Position numbers and translations under genes: made by a program. From NCBI GenBank assembly GCA_039815185.1, contig JBCBZT010000007.1, forward strand, positions 32,001 through 96,000: a stretch of 64,000 bases of DNA, in the 5' to 3' direction. This DNA comes from Cyanobacteria bacterium P01_A01_bin.123. Its GTDB lineage: Bacteria; Cyanobacteriota; Cyanobacteriia; Phormidesmidales; Phormidesmidaceae. Each line of letters begins with the position of its first letter. Position 1 is the first letter of the stretch. A model generated the notes under the pieces. It saw only the letters and a list, made by a program, of their open reading frames with translations. It did no database searches and was not told the origin of the DNA. This document shows positions 1 through 64,000 of the stretch, one piece after another.

Positions 1-1276
1 TTTCCAACTGCAAGATCTTGCGATCGACTTCGTCTAATTCTTCCGGTTTGGAAGTGATTTCCATCTTTAACTTGGCGGCGGATTCATCCACCAAGTCGAT
101 GGCTTTGTCAGGCAAAAAGCGATCGCTAATGTAGCGCGTTGACAGCGTTGCTGCTGCTACCAGGGCACTGTCGGAGATTTTTACCCCGTGATGCACTTCG
201 TAACGCTCTTTGAGCCCCCGTAAGATGGAAATGGTGTCTTCGACTGTCGGCTGATCCACATACACCTGCTGGAAGCGCCGTTCTAATGCAGCATCTTTTT
301 CGATGTACTTACGGTACTCGTCTAAGGTGGTGGCCCCAATGCAGCGCAGTTCACCCCTTGCCAGCATGGGTTTGAGCAGGTTACCCGCGTCCATTGCGCC
401 CTGGGTTGCCCCTGCACCGACAACGGTGTGAATTTCGTCGATAAACAGAATGATTTGGCCTTTAGAGTCGGTGACTTCCTTCAGCACGGCTTTGAGGCGT
501 TCTTCAAATTCACCGCGATACTTCGCACCGGCGATCAGGGCTCCCATGTCGAGGGCAATCAGCTTGCGGTCTTTGAGTGATTGGGGCACATCGCCGCTGA
601 CGATACGTTGGGCTAACCCTTCTGCGATCGCGGTTTTACCCACCCCCGGTTCCCCAATCAGCACAGGGTTATTTTTGGTCCGGCGAGACAAAATTTGGAT
701 GGTCCGGCGGATTTCGTCATCGCGCCCAATCACGGGATCAAGCTTGCCTTCTTTGGCAAACTGGGTCAAATCCCGTCCATACTTTTCTAAAGACTCGTAT
801 TTGCCTTCGGGGTTTTTATCCGTCACCTTTTGATTGCCTCGAATCTCTTGAATAGCGTCCCTTAATTTAGTTTCGGTGAGATTGAACGCCTGAAACAAGG
901 TTTTGCCAAAGCGATCATCGTTGACATAGGCCAAAATCAGATGCTCGATGGAAATATAATCGTCTTCGTATTCCTTGCGAAGCGCGTCCGCCCGATCGAG
1001 CAAGGTATCAAGGGAACGACCTAAATAAACTGAGGTACCGCTACCTGAGACCTGGGGCTTTGACTGGATAAATGCCTCGGTTTTTTCTCGAAGCTGACTG
1101 ATGTTAATTTCTAGCTTATTAAAAATACTGACTGCCAAGCCTTCTTGTTCGAGTAGCGCCGTCATCAGGTGCTCACTTTCGATTTGTTGCTGCTGGGCTT
1201 GCTTGGCAATTTCAGGAGTACGCGCGACCGCACTCCAGGCTTTGTCTGTAAATTGGTTGGGATTAGTGGGTTGCAT
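1..1276 (-). CDS. clpB: ClpB chaperone, N-terminal part (runs off the window edge)
   Basis: The reverse strand reads [14 protein letters not shown]..., then [37 protein letters not shown] (Walker A) and LFIDEIH (Walker B). Confidence 0.95.
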
Positions 1277-1412
1277 CGATTAAGCTGCCCCTCATGACTA
1301 GCTCATTTTTTCGTTATGACTGCATTGTAAGGAGCTAGAAGCTTAGAGTGAGATCGGTGTTTACGATTATTCGAGGCGGTTTGCCGCCGCAGTCCGGTTG
1401 TATGCGAATGCG

Positions 1413-2837
1413 CTAATTGAACTCTTCATCGTCGCCAAAGATATCGTCAAAGTCATCTTCGATGAGTTCTGCTGTGGCGATCGCATCTTTTTTACCCGCC
1501 TGATTCTCAGAGGATTGAGCTACTGCTTCTGGTCTGGGAATAGACGGCGAACGGGGTGGAATTTTGATCACGGGCTTAGACGGTTTGGGCTTGCGCGTTG
1601 AGGTTGCCCACTCTTGCACCCAGTCTTTGAGAATGACCGCGCTTTGCCACAGGGAGGGTTTGGGCCGGGTCGGTTTGTCAGGCTGATCTGATCCTGAAGC
1701 GGGACTAGGAGGATTCTGGTAAGTTCTTCGGGAAAGTCTCTGAGCGGTTTCTGATTTGGGTGGGACGGCCTGAGAGTGCGGCGGTGATTGGGGAGGTTCA
1801 GATTCAAGCGTTATTTCAGAGAGATTGTCTGTAGTTTGAACCGCTGCATTAGGAGCGATCGCGTTTTTGGATGCGGTGTCGAGATCATCCTCAGGCCAGT
1901 TGGATTCCTCCGGTTCTAGGGGGGACGGTTGGGGCCGCACCTCTTCTTTTGCCGTGATCGCAGCCTGCTCTAAATTGGGTTCATCGCTTAAGTTCGCTGT
2001 AGAACTAGTGTCATCCTGATCATGGGTAGGCGTCCCGTTGTGCCCTAGTTCTGTTAGATTTTCAGGGGCGGGTACTGCTATCGTGGCTGGTGTCGGCTCG
2101 TTTTTGGGCTGTTCCGCTATCTCAACGGGTTCACCGTCAGCAGTTTTGATCACAGATGCTATATCGACGGTGTTTGCAGCCGCTTGAATCGCTTTTTCTT
2201 GCCCATTGCCAGGGGGCATATCTGCATTGCTCGGCGATAGTTCAGGTTGGGGGATAGGAACTTCTATGGCAATCTCAATGGTTTCTGCGGGTAGGACAGC
2301 TTCACCCGGAAGGTCTTCTAGATACTCATACTGGTAGCGAAAGCGCAGTTTAGCCGTAGTGGGGCGCGGCTTATGCCGATCAATTTTGACGGTGGGCGCA
2401 ACCTTGGGTGTCATTGACACTGGCTTGGTCACCTCAGTGGCCAGCTTGCGACTGCGATTGCCCAATGCTTTCACCTGAGCTAGTCCCGGCAAATCGGTGA
2501 CTGCGTCTACGGTGCTACTGGCAAGTTCGCCCATGGCGGGCAAAATATCATCATCGGCAATGGGGGTACGCAGATTTTCTGGGGTGCGCGATCGTCGCAG
2601 CGACAGCATTTGCCACTCCAAAGATAGCAGCAGGGCCACACTCGCCGTTTGCCCCAGTAGCACCGCTCCAGTCATGCGCCCAGCACAAAACCACAACACC
2701 AGAGCATAGAACATACCAACTCCGCTCCAGGCAAAGTCCTGTCTGCGGTGTACCTCCGGAAAAAAAAACGCTGCCATGTACAGCCCAAAGCTGCCAAACC
2801 CCACAGCTAATGCCAATAGATTGGCCAACATGCTCAA
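1413..2837 (-). CDS. Ycf66-family membrane protein with a long Pro/acidic low-complexity tail
   Basis: The N-terminus LYMAAFFFPEVHRRQDFAWSGVGMFYALVLWFCAGRMTGAVLLGQ is typical of Ycf66_N. Confidence 0.8.
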   Translation of the reverse strand: MSMLANLLALAVGFGSFGLYMAAFFFPEVHRRQDFAWSGVGMFYALVLWFCAGRMTGAVLLGQTASVALLLSLEWQMLSLRRSRTPENLRTPIADDDILPAMGELASSTVDAVTDLPGLAQVKALGNRSRKLATEVTKPVSMTPKVAPTVKIDRHKPRPTTAKLRFRYQYEYLEDLPGEAVLPAETIEIAIEVPIPQPELSPSNADMPPGNGQEKAIQAAANTVDIASVIKTADGEPVEIAEQPKNEPTPATIAVPAPENLTELGHNGTPTHDQDDTSSTANLSDEPNLEQAAITAKEEVRPQPSPLEPEESNWPEDDLDTASKNAIAPNAAVQTTDNLSEITLESEPPQSPPHSQAVPPKSETAQRLSRRTYQNPPSPASGSDQPDKPTRPKPSLWQSAVILKDWVQEWATSTRKPKPSKPVIKIPPRSPSIPRPEAVAQSSENQAGKKDAIATAELIEDDFDDIFGDDEEFN

Positions 2838-2898
2838 ATGATTTGCCCTATTCAGTCGCTCTTCCTAGGGTATAACGGTTGGCAATGGATTAGAGAGA

Positions 2899-3903
2899 TT
2901 AAGATGCGCCTGATCGTTTACTAAAGAGCACGAGCACCGTTTTGACAATCAATTTGATGTCGTATAGCAGGCTCCAGTTTTCCTGATATCGTAAATCGAG
3001 GCGAATGACGTCTTCAAATTTTTTGATTGTGGAGCGGCCATGGACTTGCCATTCTCCTGTCATACCGGGTTTGACATTTAGGCGCTGCCACTCTGGGACT
3101 TCATATTGTTCAATTTCGTCAGGGGTAGGGGGCCGGGTGCCGACTAAGCTCATCTCGCCCTTGAGCACGTTCCAGAACTGGGGAAACTCATCAAGGCTAG
3201 TTTTGCGGAGCAATCGGCCAATGGGCGTAATCCGAGGATCATTCTCGTTTTTAAATAGCGGGCCATCCACCTGGTTTTGCACTTGTTGCTTCAAGGCTTC
3301 GGCATTCACGACCATGGAGCGAAATTTCCAAATCTTAAAGCGGCGTCCCATCCAAGAGCAGCGGGTTTGACCAAACAATACCGGGCCGCCGTCGTGCAGC
3401 TTAATCGCGATCGCGATGGGAATAGCGATAACTGCCGTAATCACTAATCCAACTAGTGCGCCGATTATATCCAGTAAGCGTTTCAATTTTGAGTCAACAG
3501 ATGGGTGAGTGGCCTGAGGTAAGGTTGGTTTGGGCTGCTTGGTTGATTCAGGTTCAGCTTGATCTGGGGCAGATACTTCGAGGGTGAAGATCTGGTCTAG
3601 ATCCGTCATCTTCAGCGCCATCATGACCTGGGGTGGCACATCTCTCAAAATGAGCTGACTACCGTGGGAGTCACAAAGCTTGCGGCAGATGACCAAAGCA
3701 CCAATGCCGCTGCTGTCAATAAAAGCTGTGTGAGAAAAGTCTAAAACGATCCGGGCAATCTCCGGAAAGTCTTGGTGTAACGTCTGACAGGTCTGCTTAA
3801 ACTCAACTGCTTCAAGTACCGTAAATGAAGCTGGGAGCGTTATCTGACAGACCTGATCGCAGACTAGAGGGCTGTAATCTACAGAACCAGAAGTATCAAC
3901 CAT
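2899..3903 (-). CDS. STAS (anti-sigma antagonist) domain fused to a bacterial sugar transferase (priming phosphoglycosyl transferase)
   Basis: STAS motif LDFSHTAFIDSSGIGAL; transferase motifs KFRSM, DPRIT, SLDEFPQFWNVLKGEMSLVGTRP and KPGMTG. Confidence 0.9.
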   Translation of the reverse strand: MVDTSGSVDYSPLVCDQVCQITLPASFTVLEAVEFKQTCQTLHQDFPEIARIVLDFSHTAFIDSSGIGALVICRKLCDSHGSQLILRDVPPQVMMALKMTDLDQIFTLEVSAPDQAEPESTKQPKPTLPQATHPSVDSKLKRLLDIIGALVGLVITAVIAIPIAIAIKLHDGGPVLFGQTRCSWMGRRFKIWKFRSMVVNAEALKQQVQNQVDGPLFKNENDPRITPIGRLLRKTSLDEFPQFWNVLKGEMSLVGTRPPTPDEIEQYEVPEWQRLNVKPGMTGEWQVHGRSTIKKFEDVIRLDLRYQENWSLLYDIKLIVKTVLVLFSKRSGAS

Positions 3904-4233
3904 AACTTTATTACTGCAACTGCCACCAAAGAACGCTGGGAAAGCCCATGTCTCTATAATTCCCTACTACACCCGAAGTTGGCCATAACAGACTGCTTTA
4001 TGCAATCAATAAGGTTATTGTCAATGGGTTACGGCTGTTTAAGCATTGACTGCCAAACCTTAGGCATGTTTTCGGGTCTAAACCCTATCCGACTTGAAAC
4101 CTTGAGTTTGAGTTTAGGGCAAACTGTGAATTTGCCTACAGCCAAGGTTTGTATCAAGTTTAAAGAAAGCCTAGCTCACAACTTTGCGAACTAGGCTTTT
4201 GATCTGAGTATGGCAGCACGAGCGCTGTCCCAA

Positions 4234-5850
4234 TTATTCGAGAATTGTGTCAACTGAGGTTGAACTGGTTGCTGTGAGTTGAGGCGCAGATAAGATGCGG
4301 GAGTAAAGCGGTCCAGTTTCTCGAGCCATCAGCGGCAGTGTTCCTTGCACTTGATCGGCCACTTGAACCGTTTTCACGTCATAGGTTTCCGTGGCTAGAC
4401 GAGGATAAACACCAATGGCAATGATGGGAACCAGTAAACACATGGCAATGAAACTTTCCCGAGGCTTAATGTCTGAGAAACTCGCCATTGCGTCAGACAG
4501 CTTCTCGCTGGGATTGCCGTAGAAAATGCGACGCAGCATCGACAGCAAGTAAATGGGTGAAAGAATCACACCAATGGCTGCCAGCACAATGATTGCAACC
4601 TTGAAAAACTCGCTGTAAGCATCACTCGTAGCAAAGCCTAAGAAGATAGACAGCTCACCTACGAAACCGCTCATACCGGGTAAAGCAAGGGATGCCATTG
4701 AGCCAGCTGTAAAGAGCGCAAACTCTACAGGCATCGCTTTAGCCATTCCCCCCATCTGATCCATGGCTAAGGTATGAGTCCGCTCATAAGTCACCCCAGA
4801 TAAGAAGAAGAGGACAGCGGCGATCAACCCATGGGAGATCATTTGCAGCAATGCACCGCTGATACCTAAAGTGGTGAATGCAGATAGCCCAAGTAGGACA
4901 AAGCCCATGTGTGCTACAGAAGAGTAGGCCATGCGGCGCTTGAGATTATCCTGGCCAAAGGCAGTCAGCGAAGCGTAAATAATGTTGATAATGCCCAGCA
5001 CTGCCAAAACAGGTGCAAAGTAGACGTGAGCATCGGGCAGCATTTCCAAATTCATTCGGATCAAACCATACCCGGCCATTTTCAGCAGAACTCCAGCCAA
5101 AATCATCGACACGGGAGCAGGCGCTTCGCTGTGAGCGTCAGGTAGCCAAGTATGGAAGGGGAAAATCGGTAGCTTTACGCCAAAGGCAATTAAGAAACCG
5201 ATATAAGCCAGCACCTGGAACGTTAAAGAGTAATCCTTCATGCCCAGTTCGGCCATGCTGAAGGTGATGTTATCGCCGTAGAAAGCCATGGCTAAGCCAG
5301 CGATCAAAATGAAGACTGACCCAACAGCGGTATAGAGGATGAACTTAGTTGCGGCGTAGAGACGCTTCTGACCGCCCCAGATTGAAATTAATAAATAGAC
5401 CGGTACAAGCTCAAGCTCCCACATGAGGAAGAACATCAGCAGGTCTTGGGCTAGGAAAACACCCACTTGGGCGCTGTACATCAGCAACAGCAGCGCGAAG
5501 TAGAGCTTAGACTTTTCGGTGACGTTCCACGAGGCTAAAATTGCCAGCGTCGTGACCAGCCCTGAGAGGACGACTAAAGGCATGGAGAGGCCATCAGCAG
5601 CGACTGACCAGTTGAAGCCAATCTGTGGAACCCAGCTGTAACTTTCAATAAGCTGTAACCCTGAAATTTGGGGATCGTAATGCTTCCCAAAAGTAAAGAG
5701 AATCAGCGCAAACTCTAATAAGCCCACACCAAGGGCGTACCAACGAACTGTCTTACCCTGCGAGTTAGGCAATGCCGGGATCAATAGGGCAGCCAAGGCG
5801 GGGAAGAAAATTAAAGCAGTCAACCACGGAAGTTGTTCACTAACCATCAC
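4234..5850 (-). CDS. ndhD: NDH-1 subunit 4 (NdhD1/D2 type)
   Basis: Polytopic membrane protein with [26 protein letters not shown] and AYSSVAHMG. Confidence 0.93.
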
Positions 5851-6268
5851 AATTTACGTGAATTCAACAGAACAGCAGCGCATCTCGAATACGGCCCGCT
5901 TGGAGCAGGACTCTAGCTTTAGGCGACTTGAGTGCTAAGAAATCGTTATCCATCGTGCGGTGGATATTACCTGGTTTCGCAGCGGCCTCACGTATGGATA
6001 AGGTCGGAGGAATCCAGCACTCAGCGCTTAAGCCCCGTAGAGCATTTGACTAGGTAAGCCAACCGTTGGAGACATCAATGAGGATTTATACCTACTAATT
6101 TGATGCGCCCGTTTTAGTATATAAAACTTAATCAACATTTGATAAGGTAAAAACGCCTAAAATCCGTCTGATTTTCAAGAAAATCAAGACATAGTAAAGT
6201 TTTCAGGATTTTTCTGTTTAAGAATCAATAAAAATAATCACTTTTATTGATGTAAATCTATGTAAAGT

Positions 6269-7252
6269 TTAATTGGGTTCAATTAACGCGCCGTCAAAGT
6301 CTAGGGAAAGGATCTGGGTATCAACTTTAAATTTTGGGTTTTGCCATGCCTGTAACATTTCGTTACAGATCGATGTAGCGATTGCTTCCTTGGTGATGGC
6401 TAACAAAGTGGGGCCGGCACCGCTGATCACCAGTCCGCATGCGCCTGCTGCTTGGCTTGCTTGCTGCACTGTTTCAAACCCTGGAATTAAAGTCTGACGG
6501 TAGGGCTGATGGATGCGATCGCGGAGAGCGGCTTTTAACCACTGTTCGTTTCCCGTCTCTAGTCCCCGGAGTAGCATTCCCAGATGAGCCATGTTAAAGA
6601 TGGCATCGGCTTTGGTGTAGTGAGTGGGTAAGACTTTTCGGGCTGCGACAGTCGACAGTTCAAAATCAGGAACAGCAACGATCGCTTTGATGGAGTCATG
6701 CCAGGGGACATCACAGATTACCCAGCGATTATCTGCGTCTTGAGCCGCCAGGTGACAACCGCCGAGTATTGCCGGAACAACGTTATCGGGATGGCCTTCA
6801 ATCGCGATCGCGAGGTTGGTAATTTCTTCTGAAGTTAGAGGATAATCTGCGATCGCGTTTGCGCCCAATAATCCCCCCACAATTGCAGTGGATGAACTGC
6901 CAAGACCTCGCGCTAGCGGCACATCGAGTTCTATCTCTATGCAAACGGCAGGGGGCGCCTGTTGTTGCTTCTGGTAAAAGATGTCAAAAGCCTGATATGC
7001 CAGGTTATCGGGTTCGGTACTGACCCGATCGGCATCTTTGCCAGAAATGAGAATCTCAAGGGTGCCGGGTGCTGCGTCTAGAGCGGTGAAGCGGAAGCGA
7101 TTGTAAAGGGTGAGCGCAGCCCCGAGGCAGTCAAAGCCGGGGCCGATGTTTGCGGTGGTAGCGGGTACCGTAACCAAAAAAGAGTCGGGCACAGCGGTCT
7201 CAACCAATGCGTCAAAATGGACAAAGGACAGCACTGATATGATTGCTGTCAA
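6269..7252 (-). CDS. thrB: Homoserine kinase (true start probably near 7192)
   Basis: VPATTANIGPGFD, PLARGLGSSS, EGHPDN and ISGAGPT motifs. Confidence 0.95.
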   Translation of the reverse strand: MTAIISVLSFVHFDALVETAVPDSFLVTVPATTANIGPGFDCLGAALTLYNRFRFTALDAAPGTLEILISGKDADRVSTEPDNLAYQAFDIFYQKQQQAPPAVCIEIELDVPLARGLGSSSTAIVGGLLGANAIADYPLTSEEITNLAIAIEGHPDNVVPAILGGCHLAAQDADNRWVICDVPWHDSIKAIVAVPDFELSTVAARKVLPTHYTKADAIFNMAHLGMLLRGLETGNEQWLKAALRDRIHQPYRQTLIPGFETVQQASQAAGACGLVISGAGPTLLAITKEAIATSICNEMLQAWQNPKFKVDTQILSLDFDGALIEPN

Positions 7253-7301
7253 GGGATTATGCTATCAGGTTGCTGACTACGCATAGTGGAGAGAGAAGGA
7301 A

Positions 7302-7817
7302 ATGTCGCGATCGCTTAATGGTTTTAAGACGCTGGGTATATCAGTACTGTATGCGGGGAGTGCAGTCGGGGGAATAGCGTTCTCGACGTTGACGACCACA
7401 GCTGCAACGGCGATCATGACCGGACCTGCCAATCCAGTGACTGGACTTCATGCCTCCAATAGCACAGCTTTGGGGCAGGTCAATACCGACCCGACCCCAC
7501 CTTTCCCCGATGTGCCCCTTGATCAATGGGGATATACCGCTGTGGAGCGACTTGCGGAAAACTATGGTTGCATCGTCGGCTATCCGGACGGCACCTTTCG
7601 CGGTGATGAACCATTGACGCGTTATGAATTTGCTGCCGCAATGGCTGCCTGCTTGGACGCGTCTCTTGAGAATACAAGACCCCCAGTTTCAGAAGTGCAG
7701 GAAATTCAACAAGATTTGCAGCGTCAATTGGACTGTCTCACAGGGGATGTCGATCGCTTGGAGGGTAATCCGACCGATGCCTCAACTCCCAATGCTGAAA
7801 GCTGTGCTGAGTTTTGA
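7302..7817 (+). CDS. Small exported SLH-domain protein resembling the N-terminus of cyanobacterial porins, with no beta-barrel
   Basis: Signal-like N-terminus; FPDV...W...YGCIVGYPDGTFRGDEPLTRYEFAA..ACLD, then a short coiled coil. Confidence 0.8.
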   Translation: MSRSLNGFKTLGISVLYAGSAVGGIAFSTLTTTAATAIMTGPANPVTGLHASNSTALGQVNTDPTPPFPDVPLDQWGYTAVERLAENYGCIVGYPDGTFRGDEPLTRYEFAAAMAACLDASLENTRPPVSEVQEIQQDLQRQLDCLTGDVDRLEGNPTDASTPNAESCAEF

Positions 7818-7856
7818 GATGATTTCTTAGATAGTGCTTGCTTGGCCGACGGTGGT

Positions 7857-9662
7857 TTAAAAATGGCTGCGATCGCGGATTGCAGCCACCATGCGATCGC
7901 AGACTTCATCCACCGATAAACTACCCAGGTCGCCTTCGGCGCGGGTGCGAATGCTCAGGGTGTTAGCCTCTAGTTCTTTTGCCCCCACTACTGCCATCAC
8001 GGGGATTTTGGCTTTTTCGGCATTGCGGATCATTTTGCCCAAGCGATCGCCGCTGGTATCGAACTCGGCTCGTACCCCGTGATTATGTAGCCGATCAATC
8101 ACTTGTTGGACAAAGCCCACTTGTTCCTCGGTGACAGGGAGCAATCTCGCCTGCACGGGAGCCATCCAAAACGGAAAATCTCCAGCGTATTCTTCGATCA
8201 AAATGCCGATTAATCTCTCTAGAGAACCAAAGGGAGCCCGGTGGATCATCACCGGACGTTGACGGGATCCATCTTCAGAGACATACTCCAATTCAAACCG
8301 CTCGGGCAGATTGTAATCAACCTGTACTGTACCCAGCTGCCATTCGCGACCCAGAGCATCGGTAAAAATGAAGTCGAGCTTTGGTCCATAGAAAGCCGCT
8401 TCACCGACCCCTTCAAAGTGATTCATGCCCAGAGTTTCAACGGCGCGGCGAATGGCATTTTGAGATTTTTCCCAGACATCGTCAGAGCCAATATATTTGT
8501 CAGAGGCCGGATCGCGGAAACTTAAGCGAGCTTTAAAGTCTTTGAGCTGGAGGCTCTTAAACACGGCCAAAGTCAGATCGACCACTTTGAGAAATTCATC
8601 ATCCAGTTGGTTCGGGGTGACAAACAGGTGGGCATCATCCACGGTAAAGCCGCGAACGCGGGTCAGACCGCCCAGTTCACCCGATTGTTCATAGCGGTAT
8701 ACGGTACCAAATTCTGCGAGTCGCATTGGCAACTCTTTATAGGAGCGCAGCTCGTTTTTATAAATCTGAATGTGGAAGGGGCAGTTCATCGGCTTCATCA
8801 CAAAGCCTTGCTCATTGGTACGATCGGCGTCATCTTCCGCCATCATCGGGAACATATCTTCTTGATATTTTTGCCAGTGCCCAGACGTCTTGAACAAATC
8901 GATCCGACCAATATGGGGCGTAATCACAGGCAAATAGCCCCGCTTGACTTGTTCTTGTTCGAGAAAGTCTTGGAGGGTAGAGCGCAAAACAGTGCCCTTT
9001 GGTGTCCACAAAGGCAGGCCCGGCCCGACATCGTCAGCAAACAAAAATAGCCCCAGTTCTTTACCCAACTTGCGGTGGTCTCGGCGTTTTGCCTCTTCCT
9101 GCCGCCGTTTGTATTCCTGGAGCTGTTCAGGGGTTTCCCAAGCGGTGCCGTAGATCCGCTGGAGTTGGGCTTGAGTTGCGTCACCCCGCCAGTAGGCTCC
9201 GGCTACGCTTTCGAGATCAAAAGCTTTTGGGTTGAGATCTTTAGTGGTTTCTACGTGGGGGCCAGCACACAGATCCCACCACTGATCGCCCAAGTGATAT
9301 AGGGTAATGGGATCTTCTAGGCCTGCCAAAATCTCAAGTTTGTAAGGCTCTCCTAAGGCTTCGATACGTTTTTGAGCTTCCTCACGGGTCACTTCTTCTT
9401 GAACGACAGGCAAACCCTTTTTGACGATTTTGATCATTTCTTTTTTGATCGCCTTCAAATCCGCCTCAGTAAAGGGATCGGGACTGTCGAAATCGTAATA
9501 AAAGCCATAATCGATCCAGGGGCCAATCGTCACCTGAGCCTTCGGAAATAAATTTTGCACCGCCATCGCCATGACGTGAGAAAAGGTGTGGCGAATTCGT
9601 TTGAGATGCTCTGATTCGTCGGTACGGGGGAGATAAATTTTCTCTGACTCAGGGTGCGACAT
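7857..9662 (-). CDS. thrS: Threonyl-tRNA synthetase
   Basis: DLCAGPH, RDHRKLG, KPMNCPFH and IHRAPFGSLER motifs. Confidence 0.97.
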   Translation of the reverse strand: MSHPESEKIYLPRTDESEHLKRIRHTFSHVMAMAVQNLFPKAQVTIGPWIDYGFYYDFDSPDPFTEADLKAIKKEMIKIVKKGLPVVQEEVTREEAQKRIEALGEPYKLEILAGLEDPITLYHLGDQWWDLCAGPHVETTKDLNPKAFDLESVAGAYWRGDATQAQLQRIYGTAWETPEQLQEYKRRQEEAKRRDHRKLGKELGLFLFADDVGPGLPLWTPKGTVLRSTLQDFLEQEQVKRGYLPVITPHIGRIDLFKTSGHWQKYQEDMFPMMAEDDADRTNEQGFVMKPMNCPFHIQIYKNELRSYKELPMRLAEFGTVYRYEQSGELGGLTRVRGFTVDDAHLFVTPNQLDDEFLKVVDLTLAVFKSLQLKDFKARLSFRDPASDKYIGSDDVWEKSQNAIRRAVETLGMNHFEGVGEAAFYGPKLDFIFTDALGREWQLGTVQVDYNLPERFELEYVSEDGSRQRPVMIHRAPFGSLERLIGILIEEYAGDFPFWMAPVQARLLPVTEEQVGFVQQVIDRLHNHGVRAEFDTSGDRLGKMIRNAEKAKIPVMAVVGAKELEANTLSIRTRAEGDLGSLSVDEVCDRMVAAIRDRSHF

Positions 9663-10012
9663 TGTGTTGTCCAGCTATGCTTAGCAGTCTTTGTTAAGTC
9701 TAAAACTTTAAGCTGAAAACGAGTGAGTTGATTGGAATGAGGTCGCAAAAGAGTCCATAGCGTGAGCCAGGAAAGGAGATCAGAATGCGATCGAGGGGAT
9801 CCGCATAGGAGATTAATCCTACTGCTGCTCAACGGTAGACGCTACTCTCCATCCCTTTATTTCCCATCTCCGTGTCAAAGCATGAACTCCTCCTACTGCT
9901 CTTCTCCCTCGCATCCATGAGCCTTTGAGCCTATTTAGCGCTAAGCTAAGTATATATCGCTAGGCAGATATACGCAGTTCCCGTTTCACCCTGTTATTGA
10001 CTGAGAAATTCT

Positions 10013-10303
10013 ATGGCAATCCATGAGCCTACCCAGACTAATGCTCAAAGTTCCCTATCTGAGAGGGAATTGCAAATCGTAGAGTTGGTGGCTGCGGGGC
10101 TAACTAATCAAGAGATTTCTGAAAAGCTGGAAATTAGTAAGCGCACCGTCGATAATCACGTCAGCAACATTTTGACCAAAACGGCCACGGGTAATCGGGT
10201 AGCGCTGGTGCGTTGGGCATTGCAGTGGGGTAAGGTTTGCATTGACGATGTCAACTGCTGTACGTTGCCTAATGTTGGACATGAAGCCGAAAAATCTGTG
10301 TAA
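10013..10303 (+). CDS. pedR: PedR-like small LuxR-family regulator
   Basis: LuxR HTH (LSERELQIVELVAAGLTNQEI...TVDNHVSNIL) with the C-terminal KVCIDDVNCC cysteine motif. Confidence 0.85.
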   Translation: MAIHEPTQTNAQSSLSERELQIVELVAAGLTNQEISEKLEISKRTVDNHVSNILTKTATGNRVALVRWALQWGKVCIDDVNCCTLPNVGHEAEKSV

Positions 10304-10308
10304 GCGCT

Positions 10309-10725
10309 GTGACTAACGAAGCTCAAGCTGATAAGACTCTAGCTAGCAATACTCAAAGTCCTGAGCTCCTTGATGATGCTCAACCGAATCGTTCAGATGA
10401 CGGAACTGTGGCTGATGATGCTCAATCTGACCTGCAAGATGCAACAGCATCTGAAGAGTTACGACAGCTTCAGTATCAATTGCGATGTCCTCAACTGCCG
10501 CTTGCGGTTTATCGAGAGGTGGCGGCTCATCTCCGTCAGCTAGATGGGGTTGAAACTGGGCTCTTACCCCAGACTTCTCAAGAATTTGATTATTTACAAA
10601 GTCAGGTAGGTGGGTTGTGGGTTCGCTATCCGGAGGTTGGGGCAGAGGCGTATCAACAACAGGTAGAAGCAATTCTTAAGTATTATGGGGAACGCTATCG
10701 TCCCTGGGAAACTATTATCCGTTAG
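10309..10725 (+). CDS. Conserved cyanobacterial hypothetical protein
   Basis: LPLAVYREVAAHLRQ...FDYLQSQVGGLW; lies directly after pedR. Confidence 0.7.
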   Translation: MTNEAQADKTLASNTQSPELLDDAQPNRSDDGTVADDAQSDLQDATASEELRQLQYQLRCPQLPLAVYREVAAHLRQLDGVETGLLPQTSQEFDYLQSQVGGLWVRYPEVGAEAYQQQVEAILKYYGERYRPWETIIR

Positions 10726-10787
10726 TTAGGGCATCGCTGAGACGATGTGCTAATGTGCAGCGTTTAGTTTGGGTTTAATTGCGATTC

Positions 10788-12104
10788 ATGGGTAGCTTGC
10801 AATCACTTCCAGGGACAGAAGATATTCTGCCAATTTCTCAATTTGTGGGCCAAGAGGTGAAGGTGGCAGAAATTGCTATTTGGCAACGGGTTGAGGCGAC
10901 AGCGCGGGAAATTTTGCGGCGAGCTGTTTATCGCGAGATTCGCACACCGATTTTTGAGCAGACGCCCTTGTTTGAGCGGGGTATTGGTGAGGCCACAGAT
11001 GTGGTGGGTAAGGAAATGTATACCTTTCGCGATCGCGGCGATCGCTCTTTGACCCTGCGCCCAGAAAATACCGCAGGCGTGGCTCGGGCCTATACTCAAC
11101 ACAACCTGCATGCCCAGGGTGGGGTACAACGGCTTTGGTATACCGGGCCGATGTTTCGCTATGAACGGCCCCAAAAAGGTCGCCAGCGACAGTTTCACCA
11201 GCTTGGGGTTGAGGTTTTGGGTAGCCGCGATCCGCGCGCTGATGTGGAAGTGATCGCGATCGCAACGGATATTCTCAACGCCGTAGGGTTGAAAAATCTG
11301 GTCTTTTATCTGAATTCGGTGGGTAATCCCAGCGATCGCCAACAGTATCGTGAGGCCCTGGTAGCTTACCTCACGCCTTATAAAGCCGACCTTGATAAAG
11401 ACTCCCAAGATCGCCTCACTCGAAACCCCCTACGCATCCTCGACAGCAAGGATGAAAAAACCCAAGCGATTGCTCAAGCCGCCCCCAGCATTCTCGACTA
11501 CCTATGTGACGACTCTAAGCAGCACTTTGAAGCCGTTCAGCAGCAGCTGACTGACCTAGGGATTGTTTATCAGCTCAATCCTCGATTGGTGCGCGGCCTC
11601 GATTACTACACCCACACGGCCTTTGAAATCCAATCGGAAGATCTCGGTGCCCAAGCTACGGTTTGTGGTGGTGGGCGCTATGACGGGTTGGTGAGTGAAC
11701 TGGGCGGCCCAGAGACTCCAGCAGTAGGCTGGGCGATGGGGTTGGAAAGATTGACGCTGCTATTACAACAGCTCAACCCGCCGAGCGTGGCAACGCTCGA
11801 TTTTTACGTGGTGTCGCGGGGCGTTCGAGCTGAAGCCCAATCGATCAAACTTGCTCAAATGCTTCGACAACTAGGCTTTTCTGTAGAAATTGATCTCAGC
11901 AGTTCTGCTTTTGGGAAACAGTTCAAACGGGCCGACCGGAGTGGTGCTGCTGCCTGCCTGATTTTAGGCGATGCCGAAGCTGAGAATGAAACTGTCCAGC
12001 TCAAGTGGCTCAAAACGGGGGATCAAGCGGCCTGGACGCAAGCTGATTTAGTCGCAAAACCGGAGGAACTCCGTCAGCAAATTGCTCAAAGTTTAGAAGC
12101 TTGA
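10788..12104 (+). CDS. hisS: Histidyl-tRNA synthetase
   Basis: KEMYTF, LRPENTA, FRYERPQKGRQRQFHQ, RGLDYY and GGGRYD motifs. Confidence 0.97.
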   Translation: MGSLQSLPGTEDILPISQFVGQEVKVAEIAIWQRVEATAREILRRAVYREIRTPIFEQTPLFERGIGEATDVVGKEMYTFRDRGDRSLTLRPENTAGVARAYTQHNLHAQGGVQRLWYTGPMFRYERPQKGRQRQFHQLGVEVLGSRDPRADVEVIAIATDILNAVGLKNLVFYLNSVGNPSDRQQYREALVAYLTPYKADLDKDSQDRLTRNPLRILDSKDEKTQAIAQAAPSILDYLCDDSKQHFEAVQQQLTDLGIVYQLNPRLVRGLDYYTHTAFEIQSEDLGAQATVCGGGRYDGLVSELGGPETPAVGWAMGLERLTLLLQQLNPPSVATLDFYVVSRGVRAEAQSIKLAQMLRQLGFSVEIDLSSSAFGKQFKRADRSGAAACLILGDAEAENETVQLKWLKTGDQAAWTQADLVAKPEELRQQIAQSLEA

Positions 12105-12120
12105 CAGACTTGACCAGTTG

Positions 12121-12483
12121 CTAGGGGAGTTCAATCTCGAACAGGTTAGGAAGCTTGCTGTGGCGTTGAGTAGGCCAGGGTAAAAACGTGATCAGCAAAA
12201 TGCCAATACTGATACAAACCCCCGACCAAATGGCCAAGATCGTGCTGACGATTTCGTCATGGCCTAAGATCCCGTCAGCGATAGGATAGAGCATCACTGG
12301 TGCAACGATGAAGCCAAATAACCGCCAAAATGCTGCGCCCCTGAAGCCAGCTTTTTGAATCACCATTGTCCACCATAGACCCCAGACGATGGGCAATATA
12401 GCCACATGAGAGAGCATCGACAGAACAATGTTTAGGGGTTCTCCCGTCCAGCTTGCGAGCCAACCAAAGAATACTGCGAACAT
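12121..12483 (-). CDS. Hypothetical membrane protein (about 3 TM segments)
   Basis: 120-aa hydrophobic ORF filling the gap between hisS and rnd. Confidence 0.5.
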   Translation of the reverse strand: MFAVFFGWLASWTGEPLNIVLSMLSHVAILPIVWGLWWTMVIQKAGFRGAAFWRLFGFIVAPVMLYPIADGILGHDEIVSTILAIWSGVCISIGILLITFLPWPTQRHSKLPNLFEIELP

Positions 12484-12666
12484 CTGATCTATATCCGTGC
12501 TTCAGGTCAATTTTATGGTGCCCAAAACTACCGATGATGTATTGCTCAATGCGGCTATTTCTAACTTATCTGTGGCTGAAAAGCCTTTGAGAGTTAGCTT
12601 TAGAAGCCCTAATCAACCTGGAGATTATACGTATATTTACTGATTCGAGTTGTGGATGTTACTGAG

Positions 12667-13296
12667 TTAATGTTCAAAAATATTGGTATATTGCAGCAAA
12701 TCTAAATCAACAAAAGTGTGGATCATGGCGAAACACTGCTGCGCAAGTTCCCAGCGGCCTTCTCGCTTGAGCATAGCCACGAGCTTTGTGTGAATCTCAT
12801 GGAGATAACGCACATCGTTGGCGGCATAGCTGAGTTGTTCCGCTGTTAGATTGACGGGGTTGCCCCAGTCTGAGCTTTGGGCTGATTTATCCAGTTCAAT
12901 TCCGGTGAGTTCTTTCACCAATTCTTTTAAGCCGTGGCGGGGGCTGTAGGTGCGGCTGAGTTTGCTCGCGATTTTGCTGCAAAATACTGGAGCGACGTGG
13001 ATGCCCAAATGATGTTTAAGCGTGGCTAGGTCAAATCGAGCAAAGTGGAACAGTTTTAAGCTGTTGGGGGATTCCATTAAGGTTTTGAGATTGGGTGCTT
13101 CGGTTTGACCGAGTTCGATGCGAATGGCGCTGACATAGCCGGTTGGGTCACAAAGCTGGACTAAACAGAGGCGATCGCGTTGGGGCAGCAATCCCATGGT
13201 TTCCGTATCTCCTGCGATCACGCTGGCTTTTAGATAGCGATCTAGCAGATCAGCCGGCAAATCGCGATCGCAAACCTGAAAATTTTCTGCGCCCAT
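12667..13296 (-). CDS. rnd: Ribonuclease D-like DEDDy 3'-5' exonuclease
   Basis: GDTETMGL, LCLVQL, FHFARFD, SSDW and YAANDV motifs. Confidence 0.9.
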   Translation of the reverse strand: MGAENFQVCDRDLPADLLDRYLKASVIAGDTETMGLLPQRDRLCLVQLCDPTGYVSAIRIELGQTEAPNLKTLMESPNSLKLFHFARFDLATLKHHLGIHVAPVFCSKIASKLSRTYSPRHGLKELVKELTGIELDKSAQSSDWGNPVNLTAEQLSYAANDVRYLHEIHTKLVAMLKREGRWELAQQCFAMIHTFVDLDLLQYTNIFEH

Positions 13297-13427
13297 AGTC
13301 TTGTCCTGTGGTGAATATTGGAGAGATGACCCCTGAGATTGTTCCGATTGTGCCCATCAAGTACTAGGGGCGGGCATTTGCCCACCCGCTATCCTACCGT
13401 CATTGACTCAATCTGTGAGGCAAGACT

Positions 13428-14690
13428 CTACTGCAAATTGCCCAAAGCCTTAGCAACGGTTTGAACGTCTTTGTCTCCTCGGCCAGAGCAGTTGATCACC
13501 AGATAAGGACTGCCCTCCAGCGTGGGGCAAAGTTTGTCTAAGTAGGCAAACGCGTGGGCTGTTTCAAGGGCAGGAATAATGCCTTCCAGTCGTGACACCT
13601 GCTGTAAGGCTTCTAGGGCTTCTTGATCAGTGACGCTGTAATATTCGGCCCGGCCAATTTCTTTTAAATAACTATGCTCTGGACCAACCCCTGGATAATC
13701 AAGACCAGCGCTAATGGAATGAGCTTCTGTGACTTGGCCGTCTTCGTCTTGTAGTAGATAGCTCATCGCCCCATGCAGAACACCGACGCGTCCTGCCGTT
13801 AGGGTGGCTGCATGCTTTTCTGTTGCGACCCCTTCTCCAGCGGCTTCGACGCCGATTAACCGCACAGATTCATCGGGGACGAATTCATGGAATAGGCCCA
13901 TGGCATTGGAACCGCCGCCGACGCAGGCCAACAAAATATCGGGTAGGCCGCCCCATTTTTCTTGGCACTGGATTCGGGTTTCTTGACCAATCACGGTGTG
14001 GAAATCGCGTACGATTTTGGGATAGGGGTGGGGGCCAGCAACAGAACCCAAGATGTAGTGGGTGTTTTCCACATTGGTGACCCAGTCGCGGATAGCTTCA
14101 GAGGTGGCGTCTTTTAAGGTACCTGTCCCGGCTTCCACTGGGCTGACGGTGGCTCCCATCAGGCGCATGCGAAACACGTTGAGCGATTGTCGCTCCATAT
14201 CTTGCACACCCATGTAAATTACGCACTCAATGCCAAACCGGGCACACACCGTTGCGGTCGCCACCCCATGCTGTCCGGCACCCGTTTCAGCGATCACCCG
14301 CTGTTTGCCCATGCGCTTTGCCAGCAAGACCTGACCCAGGGCATTATTGATTTTGTGAGCACCCGTATGGTTGAGATCTTCGCGCTTGAGGTAAATTTGA
14401 GGGCCGCTACCGTCCGGGCGAGCGTAGTGTTGTGTGAGCCGTTCGGCAAAGTAAAACGAACTGGGGCGACCCACGTAGTCTTTGAGCAACCCTTGAAGTT
14501 CTGCCTGAAATTCAGGATCGGTAAAATATTGGTCAAAGGCGGCTTCCAATTCAGCCAGGGCAGGCATTAGCGTTTCGGGGACATATTTGCCGCCAAATTG
14601 GCCAAAGCGGCCTAGCAGGTCGGGACGCACGGCGATATCCGTCAGTTTCTGGGTGCTGGGTGTTTGAGGAGGATGGGAAATGGGGGCCAC
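13428..14690 (-). CDS. trpB: Tryptophan synthase beta chain
   Basis: [11 protein letters not shown] (PLP lysine), [15 protein letters not shown] and SGRGDKD. Confidence 0.97.
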
Positions 14691-14771
14691 AAGCTTTTAC
14701 CAGGAATGCGATGAGTAGCCCTCATTATAGAAAGGGGACAAGGTATTTGGAAATGCTAGCTTGCTAGGGAG

Positions 14772-14818
14772 TTTGCCAGATGCCTACTGAACCTTAGGTT
14801 CAGTAGGCATCTGGCAAA
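14772..14818. repeat. Perfect 23-bp inverted repeat with a 1-nt spacer
   Basis: TTTGCCAGATGCCTACTGAACCT-T-AGGTTCAGTAGGCATCTGGCAAA. Confidence 0.95.
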
Positions 14819-14950
14819 AATGTTCCTGTTAAGTCATAGATTTACTCAGGTCGAGACTCACTTACGAAAGTTCATTAAGTCAAGATAAATCCTATCCGCA
14901 ACTTGAAACTTGTGGTGAGACTCCCCGTCCCGATCTTTCAATAGCGCTAG

Positions 14951-17014
14951 ATGTTTTTAACAAAATTGAGAAACTTTATGACGCATTCAACATTGTTGGC
15001 AGGTAAGCTGTTGGCTGGAAAACTGGCGATCGCGATCGCGGGCCTCACTGCACTCACGGCCCTACCCATGCCTGTCCTTGCCTTTGACTATGAAACTCAA
15101 GCTGGAGAAACCGCAGGTAACCCAGAAGGTCAGCCCCTCTACACCGTTGGCATTGATGCTAGCGATATTGGCGACAGCTTTACCGTTGACTGGCTGCTGC
15201 CTGCCCAAGGCGATATTCCTGACCTGTCTGCGACGGCAGCAATCACGGTGGCAGAATTTACGGATAGTCGGATTATTCTCGATGTTCAAATTACTAACCA
15301 GACCACGGCATCGTTTCAGGCTGCCTTGATGAGTCTGGGCTTTGGGCTAGCGGGGGTGAGTAGTATCGATATCGTTGCGATCGACGGCAGCACCCGCACG
15401 TTTGACAGTGTGATTATCAATGGTAATCAGAACTTCCCGGGTGGATTTAAGGACATTAATGTCTGTCTATTCTCTTCCAATAACTGTAGCGGTGGTGCTG
15501 TTGATAACGGTCTACAGGCAGGCGAAGTGGACTCAGTTCGATTAGTGCTGACGGGTAGCTTTAGCTTGGAAACAGGAATTGTGCTTCAGTCTTTCCCTAT
15601 GAAGTTCCAAACCGAAGCGGGTAGTTTTGAACTGGCAGGTAGCTTTGAGGCGTCTGCAGAAACTGAAGAAACCGAAGAAAATGAGCTGTCTGCTGAAGTC
15701 ACAGAATCGATTTATCAAGCCATCGTTTCAGAAACCACGGTGTCTCAATCGGAACTACGCGTGGTGGAATATAATCGCGCCACTTGGCCCAATGGCTGTT
15801 TGGGTCTGGGAGAGCCAGATGTAGCCTGTACAGAAGCCTTGGTGTCTGGCTACCGGGTGGTCGTCGCCAGCGAAGACTATGCCTGGGTATATCGCACCAA
15901 TGCCACTGGTTCTGTATTGGTGCTAGACCAAGCCGCAACGCAGGCATATGCCTCATCTTCAACCTATTCTTACTATCGGTATTCAGAAACAACAGTCTCT
16001 CAAAGTAGTCAAGTCTCTCAAACTACCCAGGTAAGCACGACCCAGTCTGTCTTTTCTGAGTCGGTGCAAAGTGCAGTATTCCAAAAAATTGTTGAGCGGA
16101 CTCAAGTCAGCGCCTCTAGTTTGCGTATCGTCGAGGTGCGGCGTAAGACCTGGGCTGATAGCTGTCTCGGCTTGGAGGGCGATGGGGCTTGTGCGCAAGC
16201 GCTCACAGCAGGTTATTTGGTGACTGCGACGGACGGTGAACAGATTTGGGTATATCGCACTGATACAGAAGGTACAGTCGTCGCCTACGATGCCACCTGC
16301 ACCCGCACTCGCACTGCACAAATCGTTGCTCGACAGCGTACGACGCGGGTGAACTATACCGATTTATCTAGCAACTACTGGGCTTACCAATACATTCAGG
16401 AGCTAACGGCACTCAATATTATTGAAGGTTACCCTGACGGCAGCTTTCAGCCAGACCGCAACATTACCCGGGCCGAACTGGCGTCGATTATCGCTAGGGC
16501 GTTTGAGTTTGCAGAGTATCGCACCGAAATCGATTTTACCGATGTCACCAGCGACTTTTGGGCCGACCAAGCAATTACAACAGCCTATCGGATGGGCTTT
16601 ATGGATACGGTTGGCGATCGCCTGTTTTCGCCCCTATCCAACCTCCTCCGGACAGATGTGATGACCATTTTGGCCCAAGGCTTAAACTTGACCACTACCA
16701 GTTCTTCGGAAGCAGTGCTGGCCCGCTATAAAGATGTCAACGTCAGCTCCCGCGAGGTATTGCAAATCCTGACGGCCCTGACGGAAGAGGGGATTATGGT
16801 TAACTATCCTGATGTTGAAGAGCTGGATCTCGACAGCGTGGCAACTCGGGCTGAAATTGCCGTGTTTATCTATCAATCCCTTGTCAGTATGGGATGCCTA
16901 GAGGTAATCGAGTCTGAGTACGTGATGGAAAGTTCTACCCTCGTAGTCAGCGAAACGACCACGACCACGACTACTACGGAAACTTCCGACGATGGTGATG
17001 ATGACGATGGATAA
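14951..17014 (+). CDS. Exported S-layer-homology protein: beta-rich N-domain, two Cys-containing repeats, C-terminal SLH domains
   Basis: Signal peptide; repeats TWPNGCLGL..C.EALV.GY and TWADSCLGL..C.QAL..GY; SLH motifs GYPDGSFQPDRNITRAE and ATRAEIA. Confidence 0.85.
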   Translation: MFLTKLRNFMTHSTLLAGKLLAGKLAIAIAGLTALTALPMPVLAFDYETQAGETAGNPEGQPLYTVGIDASDIGDSFTVDWLLPAQGDIPDLSATAAITVAEFTDSRIILDVQITNQTTASFQAALMSLGFGLAGVSSIDIVAIDGSTRTFDSVIINGNQNFPGGFKDINVCLFSSNNCSGGAVDNGLQAGEVDSVRLVLTGSFSLETGIVLQSFPMKFQTEAGSFELAGSFEASAETEETEENELSAEVTESIYQAIVSETTVSQSELRVVEYNRATWPNGCLGLGEPDVACTEALVSGYRVVVASEDYAWVYRTNATGSVLVLDQAATQAYASSSTYSYYRYSETTVSQSSQVSQTTQVSTTQSVFSESVQSAVFQKIVERTQVSASSLRIVEVRRKTWADSCLGLEGDGACAQALTAGYLVTATDGEQIWVYRTDTEGTVVAYDATCTRTRTAQIVARQRTTRVNYTDLSSNYWAYQYIQELTALNIIEGYPDGSFQPDRNITRAELASIIARAFEFAEYRTEIDFTDVTSDFWADQAITTAYRMGFMDTVGDRLFSPLSNLLRTDVMTILAQGLNLTTTSSSEAVLARYKDVNVSSREVLQILTALTEEGIMVNYPDVEELDLDSVATRAEIAVFIYQSLVSMGCLEVIESEYVMESSTLVVSETTTTTTTTETSDDGDDDDG

Positions 17015-17218
17015 TGGTTGCCGTCAAAACTGCAACCAGGGTATCGGTAACAGTGCTGAGGGCTGTGATCCAGGAAACTCTAGCCCCATGGTGGTAGCAG
17101 TGATGAAGGCGGACGCGCACCGGGAAATCCTAATCGATAAAGCGTTTGAGCGATATTGATTGAAGCGCAACGGTTGTTGTTGAAAATAAAGTGTAAAGGT
17201 GCATAGAAAGTTATCTCT

Positions 17219-17410
17219 GTGCACCTCTTTATTAAATGGAATGTTTACGTTATTCAGGGACAGCCTCCCCAGCCTGCGTTTGAAGTCTTCCAGCAGGTCT
17301 GGGGGAATCGCCCCAATCCGCCCATACTGACGCTGTTGTTTGTTGCAGGCTTAGCCCATCCTGATTTTTTGATGGAGATGGATGCGGTTGCAGTTATCCC
17401 AAACCCATAA
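17219..17410 (+). pseudogene. C-terminal fragment of a RidA/YjgF-family gene
   Basis: KWNVYV...VAGLAHPDFLMEMDAVAV resembles the RidA C-terminal half; no N-terminal half is visible upstream. Confidence 0.65.
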
Positions 17411-17413
17411 GTC

Positions 17414-18289
17414 CTAAGCAGCAGCTTCCATCCAGGCAATGCATCGTTGCATTTGGATTTTCATCTCGTCTACAGAGGCGTGGAAGCGACGACCGTGACC
17501 CGGCAGTACCCAGTCAAAGGTATAGTTTGCCAATGTTTTCATCGACTCAATCTGCTGGGGCCAAGAGTACCAACAGGCACGGCGAAAGGCATAGAGGTGA
17601 TTCAAAGTGGTTGACATTGCTAAATGATCGCCAGTGAACAAAATGCGATCGCGGTAGAGCAGCACGGTATGGCCCCGCGTATGTCCCGGCATCGGAATAA
17701 TCAGTAAATCGTCTTCAAGGGCAAAAGGTTCAGCCCCTGTGATCTGAATTTCAACCCCGCGAGTATCGGTGCTGATATCGGCCTGATGCAAAATGCGATC
17801 GCAGCCGAAATGCTTGTGAAATTTAGCATGGTCAGCGACATCATCGCGGTGTGTCAGATAGAGGTAGCGAATCCCGCCCAGGGCTTCGATTTGTTTGATT
17901 AAAGGGGGTGCAAATCGGGGTGAATCTACTAACACATTGCCGCCTGGCCGCTGAATCAGATAGCTGGCAGCACCAAAGGATTTTTCTGAATGATAGCCGC
18001 AGTGGTAGACGTTATCAGTAATAGGGATGGGTAGGCTTTGCTGCGATCGCACCATGTCTGTCGGCTTATCCACTGTACCGATGGAGGCAGTCGGACAAGA
18101 CAGGAGAGCTTGCATTGCGAGTAAGCGTTCTTTCTCGTCCTGCGGCTGATGATAAACAGCGGACTGCCCCTCTTCACGTTTAAAGACAGTAGGAGCCATC
18201 CAACGACAGGTATCACAGTCAATGCAGCTACTATCGACATACAGATCGCCTTCAATATTTTCGGGACGACGGTGTTTGAGATGAGCCAT
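17414..18289 (-). CDS. Ferredoxin-like domain fused to an MBL-fold metallo-hydrolase
   Basis: CIDCDTC...CP; THRDDVADH, PGHTRGH, FTGDH and PGHG. Confidence 0.9.
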   Translation of the reverse strand: MAHLKHRRPENIEGDLYVDSSCIDCDTCRWMAPTVFKREEGQSAVYHQPQDEKERLLAMQALLSCPTASIGTVDKPTDMVRSQQSLPIPITDNVYHCGYHSEKSFGAASYLIQRPGGNVLVDSPRFAPPLIKQIEALGGIRYLYLTHRDDVADHAKFHKHFGCDRILHQADISTDTRGVEIQITGAEPFALEDDLLIIPMPGHTRGHTVLLYRDRILFTGDHLAMSTTLNHLYAFRRACWYSWPQQIESMKTLANYTFDWVLPGHGRRFHASVDEMKIQMQRCIAWMEAAA

Positions 18290-18793
18290 GATCAGATTTG
18301 AAGCGGTAACTCTAGGCTAGCGAATTGCTTGAAAGATTAGCTGACCTCATATCGGAGGATTGCTCAATGACCTAGCTCATTGTCTAATCGATAGCGTAAT
18401 GTATCAACATCTCTAAAAGGTTCAAATCGGATAATAGCCAAGGCGTTTATCCTCCTGTCGTTCTACAAGTTGCGGATTCACAAATCGATTAGATGCATTC
18501 CCAGTAACCTGGAAACGATGAATCTCACAACGCTAAAACTGGAGTTAGTGAACGCTTAGCAATGACTAAGCGCTCAAGCTTGAGTTATTCCCAACTTAAA
18601 GCATCTGACACGCTGCAACATCTATCAAAAGGCAGAAACCGCCTTAGACTTTGCTGAATGCAAGCATCAAGACTCGCTTTGATGAGCAGTGAGGGCAACC
18701 CATGGATGATCAATACGGTCAGGTTGGAAGCGTGTGACCAGCCTATCAGAAGGAGGAGAATCCATAGGTTTGGGTGACTCACATCTGATAGTT

Positions 18794-20296
18794 TTACGAA
18801 GCAGGCTCCTGTTCCAAAATGACTTTTGCTTTTGCCTCTCGGAACATGTGATTTGCCCACTGTTGCACATCATAACGACAGATCGCCTGGTACAGCTTTT
18901 GCATCCGCTGCTGTTGTTCGTCTAAGGGCATCTCCAAAGCCTGCTCAAGCGCTTCATCCATACGGTGAGAGGAGTATGGATTGGTCAGGACTGCATCCGG
19001 CAACTCGACAGCTGATCCTGCAAACTCAGATAGGATAAGCACCCCATCTTTCCCACCATGGGCAACCACGTATTCTTTCGCAACTAGGTTAAGGCCATCC
19101 CGCAACGGTGGAATCCAGGCAATATCTGCCGCACGAAAGACAGCAATTAACTCCTCATAAGGTAAAGGCTGCATCAGCATTAGAATTGGAGACCAATTAA
19201 GCTGGGCAAACCGACTATTGATCTTGCCCACCGATTGTTCGATTTCACTCTGAGCTTCCTCATAAATGCGCATTCCTGGGGCAGGCTTTGCCGCCGCGAC
19301 GATTAGCTTCAACTGTCCATGTAAGTCAGACCGTCGCTCTAGTAACCGTTCATAACAAGCCAGCATTTCTTTAGTGCCTTTGACATAATCCACCCGACCA
19401 GCAGACACAATGAGCTTGCTCACGCCCAACTCTGCTCGGATTTCTTGCACCCTCGTTTGGGTTTCCGGCTTTTCTACCAGGCTACGAATGTAAGCTGGGC
19501 TAGTTCCCACCGGGAACGCATCTAGATTCACGACACGATCCTGGTAGCGGATTTGGGTCGTCATTTCGGGTTCTGCTAGAGCCGTGCCTGTCGCAGTGAA
19601 TGCACTATCAACGGCGACCCGCCGAGTCACTTCAACGCCACGCAATCCCTTCGCCACTGATACGAAGTTCTCCACATAGCGAGGAATATGGAACCCACAG
19701 AGATCGCAGCATAAAAGACTATCCACAATGGCCTCGCGCCAGGGCAAGATATTGAAAACATCAGTCCCAGGAAACGGCGTATGGTGAAAGAATGCGATGT
19801 TCACATGGGGCATTTGCTGACGGATATAGTAAGGGGTCAGCCATAAGTTGTAGTCATGAATCCAGATCAGGGCATCTTCTGCTGCATCTTCACAGGCAGC
19901 GGTTGCAAAACGTTGATTAATGTCCTGAAAATTATCCCAATCGGAAGAGTCGTAAGTAAATTGCCAGGGAAATGAATGAAGAATTGGCCAGAAGGCTTCT
20001 TTAGAGGTGATGTAATAAAAGTTTTTGACTTGCTCAGGCGTTAAAGGAATCCGACGAACTACGCTAGTGTCGTCACTGCCTTCAATCGTCATACGTTCCT
20101 GAAACTGAGCTTCCTCATGGCTACTATCTAGCTGCTTCCAAGCAATCCAGGTGCTTTGCTCAGATTCTACAAAAAAGCTTTTTAACGTGGGTATAATGCC
20201 GTTTGGACTTTTCTTATCCCGATAGTAAATCTTTCCATTCTCTTTGACTTCATCATAGGGTTCTCGATGGTAGAGAATGACCAGGGAAGACTTCAT
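18794..20296 (-). CDS. ggpS: Glucosylglycerol-phosphate synthase (GT20)
   Basis: MKSSLVILYHREPYDE, KSPNGIIPTL, WIHDYNLW and RDGLNLVAKE. Confidence 0.95.
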   Translation of the reverse strand: MKSSLVILYHREPYDEVKENGKIYYRDKKSPNGIIPTLKSFFVESEQSTWIAWKQLDSSHEEAQFQERMTIEGSDDTSVVRRIPLTPEQVKNFYYITSKEAFWPILHSFPWQFTYDSSDWDNFQDINQRFATAACEDAAEDALIWIHDYNLWLTPYYIRQQMPHVNIAFFHHTPFPGTDVFNILPWREAIVDSLLCCDLCGFHIPRYVENFVSVAKGLRGVEVTRRVAVDSAFTATGTALAEPEMTTQIRYQDRVVNLDAFPVGTSPAYIRSLVEKPETQTRVQEIRAELGVSKLIVSAGRVDYVKGTKEMLACYERLLERRSDLHGQLKLIVAAAKPAPGMRIYEEAQSEIEQSVGKINSRFAQLNWSPILMLMQPLPYEELIAVFRAADIAWIPPLRDGLNLVAKEYVVAHGGKDGVLILSEFAGSAVELPDAVLTNPYSSHRMDEALEQALEMPLDEQQQRMQKLYQAICRYDVQQWANHMFREAKAKVILEQEPAS

Positions 20297-20377
20297 ACGG
20301 GTACCTCTAGGGAGTGACTCAGCAAATCTCAACTATGCACTTTCACAACTACTTGGAGAATACACTACGAGTGATGG

Positions 20378-20818
20378 TTGCATAAAAGGATTATCATGCC
20401 CGATGGTCAGACGCGGATCTTGGCGGAGTACGACAACATGCCAGTGGACAAGGCCCATCTCTATCTCGATGCTGAGGGGTTGTGCAAGACGGGGCCGGAT
20501 GCGATTGAGGTTCGATTATCTATACCACTCAAGTACCCGAGCAGGCGGTCGCCCAGGCGACGGCAGTACCCTCTGAATCTGGAGCAGTCACGGGGACTGA
20601 GACTGGGGTAGGTGCTGGGACAGCATGGCGGAATCGGCATGATGCTGGTCGGGGCAGTGGCGCTGGCGGTGATCGGGGGTGGCTTCGTTTGGTTGACCCA
20701 GCGCAAATCGGTTCGCAAGGAGCCGTCGCAGTCGGCAAAGGCGAATGATTCCTCGGCAACGGATGCATCTCCAGCGGCTGCATCGAATAACCGGGTTAAT
20801 GACCTGAAGCAGTGGTAG
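20378..20818 (+). pseudogene. Decayed hypothetical membrane-protein gene with an in-frame TAG at 20609-20611
   Basis: ORFs 20378..20611 and 20612..20818 are contiguous in one frame; the second holds a TM segment. Confidence 0.45.
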
Positions 20819-21500
20819 GAGAGTCAGTCATGAAGTTTCAACCCTGGATGCTAGCGGGATTGCTGTTAGTGCTCTTTGGTTTGGGGGCGGTTTCAACCCT
20901 GACTAATCCTGAGATTCAAGAGGGTCGGGCGCTACAGCTACGGCGCAGAACCGAGCACAAGTTCGCGTGGAAGCACGGCAGGGCGAGGCTAACAGTCAGT
21001 TGACCATGACTCGCTATCAGTCGGGCAACTGCTTGTTGAGTGAGGTGCCTATTCAACCCAGCATTGTCTATGATGCGGTGCAGTGTGCTTGCTATTGGTC
21101 GGTCTTAGCAGACGGGATTGCACCCATGGATTTGATTGTCTCTTGGGATTTCTCGTTGATTAATTGAGGCAATTTGGTGCAAACCATGTTGATGCTCTTT
21201 GGCGTGGCGGGGTTTGTGGTTTTGAAGCGCTATGTGGTGCGCAAGGCTTAAGGAGGGCAGTGGGATGGCACAGCAGTCTCAGGTTTCAGATGAGCTGAAG
21301 GCAGCCTTTGAGTTGGCCCTGAAGAATCGCGGCATTAGTCGGGCGATGAGCAAGTGGAATCTCCCGGCCCAGGTGGTGGGAGCGTCTTTAGTGGTGTCTT
21401 GGCCGTTGGGGGCGGCGTTGGGCCAACTATTCAGCCCTTATATCGGTAGACTAGAGGTACTATACCTTTTGTCACCGCCTAGCTGAGACCGTTAGTCACT

Positions 21501-22112
21501 ATGACTCAAGCGCTCGCACCACCACTCAGCTTTCTAGAATTTCTGGAGACTCTGCCAGAAGATGGTAACCGCTATGAATTGGTTAACGGTCAACGAGTTC
21601 AGCTGATGGCAACCCGTGCCCATGATGATGTGGCTGACTTTATCTACGATGCTTTTCGCGACGAAGTCAGACGCGACCATCTCCATTACAAAATCTCACG
21701 GTTTGCTTCCGTCAAAACTCGTCGTGATGACGGCCTCGTGCAAGGGCGAACCCCTGACATTAGTGTTATTGACAAAGCCATTTGGACCGTTGATCCAAAA
21801 GCGTATGCCGCTATAGAGGAACCCATTCAGCTAGCGGTAGAGGTCAGCTCAACTAACTGGCGGGACGACTATCTGTATAAGCTGGCTGAATATGAAGCAC
21901 TCGGCATTCTGGAGTATTGGATTGTAGATTATCTAGCTATCGGCGCTACCCGCTATATTGGTTCTCCTAAGACGCCTACTATTTCGATATACACCTTGGA
22001 AAACGGCGAATATCAACTTCAGCAGTTTCGCGGCAATGATCGCGTCGCCTCGATAACCTTTCCAAAATTAACGCTCACCGCTGAGGCGATCTTTCAAGCT
22101 TCTGGTCTCTAA
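21501..22112 (+). CDS. Uma2/DUF820 family putative endonuclease
   Basis: RYELVNG, PDISVI, LAVEVSS and K..EYEALGILEYWIVD. Confidence 0.92.
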   Translation: MTQALAPPLSFLEFLETLPEDGNRYELVNGQRVQLMATRAHDDVADFIYDAFRDEVRRDHLHYKISRFASVKTRRDDGLVQGRTPDISVIDKAIWTVDPKAYAAIEEPIQLAVEVSSTNWRDDYLYKLAEYEALGILEYWIVDYLAIGATRYIGSPKTPTISIYTLENGEYQLQQFRGNDRVASITFPKLTLTAEAIFQASGL

Positions 22113-22556
22113 CCACTGCCTCTCCATTGATAGATTAGCTGCTCTCAACTGCAAATACTCTTCAACAGGCAAAGGGCGGGAGGCGCGATCGCACCTTGGT
22201 TTTCAGCCTTTTGAGGAGAGCCCGCTCGATCTGATGAGTCTCACCGGTTTGGGGGCTAGAGGGATGTGACAGTTGATGATTTTAGTCACCAGGTAGTCCA
22301 GGGGATTGTTGAGGGTTTGGGTCTTGATGTGAGACTGATCAGAGGGATATGGGAGCGATCGCTTCTCCATATGCAGATCTAAACGATTGCATCGCAGTCC
22401 ATACACTGTTCAATTCTGACCGGATTGAGAATTCAGTGGTTTGATTGGCTCTGGCGATCGCGCCACTCTCAGAGCAGTTCCAAGGGGGCGATGTCAGACG
22501 TGGCAGTCATGATGCTCTGCCCTTGGCCAACAGCGATTGAAGATATAACCTGCAAG

Positions 22557-22579
22557 GTACCCTAGTGGGGAATATCCAA
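22557..22579 (+). promoter_or_regulatory. 23-bp motif, copy 1, upstream of TPR-CHAT gene 1
   Basis: GTACCCTAGTGGGGAATATCCAA; four copies with identical spacing; function inferred. Confidence 0.6.
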
Positions 22580-22752
22580 GACTGGAAAAGATGTCTAATA
22601 CTTGTTAAAAGAAAACATGGTTGTTTTGCAATGATGGCCGCTGACAGGTGCGATCGCCTCCGTTCTAGTTAGGGAAAAGGGGATGTCCTTGCCGTTGCTG
22701 GGCGCAGCATTGATGCTCAGGGGAGAGGCTCAATAGATGGAGCATAGTTGCC

Positions 22753-25700
22753 ATGCACAGTAAGCAGCGATGGTTAGGGCTAATGCCTTTGGCCTTATTG
22801 GTGTGTGGCCTACCTGTGATGGCCAGGGGAGCATTGCAACCCGCAGTTTTGCAGGATAGGAATACCGAACTAAAAGCAGTGCCCCTGACAAAGGAAGTGC
22901 TACAGGGTCGCTCTCAAAATTCAGGGTCTAGTGGGTCGAAGCAATCTGTCATTGGGCAAGATAGCTTATTGCGAGTTGAAGGGAGCCTATCCGAGGGAGA
23001 CGCCACTCTCAATGACGGCAGCCTATATGAAGAACACACGTTCCAGGGACAGGCAGGGCAGATTGTCAGAATCACGCTGGAAAGTGGTGTATTCGACACC
23101 TATTTGCTACTAGTAGCGCCATCGGGAGCACTCATTGCTGAAGATAACGATGGTGGTAGCGACAGCAATTCTGAAATCGTTGTGCAGTTACCTGAGGATG
23201 GGCCATACCGAGTATTGGCGAATGCCTATGACCAGACTGGACGGGGAGCGTATCAGCTTGTAGCTGTCATGGCTAACGTTGAGGATTTCTCTCAAGTAGA
23301 GGCCGATCGTCTTTTTCAGCTTGGTATTGACCAGTTTCGTGTCAGCCAGTTTCGAGCGGCACTAGCATCATGGCAAGCAGCTTTGGAGCTTTATCGAGTG
23401 CTTGAAAATCGCCAGGGGGAAGCAAACTCACTGGGGAATTTAGGTCTGGCTTACGACAGCCTGGGCAACTATCAGCAGGCCATCGACCACCATCAACAAT
23501 CCTTGGCCATCAAGCGTAACCTCGGCGATCGCCGAGGGGAGGCAAACTCATTGAGCAATCTAGGCCTAGCCTACGACAGCCTAGGCAACTACCCGCAAGC
23601 CATCGACTATTATCAGCAAGCTTTAGACATTGCTCGCGATATCGGCGATCGCCCAGGGGAAGCTGCCTCATTGGGCAATCTGGGCAATGCTCACTATAGT
23701 TTGGGAGATTATCGGCAGGCCATCAACTATCTTACGCAAACCTTAGCGATCGCCCGTGATATCGGTAACCGTCAAAGGGAGGCAGGTTCATTAGGAAATT
23801 TGGGTCTTGCTCACTATAGTTTGGGAGATTACCCGCAAGCCATCGACTATTATCAGCAAGCCTTAGCCATTGCTGGCGATATCGGTAACCGCCAGGGGGA
23901 AGCGAATGCATTGGGCAATCTGGGCAACACCTACCGCAATTTGGGGAATTACCAGCAGGCGATTGACTACCATCAACAATCCTTAGCCATTGCCCGCGAT
24001 ATCGGCGATCGGCAGGGGGAGGTGAACTCATTGGGCAATCTGGGCAACGCCTACCGCAGCCTGAGAGACCATGAACAGGCCATTAGTCATCATGAGCAAT
24101 CTTTAGACATTGCTCATGATATTGGCTATCGCCAGGGGGAGGCGAATGCTTTAGGGAGTTTGGGCAACACCTATCACCGTCTAGGGGACTACCAGCAGGC
24201 CATCGACTACCATCAGCGACACCTAGCCATTGCCCGCGATATTAGCGATCGGCAGGGGGAAACGAACTCATTAGGAAACTTGGGTAGTGCTTACGGTAAT
24301 CTTGGAAACTACTCGCAAGCCATCGATTACTTTGAGCAAACTTTAACTATTGCCCGCGACATCGGCAACCAAGCTGGTGAGGCCAATGCTCTGAACAATC
24401 TTGGCTTTGCTTATCTGTGGTTGAACCGTCTTGCAGAAGCAGAAGATGTTTTCTTGAACGCGATCGCTGTTTTAGAAAACTTACGCAACACTGGCTTAAG
24501 CGATGCTGACAAAATTCGTTTTTTTGATACCCAGACTAATGCTTACAAAGGGCTTGAACAGGCACTGATTCTGCAAGATAAGCCAGTCCAAGCTTTAGAA
24601 GTGGCCGAGCGGGGACGTTCCCGCGCATTCATAGAGTTGTTAGCCGAACGTCTATCTCTGCAGCAGGCAGAACAACTCTCCTCAGAACCACCAGACTTTA
24701 CCAAAATTCAGCAGATTGCGGCTGCTCAACAGGGTGTTTTGGTGGAATATTCACTGATTAACGGTGGACCTGACAGTCCTTCTCTCTATATATGGGTTGT
24801 ACAACCCGATGGTGAACTAGACTTTCGCAAGGTGTCCCTAGACGATAACGCCCTTGACTTAGCCGAGTTGGTTAGCCAGAGCCGACAGTCCATCGGTGTG
24901 CGTGGCAGGGGCGGTGGATTTGAGCTGGTGGAGGCCCCCACTGGAAATGAGCAACTGCGCCAACTGTATCAACTCCTGATTGAGCCGATTGCTGACCTAT
25001 TACCCCCCCATCCAGAACAACGGGTCATCTTCATGCCCCAGGGTGAGTTATTCCTGGTGCCATTTCCCGCCCTGATTGATGAATCAGGCGATTACCTAAT
25101 TGAGAAGCACACCATATTAACTGCGCCGTCTATTCAAACTTTAGATCTCACTCGACGACAGCGCATGGTTCTTGAAATTTCCGATTCACTGGAGGCTGAA
25201 TCTATCCTCACTGTGGGTAATCCCACCATGCCGGAGGTATGGAACCCAGATGCATCTGCCTATCAGCAACTGTCTAACTTGCCGGGGGCAGAGCGAGAAG
25301 CCTTAGAGATTGCTAACTTCTTCAATATCCAACCCTTGCTCAATGCTGATGCGACGGAGCAGATGATCAAACAGCGGATTGAAGCTGCTCGTATTGTTCA
25401 CTTGGCAACTCACGGTTTATTGGAATATGGCACTCCTGAGGACTCTGGCGTGAGAGATTTACCCGGGGCCATTGCCTTAGCGCCAGGGCAGGGTGAAGAC
25501 GGTTTACTCACCTCTGCTGAAATTAGAACCTTTAACTTGCAAGCAGAGTTGGTCGTGCTTAGTGCCTGTGATACTGGCCGGGGCCGCATTACTGGGGATG
25601 GGGTGATTGGGCTGTCTCGATCTTTTATCGAAGCCGGAACACCCAGCGTGATTGTGTCTCTGTGGTCGGTACCAGATGCGCCGACGGCAGAGTTGATGAC

Positions 25701-25833
25701 GGAGTTTTATCGACAGTTGCAGCAGGGGCAGGATAAGGCTCAGGCGTTGCGACAGGCAATGTTGACAACGTTAGAGAATCATTCTGAACCAAAGGACTGG
25801 GCGGCGTTTACGTTGATTGGGGAAGCGGATTGA
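22753..25833 (+). CDS. Signal peptide-PPC-TPR-CHAT protease 1
   Basis: Signal peptide; PPC-like domain (HTFQGQAGQIVRITLES..FDTYLLL); 40-aa TPR repeats; CHAT dyad HLATHG / LSACDTG; WAAF end. Confidence 0.93.
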   Translation: MHSKQRWLGLMPLALLVCGLPVMARGALQPAVLQDRNTELKAVPLTKEVLQGRSQNSGSSGSKQSVIGQDSLLRVEGSLSEGDATLNDGSLYEEHTFQGQAGQIVRITLESGVFDTYLLLVAPSGALIAEDNDGGSDSNSEIVVQLPEDGPYRVLANAYDQTGRGAYQLVAVMANVEDFSQVEADRLFQLGIDQFRVSQFRAALASWQAALELYRVLENRQGEANSLGNLGLAYDSLGNYQQAIDHHQQSLAIKRNLGDRRGEANSLSNLGLAYDSLGNYPQAIDYYQQALDIARDIGDRPGEAASLGNLGNAHYSLGDYRQAINYLTQTLAIARDIGNRQREAGSLGNLGLAHYSLGDYPQAIDYYQQALAIAGDIGNRQGEANALGNLGNTYRNLGNYQQAIDYHQQSLAIARDIGDRQGEVNSLGNLGNAYRSLRDHEQAISHHEQSLDIAHDIGYRQGEANALGSLGNTYHRLGDYQQAIDYHQRHLAIARDISDRQGETNSLGNLGSAYGNLGNYSQAIDYFEQTLTIARDIGNQAGEANALNNLGFAYLWLNRLAEAEDVFLNAIAVLENLRNTGLSDADKIRFFDTQTNAYKGLEQALILQDKPVQALEVAERGRSRAFIELLAERLSLQQAEQLSSEPPDFTKIQQIAAAQQGVLVEYSLINGGPDSPSLYIWVVQPDGELDFRKVSLDDNALDLAELVSQSRQSIGVRGRGGGFELVEAPTGNEQLRQLYQLLIEPIADLLPPHPEQRVIFMPQGELFLVPFPALIDESGDYLIEKHTILTAPSIQTLDLTRRQRMVLEISDSLEAESILTVGNPTMPEVWNPDASAYQQLSNLPGAEREALEIANFFNIQPLLNADATEQMIKQRIEAARIVHLATHGLLEYGTPEDSGVRDLPGAIALAPGQGEDGLLTSAEIRTFNLQAELVVLSACDTGRGRITGDGVIGLSRSFIEAGTPSVIVSLWSVPDAPTAELMTEFYRQLQQGQDKAQALRQAMLTTLENHSEPKDWAAFTLIGEAD

Positions 25834-25847
25834 GGGCAAAGAAACTA

Positions 25848-25870
25848 GTACCCTCATGGAGCATATCCAA
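25848..25870 (+). promoter_or_regulatory. 23-bp motif, copy 2
   Basis: GTACCCTCATGGAGCATATCCAA. Confidence 0.6.
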
Positions 25871-25896
25871 AAGCCGTATTTAATTATTTAATTAAA

Positions 25897-27095
25897 CAGG
25901 ACTTACGCATTGACAAATGAGTAAATTCGTGGGTTGGAGATAAAAGGTGTTTTCAGGACTTACGCATTGACAAATGAGTAAATTCGTGGGTTGGAGATAA
26001 AAGGTGTTTTATCGAGCAACCCTTGCGCATCGCCACTAAACCCTCAACCGCTCACTGCACGATCGATCTCTACGTCCGCTATCTGCTCGCCCAACCGCAA
26101 GGGTCAGGCTGTTGTGAACTTGCTGAGATCCTTAAGACGGTGTCCCATGACAGCATCAATCGATTCCTGTGCCGAGAACGCTATGAGCCGAAGGATCTCT
26201 TTGATGAACTGGTCAATCAAGGCTGGCTAGATTTAGTCGGTGGCGTGTTGAGCGTAGACGATACGGTGCTGGAGAAACCCTACTCACAGCGAGAAGCCAC
26301 GGCTCTTTTAGGCTATTTCTGGAGTAGTAAAGCTGCCAAGCCAGTGCTGGGACTCTCATTAGTCACGCTCTTCTACACCAGTGCCACTGGCTTCCAAGTG
26401 CCCGTCAACTATCGTCTCTATGACAAAGCGGAGGGCAAAACCAAAAATCAGTACTTTCAAGAGATGTGGCAAGAAGTCAGGCAGTGGGGGCTACGGCCTC
26501 AAGCTGTCACCAGCGATACTTGGTACGCCGCTAAAGCTAATCTCAACTTGCTCAAAAACGACCAGATGGGGTTTTTGGTCGGCGTTGCCAAGAATCGGCA
26601 GGTCCGTTTAACATCCCAGCAGCCCTATCAGCGGGTGGAGACCCTGACGATTCCCGACGCCGGGCTTCTGGTTTATCTTAAGGGAGTCGGGCCAGTCAAG
26701 GTCTTTTGCCAGTGCTTCAAAAACGAATCGTGTCGGTATTATGCCTTGTACTTGCCTGACCCTAAGGCTTTGGCGAGCGCGGGAGCGGCTGACTTCGAGC
26801 GGTTGCACACTCTCCATTGGGGCATTGAATGTTTTCACCGCGCCGGAAAACAACTGTGTGCCCTACGGCGCTTTCGAGTGCGCCTGAAGGAAGCCATCCA
26901 CACTCATATCTTTTGTGCTCTGCGAGCCTTTGTCGAGTTGGAATTGCAAGTTTGGCAGCAGCAGCTAGGCAATTGGGATGAACTCCAACGTCACCTCTAT
27001 CAAGAGGTCGCTCGGCAGTTCATCCTCCAAGCGCCTTTGACGAGGAAGACGCCTTGAACCCTGATGTTGTTGAATTTGTCAATGCGTAAGTCCTG
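25897..27095 (+). mobile_element. IS701-like insertion sequence with 22-bp perfect TIRs, TTAAA target duplication and a tandemly duplicated left end
   Basis: IRL CAGGACTTACGCATTGACAAAT at 25897 and again at 25954; IRR at 27074-27095; TTAAA at 25892-25896 and 27096-27100. Confidence 0.92.
26023..27057 (+). CDS. DDE transposase (IS701-like)
   Basis: SHDSINRFL, LSVDDTVLEKPY, VTSDTWY and HWGIECFHR. Confidence 0.92.
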   Translation: MRIATKPSTAHCTIDLYVRYLLAQPQGSGCCELAEILKTVSHDSINRFLCRERYEPKDLFDELVNQGWLDLVGGVLSVDDTVLEKPYSQREATALLGYFWSSKAAKPVLGLSLVTLFYTSATGFQVPVNYRLYDKAEGKTKNQYFQEMWQEVRQWGLRPQAVTSDTWYAAKANLNLLKNDQMGFLVGVAKNRQVRLTSQQPYQRVETLTIPDAGLLVYLKGVGPVKVFCQCFKNESCRYYALYLPDPKALASAGAADFERLHTLHWGIECFHRAGKQLCALRRFRVRLKEAIHTHIFCALRAFVELELQVWQQQLGNWDELQRHLYQEVARQFILQAPLTRKTP

Positions 27096-27211
27096 TTAAA
27101 TACGGCTTTGGCTTGGAGGTTCTGCGCCAAATAGTGAGTTGACCTCCGGGATTGCTCAGAGCGGCATTAATGCTTTAAGTCGTGGTGACTTGTTTGATAA
27201 GGGAATGGCAT

Positions 27212-30106
27212 ATGCATAAGTGGCATCAATGGTCAGGGTTAATCGCGTTGATGCTTCTGGCATGGCGGATGCCTGTCGCTGCAAGGGAACCACTGAGGCT
27301 TAACGCGCTAGAGTATCCACCTTTAAGGGCAGAGCCTGCCATTCTGCCGCAGGAGAAATTGCAGGCTCTGCCACAAACTGAGGTTGCCAATGACTTAAAA
27401 CAAGCAAACACATCGCAACAGATACTGCTCCAAGTTGAGGGAAATTTAGCTGATGGGGATGCCAGCTTCGATAATGGCAGTCTCTATGATGTGCATACGT
27501 TTCAAGGACAGGCGGGGCAAATCGTCAGGATCACACTGGAAAGCCAAGACTTTGATACCTACCTGCTGCTCAATGCGCCCTCGGGTGAGCAGATTGCCGC
27601 AAACGATGACGGCGGAAGCGGTACTAATGCAAAGATTGTCGTGCAGTTGCCTGAAGACGGGGTATACCGAGTGCTGGCTATCGCCTATTACCAGACGGGG
27701 CGGGGAAACTATCAACTAATGGTTAGGACTGCTGGTGAGTCAGATCTCCCTGGTGAGTCAGATCTCCAGCGAGCAAACCAAGAAGCTGAAGCCGATCGCT
27801 TGTTGCAGCAGGGCATTGAACAATATGGCGCTAGCCAGTCTCCGGAAGCCCTCGCCTCCTGGCAGGCCGCATTAGCGCTTTATCGCCAGTTGGGAAATCG
27901 CAAAGGGGAAGCCAATGCCCTGGGTAGTTTGGGCGTCGCTTACGACCGTCTGGGGGACGACCGCCGCGCTATTGACTTCTATGAGCAATCCTTAGCCATT
28001 GACCGTGAAATCGGCGATCGCCAGGGAGAAGCCACTACTCTGAATAATTTAGGTCTCGCTTACGGCGGTCTAAGAGACTACCGCCGCGCTATTGACCTCC
28101 ATGAGCAATCCTTAGCCATCGCTCGTGAACTCGGCGATCGTCAGGGGGAAGCCAATGCCCTGGGTAGTTTGGGTATCGCTTATTACCGTCTAGGAGACTA
28201 CCGCCGCGCCATTGACTTCCATGAGCAATCTTTAGCCATTGACCGTGAAATCGGCGATCGCCGGGGGGAAGCCTATGCGCTGGGAAATTTGGGCTTCGCT
28301 TACGAAGCTCTAGGAGACGACCGCCGCGCCATTGACTTCCAAGAGCAAGCTTTAGCCATTGCCCGTGAAATCGGCGATCGCCAGGCAGAAGCCAATGCCT
28401 TAACAAACCTAGCCTACGCTTTGGAAGCGGAAGCCCAACCCGAACTCGCTATCGTCTTTTTCAAGCAAGCGGTCAATACCTTCGAAGCCATCCGCGACAG
28501 CAACCGAGGTCTAGAAGCTGACCTGCAAAGCTCCTACACAGCCACCGTCGAAGACACCTATCGCCATCTGGCCGATCTACTGCTCCAGCAAGACCGCATC
28601 CTGGAAGCTCAGCGAGTGCTAGACTTGCTCAAAGTGCAAGAGCTCGACAACTACCTGCGCGGCGTTCGTCGCAACGCCGACACCGAAGCTGGTGTTACCT
28701 TCCGCCCCGCCGAGCAGGAGCTCTTGCAGCGCTATACCGCCAACCAAGATCAGCTGATTGCCCTGGGACAGGAACGGGCCGAACTGGCTAAAATTCCCCG
28801 TGACCAGCGCACCGCCGCTCAAGCCGAGCGGATTGTGGAACTGCGCCAGCTAGAGCAAGCGATCCGGCAGCAGTTCCGAGGCTTCTTTGAGCAGAGCGAA
28901 ATTGTGGAACTGGTAAATCGCCTGCGTCGCACCGTAGGAGCCGCCAACATTGAACTCGCCGAACTCAACGCCCTGCGGGACAACCTGCAAAACCTGGATC
29001 AAGACGCTGTTGTGCTCTATCCCCTCATCCTTGAGGATCGACTAGAACTGGTGCTGGTCACCCCCGATACGGCCCCCATCCGCCGCACCGTCAGCGTCCG
29101 CCGGGAAGACCTCAACCGCACCATCGGCGAACTGCGCCACGCCCTGGAGTCCCCCAGTCGCGATGCGGTTACCCCCGCTCAGCAGCTCTACGATTGGTTG
29201 ATTCGCCCGATTGAGGCCGACTTGGCCCAGGCGGAAGCCAAAACCATCATCTACGCCCCCGACTTGCAACTGCGCTACGTCCCGCTAGCGGCGCTGCACG
29301 ACGGTGACCAGTGGCTAATCGAAACCTACCGGGTCAATAACATCACCGCCGCCAGCCTGGACGATTTGGACAATGCCCCATCTCCGGGCGGGTTGAACAT
29401 TTTGGCTACCGCCTTTACCGAAGGTCGCCATGAGGTACCCGTGGGTGAGCAAACCCTACGCTTCTCGGGATTGCCCTTTGCCGGGGTAGAAGTGGAAAAC
29501 CTAGCCACGCTGGTTCCCGGCACGGAGCAGCGCTTAAACGAAAACTTCAGCGCCGACATCGTCTATGAAATGGATGATTACCGGATTGTGCATTTGGCAA
29601 CCCACGCCATTTTCAATCCGGGGCCGCCAGAGAATTCGTTTATTCTCTTTGGCAACGGCGATCGCGCCACCCTGGCCGACGTGAAAAACTGGAGCTTTCC
29701 CAATGTGGAGCTAATTGTGCTAAGCGCCTGTGAAACCGCCGTGGGAGATGTGCCCTTGGGTAATGGGGAAGAGATTTTGGGCTTTGGCTATTTGATGCAG
29801 TTGGCGGGAGCGGATGCTGCGATCGCCTCCCTCTGGGCAGTGGACGATGGCGGCACTCAGATTTTGATGAATGGATTTTACGATGTGCTCAACCAGGGCG
29901 GACTAGCTAAGGCAGAAGCGCTGCGGCAGGCGCAGATATCGCTGATTCGCGCCGGGGAAGAGGGGCGAGCGACAGGCAGTGGTGGCGACGATAATCGCGG
30001 TGGGTTTGAGCTGGTGCCGACTGACAATGGCTCGAATCTCGACCCATCGGATCTGAGCCATCCCCACTATTGGGCACCGTTTATTTTAATTGGCAATGGG
30101 CTGTAG
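27212..30106 (+). CDS. Signal peptide-PPC-TPR-CHAT protease 2 (different CHAT subtype, with a coiled coil)
   Basis: MHKWHQW signal peptide; PPC domain; near-identical 120-bp TPR repeats; HLATHA / LSACETA; HPHYWAPFILIGNGL end. Confidence 0.92.
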   Translation: MHKWHQWSGLIALMLLAWRMPVAAREPLRLNALEYPPLRAEPAILPQEKLQALPQTEVANDLKQANTSQQILLQVEGNLADGDASFDNGSLYDVHTFQGQAGQIVRITLESQDFDTYLLLNAPSGEQIAANDDGGSGTNAKIVVQLPEDGVYRVLAIAYYQTGRGNYQLMVRTAGESDLPGESDLQRANQEAEADRLLQQGIEQYGASQSPEALASWQAALALYRQLGNRKGEANALGSLGVAYDRLGDDRRAIDFYEQSLAIDREIGDRQGEATTLNNLGLAYGGLRDYRRAIDLHEQSLAIARELGDRQGEANALGSLGIAYYRLGDYRRAIDFHEQSLAIDREIGDRRGEAYALGNLGFAYEALGDDRRAIDFQEQALAIAREIGDRQAEANALTNLAYALEAEAQPELAIVFFKQAVNTFEAIRDSNRGLEADLQSSYTATVEDTYRHLADLLLQQDRILEAQRVLDLLKVQELDNYLRGVRRNADTEAGVTFRPAEQELLQRYTANQDQLIALGQERAELAKIPRDQRTAAQAERIVELRQLEQAIRQQFRGFFEQSEIVELVNRLRRTVGAANIELAELNALRDNLQNLDQDAVVLYPLILEDRLELVLVTPDTAPIRRTVSVRREDLNRTIGELRHALESPSRDAVTPAQQLYDWLIRPIEADLAQAEAKTIIYAPDLQLRYVPLAALHDGDQWLIETYRVNNITAASLDDLDNAPSPGGLNILATAFTEGRHEVPVGEQTLRFSGLPFAGVEVENLATLVPGTEQRLNENFSADIVYEMDDYRIVHLATHAIFNPGPPENSFILFGNGDRATLADVKNWSFPNVELIVLSACETAVGDVPLGNGEEILGFGYLMQLAGADAAIASLWAVDDGGTQILMNGFYDVLNQGGLAKAEALRQAQISLIRAGEEGRATGSGGDDNRGGFELVPTDNGSNLDPSDLSHPHYWAPFILIGNGL

Positions 30107-30113
30107 ATAATCA

Positions 30114-30136
30114 GTACCCGTGGGGGGAATATCCAA
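30114..30136 (+). promoter_or_regulatory. 23-bp motif, copy 3
   Basis: GTACCCGTGGGGGGAATATCCAA. Confidence 0.6.
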
Positions 30137-30251
30137 AAACTGAACTAGTATCGATACTGAATAAAGTTTGGCTGTGGGGAGGCTGCACCGAATAGGCGTG
30201 TCGTTCCCGTCACCACAACAGCGGTATCACTTTTCAGTAAGGGGTTGGCGA

Positions 30252-33200
30252 ATGGATAAGCGGCAGCGATGGCTAGGGCTAATGCCATTGGCTCTCTTGG
30301 TATGGGGTGCTGCTGCGGAAGCAGAGGCGTCTTTGAGGCTTGAAGGGCTGCTGCACCCACACACTAGGGCAAAGGCTACTCCGCTGACAAAGGAGATGCC
30401 TAAAGATTGGCCTGAAGCTGTTATCTCTGATTCGTTGAAGCAATCTGGGGCACCGTCAGGAAATTTGCTGCAAGTTGAAGGCAGCTTATCCGATGGCGAT
30501 GACAGGCTGCCTGACCTGAGTCTCTACGATGTGCATTCCTTTCAGGGACAGGCAGGCCAAAGCGTCAGAATTAGCCTGGAAAGCCAGGACTTTGACACCT
30601 ATTTACTGCTGTACGCACCGTCAAACGAGTTAATTGCACAGAATGACGATGACGGCGAGGGCACCAACTCAGAGATCGTTTTGCAGCTTCCAGAAGACGG
30701 CGTATACCAGATTGTCGCCAATGCCTATGACCGCACGGAACGGGGCACTTATCAATTAACAGTGGAGAGCCTCAGTGCCTCACAGATTGAGCAGGCCGAT
30801 CAACAAGCTGAAGCCGATCGTTCACTTGAACAAGGCATTGACCAATATCGCGATCGCCAATACGAACAAGCTTTGGCCTCTTGGCAAGCCGCATTATCGC
30901 TCTATCGTCAGCTCAGCGATCGCGAGGGTGAGGCGGCCTCCCTCGGCAATTTGGGGCTTGTATACGAGCGGTTAGGGAATGAACGCAGCGCTATTGACTC
31001 TTATGAGCAGGCTTTAGTCATTGCTCGCGAAACGGGATACCGTCAGAGCGAAGCCAACACCCTCGGGAATCTAAGCAGGATTTACAATCTCCTGGGTAAC
31101 TATCGCCAAGGCATTGATTATCATCAGCAATTCTTGACCATTGCCAGAGAAATGGGCGATCGCCAAAGTGAAGCTGACGCGCTCAATAACTTAGGACTTG
31201 CCTACTATAACCTTGGCGACTATGGTCGGGCGATCGGGCTATATGAGCAATCGTTGGCGATTGGCCGCGAACTCCGCGATCGCCCCTTAGATACACTTGC
31301 CCCTGGCAGTTTTGTGTCCCGCAGGTCTGACAACAGCGTTGAAGAAGCGCGTGCACTCGGGAATTTAGGTCTTGTTTATCAACGCTTAGGGAACTATCGC
31401 CGCGCCATTGATTATTTTGAACAATCCCTGGCGATTTTCCCTAACCTTGGCGATCGCCAGAGTGAAGTTCTCGCGCTCAATAACTTGGGTAGTGCTCACC
31501 GTTTTCTGGATGAGTACGAGCGCGCCATTGACTATTACAGCCAAGCCCTAACCCTTGCCCGTGAAATTGGAGATCGTCGCAGTGAAGCACTCCCCTTGAG
31601 CAATCTCGGTGATGTATATGCCAGTTTCGGCGATTATGATCGCGCCATCGAGTCTTACGAACAGGCTTTAAGCATCTACCGTGAAGTCGGCAATCGCTTG
31701 GGTGAAGCGAACACTCTGGGTAACATCGGTACTATCTACGACGGTTTGGGTGACTTTCGCCAAGGCATTGAGCTGCATCAGCAAGCGCTAGGAATGATTC
31801 GAGAAATCGGCGATCGCCCCGGCGAAGCAGTCTTTCTGGCTAACTTGGGATCTTCCTACTTGGCCTTAAATCGTCTCAATGAGGCTGAGAGTAGCTTTTA
31901 TACTGCGATCGAAATTTTAGAGACCTTGCGGGCAAGCGACTTGAGCGACACCGATCGGGTGAGCCTCTTCGATACCCAAGCCAGGGCTTACAAAGCTTTG
32001 GAACAAACGCTGATTCTGCAAAATGAGCCTAATGAGGCTTTAGAGATTGCCGAACGGGGTCGCGCCCGCATCTTTGTGGAACTGCTGAGCGATCGCCTCT
32101 CGTCACAACAAGCTCAACCCATCTCTTCAGCGCCGCCCGACTTTGCCACCATTCAGCAAATCGCCGCTGCCCAGCAAAGTGTCCTGGTGGAATATTCCAT
32201 CCACGATTCTGCGCCTGATGGCCCTGCTCTCTACATTTGGGTGGTGCAACCCACAGGAGAACTACATTTCAGAAAGGTCTCTTTGGCAGATCAATCTCTG
32301 GATCTATCCTCACTGGTGCGCCAAAGCCGAGACGCCATGGGCATTCGGGGCAGAGGTGGTTTTGAGCTGGTGGAAGGTGCTTCCGCGAACGAGCAACTGC
32401 GCGAACTGCACCAGCTTTTGATTGACCCCATTGCCGATTTGCTGCCCACCGATCCAACGCAGCGCGTTGTCTTTATTCCCCAGGGGGAGCTGTTTTTGGT
32501 GCCGTTCCCGGCATTAATCGATGCAGACGGCAACTATTTGATTGAGAATCACACAGTGCTGACTGCCCCTTCGATTCAAACCCTGGACTTAACCCGGCAA
32601 CAGCGCATGACTCTTGGCAACTCTGCCAATCCTTCAGTGTTGGCAATTGGCAATCCCACCATGCCCGAAGTATGGAACCCTGAAGCGTCGGATTATCAGC
32701 AGCTTTCAGATTTGCCTGGGGCCGAATTTGAGGCGAGAGAAATTGCTGAGTTCTTCAATGTTCAGCCGCTGATTAACGCTGCGGCAACGGAGCAAGCGGT
32801 TAAACAGCAAATTGAATCAGCCCAGATTTTGCACTTTGCCACCCATGGTCTGTTGGAATACGGCAGTCCTCAAGACTCCGGGGTGCAAGATGTTCCGGGG
32901 GCCATTGCGTTAGCCCCCAGCACTACGGAAGATGGCTTACTCACTGCCGCTGAAATTAGAACCTTTAACTTGCAAGCAGAGTTGGTGGTGCTTAGCGCCT
33001 GCGATACTGGACGGGGCCGCATCACTGGGGATGGGGTGATTGGGCTGTCTCGATCTTTTATCGAAGCCGGGACGCCCAGTGTGATTGTGTCTCTGTGGTC
33101 GGTACCAGATGCGCCGACGGCGGCGTTGATGACGGAATTTTATCGACAGTTGCAGCAGGGGCAGGATAAGGCTCAGGCGTTGCGACAGGCAATGTTGACA

Positions 33201-33266
33201 ACGTTAGAGAATCATCCTGAACCAAAGAACTGGGCGGCGTTTACGTTGATTGGGGAAGCAAATTGA
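30252..33266 (+). CDS. Signal peptide-PPC-TPR-CHAT protease 3 (paralog of gene 1)
   Basis: MDKRQRWLGLMPLALLV start, like gene 1; PPC domain; TPRs; HFATHG / LSACDTG. Confidence 0.93.
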   Translation: MDKRQRWLGLMPLALLVWGAAAEAEASLRLEGLLHPHTRAKATPLTKEMPKDWPEAVISDSLKQSGAPSGNLLQVEGSLSDGDDRLPDLSLYDVHSFQGQAGQSVRISLESQDFDTYLLLYAPSNELIAQNDDDGEGTNSEIVLQLPEDGVYQIVANAYDRTERGTYQLTVESLSASQIEQADQQAEADRSLEQGIDQYRDRQYEQALASWQAALSLYRQLSDREGEAASLGNLGLVYERLGNERSAIDSYEQALVIARETGYRQSEANTLGNLSRIYNLLGNYRQGIDYHQQFLTIAREMGDRQSEADALNNLGLAYYNLGDYGRAIGLYEQSLAIGRELRDRPLDTLAPGSFVSRRSDNSVEEARALGNLGLVYQRLGNYRRAIDYFEQSLAIFPNLGDRQSEVLALNNLGSAHRFLDEYERAIDYYSQALTLAREIGDRRSEALPLSNLGDVYASFGDYDRAIESYEQALSIYREVGNRLGEANTLGNIGTIYDGLGDFRQGIELHQQALGMIREIGDRPGEAVFLANLGSSYLALNRLNEAESSFYTAIEILETLRASDLSDTDRVSLFDTQARAYKALEQTLILQNEPNEALEIAERGRARIFVELLSDRLSSQQAQPISSAPPDFATIQQIAAAQQSVLVEYSIHDSAPDGPALYIWVVQPTGELHFRKVSLADQSLDLSSLVRQSRDAMGIRGRGGFELVEGASANEQLRELHQLLIDPIADLLPTDPTQRVVFIPQGELFLVPFPALIDADGNYLIENHTVLTAPSIQTLDLTRQQRMTLGNSANPSVLAIGNPTMPEVWNPEASDYQQLSDLPGAEFEAREIAEFFNVQPLINAAATEQAVKQQIESAQILHFATHGLLEYGSPQDSGVQDVPGAIALAPSTTEDGLLTAAEIRTFNLQAELVVLSACDTGRGRITGDGVIGLSRSFIEAGTPSVIVSLWSVPDAPTAALMTEFYRQLQQGQDKAQALRQAMLTTLENHPEPKNWAAFTLIGEAN

Positions 33267-33280
33267 GGGCAAAGAAAAGA

Positions 33281-33303
33281 GTACCCGCATGGAGCATATC
33301 CAA
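33281..33303 (+). promoter_or_regulatory. 23-bp motif, copy 4
   Basis: GTACCCGCATGGAGCATATCCAA. Confidence 0.6.
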
Positions 33304-33430
33304 AAGCTGCATTAGATCTGATAATTAGTAGAGCTTTGGCTTGGAAGGCCAGGCTATGTGTCAAATAGTGGCTTTAGGGTTCGGGATTGCCTTAGGCAAC
33401 TCTGAGCGTTTGCGTAGTGGCGTTTTGTTG

Positions 33431-36400
33431 ATGGAATGGTGGGCAGTGTGTATACGGCGGCGGCTCGGTTGTATTCCTCTAGTACTTTTGGCATTTGGGA
33501 TACCTGGGGAAGCTCAAATTCCTATTGCTTCAGCATTAGAGCGGTATGAACACTCAAAGAGAGAAGCTCTCCATGACTACACAATAGTTATGATATTGAA
33601 GCAAGCCATACTTTCAGACAGTCAACCTAGTAAACGGGAGCAAGCAGACCAACTAATCCAGCAAGGCTATAGACACTATCGTGATAACCAATACCGAGAA
33701 GCAATTACCGTTTGGGAGCGCTCATTAGCACTCTATCAAGAGCTTAACGATCAACATGGGCAAGGCAATGCACTGGGCAGTTTGGGACTTGCCCATAACA
33801 GGCTTGGACAGTATCAGCAGGCCATTAACTTACATGAACGAGCCTTAGTTATTTCTCGCTGCCTTGGCAATCGAGGTGGGGAAGGCGATACCCTGGGCAA
33901 CCTAGGCCTCGTATATCGCGATCTTGGTCAATACCAGCGAGCCATTGAATTTCATGAACAATCTTTAGTCATTGCGCGAGAGTTGGGCAATCGTGGTGGT
34001 GAAGGTCGCGCTCTAGGTAATTTGGGCCTTAACTATCAAGATCTTGGTCAATACCAGCGGGCTATTGACTTGCATGAACAACACTTAGCCATTGCCCGAG
34101 AGCTTCGTGAGCGTGATATTGAGGGCCGTATTCTAAGCGAATTGGGCAGTGCTCATGCACATCTTGGTCAATACCAGCAAGCTATTGACTTACATGAACA
34201 ACACTTAGCCATTGCTCGGGAATTCAATGATTTTTCTGGTCAAGTTGTTGCCCTTGTCAAGTTAGGCAATTCCCACTTTAATCTTGGTCAATACCAGCGA
34301 GCCATTGATTTCTACGAGCAACAGTTAGCTTTAGCCCAGGAACTCCATAACCGGGGCATACAAGGCACTGCTCTTATCAATTTGGGTGGTGCTTACTTAA
34401 GGCTGGAGCAGTATCCGCAAGCGATTGAATCATCTGCAAAAGCTCTGGAGATTTTCCGGGAGATTAATAACCGCAGTAGAGAGGGGCAGGCTTTAGAGAA
34501 TTTGGGTAATGCCTACTTAGGGCTCGATCAATATCAACAGGCGATTGAGTTTCATCAACAGGCATTGATAATTGCTCGACAACTCAGCGATCGTAATAGC
34601 GAAGGCCGTGCTTTGGCTAATCTGGGTGGAGCCTACGCCAGCCTTGGCCAATATCAGCAGGCGATCGTATCGGCTGAACAAGCCTTGGCAATTTTCCAAG
34701 AGCTTGGGGATTGTAGTGGAGAAGGCAATGTCTTGAATAATTTGGGTGTTGCCTATGAGAGGCTAGGCCAATACCAGCAGGCTATTGAATTCTATGAGCG
34801 CGGTCTAGTGCTTGCCCAAGAACTCACCGATCGCAATGGGGAAGGTTTTGTGCTAGGTAACCTGGGCACCATCTATGAGAGGCTTGGTCGGTATCAGCAG
34901 GCTATTGAATTCCACGATCAGAGCTTAGCCATTGCCCGAGAACTGAGTGATCGTAGTAGGGAAGGTGTTGCCTTGGGTGGTTTAGGTGTTGTGTACGGAA
35001 GTCTTGGCCAACACCGACAAGCCATTGAATTTCACGAGCAAAACTTAGCAATCACCCGAGAGATCGGCAATCTTAGTGGGGAAGGCGGTGCCCTAGCCAG
35101 CTTGGGCAATGCCTACTCCCGTCTAGGTCAATTCCAACAAGCCATTGAATTCCACGAACAAGCTTTAGCTGTTGTCCGGCAACTTGGTGACAAGGGCGGG
35201 GAAAGTAGTGTTCTAAACAATTTGAGCAATGCATATGAAAGCTTAGGTGAATATCAACAGGCCCTTGAATTATCTGAACAAGCCTTAGCGATTTACCAAG
35301 AACTCGGCGATCTGAGTGGGGAAGGTATTGCCCTAGCTAATTTGGGCAATACCTATTTGATTCTTGGTCAATACCAGCAGGCTGTGGAACTGTATGAACG
35401 GGCCTTAGCGATTTCCCAAGAACTTGGCGATTCCAGCCTTGAAGGCATTTCGCTAAACAACCTAGGATTTGCGTTGAATGAAGCTAATCAATTTGCTGAA
35501 GCTGAAGCTGTACTCGTGCAGTCCATCGAAACCTTTGAATTTTTACGGGCTGATCTATCAGATGCACAACGCATCGCTATAGCTGACACTCAAGCTCAAG
35601 CTTACGCCAATTTAGAAAAAGCTTTGATTGAGCAAAGCAAAGTCACAGAAGCATTGGTGATTGCTGAACGCAGTCGTGCTCAAGCCTTTGCGTTGCAGCT
35701 TGCTATGCGCTCAGGTAACACCTCAGATACTGCTACTACCTTTCCCACCATTGAGAAGATTCAGCGCATCGCTCAACAACAAAACAGCACACTTGTCGAA
35801 TACTCCCTTTCCAGGAATCGACAAACGCTCTACATCTGGGTGGTGCAGCCGACAGGAACGGTTAACTTCCAACAGGTAACCCTATCAGATCAGCCCGTTG
35901 ACCTAGTCAACGTCATCAACGACTTCCGAGCTACCCTCGGTGCGGCTGACAGAGGCGGCGGCTTTGAACTGGTCGAGCAAGCTACCCAAGACGAACAACT
36001 ACGCCAACTCCATCAACTGCTGATTGACCCCATCGCCCAGTGGCTCCCCACCGACCCCGACCAGCAAGTCGTCATCATTCCCCAAGGCAACCTGTTCCTG
36101 GTTCCCTTTGCGGCCCTACAAAATGCCAATGGCGACTATTTAATTGAAAACCACACCCTCACCACCGCCCCCTCCATTCAAGTCCTCGATCTCGCCACCA
36201 ACCTCGCCGCCCAAAACACCCAGCCAATCTTCAACGATGCTCTGGTCGTTGGCAATCCCACCATGCCAGACATTCCTGATATCCCCTTGGCCTCCCTTCC
36301 TGGCGCAGAATTTGAAGCTATGGAGATTGGCGAGTTAGTGGGCACCACAGCTCTGATTGGCAACCAAGCCACTGAAGCCCGCATTAAGCAAACTCTACCC

Positions 36401-36838
36401 ACCGCCCAACTGATCCATCTTGCCACCCATGGCTTACTCAGCTACGGCGGCTCTCCCTTTACCATCCCCGGTGCAGTCGCCCTTACCCCTGGAAACGGCG
36501 AAGATGGTCTACTCACTGCCGATGAGATTTTGGATATGGAGTTGCAAGCCCAGCTTGCCATCCTTAGCGCTTGCGATACCGGACAAGGGGAGATTACAGG
36601 GGATGGTGTGGTGGGCTTATCTCGTTCTCTGATTACCGCTGGTGTGCCCAGTGTAGTGGTATCCCTCTGGTCAGTGCCCGATGCACCGACAGCTAGCTTG
36701 ATGACCGAGTTTTACCGCCAGCTTACCCAGGGACAGACCAAAGCCCAAGCCTTGCGACAAGCCATGTTAATGACCCTGGAAAATCATCCCAATCCCATCG
36801 ACTGGGCCGCATTCACCCTAATTGGAGAAGCCGAATAA
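33431..36838 (+). CDS. Signal peptide-long TPR array-CHAT protease 4, no PPC domain (start 33431 or 33446)
   Basis: IRRRLGCIPLVLLAFGIPGEA signal-like sequence; about 16 TPRs; HLATHG / LSACDTG. Confidence 0.92.
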   Translation: MEWWAVCIRRRLGCIPLVLLAFGIPGEAQIPIASALERYEHSKREALHDYTIVMILKQAILSDSQPSKREQADQLIQQGYRHYRDNQYREAITVWERSLALYQELNDQHGQGNALGSLGLAHNRLGQYQQAINLHERALVISRCLGNRGGEGDTLGNLGLVYRDLGQYQRAIEFHEQSLVIARELGNRGGEGRALGNLGLNYQDLGQYQRAIDLHEQHLAIARELRERDIEGRILSELGSAHAHLGQYQQAIDLHEQHLAIAREFNDFSGQVVALVKLGNSHFNLGQYQRAIDFYEQQLALAQELHNRGIQGTALINLGGAYLRLEQYPQAIESSAKALEIFREINNRSREGQALENLGNAYLGLDQYQQAIEFHQQALIIARQLSDRNSEGRALANLGGAYASLGQYQQAIVSAEQALAIFQELGDCSGEGNVLNNLGVAYERLGQYQQAIEFYERGLVLAQELTDRNGEGFVLGNLGTIYERLGRYQQAIEFHDQSLAIARELSDRSREGVALGGLGVVYGSLGQHRQAIEFHEQNLAITREIGNLSGEGGALASLGNAYSRLGQFQQAIEFHEQALAVVRQLGDKGGESSVLNNLSNAYESLGEYQQALELSEQALAIYQELGDLSGEGIALANLGNTYLILGQYQQAVELYERALAISQELGDSSLEGISLNNLGFALNEANQFAEAEAVLVQSIETFEFLRADLSDAQRIAIADTQAQAYANLEKALIEQSKVTEALVIAERSRAQAFALQLAMRSGNTSDTATTFPTIEKIQRIAQQQNSTLVEYSLSRNRQTLYIWVVQPTGTVNFQQVTLSDQPVDLVNVINDFRATLGAADRGGGFELVEQATQDEQLRQLHQLLIDPIAQWLPTDPDQQVVIIPQGNLFLVPFAALQNANGDYLIENHTLTTAPSIQVLDLATNLAAQNTQPIFNDALVVGNPTMPDIPDIPLASLPGAEFEAMEIGELVGTTALIGNQATEARIKQTLPTAQLIHLATHGLLSYGGSPFTIPGAVALTPGNGEDGLLTADEILDMELQAQLAILSACDTGQGEITGDGVVGLSRSLITAGVPSVVVSLWSVPDAPTASLMTEFYRQLTQGQTKAQALRQAMLMTLENHPNPIDWAAFTLIGEAE

Positions 36839-36841
36839 CTC

Positions 36842-39079
36842 ATGAAACGTCGCCAGCTCCTCCAAGGCTCAGCCGCCGCCCTAGCCGCCATTGGCCTCAA
36901 CCAAATTGGCCTAGAGCGCCGCGCCACTCGCTACGGCAAAGCCCTAGCCCAAAGCACCCCTCGCAAACTGGCCCTGCTCGTGGGCATTAACGACTATCCC
37001 CAACCCCAACTGCTCCAAAGCTTTAGCGCGGAAACCCTTTACGGCGCAGTCAACGACGTTGAACTGCAACGGCAACTGCTGATCCACCGCTTTGGCTTCC
37101 ATCCCAACGATATCCAGACCCTGACCAACGATCAGGCCACTCGCGAAAATATTCTGACCCTGTACGACGAGCACCTGATTAAACAGGCCGGAGACGGCGA
37201 CGTGGTGGTTTTTCACTTCTCTGGCCACGGCGGACGGGTCGAAGAACTCGATGTGTGCGATACAGATGCCTGCCAAAACAGTACCCTGGTGCCCTACGAC
37301 TACGCCGCAGAAACCGAGGGCGAAACCGTGCAAGACATCATGGGCCACACCCGATTCCTAATGGATTCGGCGTTTCAAACTGAGAACGTCACCATCGTCC
37401 TCGACTGCTGCTATTCTGGCGGCGGTAAGCGTGGAAACGTGGTGATGCGATCGCGCTTCAGCGATCAAGATCTGCGCGGTGGGCCCACCACCATCTCCCC
37501 CACAGAACTGGACTATCAGCAAGCTTGGTTGAGTCGTTTGGGCTGGAGCGAAGATGAGTTTATTGATAAGCGTCGAGCGGGGGTTGCCAAAGGGGCCGTG
37601 ATCACCTCTTCTAAAGCCAACCAGCGATCGGCAGATTACCAGTTTGAAGGGTTTGCTGCAGGGGCATTTACCTATCTGCTCACCAAGTATTTATGGCAGC
37701 AGACGGGTACCCAGGCCGTCGAGCAAACGATTAAATATGTCACTCGCAGCACCACTCGCCTCTCAGACCATTCCCAAAATCCAGAATACGAGCCAGCATC
37801 AGGGCCAATCGTCCAAACTCAACCCCTTTACCAATCCGCTCACAACTCGCCGCCCGGAGAAGCCGTCGTGACAGAAGTGGTCTCCGATACCCGGATCCGG
37901 CTATGGCTGGGCGGATTAGATGCCCAAAGCCTAGCGGCATTTGATCAGGGCAGTACCTTTACCCTGCTGAATCGAAACGGACAAGTTAAGGGAACGATCA
38001 CCCAAGATTCCCCGCGCGATGGACTTGTGGCCCAGGGGCAAGTTACCGAAGGTAGGGCTGAAGTTGGCGACTTGCTGCAAGAGCGAGTCCGCACCATTCC
38101 CGCATCCGTGTCCTTAGCGGTTGGACTCGATGATTCTCTGAATGCTGATTGGCAAACGATTGCTACTCAGCTCAGCAATCGTCTGGCCTTTTTGACCAGC
38201 AATAGGGTGCCGACCCAGCAAGCTGTGCAAGTCATTTTTGGACGCTTCACTGAAGAGAACCGTCAGACACTAATGGCACAAAGGGTTGAAGACTTGCCGC
38301 CTGTCGGCAGTGTAGGGCTGTTTAATCCGCTGCTGGAACCCTTACCCGCTGCCTTTGACCAGCCCAATGAGTCCATTGAGGACGCGATCGCCCGCTTACA
38401 ACCGCGCTTCAAAAGCTTATACATCACCCGCATTCTGCACCTCTTGCTGAATGCAGAAACCTCCCGGCTCAATATCTCTGTCTCTGTTAAGCAATCACGC
38501 GGACGGGGTGTGCCCATCCTGGCCACTACCCCCCGTAGTCGGGGAGAAACACTACAACCCACTCTGCTGACTGAAGCGATCGAAGAAATTCCGGTAGAGA
38601 CCCAAATTGAACTGGTGTTGAAAAACGGTGAAGCCCAGGATCTCTACATGAGTCTCTTGGTCCTTGATGCCCATGGGGAAGTGACCGTTCTGTTTCCCTA
38701 CGACTGGGATGCTCCAGAGGATCAGGCTTTGGTGCGGGCAGGGGAGGAAGTGTCGTTCCCTACCATTCGCGCCATTCCCCCAGAGGGCATTACCGAGCTA
38801 TTAGTCATTGCCAGCAACAACCAGTTGCGCCAGGCCCTAAAAACCATGCAGCGTTTAGCCCCAGCCAGCCACCGGGGGGCGATACCTTTGACGGAACCGG
38901 GCGAAGTGATGGCGGCCCTGTTAGATGATTTATCGACTCAAAGGGGAGAGCCTAGCGCGGAAAATCAGCAGCGACAAATGGATACGGGGCAGGTTGCGGC
39001 TGTCTCTCTGCTGTATCGCGTCGTTGCCAAAACCTGCGATCGCGGGGAAAATGAACCGCCTTGCTCGGCGCCAGCTTAA
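36842..39079 (+). CDS. Orthocaspase (peptidase C14) with a twin-arginine signal and a DUF4384-like C-terminal domain
   Basis: MKRRQLL; KLALLVGINDY, GAVNDV, FHFSGHG (His) and LDCCYSG (Cys); C-terminal N.EAQDLYMSLLVLDAHGEVTVLFP. Confidence 0.9.
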   Translation: MKRRQLLQGSAAALAAIGLNQIGLERRATRYGKALAQSTPRKLALLVGINDYPQPQLLQSFSAETLYGAVNDVELQRQLLIHRFGFHPNDIQTLTNDQATRENILTLYDEHLIKQAGDGDVVVFHFSGHGGRVEELDVCDTDACQNSTLVPYDYAAETEGETVQDIMGHTRFLMDSAFQTENVTIVLDCCYSGGGKRGNVVMRSRFSDQDLRGGPTTISPTELDYQQAWLSRLGWSEDEFIDKRRAGVAKGAVITSSKANQRSADYQFEGFAAGAFTYLLTKYLWQQTGTQAVEQTIKYVTRSTTRLSDHSQNPEYEPASGPIVQTQPLYQSAHNSPPGEAVVTEVVSDTRIRLWLGGLDAQSLAAFDQGSTFTLLNRNGQVKGTITQDSPRDGLVAQGQVTEGRAEVGDLLQERVRTIPASVSLAVGLDDSLNADWQTIATQLSNRLAFLTSNRVPTQQAVQVIFGRFTEENRQTLMAQRVEDLPPVGSVGLFNPLLEPLPAAFDQPNESIEDAIARLQPRFKSLYITRILHLLLNAETSRLNISVSVKQSRGRGVPILATTPRSRGETLQPTLLTEAIEEIPVETQIELVLKNGEAQDLYMSLLVLDAHGEVTVLFPYDWDAPEDQALVRAGEEVSFPTIRAIPPEGITELLVIASNNQLRQALKTMQRLAPASHRGAIPLTEPGEVMAALLDDLSTQRGEPSAENQQRQMDTGQVAAVSLLYRVVAKTCDRGENEPPCSAPA

Positions 39080-39103
39080 GACTATCAAGGGTTTTATGCA
39101 TCA

Positions 39104-40372
39104 ATGTCTAATCCTCCACCCTTAGCCAGAGCCGTTACCCGATACCAGTTGGCGCTGGCCCCACTGAATGCCCCAAAAGGTAAACCAGCCTCCCAATTGT
39201 CTGAGGTGCAGGTACTCGAACTGCTCAAAGCCAGGGACGAAGTACAGGCGATTTTGGATCAGATTGCGCAACAGTCCACGCCGCTCGGGGCAGACTGCAA
39301 TGCAGACTTAATCCAGCTGGCCCAACTAGATGCCCAGCTAAAGGACCACGGCAAAGCGATCGCCACCTTTCCCCAACTTCAAAACTGGCAGAACAGCTTT
39401 CAACCGCCCCCCACCGCCTGGTGGTGGCATTTTGAACCGCCTACTGACCCGCGCGATCGCGTCGATTGGCTCTGGAATTCCCTCACCCTTGCCGCCCTGA
39501 CTGCCAATCTGGCCCTGGTCACCGACATTGCCTCCCGGTTCTTTACGGGAGCCCCAGGCGTGTTGAGTTCTTTCGCGGCGATCGCCCCCAGTGTGCTCAC
39601 TCTATTTGCAGGTGGGGGTGCCTTGACCAAAGCCGGACGGATGGCCATTAAACATGTGCTTAGCCAAATTGGTATTTCCAAGCACCGCTGGCACGAAGCG
39701 CAGTTTGCCATTTCCGGTAGCTTACTGGTGCTCCTAATGATCTTTCACACCTCATTACCTAACATTGCTCGGTTCTACAACAATCGTGGTGAAATTCAGT
39801 TTTATGAAGCCGGTAAAATCGTCAGCGCCCAGGGTGACTTTCAAAAGGCACTGGCCCTCAATCCTGACTATGCCAAAGCCCAGTTCAACCTCGGGGCCAC
39901 CTATGAAGAACTGCAAGAACCCGACAAAGCCGAAACGGAATATCGCAAAGCCCTGAGCGCAGACTATCTCCCGGCTTACAACAACCTGGCCCATCTCTAC
40001 ATTGTGCAGGAGGAGTTTGACCGGGCCATTCCCTTTTTGCAGCAGGGGCTGAGCATTTTTGACCCAGCACTGCATGAGCCAGGGTTAGCCTATGCTCTCC
40101 ACAAAAATCTGGGTTGGGCCAGGCTCAAGCAAGCACGCTTACCGGAAGCGGCGGCCGAACTGCAACAGGCGATCGCACTCGATCCCGAACGGGCCGATGC
40201 CTATTGCCTGCTCGCCCAGGTATTGGAGCAGCAAGACCAAGCTGCCGCTGCCCTCCCCCAGTGGGAGAACTGCCTGAAATATGCCCGAGTCCAGGACGAT
40301 CTTTGGATTGACCAAGCCCAACAGCGCATTGATGCCCAGGATATTGATGCTCAGGAGAGTGAATCGCCATGA
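39104..40372 (+). CDS. Membrane-anchored TPR protein with a helical N-terminal domain
   Basis: N-domain ending in AWWWHF, then 2-3 hydrophobic segments, then TPRs (AQFNLGATYE, AYNNLAHLY, KNLGWARL). Confidence 0.85.
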   Translation: MSNPPPLARAVTRYQLALAPLNAPKGKPASQLSEVQVLELLKARDEVQAILDQIAQQSTPLGADCNADLIQLAQLDAQLKDHGKAIATFPQLQNWQNSFQPPPTAWWWHFEPPTDPRDRVDWLWNSLTLAALTANLALVTDIASRFFTGAPGVLSSFAAIAPSVLTLFAGGGALTKAGRMAIKHVLSQIGISKHRWHEAQFAISGSLLVLLMIFHTSLPNIARFYNNRGEIQFYEAGKIVSAQGDFQKALALNPDYAKAQFNLGATYEELQEPDKAETEYRKALSADYLPAYNNLAHLYIVQEEFDRAIPFLQQGLSIFDPALHEPGLAYALHKNLGWARLKQARLPEAAAELQQAIALDPERADAYCLLAQVLEQQDQAAAALPQWENCLKYARVQDDLWIDQAQQRIDAQDIDAQESESP

Positions 40373-41553
40373 AGTTTGCCAAATGTCTGAGTCTCTTGAG
40401 CCTGACGGCGCTCCTGGTGGCGACCTTTGCGCCCATTGCGGCTGCCAATCAAGCCGTTCTAGTCATCCGCCGGGGTCAGGTTAGTGTGAAACGCGATGGC
40501 CGCAGCAACTTTCGCCGTTTCAGAAACGGCGCACGCTTGAGCAGTGCAGACCTGATTCGGACAACTGGAAACACAACGGCATTGCTAAATTGCCCTGGGC
40601 GCTCCACCCTCACCCCCATTCCCGCAGGCTCTACCCGCAGCGTCAACAGCCTGTGTAGCCAGGGGCGCTACACCTATCGCCCCGGCGTTGAGCTAGAGGT
40701 GGGTGATTTGCGCGGGGGCAGCGACCCGATGATTCCCTTTGTCATCACTCCCCGTTCGGGGGCGATTATCTCCGCCCAACCCACGATTCGCTGGAATGCC
40801 GTTCCCGATGCCAGCCTCTACACTGTTCGCTTAGAGGTACGAGAACGCCGTAGTCAGCCAGAACCAGACGCGGTACTGTGGCAAGTTGAAACGGCGCAAA
40901 CTGCCATTGACTATCCGGGCAATCCGCCCCTGCAATCCCGTCTGTTTTACACCGTGGTGGTGGAAGCAGACACGGGGCAATCATCCAGCGATGAGGCGGT
41001 TGAGGCCCAGTCTTTTGTTGTCCGACCGGGGGGTGATATTCAAACCCAGCTTGACGAGGTGGATGCCCTGGACTTACCGCCCGCTATTGCGGCACAAGAA
41101 AAGGCTGATATCTACGTTACAGCGGGGCTAATTCCTGAGGCAATTACGGTGTTGCAGGGGATCATTGATGCTGAAATGGCAACTGCGGCGGTGTATCAAC
41201 AGCTAGGTGATCTTTATTTGGCTAGCGGGTTGCGGTTGCCTGCCGAAGCGGCCTATCGGCACACCATTGAAACCGCTGAGTTTTATGCCGATTTAGAAGA
41301 TTGGATGCTGGTGCACATTGGTTTAGCCATTCTCTATTCTGAAACTGAAGAGACTGATAGTGCTATTCAGTCTCTACGCCGCGCCGAAGTGGCGGCTTTC
41401 TATTTTTGCGATGCTGAGTTGCTCGGCCAGATTCATGAAGAGATTGCGGCACTGATGCCAGAGTCTGAGTTAGAGCCCGAGACTGAACTTGCCCCACCAC
41501 TAGCGGAACCTATCCTATGCGCCAGCCCCGACGAATCCCCTGCCAATGGATAA
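40369..41553 (+). CDS. Secreted protein: beta-rich N-domain, DUF928/FN3-like domain and TPRs
   Basis: Signal peptide; RGGSDPMIPFVITPR...PTIRWNAVPDASLYTV; TPR-like C-terminus; ATGA overlap with the upstream gene. Confidence 0.75.
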   Translation: MKFAKCLSLLSLTALLVATFAPIAAANQAVLVIRRGQVSVKRDGRSNFRRFRNGARLSSADLIRTTGNTTALLNCPGRSTLTPIPAGSTRSVNSLCSQGRYTYRPGVELEVGDLRGGSDPMIPFVITPRSGAIISAQPTIRWNAVPDASLYTVRLEVRERRSQPEPDAVLWQVETAQTAIDYPGNPPLQSRLFYTVVVEADTGQSSSDEAVEAQSFVVRPGGDIQTQLDEVDALDLPPAIAAQEKADIYVTAGLIPEAITVLQGIIDAEMATAAVYQQLGDLYLASGLRLPAEAAYRHTIETAEFYADLEDWMLVHIGLAILYSETEETDSAIQSLRRAEVAAFYFCDAELLGQIHEEIAALMPESELEPETELAPPLAEPILCASPDESPANG

Positions 41554-41950
41554 TCGCGGCCTGCCTTTTAGTTGGGTCGCCACTGTTAGCCGTGCCCTTG
41601 CCGCTGACCAGTTCGGTAGGTTGGGCGCAGACGAGTGACGACGATCGCCTAGCCGAGGCCGATCGCTTATTGCAGCAGGGCATTGATCACTATCGCAGTA
41701 GCCAGTTTAGGGAAGCCCTAGAGACCTGGCAAGCAGCGCTAGAGATTTATCGAATTCTGGATAATCGTACGGGCGAAGCGGGCATCCTCAACAACATTGG
41801 CATTGTGAACGACTCGTTGGGGAACTATGCCACGGCGCTGAACTATTACCAGCAAAGTCTGGTGATCCAACAAGCCATTGGCGACCGCGCTACCGAAGCC
41901 ATTACCCTCAACAACATTGGCATTGTGAACCGATTGTTGGGGAACTATCC
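41517..41950 (+). pseudogene. Truncated secreted TPR gene (probably the 5' part of a fifth TPR-CHAT gene)
   Basis: Signal peptide, EADRLLQQG...WQAALEIY and two TPRs; TPR periodicity ends abruptly near 41950. Confidence 0.8.
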
Positions 41951-42301
41951 AACAGCTCCCATGTTCAGTTGCTCACAAATCAGCGATTATCAGGCAACCA
42001 AGCTACTGATCTCGTATTTCCTAGCCCAAAGGGTCGTGCTATTGATGACCACAACTTTTCTCAGCGCGTTTGGTGGTCTATGCTCAGTGCCACTGACATT
42101 ACGCCGTATTGTCCACCCTACGCATTACGGCATACCTTTGCTACATGGGGTAAGCGCAACGATATGACAGATGAGCAAATTGCCTACTGGCTGGGTCATA
42201 AAACAACCCGCATGGTTCGAGAACACTACAGACATCTTGATGAACAACCCTTCGTTCCGGAATTTGAAATTTCTACAAACGATGAGAGCTACGATGCCTA
42301 A
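41951..42301 (+). pseudogene. C-terminal remnant of a tyrosine recombinase/integrase
   Basis: LVFPSPKG...HNF...PYALRHTFAT...IAYWLGH...MVREHY (box II residues and catalytic Tyr); N-terminus missing. Confidence 0.88.
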
Positions 42302-42419
42302 TTTTAGAGCCCAATCTTTAGCCCAAAATTAGGGCTAAGGGTATCCAACCTTGACCAAATACGCCCGTACTAAAGAACGAAACTCCTATGGTTTGGACCT
42401 TGTAATCTCTGAAAACCAA

Positions 42420-42492
42420 TGGAGCTAAGCGGATTCGAACCGCTGACCCCTTGAATGCCATTCAAGTGCTCTACCAACTGAGCTATAGCCCC
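42420..42492 (-). tRNA. tRNA-Ala(GGC)
   Basis: GGGGCTATAGCTCAGTTGGTAGAGCACTTGAATGGCATTCAAGGGGTCAGCGGTTCGAATCCGCTTAGCTCCA; cloverleaf with G3:U70. Confidence 0.97.
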
Positions 42493-42624
42493 GGATCATG
42501 CATTAGCCATCATCGCTTGAGCTTGAGTTATCGTCAAGGGATATTTCAACTTTATCTTGAGCAAACGACGCGATCGCAGGAGGTTCACGCTACAGTCAAA
42601 AACGTGCCTTCACTGACGATTACT

Positions 42625-43698
42625 ATGACTGCTGTACCTCCTAACGAGACCAATCCGCCCGATACTGATGCGCTGCTGCATAAACTGCGCCGCAAGCAGG
42701 GTAATTGGGTTGAGTGGGGCCAAGCGTGTCAAGCCTTACAAAAATCTGGACTCAATCCCCAGAAGATCTTTGAAGGTACAGGATTTGAACCGATTCAGCA
42801 AAATCAGATTATTGTCGCTGCCCAGGTCTATGAGTCTATTGCGAAAGGGGGGGCATCGGCGCAAACTCAGGCGCATTTTGCTGAGCGGGGGAGTGACAGC
42901 CTCTATGAATTGCGCATTCTGTCCCAAAGCGATCGCGCTGCCGCTGCCGACTTCATTGTTGCCCAAGGTCTCGATTCCGATGGGGTGAGAGAAATCGTCA
43001 AACCGCTGAAAGAATTTGCCTACCGTAGCGAACCACCAGAGGGATTTACCTTTCACCCCGGCGATGCTCTAGCGTTTCACTATTGGCGCTTGGCCCGTCA
43101 GCAAGAAGATTTGCAACTGCGATCGCGGCTGATTGCCCAAGGATTGCGCTATGCCCACAGTGTCAGTGCTCGCCAGCAGATTGAAACGCTGCTGACCGAT
43201 TTCTCCGTGGTTAAGACTAAAGCGGCACCCCGTTTACCCTTCTTTCGGGCCGATGATGAAACAGAACTCCCCCGAATTATTCCCGTTGCTGGGGAAATGC
43301 CGCTGCCTGTAGACGACTTCAAAGCAGTGCCTGTGACACTCACTGAAGAACCGTTTGGGGTCGTGAAGTTTTCGGGGGTGGGGGCTTGGGCACCTTTACC
43401 CGGTTGGCAAGTGATAATGCAGGCAGAAGATCCGGTGGGGGTTTTAACCACCAGCGATCGCTTGCCCAACGCTACCGCTGATACCCCCTCTGAGCTGGTT
43501 TTGGTCATCATCGATCGATCTCAACGCCAGTGGAACGTGTCTAGCTATTTTGCTGTAGCTCAAGAGGATACCCTTGATCTGCAATGGTTTGAAACCGCTC
43601 CGGCACAATCGCTCTTAGGGCAGGTCATCTTAATCCTCAAACCTAAGAAGATCTTAGACGAAGGCTATACTCGTGAACTTTGGCAAGTTGAAGAATAG
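42625..43698 (+). CDS. raf1: RuBisCO accumulation factor 1
   Basis: LRRKQGNWVEWGQAC, IFEGTGFEPIQQNQIIVAAQVY, PLPGWQ and C-terminal WQVEE. Confidence 0.92.
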   Translation: MTAVPPNETNPPDTDALLHKLRRKQGNWVEWGQACQALQKSGLNPQKIFEGTGFEPIQQNQIIVAAQVYESIAKGGASAQTQAHFAERGSDSLYELRILSQSDRAAAADFIVAQGLDSDGVREIVKPLKEFAYRSEPPEGFTFHPGDALAFHYWRLARQQEDLQLRSRLIAQGLRYAHSVSARQQIETLLTDFSVVKTKAAPRLPFFRADDETELPRIIPVAGEMPLPVDDFKAVPVTLTEEPFGVVKFSGVGAWAPLPGWQVIMQAEDPVGVLTTSDRLPNATADTPSELVLVIIDRSQRQWNVSSYFAVAQEDTLDLQWFETAPAQSLLGQVILILKPKKILDEGYTRELWQVEE

Positions 43699-43707
43699 GA
43701 ACTCCCC

Positions 43708-43914
43708 ATGGCTCTTGAAAGACGACTGTCTCGCTCCATATTTTTAGATACCGAAGTAGTTGAACTGCGTCAGCTTTGCTTTACTCCCGGTCGTGTGTTT
43801 GAACCCGGTAAATACTTGGCCGGAGAATTGCCGGATACTGCCTTTGAAATGGGGCTGGTTGAGAAATTGCCTCCGGTGAGGGGTAAGAGTGAGGAGGTTG
43901 ATCCTCAAGTTTGA
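43708..43914 (+). CDS. Small hypothetical protein
   Basis: 68-aa ORF packed between raf1 and sipA, with a plausible RBS. Confidence 0.6.
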   Translation: MALERRLSRSIFLDTEVVELRQLCFTPGRVFEPGKYLAGELPDTAFEMGLVEKLPPVRGKSEEVDPQV

Positions 43915-43934
43915 TTAGAGGGAGGAGAAAGAAA

Positions 43935-44210
43935 ATGTCTGAAAGTTTCAAATCCGGCGATCGCGTCCGTTTAATTGGCAACCCGCCCTATATCAAAACT
44001 GCCGATTCGATGCCGATGCTGCGACCTCCTGATGTGGTTGCCAGTGGTGAAGAAGGTACGGTAATTGATCAACGACCGGGGGGATACTTCGGGGTTCGAT
44101 TTAGCCGGGGCAGTTTTTTACTCGATAGCCAGTATTTAGAACTCGCCCAAAATCTTTCTCAGGAAGAAAATTCTATCGAGACGCACATTGATATAGATCA
44201 GCAACAATAA
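43935..44210 (+). CDS. sipA: NblS-interacting protein SipA (DUF3148)
   Basis: GDRVRL...PPYIKTADSMPMLRPPDVV..GEEG.VID.RPGGYFGVRF; GGAGG RBS. Confidence 0.88.
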   Translation: MSESFKSGDRVRLIGNPPYIKTADSMPMLRPPDVVASGEEGTVIDQRPGGYFGVRFSRGSFLLDSQYLELAQNLSQEENSIETHIDIDQQQ

Positions 44211-44329
44211 GCAGTTGAACTCAACCTGTGTGAGCTAGAATTGTTAAGTCTTCTTTACAAGATGTGATAGTCGCTACAAATCTTGACCTAGGAGGCTGAC
44301 CGCAAACCACGCTGTTAGAGTATCTCGCC

Positions 44330-46120
44330 ATGACGCTGCCTATCCGTAATGTTGCCATCATCGCCCACGTTGATCACGGCAAAACGACTCTTGTCGATGC
44401 CTTGCTTAAGCAATCTGGAATCTTCCGCGAAGGAGAAGATGTCCCGACCTGCGTCATGGACTCCAATGATCTTGAACGGGAGCGGGGGATTACGATTCTG
44501 TCGAAAAACACAGCAGTGCGGTACCAAGAGACGCTGATCAATATTGTGGATACTCCTGGCCACGCTGATTTCGGCGGTGAGGTGGAACGGGTGCTGGGTA
44601 TGGTCGATGGCTGTATCCTGATTGTTGACGCCAATGAAGGCCCTATGCCCCAAACCCGCTTCGTATTGAAAAAGGCGCTGGAAAAGGGATTGCGTCCGAT
44701 TGTCGTGGTGAACAAAATCGACCGTCCTCAAGCAGATCCCTATGGGGCGATTGATAAGGTTTTGGATCTGTTTATTGAACTCGGGGCTGATGATGATCAG
44801 TGCGAATTCCCCTATTTGTTTGCCTCCGGTCTGGCTGGCTATGCCAAAGCCGATCTCGACGATGAAGACCAAGACATGAAGCCTCTGTTTGAGTCGATTT
44901 TGGATCATGTGCCGCCACCGATTGGCGATCTCGCTAAGCCTTTGCAAATGCAGGTAACGACCCTAGATTATTCAGACTACCTAGGCCGCATCATCATTGG
45001 TAAAATTCACAACGGTATTATTAAAGCTGGGCAGCAAGCTGCGCTGATTAAAGAAGATGGATCCGTTGTTAAGGGCAAAGTCAGTAAGCTGATGGGTTTT
45101 GAAGGGCTGCAGCGCGTTGAGATTGCTGACGCCTCAGCGGGTAATTTGGTGGCCGTTTCAGGCTTTGCTGATGCCAATATTGGTGAAACCTTAGCCTGTC
45201 CTGATGAACCCGAAGCTTTGCCGCTGATTAAAGTTGATGAACCGACGCTGCAAATGACCTTTGCGGTCAATGATTCACCTTTCGCCGGTAAAGAGGGCGA
45301 TTTTGTCACGTCTCGTCAACTGCGCGATCGCTTGATGCGCGAACTCGAAACTAATGTGGCGCTGCGGGTCGAACCCACCGATTCTCCCGATCGCTTTGGG
45401 GTGTCGGGTCGGGGTGAACTGCACCTAGGCATTTTGATTGAAACCATGCGGCGGCAGGGCTATGAGTTCCAAGTGTCCCAGCCCCAAGTCATCTACCGAG
45501 AAGTCAACGGTCATCCCTGCGAACCCTACGAACTGTTGGTGCTTGATGTGCCAGAAGAGGGCGTGGGGGGCTGCATGGAAAAACTGGGTCAGCGTCGGGG
45601 TGAACTTCAAGACATGCGGGTATTGGGGGATGGTCGCGCCACGCTAGAGTTTGTGATTCCGGCCCGGGGGTTGATTGGTTTCCGGGGTGATTTCATGCGT
45701 CTGACGCGCGGTGAAGGCATCATGAACCACAGCTTTTTAGACTATCGCCCCCTGTCTGGTGATGTCGATACTCGTCGCAACGGTGTGCTGATTTCCTTTG
45801 AAGAGGGCACGGCGACCTTCTATGCCCTAAAAAATGCAGAAGATCGTGGTGTCTTTTTCATTGCACCCGGGACTAAGGTTTATAAAGGCATGATTGTCGG
45901 CGAACACAATCGCCAGCAAGACCTTGAGCTCAACATCTGCAAAACGAAGCAGCTGACTAACCATCGTGCGGCTAGTGGCGATGAACTGGTACAGCTCCAG
46001 GCTCCTGTAGATATGAGCCTGGAGCGGGCGCTAGAATACATCGGCTCCGATGAGATGCTTGAGGTGACGCCTGAGTCGATTCGATTGCGAAAAATGTCTA
46101 AAAAACTGGCGCGACGGTAA
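44330..46120 (+). CDS. typA: Translational GTPase TypA/BipA
   Basis: RNVAIIAHVDHGKTTLVD, DTPGHADFGGEVER and GRGELHL. Confidence 0.97.
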   Translation: MTLPIRNVAIIAHVDHGKTTLVDALLKQSGIFREGEDVPTCVMDSNDLERERGITILSKNTAVRYQETLINIVDTPGHADFGGEVERVLGMVDGCILIVDANEGPMPQTRFVLKKALEKGLRPIVVVNKIDRPQADPYGAIDKVLDLFIELGADDDQCEFPYLFASGLAGYAKADLDDEDQDMKPLFESILDHVPPPIGDLAKPLQMQVTTLDYSDYLGRIIIGKIHNGIIKAGQQAALIKEDGSVVKGKVSKLMGFEGLQRVEIADASAGNLVAVSGFADANIGETLACPDEPEALPLIKVDEPTLQMTFAVNDSPFAGKEGDFVTSRQLRDRLMRELETNVALRVEPTDSPDRFGVSGRGELHLGILIETMRRQGYEFQVSQPQVIYREVNGHPCEPYELLVLDVPEEGVGGCMEKLGQRRGELQDMRVLGDGRATLEFVIPARGLIGFRGDFMRLTRGEGIMNHSFLDYRPLSGDVDTRRNGVLISFEEGTATFYALKNAEDRGVFFIAPGTKVYKGMIVGEHNRQQDLELNICKTKQLTNHRAASGDELVQLQAPVDMSLERALEYIGSDEMLEVTPESIRLRKMSKKLARR

Positions 46121-46135
46121 ACATTACTCAAAAAA

Positions 46136-46181
46136 GGAAGTCAGCGCTCAAGGGGTTAAAAGCTTTGCTGCGCTGACTTCC
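46136..46181. terminator. Stem-loop between convergent genes
   Basis: 12-bp stem GGAAGTCAGCGC...GCGCTGACTTCC preceded by an A-tract (U-tract on the minus strand). Confidence 0.6.
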
Positions 46182-46252
46182 GGCAACGTCTTCTTCAGAC
46201 TAACGGGGTTTTTACGTAATTCCACTACCCCAGTGGGTAGTTTACGGGTTAT

Positions 46253-46468
46253 TCACATGCGATCGTGATAGAGACCTTGCAATAAATTGTTCAATTGTTC
46301 TTCAGGGCAGCAGTCTATCAGAGCCTCTAGGATATCCACGAGTTTTGCTGCTGTTTCTCCCAAGGTCGGGCTCATATCCCAGACGTCTTGTGCCCAACTT
46401 TGGGGAAGATCAGCATTAAAAATCATCCGCTCTAACAGCTGCTTAGCTTCGACCTTGGAAAGGGACAT
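46253..46468 (-). CDS. Small conserved hypothetical protein
   Basis: MSLSKVEAKQLLERMIF...WAQDVWDMSPTLGE; 71 aa. Confidence 0.65.
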   Translation of the reverse strand: MSLSKVEAKQLLERMIFNADLPQSWAQDVWDMSPTLGETAAKLVDILEALIDCCPEEQLNNLLQGLYHDRM

Positions 46469-46546
46469 GGCAATTTTCTGCAACGACCCAACGATTCTTG
46501 CGCCGTTGACTCGAATCGTCAAGCAGAGATGCCTTGGGGGGTAGAG

Positions 46547-47242
46547 ATGGTTCACTCTGTTTCTAAGCGGTCGGCCCTGATTGCCTTAGGGTTTTTAGTC
46601 GGAGCAGCCAATTTGGGAATTGTGGCTCGGCTGTATTTTCCCCAGAATATTGGCCAGGGCTTATTTGTTGCGACCCGTCTCTGGATTTTGGGGCTACCCC
46701 TCCTGTGGTTTTTTCGTGTTGAACGGCGGCGATTAGCGCTTGTATGGCCGACGCGGTCAGAGCTTTAGCAAGGGTTGGGGCTGGGAGGATTGATGTTCGT
46801 CGTGATCTGGATAGCCTATTGGTATATTGGGCGACCTTGGATGAATGTTGATGCGATTCGCTCAACAGCAGCGACGTTGAGGTTGGATAATCGCGGTATT
46901 TTCTTAGCCTTTGCAGTTTATTTCACTGTGGTTAATGTCTTGATCGAAGAATATATTTGGCGTTGGTTTGTCTGTCGACAATGTGAAGTGTTCTTACCGG
47001 GTTTGGGAGCTGTCGGATTAGCCGCATTCTGCTTTACGCTACATCATATTGTTGCGTTGCAAGGATATGTTGGCAATAGCTTGATTACTGTTTTAGGGGC
47101 TCTCGGTGTCTTCATTGCTGGACTGATTTGGTCTGTTTTCTACGTGAGGTATCGATCGCTTTTGGTCTGCTGTATCAGCCATATGATGGCTGATTTGGCG
47201 ATCGCGATCGTGGCTGGTCAGATATTGTTTGGTGATATTTGA
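46547..47242 (+). pseudogene. CPBP/Abi (CAAX-protease-like) intramembrane metalloprotease interrupted by an in-frame TAG at 46766-46768
   Basis: Two ORFs in one frame; EEYIWR, FTLHH and SHMMAD motifs are intact in the distal part. Confidence 0.8.
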
Positions 47243-47509
47243 ATCAGAATTGATTTAAATAATACCGATGAAATTGTTCTCTATAATACCAACGATTCTG
47301 ACTGTGAGTTTTAGTGATATTGTCTATCGCATTGTGCCTTGTTCACGATATTCAAGCTCGAATAGTTAAGCTTATGCTACGTTAAAAACGTGTCTTGATA
47401 TCACGTTAGCTGCATTATTTGTGACTAGAAAGGTTTTCTTTTAATAATTGATCAGCTAATAATCAGCTAACGGCAAACCACGACAATTTCAGTTTTTGGA
47501 GTTATACCC

Positions 47510-47785
47510 GTGTCAATTTACGTTGGAAACCTGTCCTACACTGCCACTCAAGATGACTTGAGCGGTGTTTTTACTGAGTATGGGACAATAAATCGAGTAA
47601 CGGTACCCCTTGATCGTGAAACTGGGCGTCCCCGAGGTTTTGCCTTTGTGGAACTCAGCAGCCCGGCAGAAGAAGATTCTGCTATTGAAGCGCTAGATGG
47701 TGCTGAATGGATGGGCCGAGAGCTCCGCGTTAATAAAGCGAGGCCGCGTGAAAATAGTGCCCCTCGTCGCGATCGCAGTTGGTAA
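47510..47785 (+). CDS. rbp: RRM RNA-binding protein (Rbp family)
   Basis: SIYVGNLS (RNP2), RGFAFVE (RNP1) and LDGAEWMGRELRVNKA. Confidence 0.95.
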   Translation: MSIYVGNLSYTATQDDLSGVFTEYGTINRVTVPLDRETGRPRGFAFVELSSPAEEDSAIEALDGAEWMGRELRVNKARPRENSAPRRDRSW

Positions 47786-47828
47786 ACTCCTGTACATTTG
47801 AGTGCTTGACCCGACCCGGATATCGACC

Positions 47829-48746
47829 CTAGTGGTTGATGCCCGGGTCTTTTGGTAACGTCGTGGCTGTGGCGTACAAGTGTTGTTGACGATGTTGACT
47901 GAGAATGCCGTATTTGGGCGCGAATACCATTGCAACCCCAAATAGCAGCGTCATCAGCACCACAATACTGCCAGCCGTAGACGTATCTAGGTGGTAGCTC
48001 ATATAGGTGCCCAGCACGCAAGATGCCACACTGGTTGCGACCGAGAGCATAAGTATACGGTCAAAGCGATCGCTCAGGAGATAGGCTGTCGCACCAGGTG
48101 TCACCAGCATCGCGATGACTAAGATAATGCCTGCCGTTTGTAGCGCTGTGACAATCGTCAAGGCAAGCACAGATAGCAGCGTGTAGTACATCAGCTGGGT
48201 ATTGAGGCCGATAGCCTTGGCGTGGTTGGGGTCGAAGCAAAACAACAGTAAGTCCCGGCGACGTAGCAGAATGATCACTAGGGTTGCGGTTCCTGCAATG
48301 AGGGTCTGAATGATGTCCTGCTGGGAAATGCCCAACACATTGCCAAACAGAATATGAAATAGATCGACGTTGCTTGGAATTTTAGTCGACAGCACTATTC
48401 CAAAGGCAAAGAACCCAGTAAAGATGACGCCAATCACTGCATCTTCTTTCAGTCGGGTTTTGGCTTTGACATAGCCAATGGCGACCGTTGCCCCAAAACC
48501 AAACAAAAATGCGCCAACAGCAAAGGGAATCTCCAGTGCGTAGGCGACTACTACACCCGGCACCACTGCGTGGGATACTGCATCACCCATGAGCGACCAT
48601 CCCTTTAGGGTGATATAGCAAGATAGCACTGCACAGACTGTACCTACAAAGGCGCTGACCCAGAGAGCCTTAAGTAAGAACCCATGTCGTAGCGGCTCAA
48701 GCAGTGTATCCCATAGGGGAAATGCAGCGCTCAGGTAACTCATCAT
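47829..48746 (-). CDS. mntB: Mn ABC transporter permease
   Basis: SLMGDAVSHAVVPG (ABC-3 family); same operon as mntA and mntC. Confidence 0.88.
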   Translation of the reverse strand: MMSYLSAAFPLWDTLLEPLRHGFLLKALWVSAFVGTVCAVLSCYITLKGWSLMGDAVSHAVVPGVVVAYALEIPFAVGAFLFGFGATVAIGYVKAKTRLKEDAVIGVIFTGFFAFGIVLSTKIPSNVDLFHILFGNVLGISQQDIIQTLIAGTATLVIILLRRRDLLLFCFDPNHAKAIGLNTQLMYYTLLSVLALTIVTALQTAGIILVIAMLVTPGATAYLLSDRFDRILMLSVATSVASCVLGTYMSYHLDTSTAGSIVVLMTLLFGVAMVFAPKYGILSQHRQQHLYATATTLPKDPGINH

Positions 48747-49546
48747 GCAGCGTCTACTCCCGTTCTGAATTCAGTCATAAAAGGTGATTTGCCCAAACCC
48801 GCAACCGGGACGCCACCAAAAGTCATCGCTAGATTTTCTGGGGTAAAGGTTTCTGCAGTGGTTCCTGAAGCCAAAATGGTTTGGTTTAGCAAAATCACGC
48901 GATCGCAGAAGGTTGAAACTGACGCTAAATCATGGGTTGAAACCAAGATTGTATGTCCCTGATTGCGCAACTGTATGAGTAAGTCGATAATTCGCTTTTC
49001 GGTTTTGACATCAACCCCAGTGAACGGTTCATCTAACAAAATTACCTTCCCTTCTTGAGCCAAAGCCCGTGCCAAAAACGCTCGTTTTCTCTGGCCACCT
49101 GAGAGTTCACCAATCTGGCGATGGCGGAGGTCACTCAGACCAACTCGCTCAAGACTTTCCATTACCATGCGGCGATCTTTGAGACTAGGAATCCGCAAGA
49201 CATTCATATAGCCGTAGCGGCCCATCATTACCACATCAAATACGCTAACCGGGAACTGCCAATCTACCTCATCGGCCTGGGGCACATAGGCTATCCACTG
49301 ACGCTTTTGAGCCTGTTGTACGCGCTCTGTGCCGATGCGAATCCGCCCCTGGGTTGGTTGCAAAAAACCCATCATTGCTTTAAACAGGGTAGATTTGCCG
49401 CCCCCATTTGGCCCCACTAGCCCTGTGATCGTGCCCGGCTCAACCCTACAGTTGGCGTTATAAAGGGCTAAGCGAGCATTGCTGTAGGTAACACTGAGGT
49501 TTTGAACGGTAATGCTTAAAGGCAGTGTAGTTGTTTGCATCATCAT
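48743..49546 (-). CDS. mntA: Mn ABC transporter ATPase
   Basis: GPNGGGKST, LSGGQ and LLDEPF. Confidence 0.88.
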   Translation of the reverse strand: MMMQTTTLPLSITVQNLSVTYSNARLALYNANCRVEPGTITGLVGPNGGGKSTLFKAMMGFLQPTQGRIRIGTERVQQAQKRQWIAYVPQADEVDWQFPVSVFDVVMMGRYGYMNVLRIPSLKDRRMVMESLERVGLSDLRHRQIGELSGGQRKRAFLARALAQEGKVILLDEPFTGVDVKTEKRIIDLLIQLRNQGHTILVSTHDLASVSTFCDRVILLNQTILASGTTAETFTPENLAMTFGGVPVAGLGKSPFMTEFRTGVDAA

Positions 49547-49648
49547 TTGTTTACCTAATTTATTTGCCTAAAAGAGGTCAGGTTATCTTGGGCGTTGTAT
49601 CGGTGGGCCATACCCACGAAACATAGGATTTGACCTGTCAAACAGCCT

Positions 49649-50635
49649 CTAAGGCGTATTGCTACCTGCCAATAGGCCATTTGCAATGGTGCGGGCGTCG
49701 TATTCCAGTAGGTCTAAGAAAGTTGGCACAGGCCCATCTTCTGTCGAGAGGGAGTCAACGTATAGATTGCCTCCAAAGCGGGCTCCAGTACTTTGAGCGA
49801 CTTGCTTTTGACCTTCATCGCTAACCGTGCTTTCGCAAAACACGGTGGGGACTTCACCGTCGTTGACCTGCTCAATCACGCCCTGAATTTGTTTGGGGGT
49901 AGATTGTTGTTCAGCGTTGATGGGCCAAAGGTAAATTTCTGTCATGCCGTAATCGCGAGCCAGATAAGCAAACGCTCCTTCACAACTCACGAGGTATCGC
50001 TGTGATTCAGGCACTCGCTCTAGATCGACCTGGAGTTGCTTATCAATGGCTTCAATCTGTTCGCTGTAGGCAGCGGCATTCGCGTTGTAGGTCTCCGCAT
50101 TCTCAGGGTCGAGTTCAACAAACGCTTGACGAATATTTTCAACATAAATTAGGGCATTGCGGGGCGACATCCAGGCATGGGGATTCGGTTTGTCGGTGTA
50201 GGGTCCTTCAGCAATGGGGATGGGCTCAATGCCTTCTGTTAAAACGACTGAGGGCACATCTTGGACATTTCCTAGGAATTGCTCAAACCAACGCTCTAGA
50301 TTCATGCCGTTGTAAAGCAGCAAGTCAGCATCCTGAGCTTTACTTAAATCGCTAGGGACGGGTTCGTAACCATGGATCTCTGCGCCAATGCGGGTAATTG
50401 ATTCAACCACCAGTTTGTCGCCGGCCACATTTTGGGCCATGTCTGCCAGGATGGTGAAAGTGGTTAGCACTTTCTTTTTCCCTCCGGCTTGGGTAGTTGA
50501 GTCGGGCTCAACGGCGTTTTCAATCTCAGCAGTGTCAGGGGTTGAAATTTCTGTAGGCGCGCAGCCTTGCAGCCAAACTCCAAGTATGAGGCTGGCTGCA
50601 AGGGTTAAACTTCTGATGGGCAAATTGTTTGCCAT
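49649..50635 (-). CDS. mntC: Mn ABC transporter substrate-binding lipoprotein
   Basis: Lipobox LQGC; EIHGYEP, NPHAWMSP, CEGAF and VDSLS metal-ligand motifs. Confidence 0.9.
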   Translation of the reverse strand: MANNLPIRSLTLAASLILGVWLQGCAPTEISTPDTAEIENAVEPDSTTQAGGKKKVLTTFTILADMAQNVAGDKLVVESITRIGAEIHGYEPVPSDLSKAQDADLLLYNGMNLERWFEQFLGNVQDVPSVVLTEGIEPIPIAEGPYTDKPNPHAWMSPRNALIYVENIRQAFVELDPENAETYNANAAAYSEQIEAIDKQLQVDLERVPESQRYLVSCEGAFAYLARDYGMTEIYLWPINAEQQSTPKQIQGVIEQVNDGEVPTVFCESTVSDEGQKQVAQSTGARFGGNLYVDSLSTEDGPVPTFLDLLEYDARTIANGLLAGSNTP

Positions 50636-50647
50636 GGCTAAAACGAT

Positions 50648-50684
50648 TTTTCATAATTGTCTCATATTTCATTTTTACCTCATA
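50648..50684 (-). promoter_or_regulatory. Two tandem ManR-like boxes upstream of mntC
   Basis: Minus strand TATGAGGT-AAA-AATGAAAT and TATGAGAC-AAT-TATGAAAA; 11-bp-period (T/A)ATGA direct repeats. Confidence 0.7.
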
Positions 50685-50985
50685 ATTACATAAGTGACTA
50701 GTCCTAGATTGCCAATAAACTGGTTTCCGGCTGGGAGTAGTCGACGAAAATTGAGTATTTATAGCGATGGCCAAATTGCTTAATGCACTGAGGATCGCCA
50801 GGATGCTGAGTCCACAGGCAATCTGACTCGCGTTAGTGCACAAAGCTTTGTGGCTACCGCCATCGCAAAAGAAGCCCAGTTTCTACGGTAGGATTGTGCT
50901 CAACAAAAACTGACTGCACCACCGGAGTAGTGCAGCCAAGGAGAGAAATATATAGAAGAGTGGGACAGTGCCCCAAACTCTTGAC

Positions 50986-51651
50986 TTAAAAATTATTCGG
51001 ATTCAAGGGGCGACCCGGTGCGCTATTCAACTGTGTTGCAGTGCCGCCGTCCTCTGGTGCCAAAAACGGCTTCAAGTTAATCCCATTCGATTGTTGACTG
51101 CCGCCAATCCCGCCTGAATCCAACACACCGCCGATTTGATCCAGAATGCTGCCACCCCCTCCAGTGAATGTGGTGACGCCCTCTGTAGCTTGCCCTTCAT
51201 CTGCTAAGGCCAGGTTTTCAAACACTTGGTCGCGGGTCGCGACGGGGTCTTGACCTTGGGGTACGGTGAAAACAATTTGGCAAGTGTTATTGGCTTCGGT
51301 AATCACACAAACGGTATTGTAGCCGTTCTCAATGCCGGTGCGCATTTCCACTAAACCTTGAGGTCGGTAGAGTTCTAGCCGTTCACTAATGGTGTTGCAG
51401 CGGCGTTCAGCAGGCCAGTTGGCACCCATATCGTCTGGCACTGCCCAGGGATAAGCTTGGCCAGGCTGGCTTTGGGGTAGATACACCACCGTGTATTCGC
51501 CATTTTGCACCTGACAGGCAAACCGGGCAGAATCGTCTGTGGGTTCTTCAGTTTGTGCCAAAGCGGGGATCCCCATGCTGGCTAGGCAACCCGCGAGCAA
51601 AACGCCGCTGCTAAAGCGAAATAGCCCCTGATTGCGTTGTGTTGCGCTCAT
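50986..51651 (-). CDS. COP23-domain exported protein
   Basis: Signal peptide; RFAC...W.AERRC.TIS.RL...G.ENGYNTVC...C.IVFTV. Confidence 0.8.
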   Translation of the reverse strand: MSATQRNQGLFRFSSGVLLAGCLASMGIPALAQTEEPTDDSARFACQVQNGEYTVVYLPQSQPGQAYPWAVPDDMGANWPAERRCNTISERLELYRPQGLVEMRTGIENGYNTVCVITEANNTCQIVFTVPQGQDPVATRDQVFENLALADEGQATEGVTTFTGGGGSILDQIGGVLDSGGIGGSQQSNGINLKPFLAPEDGGTATQLNSAPGRPLNPNNF

Positions 51652-51840
51652 TTCTCCACTGCTCCCGATTGTTAGTCTGTGTGTGATTAATTTGTAATTC
51701 TAGGGTAACGATTTCATTTAGCGACTCATTGCGGCCAAATGAACTCATATAGAGCTGTAGACGGCGATCGCGGCGGTTTTGTTCACGCGCTCTCAAATAA
51801 TAAAAAGGGCCTTCAAATAATCAGAAAGACCCCAAAACAA

Positions 51841-51872
51841 CAAAGAGGGACTCAAGCTTGAGTCCCTCTTTG
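51841..51872 (-). terminator. Perfect 32-bp palindrome, likely terminator of the tRNA-Met transcript
   Basis: CAAAGAGGGACTCAAGCTTGAGTCCCTCTTTG, 4 nt past the tRNA CCA end and followed by U-rich sequence on the minus strand. Confidence 0.75.
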
Positions 51873-51876
51873 ACTA

Positions 51877-51953
<77 letters not shown>

Positions 51954-52014
51954 TCATTTGCTTATCCACTATAACGAAAGAGTTGCAATTTCAGCAACGT
52001 TAATTACCAATTTT

Positions 52015-52965
52015 CTAAAATAAAGATAATTCTCCGACAACGTCTAGGCGCTTAAAGCTGCTCAACACCATATATGTCTCGGCTAGGGTCTCAGAAATTT
52101 CTGGGGAAATCCAACCCAGCTGCTTCAATAGATAAACTGCCAGGGCATACTTGGCTCGTTTCGCGCCGTCTAATACCTTAATGGCTAGGCCCAGATCTTC
52201 CCCGACCTTGCCAATACACTGGATCCCTTCCGCTCCCGATTTGCTGATAATTGCCCCTCCGGTCAGCTGCATCAAATCGGTGTCAAAGGCGTCCTGTCCG
52301 GCTACCATGGCAGGATAGCTCGTCATCGCGCGGACAATTCTTTCCATGGCTAGGTTGTTACCGGAGGCAAGCTTAGCAAACAGGCTGGCCATTTGCGCTA
52401 GCTGCATGTAGTAGGTGGGAGCCCCACAATCATCATGGGCGCAGATAAATTCATCTGCAGGCATGCCCAGGAGCTCTGATATCTTATTCAAGATCAACTG
52501 CTGGACTGGGTGGCTACGTTCGAGGTAAGTGCCTAGAGGCCAGTTTTGCTGGCGGCAGGCAGCTAACATGCCGGCGTGTTTACCGGAGCAGTTATGCTGT
52601 AACGCACTTTGTTTATCCCCTGCGGCAGGGCACTGCAACATTTCTGGCTCGATGTCAGCACGCCATAAAATGTGAAACACCTGGCGCACTTGTTCCATGT
52701 TGCCTCGGTGAGAGCTACAGATAATGGCTAGATCGCGATCATCGAGATCAAAACGTTCTAGCGTCCCTGTCGCTATAATCGCGAGAGCTTGAAAAGGCTT
52801 TAGGGCAGAGCGCATAAACGTGCCTGTCTCTGGGTTGCCTGCTACCGACAATACCCGTCCTCGACTATCACAAATGACTGCTTCAGCATGGTGGGTTGAT
52901 TCAACAACGCCCTCGCGCAACAGTTGAATCCGAATGTCTGTTTGAGTTCGCTTTGCCTTGGTCAT
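52015..52965 (-). CDS. L-asparaginase II family protein
   Basis: RSALKPFQA, SSH.G, HNCSGKH, DDCGAP and KSGAEG. Confidence 0.9.
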   Translation of the reverse strand: MTKAKRTQTDIRIQLLREGVVESTHHAEAVICDSRGRVLSVAGNPETGTFMRSALKPFQALAIIATGTLERFDLDDRDLAIICSSHRGNMEQVRQVFHILWRADIEPEMLQCPAAGDKQSALQHNCSGKHAGMLAACRQQNWPLGTYLERSHPVQQLILNKISELLGMPADEFICAHDDCGAPTYYMQLAQMASLFAKLASGNNLAMERIVRAMTSYPAMVAGQDAFDTDLMQLTGGAIISKSGAEGIQCIGKVGEDLGLAIKVLDGAKRAKYALAVYLLKQLGWISPEISETLAETYMVLSSFKRLDVVGELSLF

Positions 52966-53067
52966 AGTTAGCCTTGATTATCGCTAAAACTGTGACATAA
53001 CTATGGGTTGAGTGCAAGCAATACCAATGACTTAGATGAACTGGTGAGCGTCTCTAGGTGTTAGGGG

Positions 53068-53565
53068 TTATATCAATTGCCAAAGGAGACTCTCAACTAA
53101 CAAAACGCTGGCAATTGTGGCAAAGCTGATATGGATCCGGTTGAGAATGGGCTTCACCTCGTAATCGGTAATCAGGCGATCGCGATCAGCAATGGTTTCT
53201 GGCTTGATCCACACTTGTCCGTCGTACCACCCTGACTCTTCGTAGGGCACGGCGGGTTGGCGTAGGCGATCGCCTACATGTCGCCAGCCTACATAGAGCT
53301 GAGCCAGCGTCAGCAGCGGTAAAACCAATGCCCCGGCGGTTCCAAGCATGACAAACTGTACTGGCCACTTACCCGGTGTGAAATTGACTGATACCACGGG
53401 GCCTACCACCAGCCAACTCAGGCTCCAAAGCACAATCAAGGGTGTGAGATATCCCCGTAGCGGACGGCATCCCCAGCTGTAAAACCACGAGGTTTTCATA
53501 TCCTCGTATTCGTTAATGGGTTGTTGCTCACTGGGTACCGGACACCGAGTCATGGTCATTTTCAT
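53068..53565 (-). CDS. CGLD27/Ycf36 (DUF1230) membrane protein
   Basis: CPVPSEQQPINEY and YEESGWYDGQVW.KP. Confidence 0.9.
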   Translation of the reverse strand: MKMTMTRCPVPSEQQPINEYEDMKTSWFYSWGCRPLRGYLTPLIVLWSLSWLVVGPVVSVNFTPGKWPVQFVMLGTAGALVLPLLTLAQLYVGWRHVGDRLRQPAVPYEESGWYDGQVWIKPETIADRDRLITDYEVKPILNRIHISFATIASVLLVESLLWQLI

Positions 53566-53592
53566 TGAAAGGTAGCACTAAGTCCTAGGGTT

Positions 53593-54051
53593 TTATTGCT
53601 GGTTTGCCACTGCCGCTGCAGTCAGGTCAAAGTCGACTTCAGTAGCATGACCCCAAAAGGCTTCTAGGTTATAAAAGTCTCGTTCATCGGGCATAAAGAT
53701 GTGGACAATGATCTCGCCATAGTCTTGCAAAATCCAGCTGCCCTCGGCTTGGCCTTCGGTGCGTAGGGGCTGGCGATGCCACTTTTCTTCGAGCGCTACT
53801 TCAATATTGCGGGCAACGGCACGGACTTGGGCACTCGAAAACCCCGTCGCAATCACGAAAAAGTCTGCGATATAAGAGACATCAGAGAGCTGTAAAATCC
53901 GAATATCGTTGGCTTTGCGATCATCTGCTGCGATCGCAGCGTCGATAGCCATACGTTTCGCTGCCGCTAAATCGTCACTTTCCATTGCAGTTTGGTCTGT
54001 CAGGGATGACGGCGTGGTTTGTTCGGCAGTCAAATTAATCGGATCACTCAT
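53593..54051 (-). CDS. rsfS: Ribosome silencing factor (Iojap)
   Basis: DRKANDI, ADFFVIATG, WILQDYGEIIVHIF and FYNLEAFW. Confidence 0.93.
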   Translation of the reverse strand: MSDPINLTAEQTTPSSLTDQTAMESDDLAAAKRMAIDAAIAADDRKANDIRILQLSDVSYIADFFVIATGFSSAQVRAVARNIEVALEEKWHRQPLRTEGQAEGSWILQDYGEIIVHIFMPDERDFYNLEAFWGHATEVDFDLTAAAVANQQ

Positions 54052-54316
54052 TAGGCAGCTTATATCCTGAATGACGGCATTAATACACTTCTCTTGTCAC
54101 GATAGCGCTAACTTTCAATCAGCGTCGGTCGGGTTGAGAAAATTTCATGGACTTAAAGCCGAAAAGCTCGTATGGCAAAGCTTCTAGAAGTTTTTAGATT
54201 TGCATATTTTGTCGTCGTGTTGATCCCCGCTCCGATTGTGGCGCTGAAATCCCAAAAATTAGCTATCCTTCGAGTAACTTTTTGAGTGCTTGTCTGAGTT
54301 TGGGCCGTAAGGGGTA

Positions 54317-54697
54317 ATGCTAAGGCTTTGGGTTGTTTGTTTTGTGCTGCTGTTCGGATGTGCTGAGGGGTATCAGTGGGTATCTCAACTGCACTGGTTT
54401 AGTGAGGTTAGCTTGTCGCTACCGCTAGTAATTGCGGGGGGGATGGCCTTAGCGATCGCGTCTAACCACACTCACTTTCTCGGATTAGCGGTCAAAGGAA
54501 TGCGCGATCGCACGTTTCAACCTGATCTATCTACTGCATCTCCTAGCGCTGCCGATAATGCCAAAACATCCCCATCGGCGATGCAATGCACAAAGCCGTT
54601 GTCATTTCAAATTAATCGGCTGCAACCTAAGTCTGCTTCAATCTCATTCAATATTCTGCACCCCAAGTCACAGCGATCAGATTCTGAATCTAAGTAG
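54317..54697 (+). CDS. Hypothetical membrane protein
   Basis: Two hydrophobic segments (MLRLWVVCFVLLF..AE.YQW; LVIAGGMALAIASN). Confidence 0.65.
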   Translation: MLRLWVVCFVLLFGCAEGYQWVSQLHWFSEVSLSLPLVIAGGMALAIASNHTHFLGLAVKGMRDRTFQPDLSTASPSAADNAKTSPSAMQCTKPLSFQINRLQPKSASISFNILHPKSQRSDSESK

Positions 54698-54771
54698 AGA
54701 TACTGACTTTAAGCACACTTTATTGATAGCTGTAGAGTTCATTGACTATTACGCAGCCTGCTTGGTTAACG

Positions 54772-55308
54772 TTATGGTTTGAGCAACTCGACAGCATCGC
54801 GACCATCGGGATCGCTGAGATACACTTTCACGATTTCTTCTTTTGCAGTGGGCACCTGCTTACCCGTAAAGTCAGGATGGATGGGCAGCTCTCGATGCCC
54901 GCGATCGATTAATACCGCTAGTTGAATCAACTCCGGACGGCCATAGTCGGTCACAGCATTTAGGGCAGCGCGAATAGTGCGTCCACTAAAGATCACATCG
55001 TCAACGAGCACCACTATTTTGTCATTCAAATCAAAGGGAATTTGGGTTTTTGCCGGAGTTCGAACCCCAATTTTGTCGAGGTCATCGCGGTAGAAGGTAA
55101 TGTCGATTGCGCCTGTAGGCACCTGAATCGATTCAAGCCATTCGATCTGCTGAGCCAAATTTAGAGCTAAAGGAACGCCCCGTGTATGAATGCCCAATAA
55201 CACCAGTTTTTCAAGACTGCTAGAGCGTTCAACCACTTCCGAGGCTAAACGGTTGAGGGTACGTCGCAGTTCATCGGACGACAGCAGTTCAACAACTTCT
55301 GATGACAT
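54772..55308 (-). CDS. pyrR: PyrR / uracil phosphoribosyltransferase
   Basis: [20 protein letters not shown] and DRGHRELPI. Confidence 0.95.
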
Positions 55309-55340
55309 AGGTCAGCGTTTCTGGATGGGGCCAAGGTTTA

Positions 55341-56324
55341 TCAAGAGGCGTAGGCTAAGAATCCCAATCCTACAAGACCTAGCGCCAGCCATAAACCGTA
55401 AACCTGCCGGGTAAGTGTCATGGCTTGTCGAATGATGTCGGGGGTAATGGGATGTCGCGAATCGGCTAAGAGGGGTTTTATTTTAATCACCCCGCCATAG
55501 CGATTAACGCCGCCGAGTTGTACGCCCAATACGGCTGCATAGGCACATTCACTCCAGCCTGCGTTGGGGCTTGGATCCGCTATCGCGTCTCGACGACACA
55601 CCCGCAATACCGGCCTAGGTCTACCGGATAGGAGGGCTAGGGTCAGCACACTAAGGCGGCAGGGCAACCAGGTTAACCCGTCTTCTAGACGAGCACTAAA
55701 CCACCCAAGATAGGTGTAAGGCGCATCTCGATAGCCCACCATTGAGTCTAGGGTACTGGCTGCTTTGTAGGACAGGGCTAGGGGAACGCTACCTACTCCA
55801 GAGAGGATGGCTCCAAGCAGTGCATAAAACAAGGGAGCTAACACGCCATCCACTGCATTCTCACTGATAGTTTCCATGATGGCGCGGTAAATGTCGGGGG
55901 TGGACAAATCTTGGGTATCGCGACCGACGTAACGACTGAGCGTGTCACGGGCGATCGCGATTTTGCCATCGGCTAAGGGGGCTAGCACGGCCTCGGCGGC
56001 TTGGCGTAAACTCCGTCCTGCCAAGCAGCTGGCTAACATAATCACCTGGATTCCGATGCCCAGCCAGGGATGGATTAGTGTGGCACCGTATATCAGAATC
56101 CATCCGATGCCCCCACTGCCGAGGATCAGCCCTAAACCCAACCCAATCCCCGCTATCCGTTGGCTATGGGGTGTCTGGAAGTGCTTTAAAGCCCACTGGC
56201 TGTAACGGGCGATCGCAGCCCCCATTACCTGCACAGGATGTAACCATCCCCATGGGTCGCCCAGCAGATAATCTAAACTGCTGGCTACCACCAGCACAAT
56301 TGTGGCCGCAAGCGTATGATTCAA
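55341..56324 (-). CDS. cbiB: Adenosylcobinamide-phosphate synthase CbiB/CobD
   Basis: GDP...HPV, VGRDT, ENAVDG, TLDSMVGY and SPNAGWSE. Confidence 0.93.
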   Translation of the reverse strand: MNHTLAATIVLVVASSLDYLLGDPWGWLHPVQVMGAAIARYSQWALKHFQTPHSQRIAGIGLGLGLILGSGGIGWILIYGATLIHPWLGIGIQVIMLASCLAGRSLRQAAEAVLAPLADGKIAIARDTLSRYVGRDTQDLSTPDIYRAIMETISENAVDGVLAPLFYALLGAILSGVGSVPLALSYKAASTLDSMVGYRDAPYTYLGWFSARLEDGLTWLPCRLSVLTLALLSGRPRPVLRVCRRDAIADPSPNAGWSECAYAAVLGVQLGGVNRYGGVIKIKPLLADSRHPITPDIIRQAMTLTRQVYGLWLALGLVGLGFLAYAS

Positions 56325-56336
56325 GCTGATGTTTCC

Positions 56337-56780
56337 TCAAACCACGAAACTGGCATCTTCACCTTGGGCTGCTTGCCAACTGCGGGCATCGTAGTAGAGA
56401 TCTTCTAAGGAAATGTTGTAAAGCGCTTCCTTGAGCTTTTGGTGCAGGCGATGCCACAGGGTAAAGGTGACCCAGTCTTCAGCATGGCCGTGATCTGCCT
56501 GGTGTCGTGGTAAAGGATCGAGGGTTTCACCCACTGCTTCCAGGATTTGCCCGAGTGAAATTTGTGCGGGTAATCGTGCCAGCTGATAGCCACCGTGAGC
56601 CCCTCGCACTGAGATCACCAACCCGGCTCGACGGAGTTCAATCAACAATTTTTCGAGATAGGGGGCGGGCAAATCTTGTCGCTGTGCGATCGCACTCACC
56701 GAAGCTAAACAACCTTGGGGTTGCAAACTCAAATCGAGTAGCGCTTTAACACTGTAATGGCCACGAGTCGTTAGCTTCAT
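56337..56780 (-). CDS. Rrf2-family transcriptional regulator
   Basis: MKLTTRGHYSVKAL, YLEKLL..LRRAGLV.SVRG..GGY.L. Confidence 0.92.
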   Translation of the reverse strand: MKLTTRGHYSVKALLDLSLQPQGCLASVSAIAQRQDLPAPYLEKLLIELRRAGLVISVRGAHGGYQLARLPAQISLGQILEAVGETLDPLPRHQADHGHAEDWVTFTLWHRLHQKLKEALYNISLEDLYYDARSWQAAQGEDASFVV

Positions 56781-57372
56781 GAGCTTTATTGTCGAGCAGA
56801 TGACTGTCACCACACCCTAACATCGTCACTTTCAAGATACCGCGTTGACGACAACGGTTATTTAACAAGCAGCCGCCTGATCAAACTAAAAGCAATCACT
56901 TGAAAATGGTTTGATGCCTTGGCGTCAAATCGCGCAATTCACCTAGATGCTGATTGATCACGGGGGTTGCTTCCAGACTAAACGCATCAACTTGGCGTTA
57001 GCTAAATTCTCTCCACATCCCCAGCTGAAGTTTTGTGTCAGCAAAACTCCTCATCATGAGCTGGCAGCGGTTTATGTGGAGAGCATGACACCTCAACAAT
57101 GGGTGTTGCCCCTCATTGCCCCATCATAATTAGGTATGCCAAGCCTTCAGATGCTGACAACACACCCTGCGATTAGATATTGATCAATCCTGCCAAGAAC
57201 TGGGGATCAACAGTCTCTAAGTCATTCAGAAAATTCCGCAAAAAAATGTCAAAATCGATTTGCGTGTAGTATCATTCAGCTGGTCAAGATAACCGTTAGG
57301 ATAGATAGGCCGGTGTGCGAAAGATCTAGCACGTCATTAATTCCCTGTTGTAGATTTTAGAGATTGAAGCTA

Positions 57373-57780
57373 ATGGCTAGTGAAACCCAGTTAGAGGCCT
57401 TAACAGGCAAGGCACTGCTTAAGAAAGTTAAGGATTTAGAGCATCTTAGCAAAGAGGAAAAGGCAAAAGCATGTGGCTACTACACCGTTACTAAAAGCGG
57501 TGTTGCAAGAGTCAACATGATGAAATTCCTCAATGCCCTCATTGATGCGGAAGGCATTCAACTCGACAGTACCCAAAGTACAAACGGTCGTGGGGGGCGC
57601 AGTGCGAGTTACCGAATCACCGTGCAGTCGAATGGCAATTTACTGATTGGGTCTGCTTACACAAAGCAGATGGGTCTACAGCCCGGTGATGAGTTTGAAA
57701 TTTCTTTGGGCCGCAAACATATCCGTCTAAAGCAACTGACTGATGGTCTAGAAGACGAGGATGGAGAAGACGAAGATTAG
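57373..57780 (+). CDS. Cyanobacterial AbrB-like regulator (cyAbrB)
   Basis: LTGKALLKKVK, ACGYY, GRSASYRITVQSNGNLLIGSAYT and GDEFEISLGRKHI. Confidence 0.93.
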   Translation: MASETQLEALTGKALLKKVKDLEHLSKEEKAKACGYYTVTKSGVARVNMMKFLNALIDAEGIQLDSTQSTNGRGGRSASYRITVQSNGNLLIGSAYTKQMGLQPGDEFEISLGRKHIRLKQLTDGLEDEDGEDED

Positions 57781-57884
57781 AGTGTTATCTGGGTTGCGCT
57801 AAATTTAGTTAGGAATAGCCCACTTTGCGACTCCAGGTTCTGCTGCTGGGCTTAGAGAAACTTCAAAAAGGTTACCAATATTCC

Positions 57885-57910
57885 AGGGCACAAACACTGT
57901 GCCCTTTTTT
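57885..57910 (+). terminator. Intrinsic terminator after cyAbrB
   Basis: AGGGCACA-AACAC-TGTGCCCT followed by a T-run. Confidence 0.75.
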
Positions 57911-58499
57911 AGTGGTCTAAAGATTTCAAATTATGCAGATGCCAACAATCAGATGGCGGTATGAAACATAACACTTTTCTAACAGGCGATTCAGCGATGT
58001 GTGCCGCTGCCAGTTGTGGTCAAGGATCTGTTTTCAGGTCTCGGTAGAATATCCATAACGCAGGGGTAGCCATTACCTGCGTTATATTTTTTCTGCAATC
58101 TTAATGAAAATCAATTTTAAGTAAGAGAAGTAAAAGGTAGTATAAGTCTGATCGAAAAACTTTTAATATTTGCTTGATTGTCCTAATTGGTGTTTAGATT
58201 GCCCATTCAATCGGCCTTGAAAAGCCTTGTGTAGACTGGAATCTGCGTTTTTGATGATAAGCGAGCATGAAATTTGACTTGAAAAAGATCTAGAGAGTCT
58301 CCCTATACCGAGTCAGTTCGGGAGCTGGACTTGGACAAGATTGAGCACGCCACCAACTTGATTTTGAAAGGAATGGCTTGCCTCCTTGCCCCCTGACTCG
58401 AATCAAAATGGTTACGACCTGTCAGATTGGGCTTGGACGACGAGACGAGGAGGTAAATGGGATTTTTGTTGAATTCTGCAATTTTAATAGAGGTTTAAA

Positions 58500-58685
58500 G
58501 TGATGTTGAACAATTGCCCCTGCTGTTCTGAGCCCTTGCTACGCCATGCTCGCCACGGTGGTGTTTACTGGTTTTGTTCCCATTGCTGGCAAGAAATGCC
58601 CGATCTACCTGAAGCCTTAGTCGTCCGTCGACAGTATCAGTCTTCTCTGCAAGGTCTCATTCGCGCTATGTCTGGGGTGACTTAG
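58500..58685 (+). CDS. Small Zn-ribbon protein
   Basis: CPCCS..LLRHAR...YWFCSHCWQEMP; AGAGG RBS. Confidence 0.75.
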   Translation: MMLNNCPCCSEPLLRHARHGGVYWFCSHCWQEMPDLPEALVVRRQYQSSLQGLIRAMSGVT

Positions 58686-58805
58686 GGTTATCAGGATAAG
58701 TTTGATGAAGATGAGCCGTTTTTTTTAAAGCGATCGCGTGAATTAGCCTATCCCTTAGTTTAATAAAGGCGACTTCTTTGAAGACGTAACGAACTAGCTC
58801 AAACT

Positions 58806-60317
58806 ATGGATCTGCCGCTCATTCTCGACCTCGCTTTAGGCTTGGTTCTGACCTATCTAATACTCAGTTTATTAGCCAGTGAAGTTCAAGAAATTCTGAG
58901 TTCTTTGCTGCAATGGCGAGCTGAACACCTAAGACGCTCGATTGAACAACTACTAGAGGGCGATAGTCTAGAAAATACGGAAGCGGCCCAAGCCTTAGCC
59001 GAACGCCTTTACAGTAGTCCTTTAATTAGCAGCCTGAATTATGAGGCGAAGGGCAGTCTTGCCAGTATTCCACGCAAAATCTTCCATGGTATTGGGGCGC
59101 TCTATCGCAGTATTTTTCGGATTCGCAATACCTTTGGTCAAAACACCAGTGGCCCATCCTATATCCCTTCAAAAACCTTTGCGACTGCGCTGCTCGATAG
59201 CCTCAACTTAGGCAAGTTCCAGCAGCTCTTCACCGAAGCGCGATTGAGAAAATTATTTGAAGATCAGATATGGCTGCCCATTAACCATGTGATCAATGAT
59301 TTGCGGGTCAGTAATGCTAACGAGTATCTATTGGCCTCAGAGCTCAAACTGTTTGAGCAGGCCATCGGTCAAACCTATCAGGACTTTAAAGCCCAACGAA
59401 TTACCCTGAGTCAAACGATACAGCTTGCTTTAACAAAACTGGATAGGCTCATTGCGCAAGCGGAAACAGCATTGCCTGCTGATCACCACTTTACCCAAAC
59501 ATGTTTGACACGGCTGACGCATTTACGGGATGGGCTGGCTGCAACTCCACCCGAAATAGAAGCCCTGCTGCAAAAAATTCAACCGACTTTAGCAGAATTG
59601 CTGCAAATCTTAAATCAAGGTAGTGAGCTTTATCAAGAGGCCAAGACCCTGGCCCAACAGGAAGACGGGATAATGAAGTCCCTAATCGAACAATTGGAAA
59701 GTCAAGCCTTGCCCAATAATTTGAAAGAGAATTTGCTGGGTATGGCAGAGCAAACCCAGCGCACTCTCCAAAAGGTTAGGGTCGATGATGCCTTGCTGGG
59801 GTTTGAACAAGAAGTTGAACAGTGGTTCGATAATGCGATGGAGCGAGCTGGTGGTGTGTATAATCGCAATGCAAAAATCGTGGCAATTTTGATCGGGATT
59901 GCGATTGCCTACTCAGTTAATGCGGATACTTTTCATATTGCTAGTCGTCTGACTAATGATCAGACCTTAAGAGTTAGTATTACCCAGGTTGCCAGTCAAA
60001 TCGATACCAGCTCAATTTCAGCAGATGATCCTGAGCAGTTAAAGGAAGCAATGAACGCGGTCACTAGCACCGTTAGTGATGGTCTGGAAGAATTACCCTT
60101 ACCCATTGGCCGTAAACCCCAAAACTTAGCCCAACAAAAGGCTGCGGAAGAAAACTGGCGCTTTCCCGTGCCCAGGCGTGTCTTTGGGTGGCTGGTGACC
60201 GGGGTAGCTATTTCTATGGGTGCTAACTTTTGGTATAGCCTTCTGAAGCGAGTAATTAATGTCCGCACTACGGGGGACGCTCGTGGTGTGAGGAATAGCA
60301 ATGGATCGGGGGGCTAA
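58806..60317 (+). CDS. Conserved hypothetical membrane protein
   Basis: N-terminal TM, GPSYIP, WFDNAMERAGGVY.R and C-terminal TM GWLVTGVAISMGANFW. Confidence 0.8.
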   Translation: MDLPLILDLALGLVLTYLILSLLASEVQEILSSLLQWRAEHLRRSIEQLLEGDSLENTEAAQALAERLYSSPLISSLNYEAKGSLASIPRKIFHGIGALYRSIFRIRNTFGQNTSGPSYIPSKTFATALLDSLNLGKFQQLFTEARLRKLFEDQIWLPINHVINDLRVSNANEYLLASELKLFEQAIGQTYQDFKAQRITLSQTIQLALTKLDRLIAQAETALPADHHFTQTCLTRLTHLRDGLAATPPEIEALLQKIQPTLAELLQILNQGSELYQEAKTLAQQEDGIMKSLIEQLESQALPNNLKENLLGMAEQTQRTLQKVRVDDALLGFEQEVEQWFDNAMERAGGVYNRNAKIVAILIGIAIAYSVNADTFHIASRLTNDQTLRVSITQVASQIDTSSISADDPEQLKEAMNAVTSTVSDGLEELPLPIGRKPQNLAQQKAAEENWRFPVPRRVFGWLVTGVAISMGANFWYSLLKRVINVRTTGDARGVRNSNGSGG

Positions 60318-61864
60318 AGTGAGTTGGGTAACCAAACTAAAAATGCAGTACCAGAGCCTTGGTTATGGAGGGCTTGGGTGAGCGCTTGGAGCCGCTCGCG
60401 GGGGATGTAGGGGCAGGTTGCTACGGGGCTGAAGACAGCTGTTTCCCCAGCCATACGGATGACTAAATCTTGGGCGATCGCCAACCCCAATCCACTACCT
60501 GGAATGTTGCTATGGGCTTGGATCCCCCGATAGTGCCGATCGAAGATGTGATCGAGATCTTGAGTCGGAATGCCTGGCCCGCTATCGGCGATCAACACGC
60601 CATAAGCCTTAGAATTCGGTTCTGACTGGGGAAAACCTGCCCGGACGTAAAGCCAAGCGCCTTCGGGAGAGTACTTTAAGGCATTCTCTAGCAAGTTATT
60701 CAACACCTCCTCGAGTGCTTGGGGATTGATGTTGACCTGCGGAAACTGATCAGGTAAATCGGTATAGACAGAGATATTACGCAATTGTGCAATTGCCCGG
60801 GTAGAGTCTAACAGCGGCGGCAAAATCATCCCTAGATCATAGGGACTTATTTCTAAGTCAATGCCAAATGCAGTGGGTGGTAACAGCGCTTGAGCAGTAC
60901 TTACCGAAGGATCTTTTACCCCAGCAGGCTGAGATTCGAAATCCTCATCTTCGAAGACGTCATATTCTTCTGTGGCCGCGTCTAAGGTTCTAACCCCGTC
61001 GAAGGGGACAACGTGTGTGTTCTGATCATCTGCTGTTGCGTTGAGCCGTAAGGATGGCAAGGCAGTGGGATGATCTTGCCAATAGCGATCGCCCGCATCC
61101 AATGTTTGATCAAATTGCTGGAGTAAGGCCTGTAAGTGATCGCTTTCGCGCACAATGCTGGCAAGAATTTTCTGACTATTATCGTCACTCAGATGATCTT
61201 TCTCGGCTTGAAGCCGCTTAATTAAGAGTTTGCCAAAGGTGCGTAAGGCGGTGAGGGGATTGCGAAACTGGTGCAGCAAATCATGGAACCCTTGGGATTG
61301 CTGATCTTGGACTAACTGTTTTTGTTGTAGATTGCGTTGCAGCCAGCGATTTTGCTGATCCATAAAGCAGGCGATCGCTAAAGTCTGGGCCACCCGCTTC
61401 ACTTGGGTATGTTCTTGATCACTCCAGGGGCGATCGAACCGAGTGGTGACCAAAAACCCCAAAACCGCACCGTCGTGCATCAACGGCAGCACCAACTTGC
61501 CCATTTCGCCTGTAGAAGGTCCATCGGCCAGCGCAGGAGACCTACTTCCCAACGCCTTAGACAAGGTTTGTTCACGGGGAATTAGTGTTGTAGAGAATGG
61601 CAAATCAACGGATGGGGCATACGGATCAAGCACCGTAGGATTTTGGTCATTGGGTGGCGTAGCCTGACCTGGTAAGGTCAGTTGGGGATAGGCTCTGGCT
61701 GAGTCACCTTCATCGGGATAGACCAAAATCGGTACCAGCTCAGCATCTTGTTCCCCAGCCCAGTGTTTTGCCATATAAACGACAACAGACGCTGCTCCCA
61801 GTGTTTGCGTCAGCAAACCGATCTGAGATTGGCACAAGGTCATGAAATCTGGGCTAATGGCCAT
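60314..61864 (-). CDS. hik2: GAF-domain sensor histidine kinase (Hik2/CSK-like)
   Basis: N-terminal FMTLCQSQI.LL; H-box LLHQFRNPLTAL; N-box NLLENALKY; G-boxes DSGPGI and GSGLGL. Confidence 0.75.
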   Translation of the reverse strand: MAISPDFMTLCQSQIGLLTQTLGAASVVVYMAKHWAGEQDAELVPILVYPDEGDSARAYPQLTLPGQATPPNDQNPTVLDPYAPSVDLPFSTTLIPREQTLSKALGSRSPALADGPSTGEMGKLVLPLMHDGAVLGFLVTTRFDRPWSDQEHTQVKRVAQTLAIACFMDQQNRWLQRNLQQKQLVQDQQSQGFHDLLHQFRNPLTALRTFGKLLIKRLQAEKDHLSDDNSQKILASIVRESDHLQALLQQFDQTLDAGDRYWQDHPTALPSLRLNATADDQNTHVVPFDGVRTLDAATEEYDVFEDEDFESQPAGVKDPSVSTAQALLPPTAFGIDLEISPYDLGMILPPLLDSTRAIAQLRNISVYTDLPDQFPQVNINPQALEEVLNNLLENALKYSPEGAWLYVRAGFPQSEPNSKAYGVLIADSGPGIPTQDLDHIFDRHYRGIQAHSNIPGSGLGLAIAQDLVIRMAGETAVFSPVATCPYIPRERLQALTQALHNQGSGTAFLVWLPNSL

Positions 61865-62019
61865 GGGCTAGTCGAGACTCAAATTATGAGAAAATTTGCA
61901 GAAATTAAGTTTTTATAAATTTTTTTGGGTCTGTTCCAAGCAACTAGGGTCACCGTAAACGCTTGATGTCGTTGGAGTCTTCACATTTTCTGAAGACCTC
62001 ACCAGATATTTAAGAGATG

Positions 62020-62048
62020 TTGAAATTCTAATGTCTAACCGATATACT
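62020..62048 (+). promoter_or_regulatory. Sigma70-type promoter of the DUF3155 gene
   Basis: TTGAAA-17 nt-TATACT. Confidence 0.55.
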
Positions 62049-62117
62049 TGCCTGGGTCAAGAAATTTGTAACCACCACTACATCTGGCCTGTAATAGTTA
62101 AATAGGAGGTAGGCGGT

Positions 62118-62447
62118 TTGGCACGGAGACGCAAGCGGAAGAGCCGTCGTCGCTTAGAAGGGCGTCGCATCTTAGAATGTGTACCCCAGTATAGTATCGA
62201 GAGCGGCAGCGAGAAACCAGTTACAGCAGCGCGTAATTTCATTCATACTGAGGGGATTGCACCACCAGCCCTATTGCTGGTCAAACGCAACGAACACACC
62301 ACCGATCGATATTTTTGGGCTGAAAAAGGGCTCTTCGGTGCGCAGTATGTTGAAGAAAATCATTTTCTATTCCCAAGCCTGCGACTGGAACAGGATGAAG
62401 AAGATGAGGAGATAGAAGTCCCAACGCTGACTGTTACCAGTCGATAG
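62118..62447 (+). CDS. DUF3155 family protein
   Basis: MARRRKRKSRRR...KPVTAAR...VKRNEHTTDRYFWAEKGLFGAQY; AGGAGG RBS. Confidence 0.88.
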   Translation: MARRRKRKSRRRLEGRRILECVPQYSIESGSEKPVTAARNFIHTEGIAPPALLLVKRNEHTTDRYFWAEKGLFGAQYVEENHFLFPSLRLEQDEEDEEIEVPTLTVTSR

Positions 62448-62511
62448 CAGGGGCATATATCTAAAGCAACTGTCGATATAGCTAGTTCCTTGTGCTATGT
62501 CGCTCAGGCAT

Positions 62512-62542
62512 TAAGAGGCAAGCCGTAAAGGTTTGCCTCTTA
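62512..62542. terminator. Stem-loop between convergent genes
   Basis: TAAGAGGCAAGCC-GTAAA-GGTTTGCCTCTTA. Confidence 0.65.
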
Positions 62543-62691
62543 GCGTTTTAGGTTAGATGATTGCGTCAAAAGATATGCCTAAAATTTCCGTTGTGCCCAA
62601 TTTTGAAGGTTTCTGAACTCAAAATCCCGTTGTGGCCAAGCAGTTCAGTAGGACTCAATCCTTGAGTCCTGCGACTAAAGCTAATAAGTCT

Positions 62692-63249
62692 CTAATGCCC
62701 ACTGTCAGATTTTCCAGACGTTAATGCCAGCGATCGCCGGAGTTGAATCAGTTCATCCCGATGGGCTGTTACCGTTAATCGGCTACCTGTTTGAGTCATC
62801 TGGCTGGAGGGTTGAATTTGAAACGAGACCGATTCATCTCGCCCCGCCCGCTGCCAATAAATGATCCCTGCGATTGGCGCGATCGCCAATAGGCCTAAAG
62901 ACCAAATCCAATAACCGGGGGCAGTATAGGCAATCAACAGATCGAAGCATAGGATTCCTGTGGCTGCCAAGGCTGACAGAAAAACTGCCAAAAAAACACT
63001 GGGGCGGACAAATCCCGTCAGATTAATCCGGCTATTATCCGGTTCAATTGCCGCCACTTGGTAAGCGCGACGCTGAAAATACTGCTTCAGTTGTTCAATC
63101 AGAACTGACTCTGTTTCCCGAGACTCAAACGTGAGTGTTGTGGTTCGGTCTTTAAATGAAGCCCGAATGAAGAAAAACAACCCAATGGCAAGTAGCAGGG
63201 TCAGAAAAAAAGTTGAGCTGAGGATAATACTAGTCACAAACAGAAACAA
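62692..63249 (-). CDS. ccb1: Cofactor assembly of complex C subunit B (CCB1, DUF3529)
   Basis: STFFLTLLLAIGLFFFIRASFKDR, YFQRRAY and AHRDEL. Confidence 0.85.
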   Translation of the reverse strand: MFLFVTSIILSSTFFLTLLLAIGLFFFIRASFKDRTTTLTFESRETESVLIEQLKQYFQRRAYQVAAIEPDNSRINLTGFVRPSVFLAVFLSALAATGILCFDLLIAYTAPGYWIWSLGLLAIAPIAGIIYWQRAGRDESVSFQIQPSSQMTQTGSRLTVTAHRDELIQLRRSLALTSGKSDSGH

Positions 63250-63382
63250 TATTGACGACAGGGGGTGTCATCAAATGGCAAACAGACTTGATTCACCCCC
63301 CTATCAGGGTAAACAAAAACGATTGCTTTTGATCAAAGCCTCACCGCGTAAAAATAGCGGCAAAATGCCTGTAAGGCTTACG

Positions 63383-63772
63383 TTATGAGGATGGAGCAAA
63401 GACTTCGCTTTCATGAGTGACTTGGCGGGCATTGCGGACATTCATGTATTGATGCCATAAATCAGCGAGTTCTCGCGCCTTGAGCTGATAGTCAGGGCTA
63501 AGCCGATACATCCGCCGCGGTCTTCCGCGCCCTTCAACCTTCTTCCAGTAGCCCGTAATTGCGTTTTCGTCTTCTAAGAACTTGAGAGCGCCATAGAGAA
63601 CAGTATCTGAGAGTCGATAGCCTATATATTGCTGTAGTAATGCTTGAATCAACTCTGTACCATAGGAATCCCGATGGATGAGAACGGCTAGAACATAGCA
63701 CACTGCCAATTCCTTATTGAGATAGATCGGCGGGGGATCTGCAAAAAATTGATAGATATCCTCAAATTTCAT
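63383..63772 (-). CDS. pex: PadR-family circadian period extender Pex
   Basis: IYQFFADPPPIYLNKELAVCYVL, SYGTELI, RLSDTVLY.AL and GRGRPRRMY. Confidence 0.85.
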   Translation of the reverse strand: MKFEDIYQFFADPPPIYLNKELAVCYVLAVLIHRDSYGTELIQALLQQYIGYRLSDTVLYGALKFLEDENAITGYWKKVEGRGRPRRMYRLSPDYQLKARELADLWHQYMNVRNARQVTHESEVFAPSS

Positions 63773-64000
63773 AAGGCTGCTCCAAGCTTTTGCAATACGA
63801 AGATCACGAGTAGGACGTAAAAAGTAACGCACTACTAGACTCAATCGAAAGCACGAACCCCATCCCAACCCTCAGAAAGCTTTGACTTGGGGGGTTTTAC
63901 GGGAGCAACTGCTCTAGGTTAAACAACAAAACTAGGCCATTACAATACAAACGAGGCAGCACGAGCCTGGGCGAGGTTTTGTGGTGGATAACAGGGCGCT

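Follow-up and report, generated by a model that had tools for sequence, protein, structure and literature searches.

In this study, a run of co-oriented genes for caspase-fold proteases and TPR proteins was investigated in the window, the whole stretch of 64,000 nucleotides of Cyanobacteria bacterium P01_A01_bin.123. The cluster recurs in many relatives. Judged from its genes and their domains, it probably relays signals from outside to the cell interior by protein cutting, and we hold with moderate confidence that it is a three-part trans-envelope signalling module using proteolysis, enlarged here by extra proteases. The conserved core consists of a receptor, a predicted secreted protein termed S and a CHAT protease; the orthocaspase K is optional. 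Caspase-fold proteases number in the dozens in filamentous cyanobacteria and are treated mainly as cytoplasmic cell-death enzymes in the available sections of the reviews (PMC7475262); as far as sequence can tell, the present cluster argues that a large share of them would belong to receptor-adaptor-protease modules acting beyond the cytoplasm. The cluster also provides a candidate substrate (S), Arg-Gly loops as candidate cut sites, and T as a candidate new family of receptors. A small T-S-CHAT cassette carried by a plasmid, such as that of pANSO36D, could serve as a simple model for how exported CHATs get switched on.

Layout and boundaries of the cluster

The cluster and its boundary contain the following features:

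CHAT1, 22753..25833 (+): signal peptide, PPC-like domain, TPR array and CHAT protease domain (His887/Cys939)
IS701-family transposase, 26023..27057 (+): passenger inserted in the cluster (NF049921 above cut-off)
CHAT2, 27212..30106 (+): signal peptide, PPC, TPR, CHAT (His798/Cys840)
CHAT3, 30252..33266 (+): signal peptide, PPC, TPR, CHAT (His865/Cys917)
CHAT4, 33431..36838 (+): signal-like N-terminus, longest TPR array, CHAT (His1000/Cys1048)
K, 36842..39079 (+): orthocaspase with Tat-like N-terminus (RRQLL), His129/Cys190 and conserved Asp72; DUF4384 at the C-terminus; several Arg-Gly loops
T, 39104..40372 (+): predicted receptor with cytoplasmic helical domain, three TM helices and outside TPR domain
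S, 40369..41553 (+): predicted secreted MtxA-like protein with signal peptide, beta domain, linker, Ig-like domain and TPRs
Fifth TPR-CHAT, 5' fragment, 41517..41956 (+): encodes the signal peptide and initial TPRs; beyond this the ORF continues in unrelated DNA up to 42167
Tyrosine integrase C-terminal remnant, 41969..42301 (+)
tRNA-Ala(GGC), 42420..42492 (-): likely integration site at the cluster boundary

An earlier note on this DNA had described eight co-oriented genes beginning at 22557. The co-orientation stands, but there are nine such ORFs because the IS701 transposase lies between CHAT1 and CHAT2, and the first gene actually starts at 22753. The longest ORF of CHAT4 runs from 33341, with the signal-like N-terminus beginning at the ATG at 33431. 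The tight coupling of the last five genes was borne out, with gaps of 3 bp (36838/36842) and 24 bp (39079/39104) and overlaps of 4 bp (40369) and 37 bp (41517). The last gene, previously taken for an intact TPR partner, is instead the 5' piece of a fifth TPR-CHAT cut by the integrase remnant: its first 147 aa are 66% identical over 121 aa to an intact TPR-CHAT of genome G421, and the TPR similarity ends near 41956, where the integrase remnant and tRNA-Ala(GGC) follow. Misassembly at 41956 is unlikely, given that one contig crosses the junction without differences, in a run that may be the window's own source. Because of the insertion sequence and the broken gene, the window copy of the cluster may be decaying. 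A crude promoter search, in which the top pattern alone was inspected, found no shared promoter box, this pattern lying mostly in coding tails of upstream paralogues.

Proteases, receptor and secreted partner

All four CHAT domains were found with the His and Cys residues claimed for them: PF12770 scores above its cut-off in CHAT1-CHAT4 (Pfam E 2e-60 to 2e-77), and the ATH[GA] and LSAC motifs of the His-Cys dyad were located. By domain and dyad they are predicted to be clan CD CHAT proteases. Pfam places a PPC domain at the N-terminus of CHAT2 and CHAT3. CHAT2 belongs to clade B, which is set apart by a deep split. In part, the extra CHATs are duplicates that arose locally, CHAT1 and CHAT3 being about 60% identical. 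The C14 domain of K was likewise confirmed (PF00656; SGHG at 127 and LDCC at 187), comprising a p20 domain with the His-Cys dyad and the acidic S1 residue D72, and DUF4384 was also recognised in K by Pfam. SGHG occurs in 79/79 K homologues, which were picked using that pattern.

The export-like N-termini described for all five proteases hold in appearance for the CHATs and K, but the Tat scores of K stay below the cut-offs, at 15.6 bits on TIGR01409 (cut-off 16.7) and 19.9 on PF10518 (cut-off 22.7); export is predicted from these scores and a crude rule. TIGR01409 was passed by two of seven other K-family N-termini, RRx[FLWI][LI] is present in 79/80 K homologues, and its spacing to LAQ is fixed in 67/70. 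By a crude signal-peptide rule, 24 of the 27 CHATs of this genome pass, compared with 444 of 1218 other proteins of at least 500 aa; the genome holds 26-29 such CHATs, depending on the filter. As described in the available parts of PMC6426788 and PMC7889975, Tat-bearing YS pseudo-orthocaspases (SyOC) have an N-terminal twin-Arg extension like that predicted for K. Unlike them, K keeps the dyad and its gene is linked to those of CHAT, T and S; this genome also encodes a paralogue of the YS type (C2). Since cyanobacterial Tat serves both periplasm and lumen, and since a photosynthetic role has been proposed for the YS proteins in the part of PMC6426788 available, the proteins might lie in the thylakoid lumen or be membrane-tethered, and the module would then not be an outside sensor. 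We regard this as very improbable, in view of outer-membrane TpsA/TpsB genes linked in sister loci and of one weakly tested Myxococcales match to the TPR region of T.

The earlier note knew of no characterised exported system of this kind. The arrangement was indeed not found in a literature search of mostly open-access main texts, but a periplasmic TPR-CHAT signalling protein, DdvA, has already been characterised (PMC11506125), and it is the only clear match of CHAT3 among PDB sequences (E 0.001). DdvA-DdvS of Myxococcus xanthus (PDB 8ROT) resembles the window CHATs as an extracytoplasmic-type TPR-CHAT with the His-Cys dyad, and proteolysis is the proposed means by which DdvA signals through the membrane (PMC11506125). 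DdvA is a single anti-sigma protein anchored in the membrane and paired with an ECF sigma factor, and it has no counterpart of S or K; the window CHATs are multiple and predicted to be soluble, and their putative receptor is encoded separately as a 3-TM protein. Hydrophobicity revealed in CHAT1-CHAT4 no TM helix of the kind that links the CHAT of DdvA to a cytoplasmic anti-sigma domain (no segment above 1.51 as a 19-residue mean beyond residue 60). As for an adjacent ECF sigma factor, no sigma model matched any of the 12 ORFs between 21501 and 43698. A CHAT-to-caspase cascade has also been published: in the type III-B CRISPR system of Haliangium ochraceum, where the CHAT gene is near a C14 caspase as in the window, SAVED-CHAT cuts and activates PCaspase (bioRxiv 2023.06.23.546230). 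SAVED-CHAT is triggered by cA3 via SAVED and tied to CRISPR or CBASS, whereas the window proteases have export-like signals, and no SAVED, cyclase or Cas gene was detected in the cluster by Pfam, NCBIfam or PADLOC.

The TPRs of T are predicted outside: T has three TM helices, its TM2-TM3 loop is rich in K/R, and the outside TPR domain bears two invariant cysteines (Cys368/Cys390), kept in 31/31 T proteins. The cytoplasmic helical part belongs to no known family and has invariant Y14, R44, D76 and WWW106-108, and a glycine-rich GG.LT motif is conserved in the membrane region. At E ≤ 1e-10, the T family comprises 914 cluster representatives. Fold searches with the N-terminal 226 residues gave nothing clear (best row PorL, Z 10.3, rmsd 3.8, 98 aligned, TM bundle only), and an atlas feature search gave no usable match. 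The suggestion that T relays the signal inward fits, because its ectodomain is also found on kinase receptors, but no output domain could be recognised in T itself. T is probably a new output type within a modular receptor family, because the same ectodomain is elsewhere joined to a kinase or caspase-like domain.

Alternatively, T could be an immune effector: once released by proteolysis, its 3-TM bundle would oligomerise, disrupt the membrane and so kill or seal off an infected filament cell. Such a role would agree with the control of a CBASS-CRISPR island by DdvA (PMC11506125), with abortive infection by SAVED-CHAT/PCaspase (bioRxiv 2023.06.23.546230), with the tRNA/integrase junction and the finding of the cassette on plasmids, and with the GG.LT motif. 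We consider it quite unlikely, as PADLOC had no match for T or S, labelled the CHATs only by generic TPR/oxidoreductase repeat models and K by one caspase model, and no convincing pore-former matched T.

S contains a beta domain with conserved Cys75/Cys96, a pair kept in about 96% of 26 S proteins, followed by a flexible Arg-rich linker. In its model (pLDDT 80.9), the Ig plus TPR part aligns with MtxA (4Z29) at Z 11.8 and rmsd 3.4 over 160 residues (residues 122-304); 4Z29 stands at rank 10 of the fold search, after TPR-dominated rows, with Foldseek E 6e-4. By signal peptide, beta region and the modelled Ig-like plus TPR fold, S may be called MtxA-like. At the sequence level there was no Pfam match to MtxA families, 4Z29 was absent among the 60 PDB matches listed, and an atlas feature search linked S, with a score of 0.92, to a cluster in which MtxA families make up 21%. 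DUF928 was an atlas lead for S; PF06051 gave no Pfam match, and one DUF928 protein that was compared did not match. In the available portion of PMC4439547, MtxA of magnetotactic bacteria (PDB 4Z29) has a signal peptide, beta region, flexible linker and Ig-like plus TPR domains like S, and its gene precedes that of a CHASE2 receptor, so that both proteins are encoded beside a membrane receptor, that of MtxA being a CHASE2 adenylate cyclase. No protease is mentioned there, and identity to S is 11-13%.

Linkage across loci

The co-occurrence of partner genes, examined by a neighbourhood survey, was far above background. In 18/40 T loci, a CHAT of the same orientation is found no more than 10 kb from T, against 2.3% (146/6223 genes) in this CHAT-rich genome, and S lies at most 2.5 kb downstream of T in 22/40, leaving 18/40 T loci with no full-length S alongside; these counts overstate independence because the loci are related. 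T-S-CHAT was found three times in this genome, where one of four T genes is solitary, and also on two named plasmids. Among 20 S-anchored loci, hand-picked from 65 listed matches and several of one genus, 16 have an upstream gene bearing the T ectodomain (E < 1e-20), and in 18 a CHAT is no more than three genes away. Ten of these 16 upstream genes were scanned by Pfam, with a kinase in eight and a CHAT in two. In L162-L166, DUF1822 and a caspase-like-TM receptor with the T ectodomain lie upstream of S and a TpsA-CHAT; in L162, DUF1822 was noted together with a receptor that is CHAT-like. These sister loci are similar to EACC2-caspase systems with ECF sigma and DUF1822, for which the available part of PMC8195603 does not describe exported CHATs or S; in the window cluster, neither DUF1822 nor a sigma factor nor a caspase domain of cytoplasmic type was detected by Pfam and NCBIfam.

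The exported proteases could also serve processing rather than signalling, maturing or releasing surface proteins such as TpsA filaments, with S as adaptor and T as membrane anchor only. TPS-domain genes follow S in L043, L049, L051 and L058, TpsA/TpsB flank several S-anchored loci, and T has no enzymatic output. This explanation is nonetheless unlikely: the window cluster showed no TPS gene, and the joining of the T ectodomain to kinases elsewhere points to signalling.

The earlier picture of eight genes acting as one fixed system did not survive, as K accompanies T in 3/40 T loci, T is beside K in 6/80 K loci, and the extra CHATs are in part duplicates. Only T-S-CHAT might then be a unit, with K and the extra CHATs merely gathered at a tRNA hotspot and not acting together, as suggested by the many such CHATs in the genome, by the IS701 element and truncated gene within the run, and by the 43/80 K loci with no CHAT nearby (45/80 being shorter than 20 kb). 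We find this decidedly unlikely, since a CHAT is in view in 37/80 K loci vs 4.4% background, the order CHAT-K-T-S is seen again across genera (Nodosilinea and Leptolyngbyaceae loci L080-L083, L155, L207 and L212, with L082 from Nodosilinea nodulosa PCC 7104), and the clade-B CHAT2 has a loop motif like that of its neighbours and not that of its closest relatives.

Proposed mechanism and Arg-Gly motifs

In the favoured trans-envelope module, the CHATs and S would reach the periplasm through Sec and K through Tat. There, S would sit on the TPR ectodomain of the receptor and hold it in one state. The input is most likely envelope contact or damage. A CHAT would be switched on by a ligand at its variable PPC/TPR part, or alternatively by a cut at an exposed Arg-Gly loop, made by another CHAT or by an Arg-specific K, which would act as an optional amplifier. 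The active CHAT would then cut S in the flexible Arg-rich linker, or remodel the complex, and the receptor would relay inward. The relaying part would be a kinase or EACC2-caspase domain for receptors of the sister loci and, for T, a helical interaction domain without enzymatic activity. The idea that all S proteins have an RG site was dropped, as Arg plus a small residue occurs in the linker of only 15/26 S proteins.

The Arg-Gly loop motif RGG(G)FELV is present in all four CHATs, as RGGGFELV in CHAT1 (internal loop) and CHAT4, and as RGGFELV in CHAT3 (internal loop) and CHAT2 (C-terminal insertion). Arg-led motifs differ by locus: RGG(G)FELV in the window, R[NG]AP[VI]PT on contig C33, and the RAGI/RGI type in most others of this genome. 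That the motif follows locus rather than tree is only partly replicated, and the A-versus-B match was not replicated in new loci (p 0.33, n=3; p 0.54, n=4). Possibly, but doubtfully, cyanobacteria possess parallel periplasmic caspase-fold cascades, separated by short Arg-led address motifs that lie in one or other of two unrelated CHAT loops and agree between the proteases of a locus, and read out through the 3-TM receptor family T; if true, such cascades would resemble coagulation as extracellular protease cascades, with a specificity code that can be read. A motif common to K and the CHATs of the window locus was rejected, as K has no RGG(G)FELV, and across loci the K and CHAT motifs match weakly (p 0.016 in 35 loci, 0.009 in 20 dereplicated). 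Whole-domain gene conversion found no support as the source of matched motifs, core identity being 0.30 both within and between loci; short-patch copying may be their source.

Gene content, boundaries and export

In this 8.1 Mb cyanobacterial genome, which has Raf1 at 42451, the caspase-fold protease cluster of the window consists of nine ORFs:

22753-42167, all in one orientation: CHAT1, IS701 transposase, CHAT2, CHAT3, CHAT4, K, T, S, fragment

Here CHAT1 to CHAT4 are TPR-CHAT proteases, K is a Tat-like orthocaspase, T a TPR protein with three membrane helices and S a protein predicted to be secreted. The earlier note had described eight co-oriented genes; the co-orientation stands, and the count becomes nine with the transposase, the last gene being a truncated TPR-CHAT. 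Its reading of the proteases was borne out, as the CHAT domain passes Pfam in CHAT1-4, a motif check found His and Cys kept in 4/4, and K carries C14 and, in addition, DUF4384. The TPR_12 stretches number 8, 3, 5 and 11 in CHAT1, 2, 3 and 4, so the arrays are unlike each other, and PPC was matched in CHAT2 and CHAT3. The final ORF preserves just the 5' part of a fifth TPR-CHAT gene, which across 121 aa shares 66% identity with an intact counterpart in another genome (G421); it breaks near 41956, beyond which lie an integrase remnant and then tRNA-Ala, and this break is bridged by a single contig, possibly from the source run of the window. The IS701 (25870-27110) was observed within a palindrome and has a tandemly duplicated 57-bp stretch on its left side, and the rest of the assembly holds only a 148-bp piece of it. 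A Uma2-family gene (21501-22112) lies immediately upstream of the cluster, and Uma2 also stands beside the T-containing plasmid cassette of Pseudanabaena ABRG5-3.

With a permissive signal-peptide rule, 24 of the 27 CHATs of the genome pass; among other long proteins, 444 of 1218 do. The N-terminus of K scores just below the cut-offs of Tat models, and RRx[FLWI][LI] was found in 79 of 80 K homologues, these being the best-scoring matches, with one search pattern spanning the c-region. T has no signal peptide and displays three membrane helices in both family profile and structure model; since its TM2-TM3 loop is rich in K/R (4.2 per sequence vs 0.9 for TM1-TM2), an N-in, TPR-out topology is predicted. 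T keeps Cys368 and Cys390 in all 31 proteins compared, and S keeps Cys75 and Cys96 in about 96% of 26; from this conservation we infer probable disulfides in an oxidising compartment. A lumenal role is a rival here: in the available text of PMC6426788, YS pseudo-orthocaspases bear a Tat-like extension for which periplasm or lumen are both possible. Possible signal peptides of bacterial metacaspases are noted in the available part of PMC3501461; the accessible portions of two cyanobacterial orthocaspase surveys list DUF4384 though no signal peptides were found in them (PMC8283722, PMC7475262), and those of PMC7889975 yielded nothing on orthocaspase location.

The receptor T and its partners

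Judged by domain comparison, T belongs to a modular receptor type that comes in several versions. S matches 49/401 genomes, and 20 loci were chosen among 65 matches listed, with preference for those not found via T and several from one genus. In 16/20, the upstream gene carries the C-terminal TPR domain of T (E < 1e-20), often including the CLLAQ motif found in T; Pfam on ten of these genes gave a Ser/Thr kinase in eight and a CHAT-like domain in two, and a likely membrane segment stands before the TPRs (weak in several). The other four loci comprise two CHAT-like-TM genes below threshold, one TpsB and one contig edge. On the downstream side, 18/20 loci have a CHAT no more than three genes away. 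At one locus (L162), a CHAT-like receptor stands behind DUF1822 and an HTH gene, a layout like that of EACC2 systems as far as PMC8195603 was available. For the cytoplasmic domain of T, Pfam scans of 38 homologues matched no family and solved folds offered no clear match; its tandem repeats in some proteins, and one occurrence behind an FHA domain, suggest an interaction module. Two T homologues (L074:1686-4418, L075:8400-11186) repeat the N-terminal WWW domain about five times in tandem, both with CHAT farther downstream, and in L074 the genes that come next are one for WD40 and two for DUF928. NB-ARC genes lie directly upstream of kinase-TPR receptors at L160, L161 and L168.

The N-terminal profile of T matches 34/401 genomes of the phylum (25/156 genera). 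Of its 43 non-self matches, 40 loci were compared: S comes after T in 22, a co-oriented CHAT lies within 10 kb in 18, both occur in 16, and K in 3; the CHAT background of this genome is 146/6223 genes on the same strand and 274/6223 on either. Three of the six loci with S and without CHAT lead to a TPS-domain gene that is truncated where the contig or the retrieved sequence ends. Anchored on K, the survey gave CHAT in 37/80 loci, T in 6/80 and T with S in 5/80; where the orthologues are closest, in Nodosilinea, Leptolyngbyaceae and Phormidesmis (L080-L083, L153, L155), T lies directly 3' of K. Anchored on CHAT2-like genes, it gave K in 11/79 and T in 6/79. By annotation, plasmids of Nostoc cf. 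commune SO-36 and Pseudanabaena ABRG5-3 carry T, then a hypothetical/TPR gene, then TPR and CHAT genes. From these counts and cassettes, the core unit by neighbourhood is therefore T-S-CHAT, with K as a recurrent option. The expected co-occurrence of the partners holds for T-S-CHAT, far above background, and K accompanies T in few loci; a pile of paralogues is the rival reading to be set against these counts. On the Pseudanabaena plasmid, T has an AAA-like gene upstream, and two near-identical 188-aa lipoprotein-like genes lie upstream of a solitary T paralogue of the same genome as the window (L001:12726-14656, contig C55).

A proposed relay and known systems

A receptor-adaptor-protease relay is the most likely reading of the cluster, which we hold with slightly more confidence than doubt. 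The TPR-CHATs, predicted to be exported, would act as sensors or be cut, would then act on S, and this action might change the state of T. Rivals to this relay are surface-protein processing and membrane-damaging immunity; PADLOC gave no match for T or S, so that a defence role would stand by analogy only. The predicted fold of S comprises a beta domain, a disordered linker (residues 98-108), an Ig-like domain and TPRs. MtxA aligns with the Ig and TPR parts of the model (Z 11.8, rmsd 3.4, 160/169 residues), and as it is only the tenth-ranked match, this indicates a likeness of architecture. According to the available part of PMC4439547, mtxA lies directly before a CHASE2 cyclase gene, and deleting mtxA had no phenotypic effect in standard conditions.

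The cluster is real and its kind is partly known already. Periplasmic TPR-CHAT signalling is known from DdvA, whose trigger and CHAT activity are still to be shown (PMC11506125, in part), and a CHAT-to-caspase cascade from SAVED-CHAT/PCaspase (bioRxiv 2023.06.23.546230, in part); by the membership tests for each, the window locus falls outside both. The claim that no characterised system has this exported arrangement therefore survives for the arrangement, of which the literature searched (main texts) gave no account, and not for periplasmic TPR-CHAT signalling. Three features appear new from sequence: the T-type receptor, the coupling of this receptor with a putative Tat-type orthocaspase predicted active, and a movable Arg-Gly motif.

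The Arg-Gly motif

Of the roughly 6252 proteins that this genome encodes, RG{1,3}FEL has five occurrences, four of them in CHAT1-4. CHAT1, 3 and 4 carry it within an internal loop (slot A) and CHAT2 within a C-terminal insertion (slot B); K of the window lacks the motif of its neighbours. Among 93 CHATs, a loose motif rule, which gives false hits and whose classes are clades, placed 46 as A only, 20 as B only, none as both and 27 as neither. A quick tree built without both loops set the main A clade apart from the B clades and CHAT2 beside RAGI-type paralogues, yet the CHAT2 motif is that of its cluster neighbours. Arg with a small residue is found in 50/51 B slots vs about 29% expected, and the DUF4384 part of K shows RG in three loops (82/86, 66/86 and 64/86 proteins vs 6-10% expected). 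The match of A and B motifs by locus gave p 0.0003 with picked motifs and p 0.005 (n=8) by unpicked local alignment, and further loci did not replicate it (p 0.33, n=3; p 0.54, n=4); the two B subclades (36% core identity) gave p 0.0013 in six new loci, all these values being inflated by related loci. The B-subclade match is restricted to the loop (0.29 within vs 0.18 between loci), the cores being equal. Since orthocaspases cut after basic residues (PMC6426788, in part) and separase after Arg (PMC11506125, in part), the motif may by reasonable inference be a candidate processing or docking site.

Elsewhere in the same genome, a second cluster of CHAT-TPR-CHAT-K-CHAT (L006, contig C33:3269-16258) has R[NG]AP[VI] in its caspase as well as in two of the CHATs, a tandem array of four PPC-like TPR-CHAT paralogues (contig C35:75937-87468) carries RAGIGVV/RGIGVV motifs, and a YS pseudo-orthocaspase paralogue of K (L007, contig C2:24827-27259) has a twin-Arg N-terminus.
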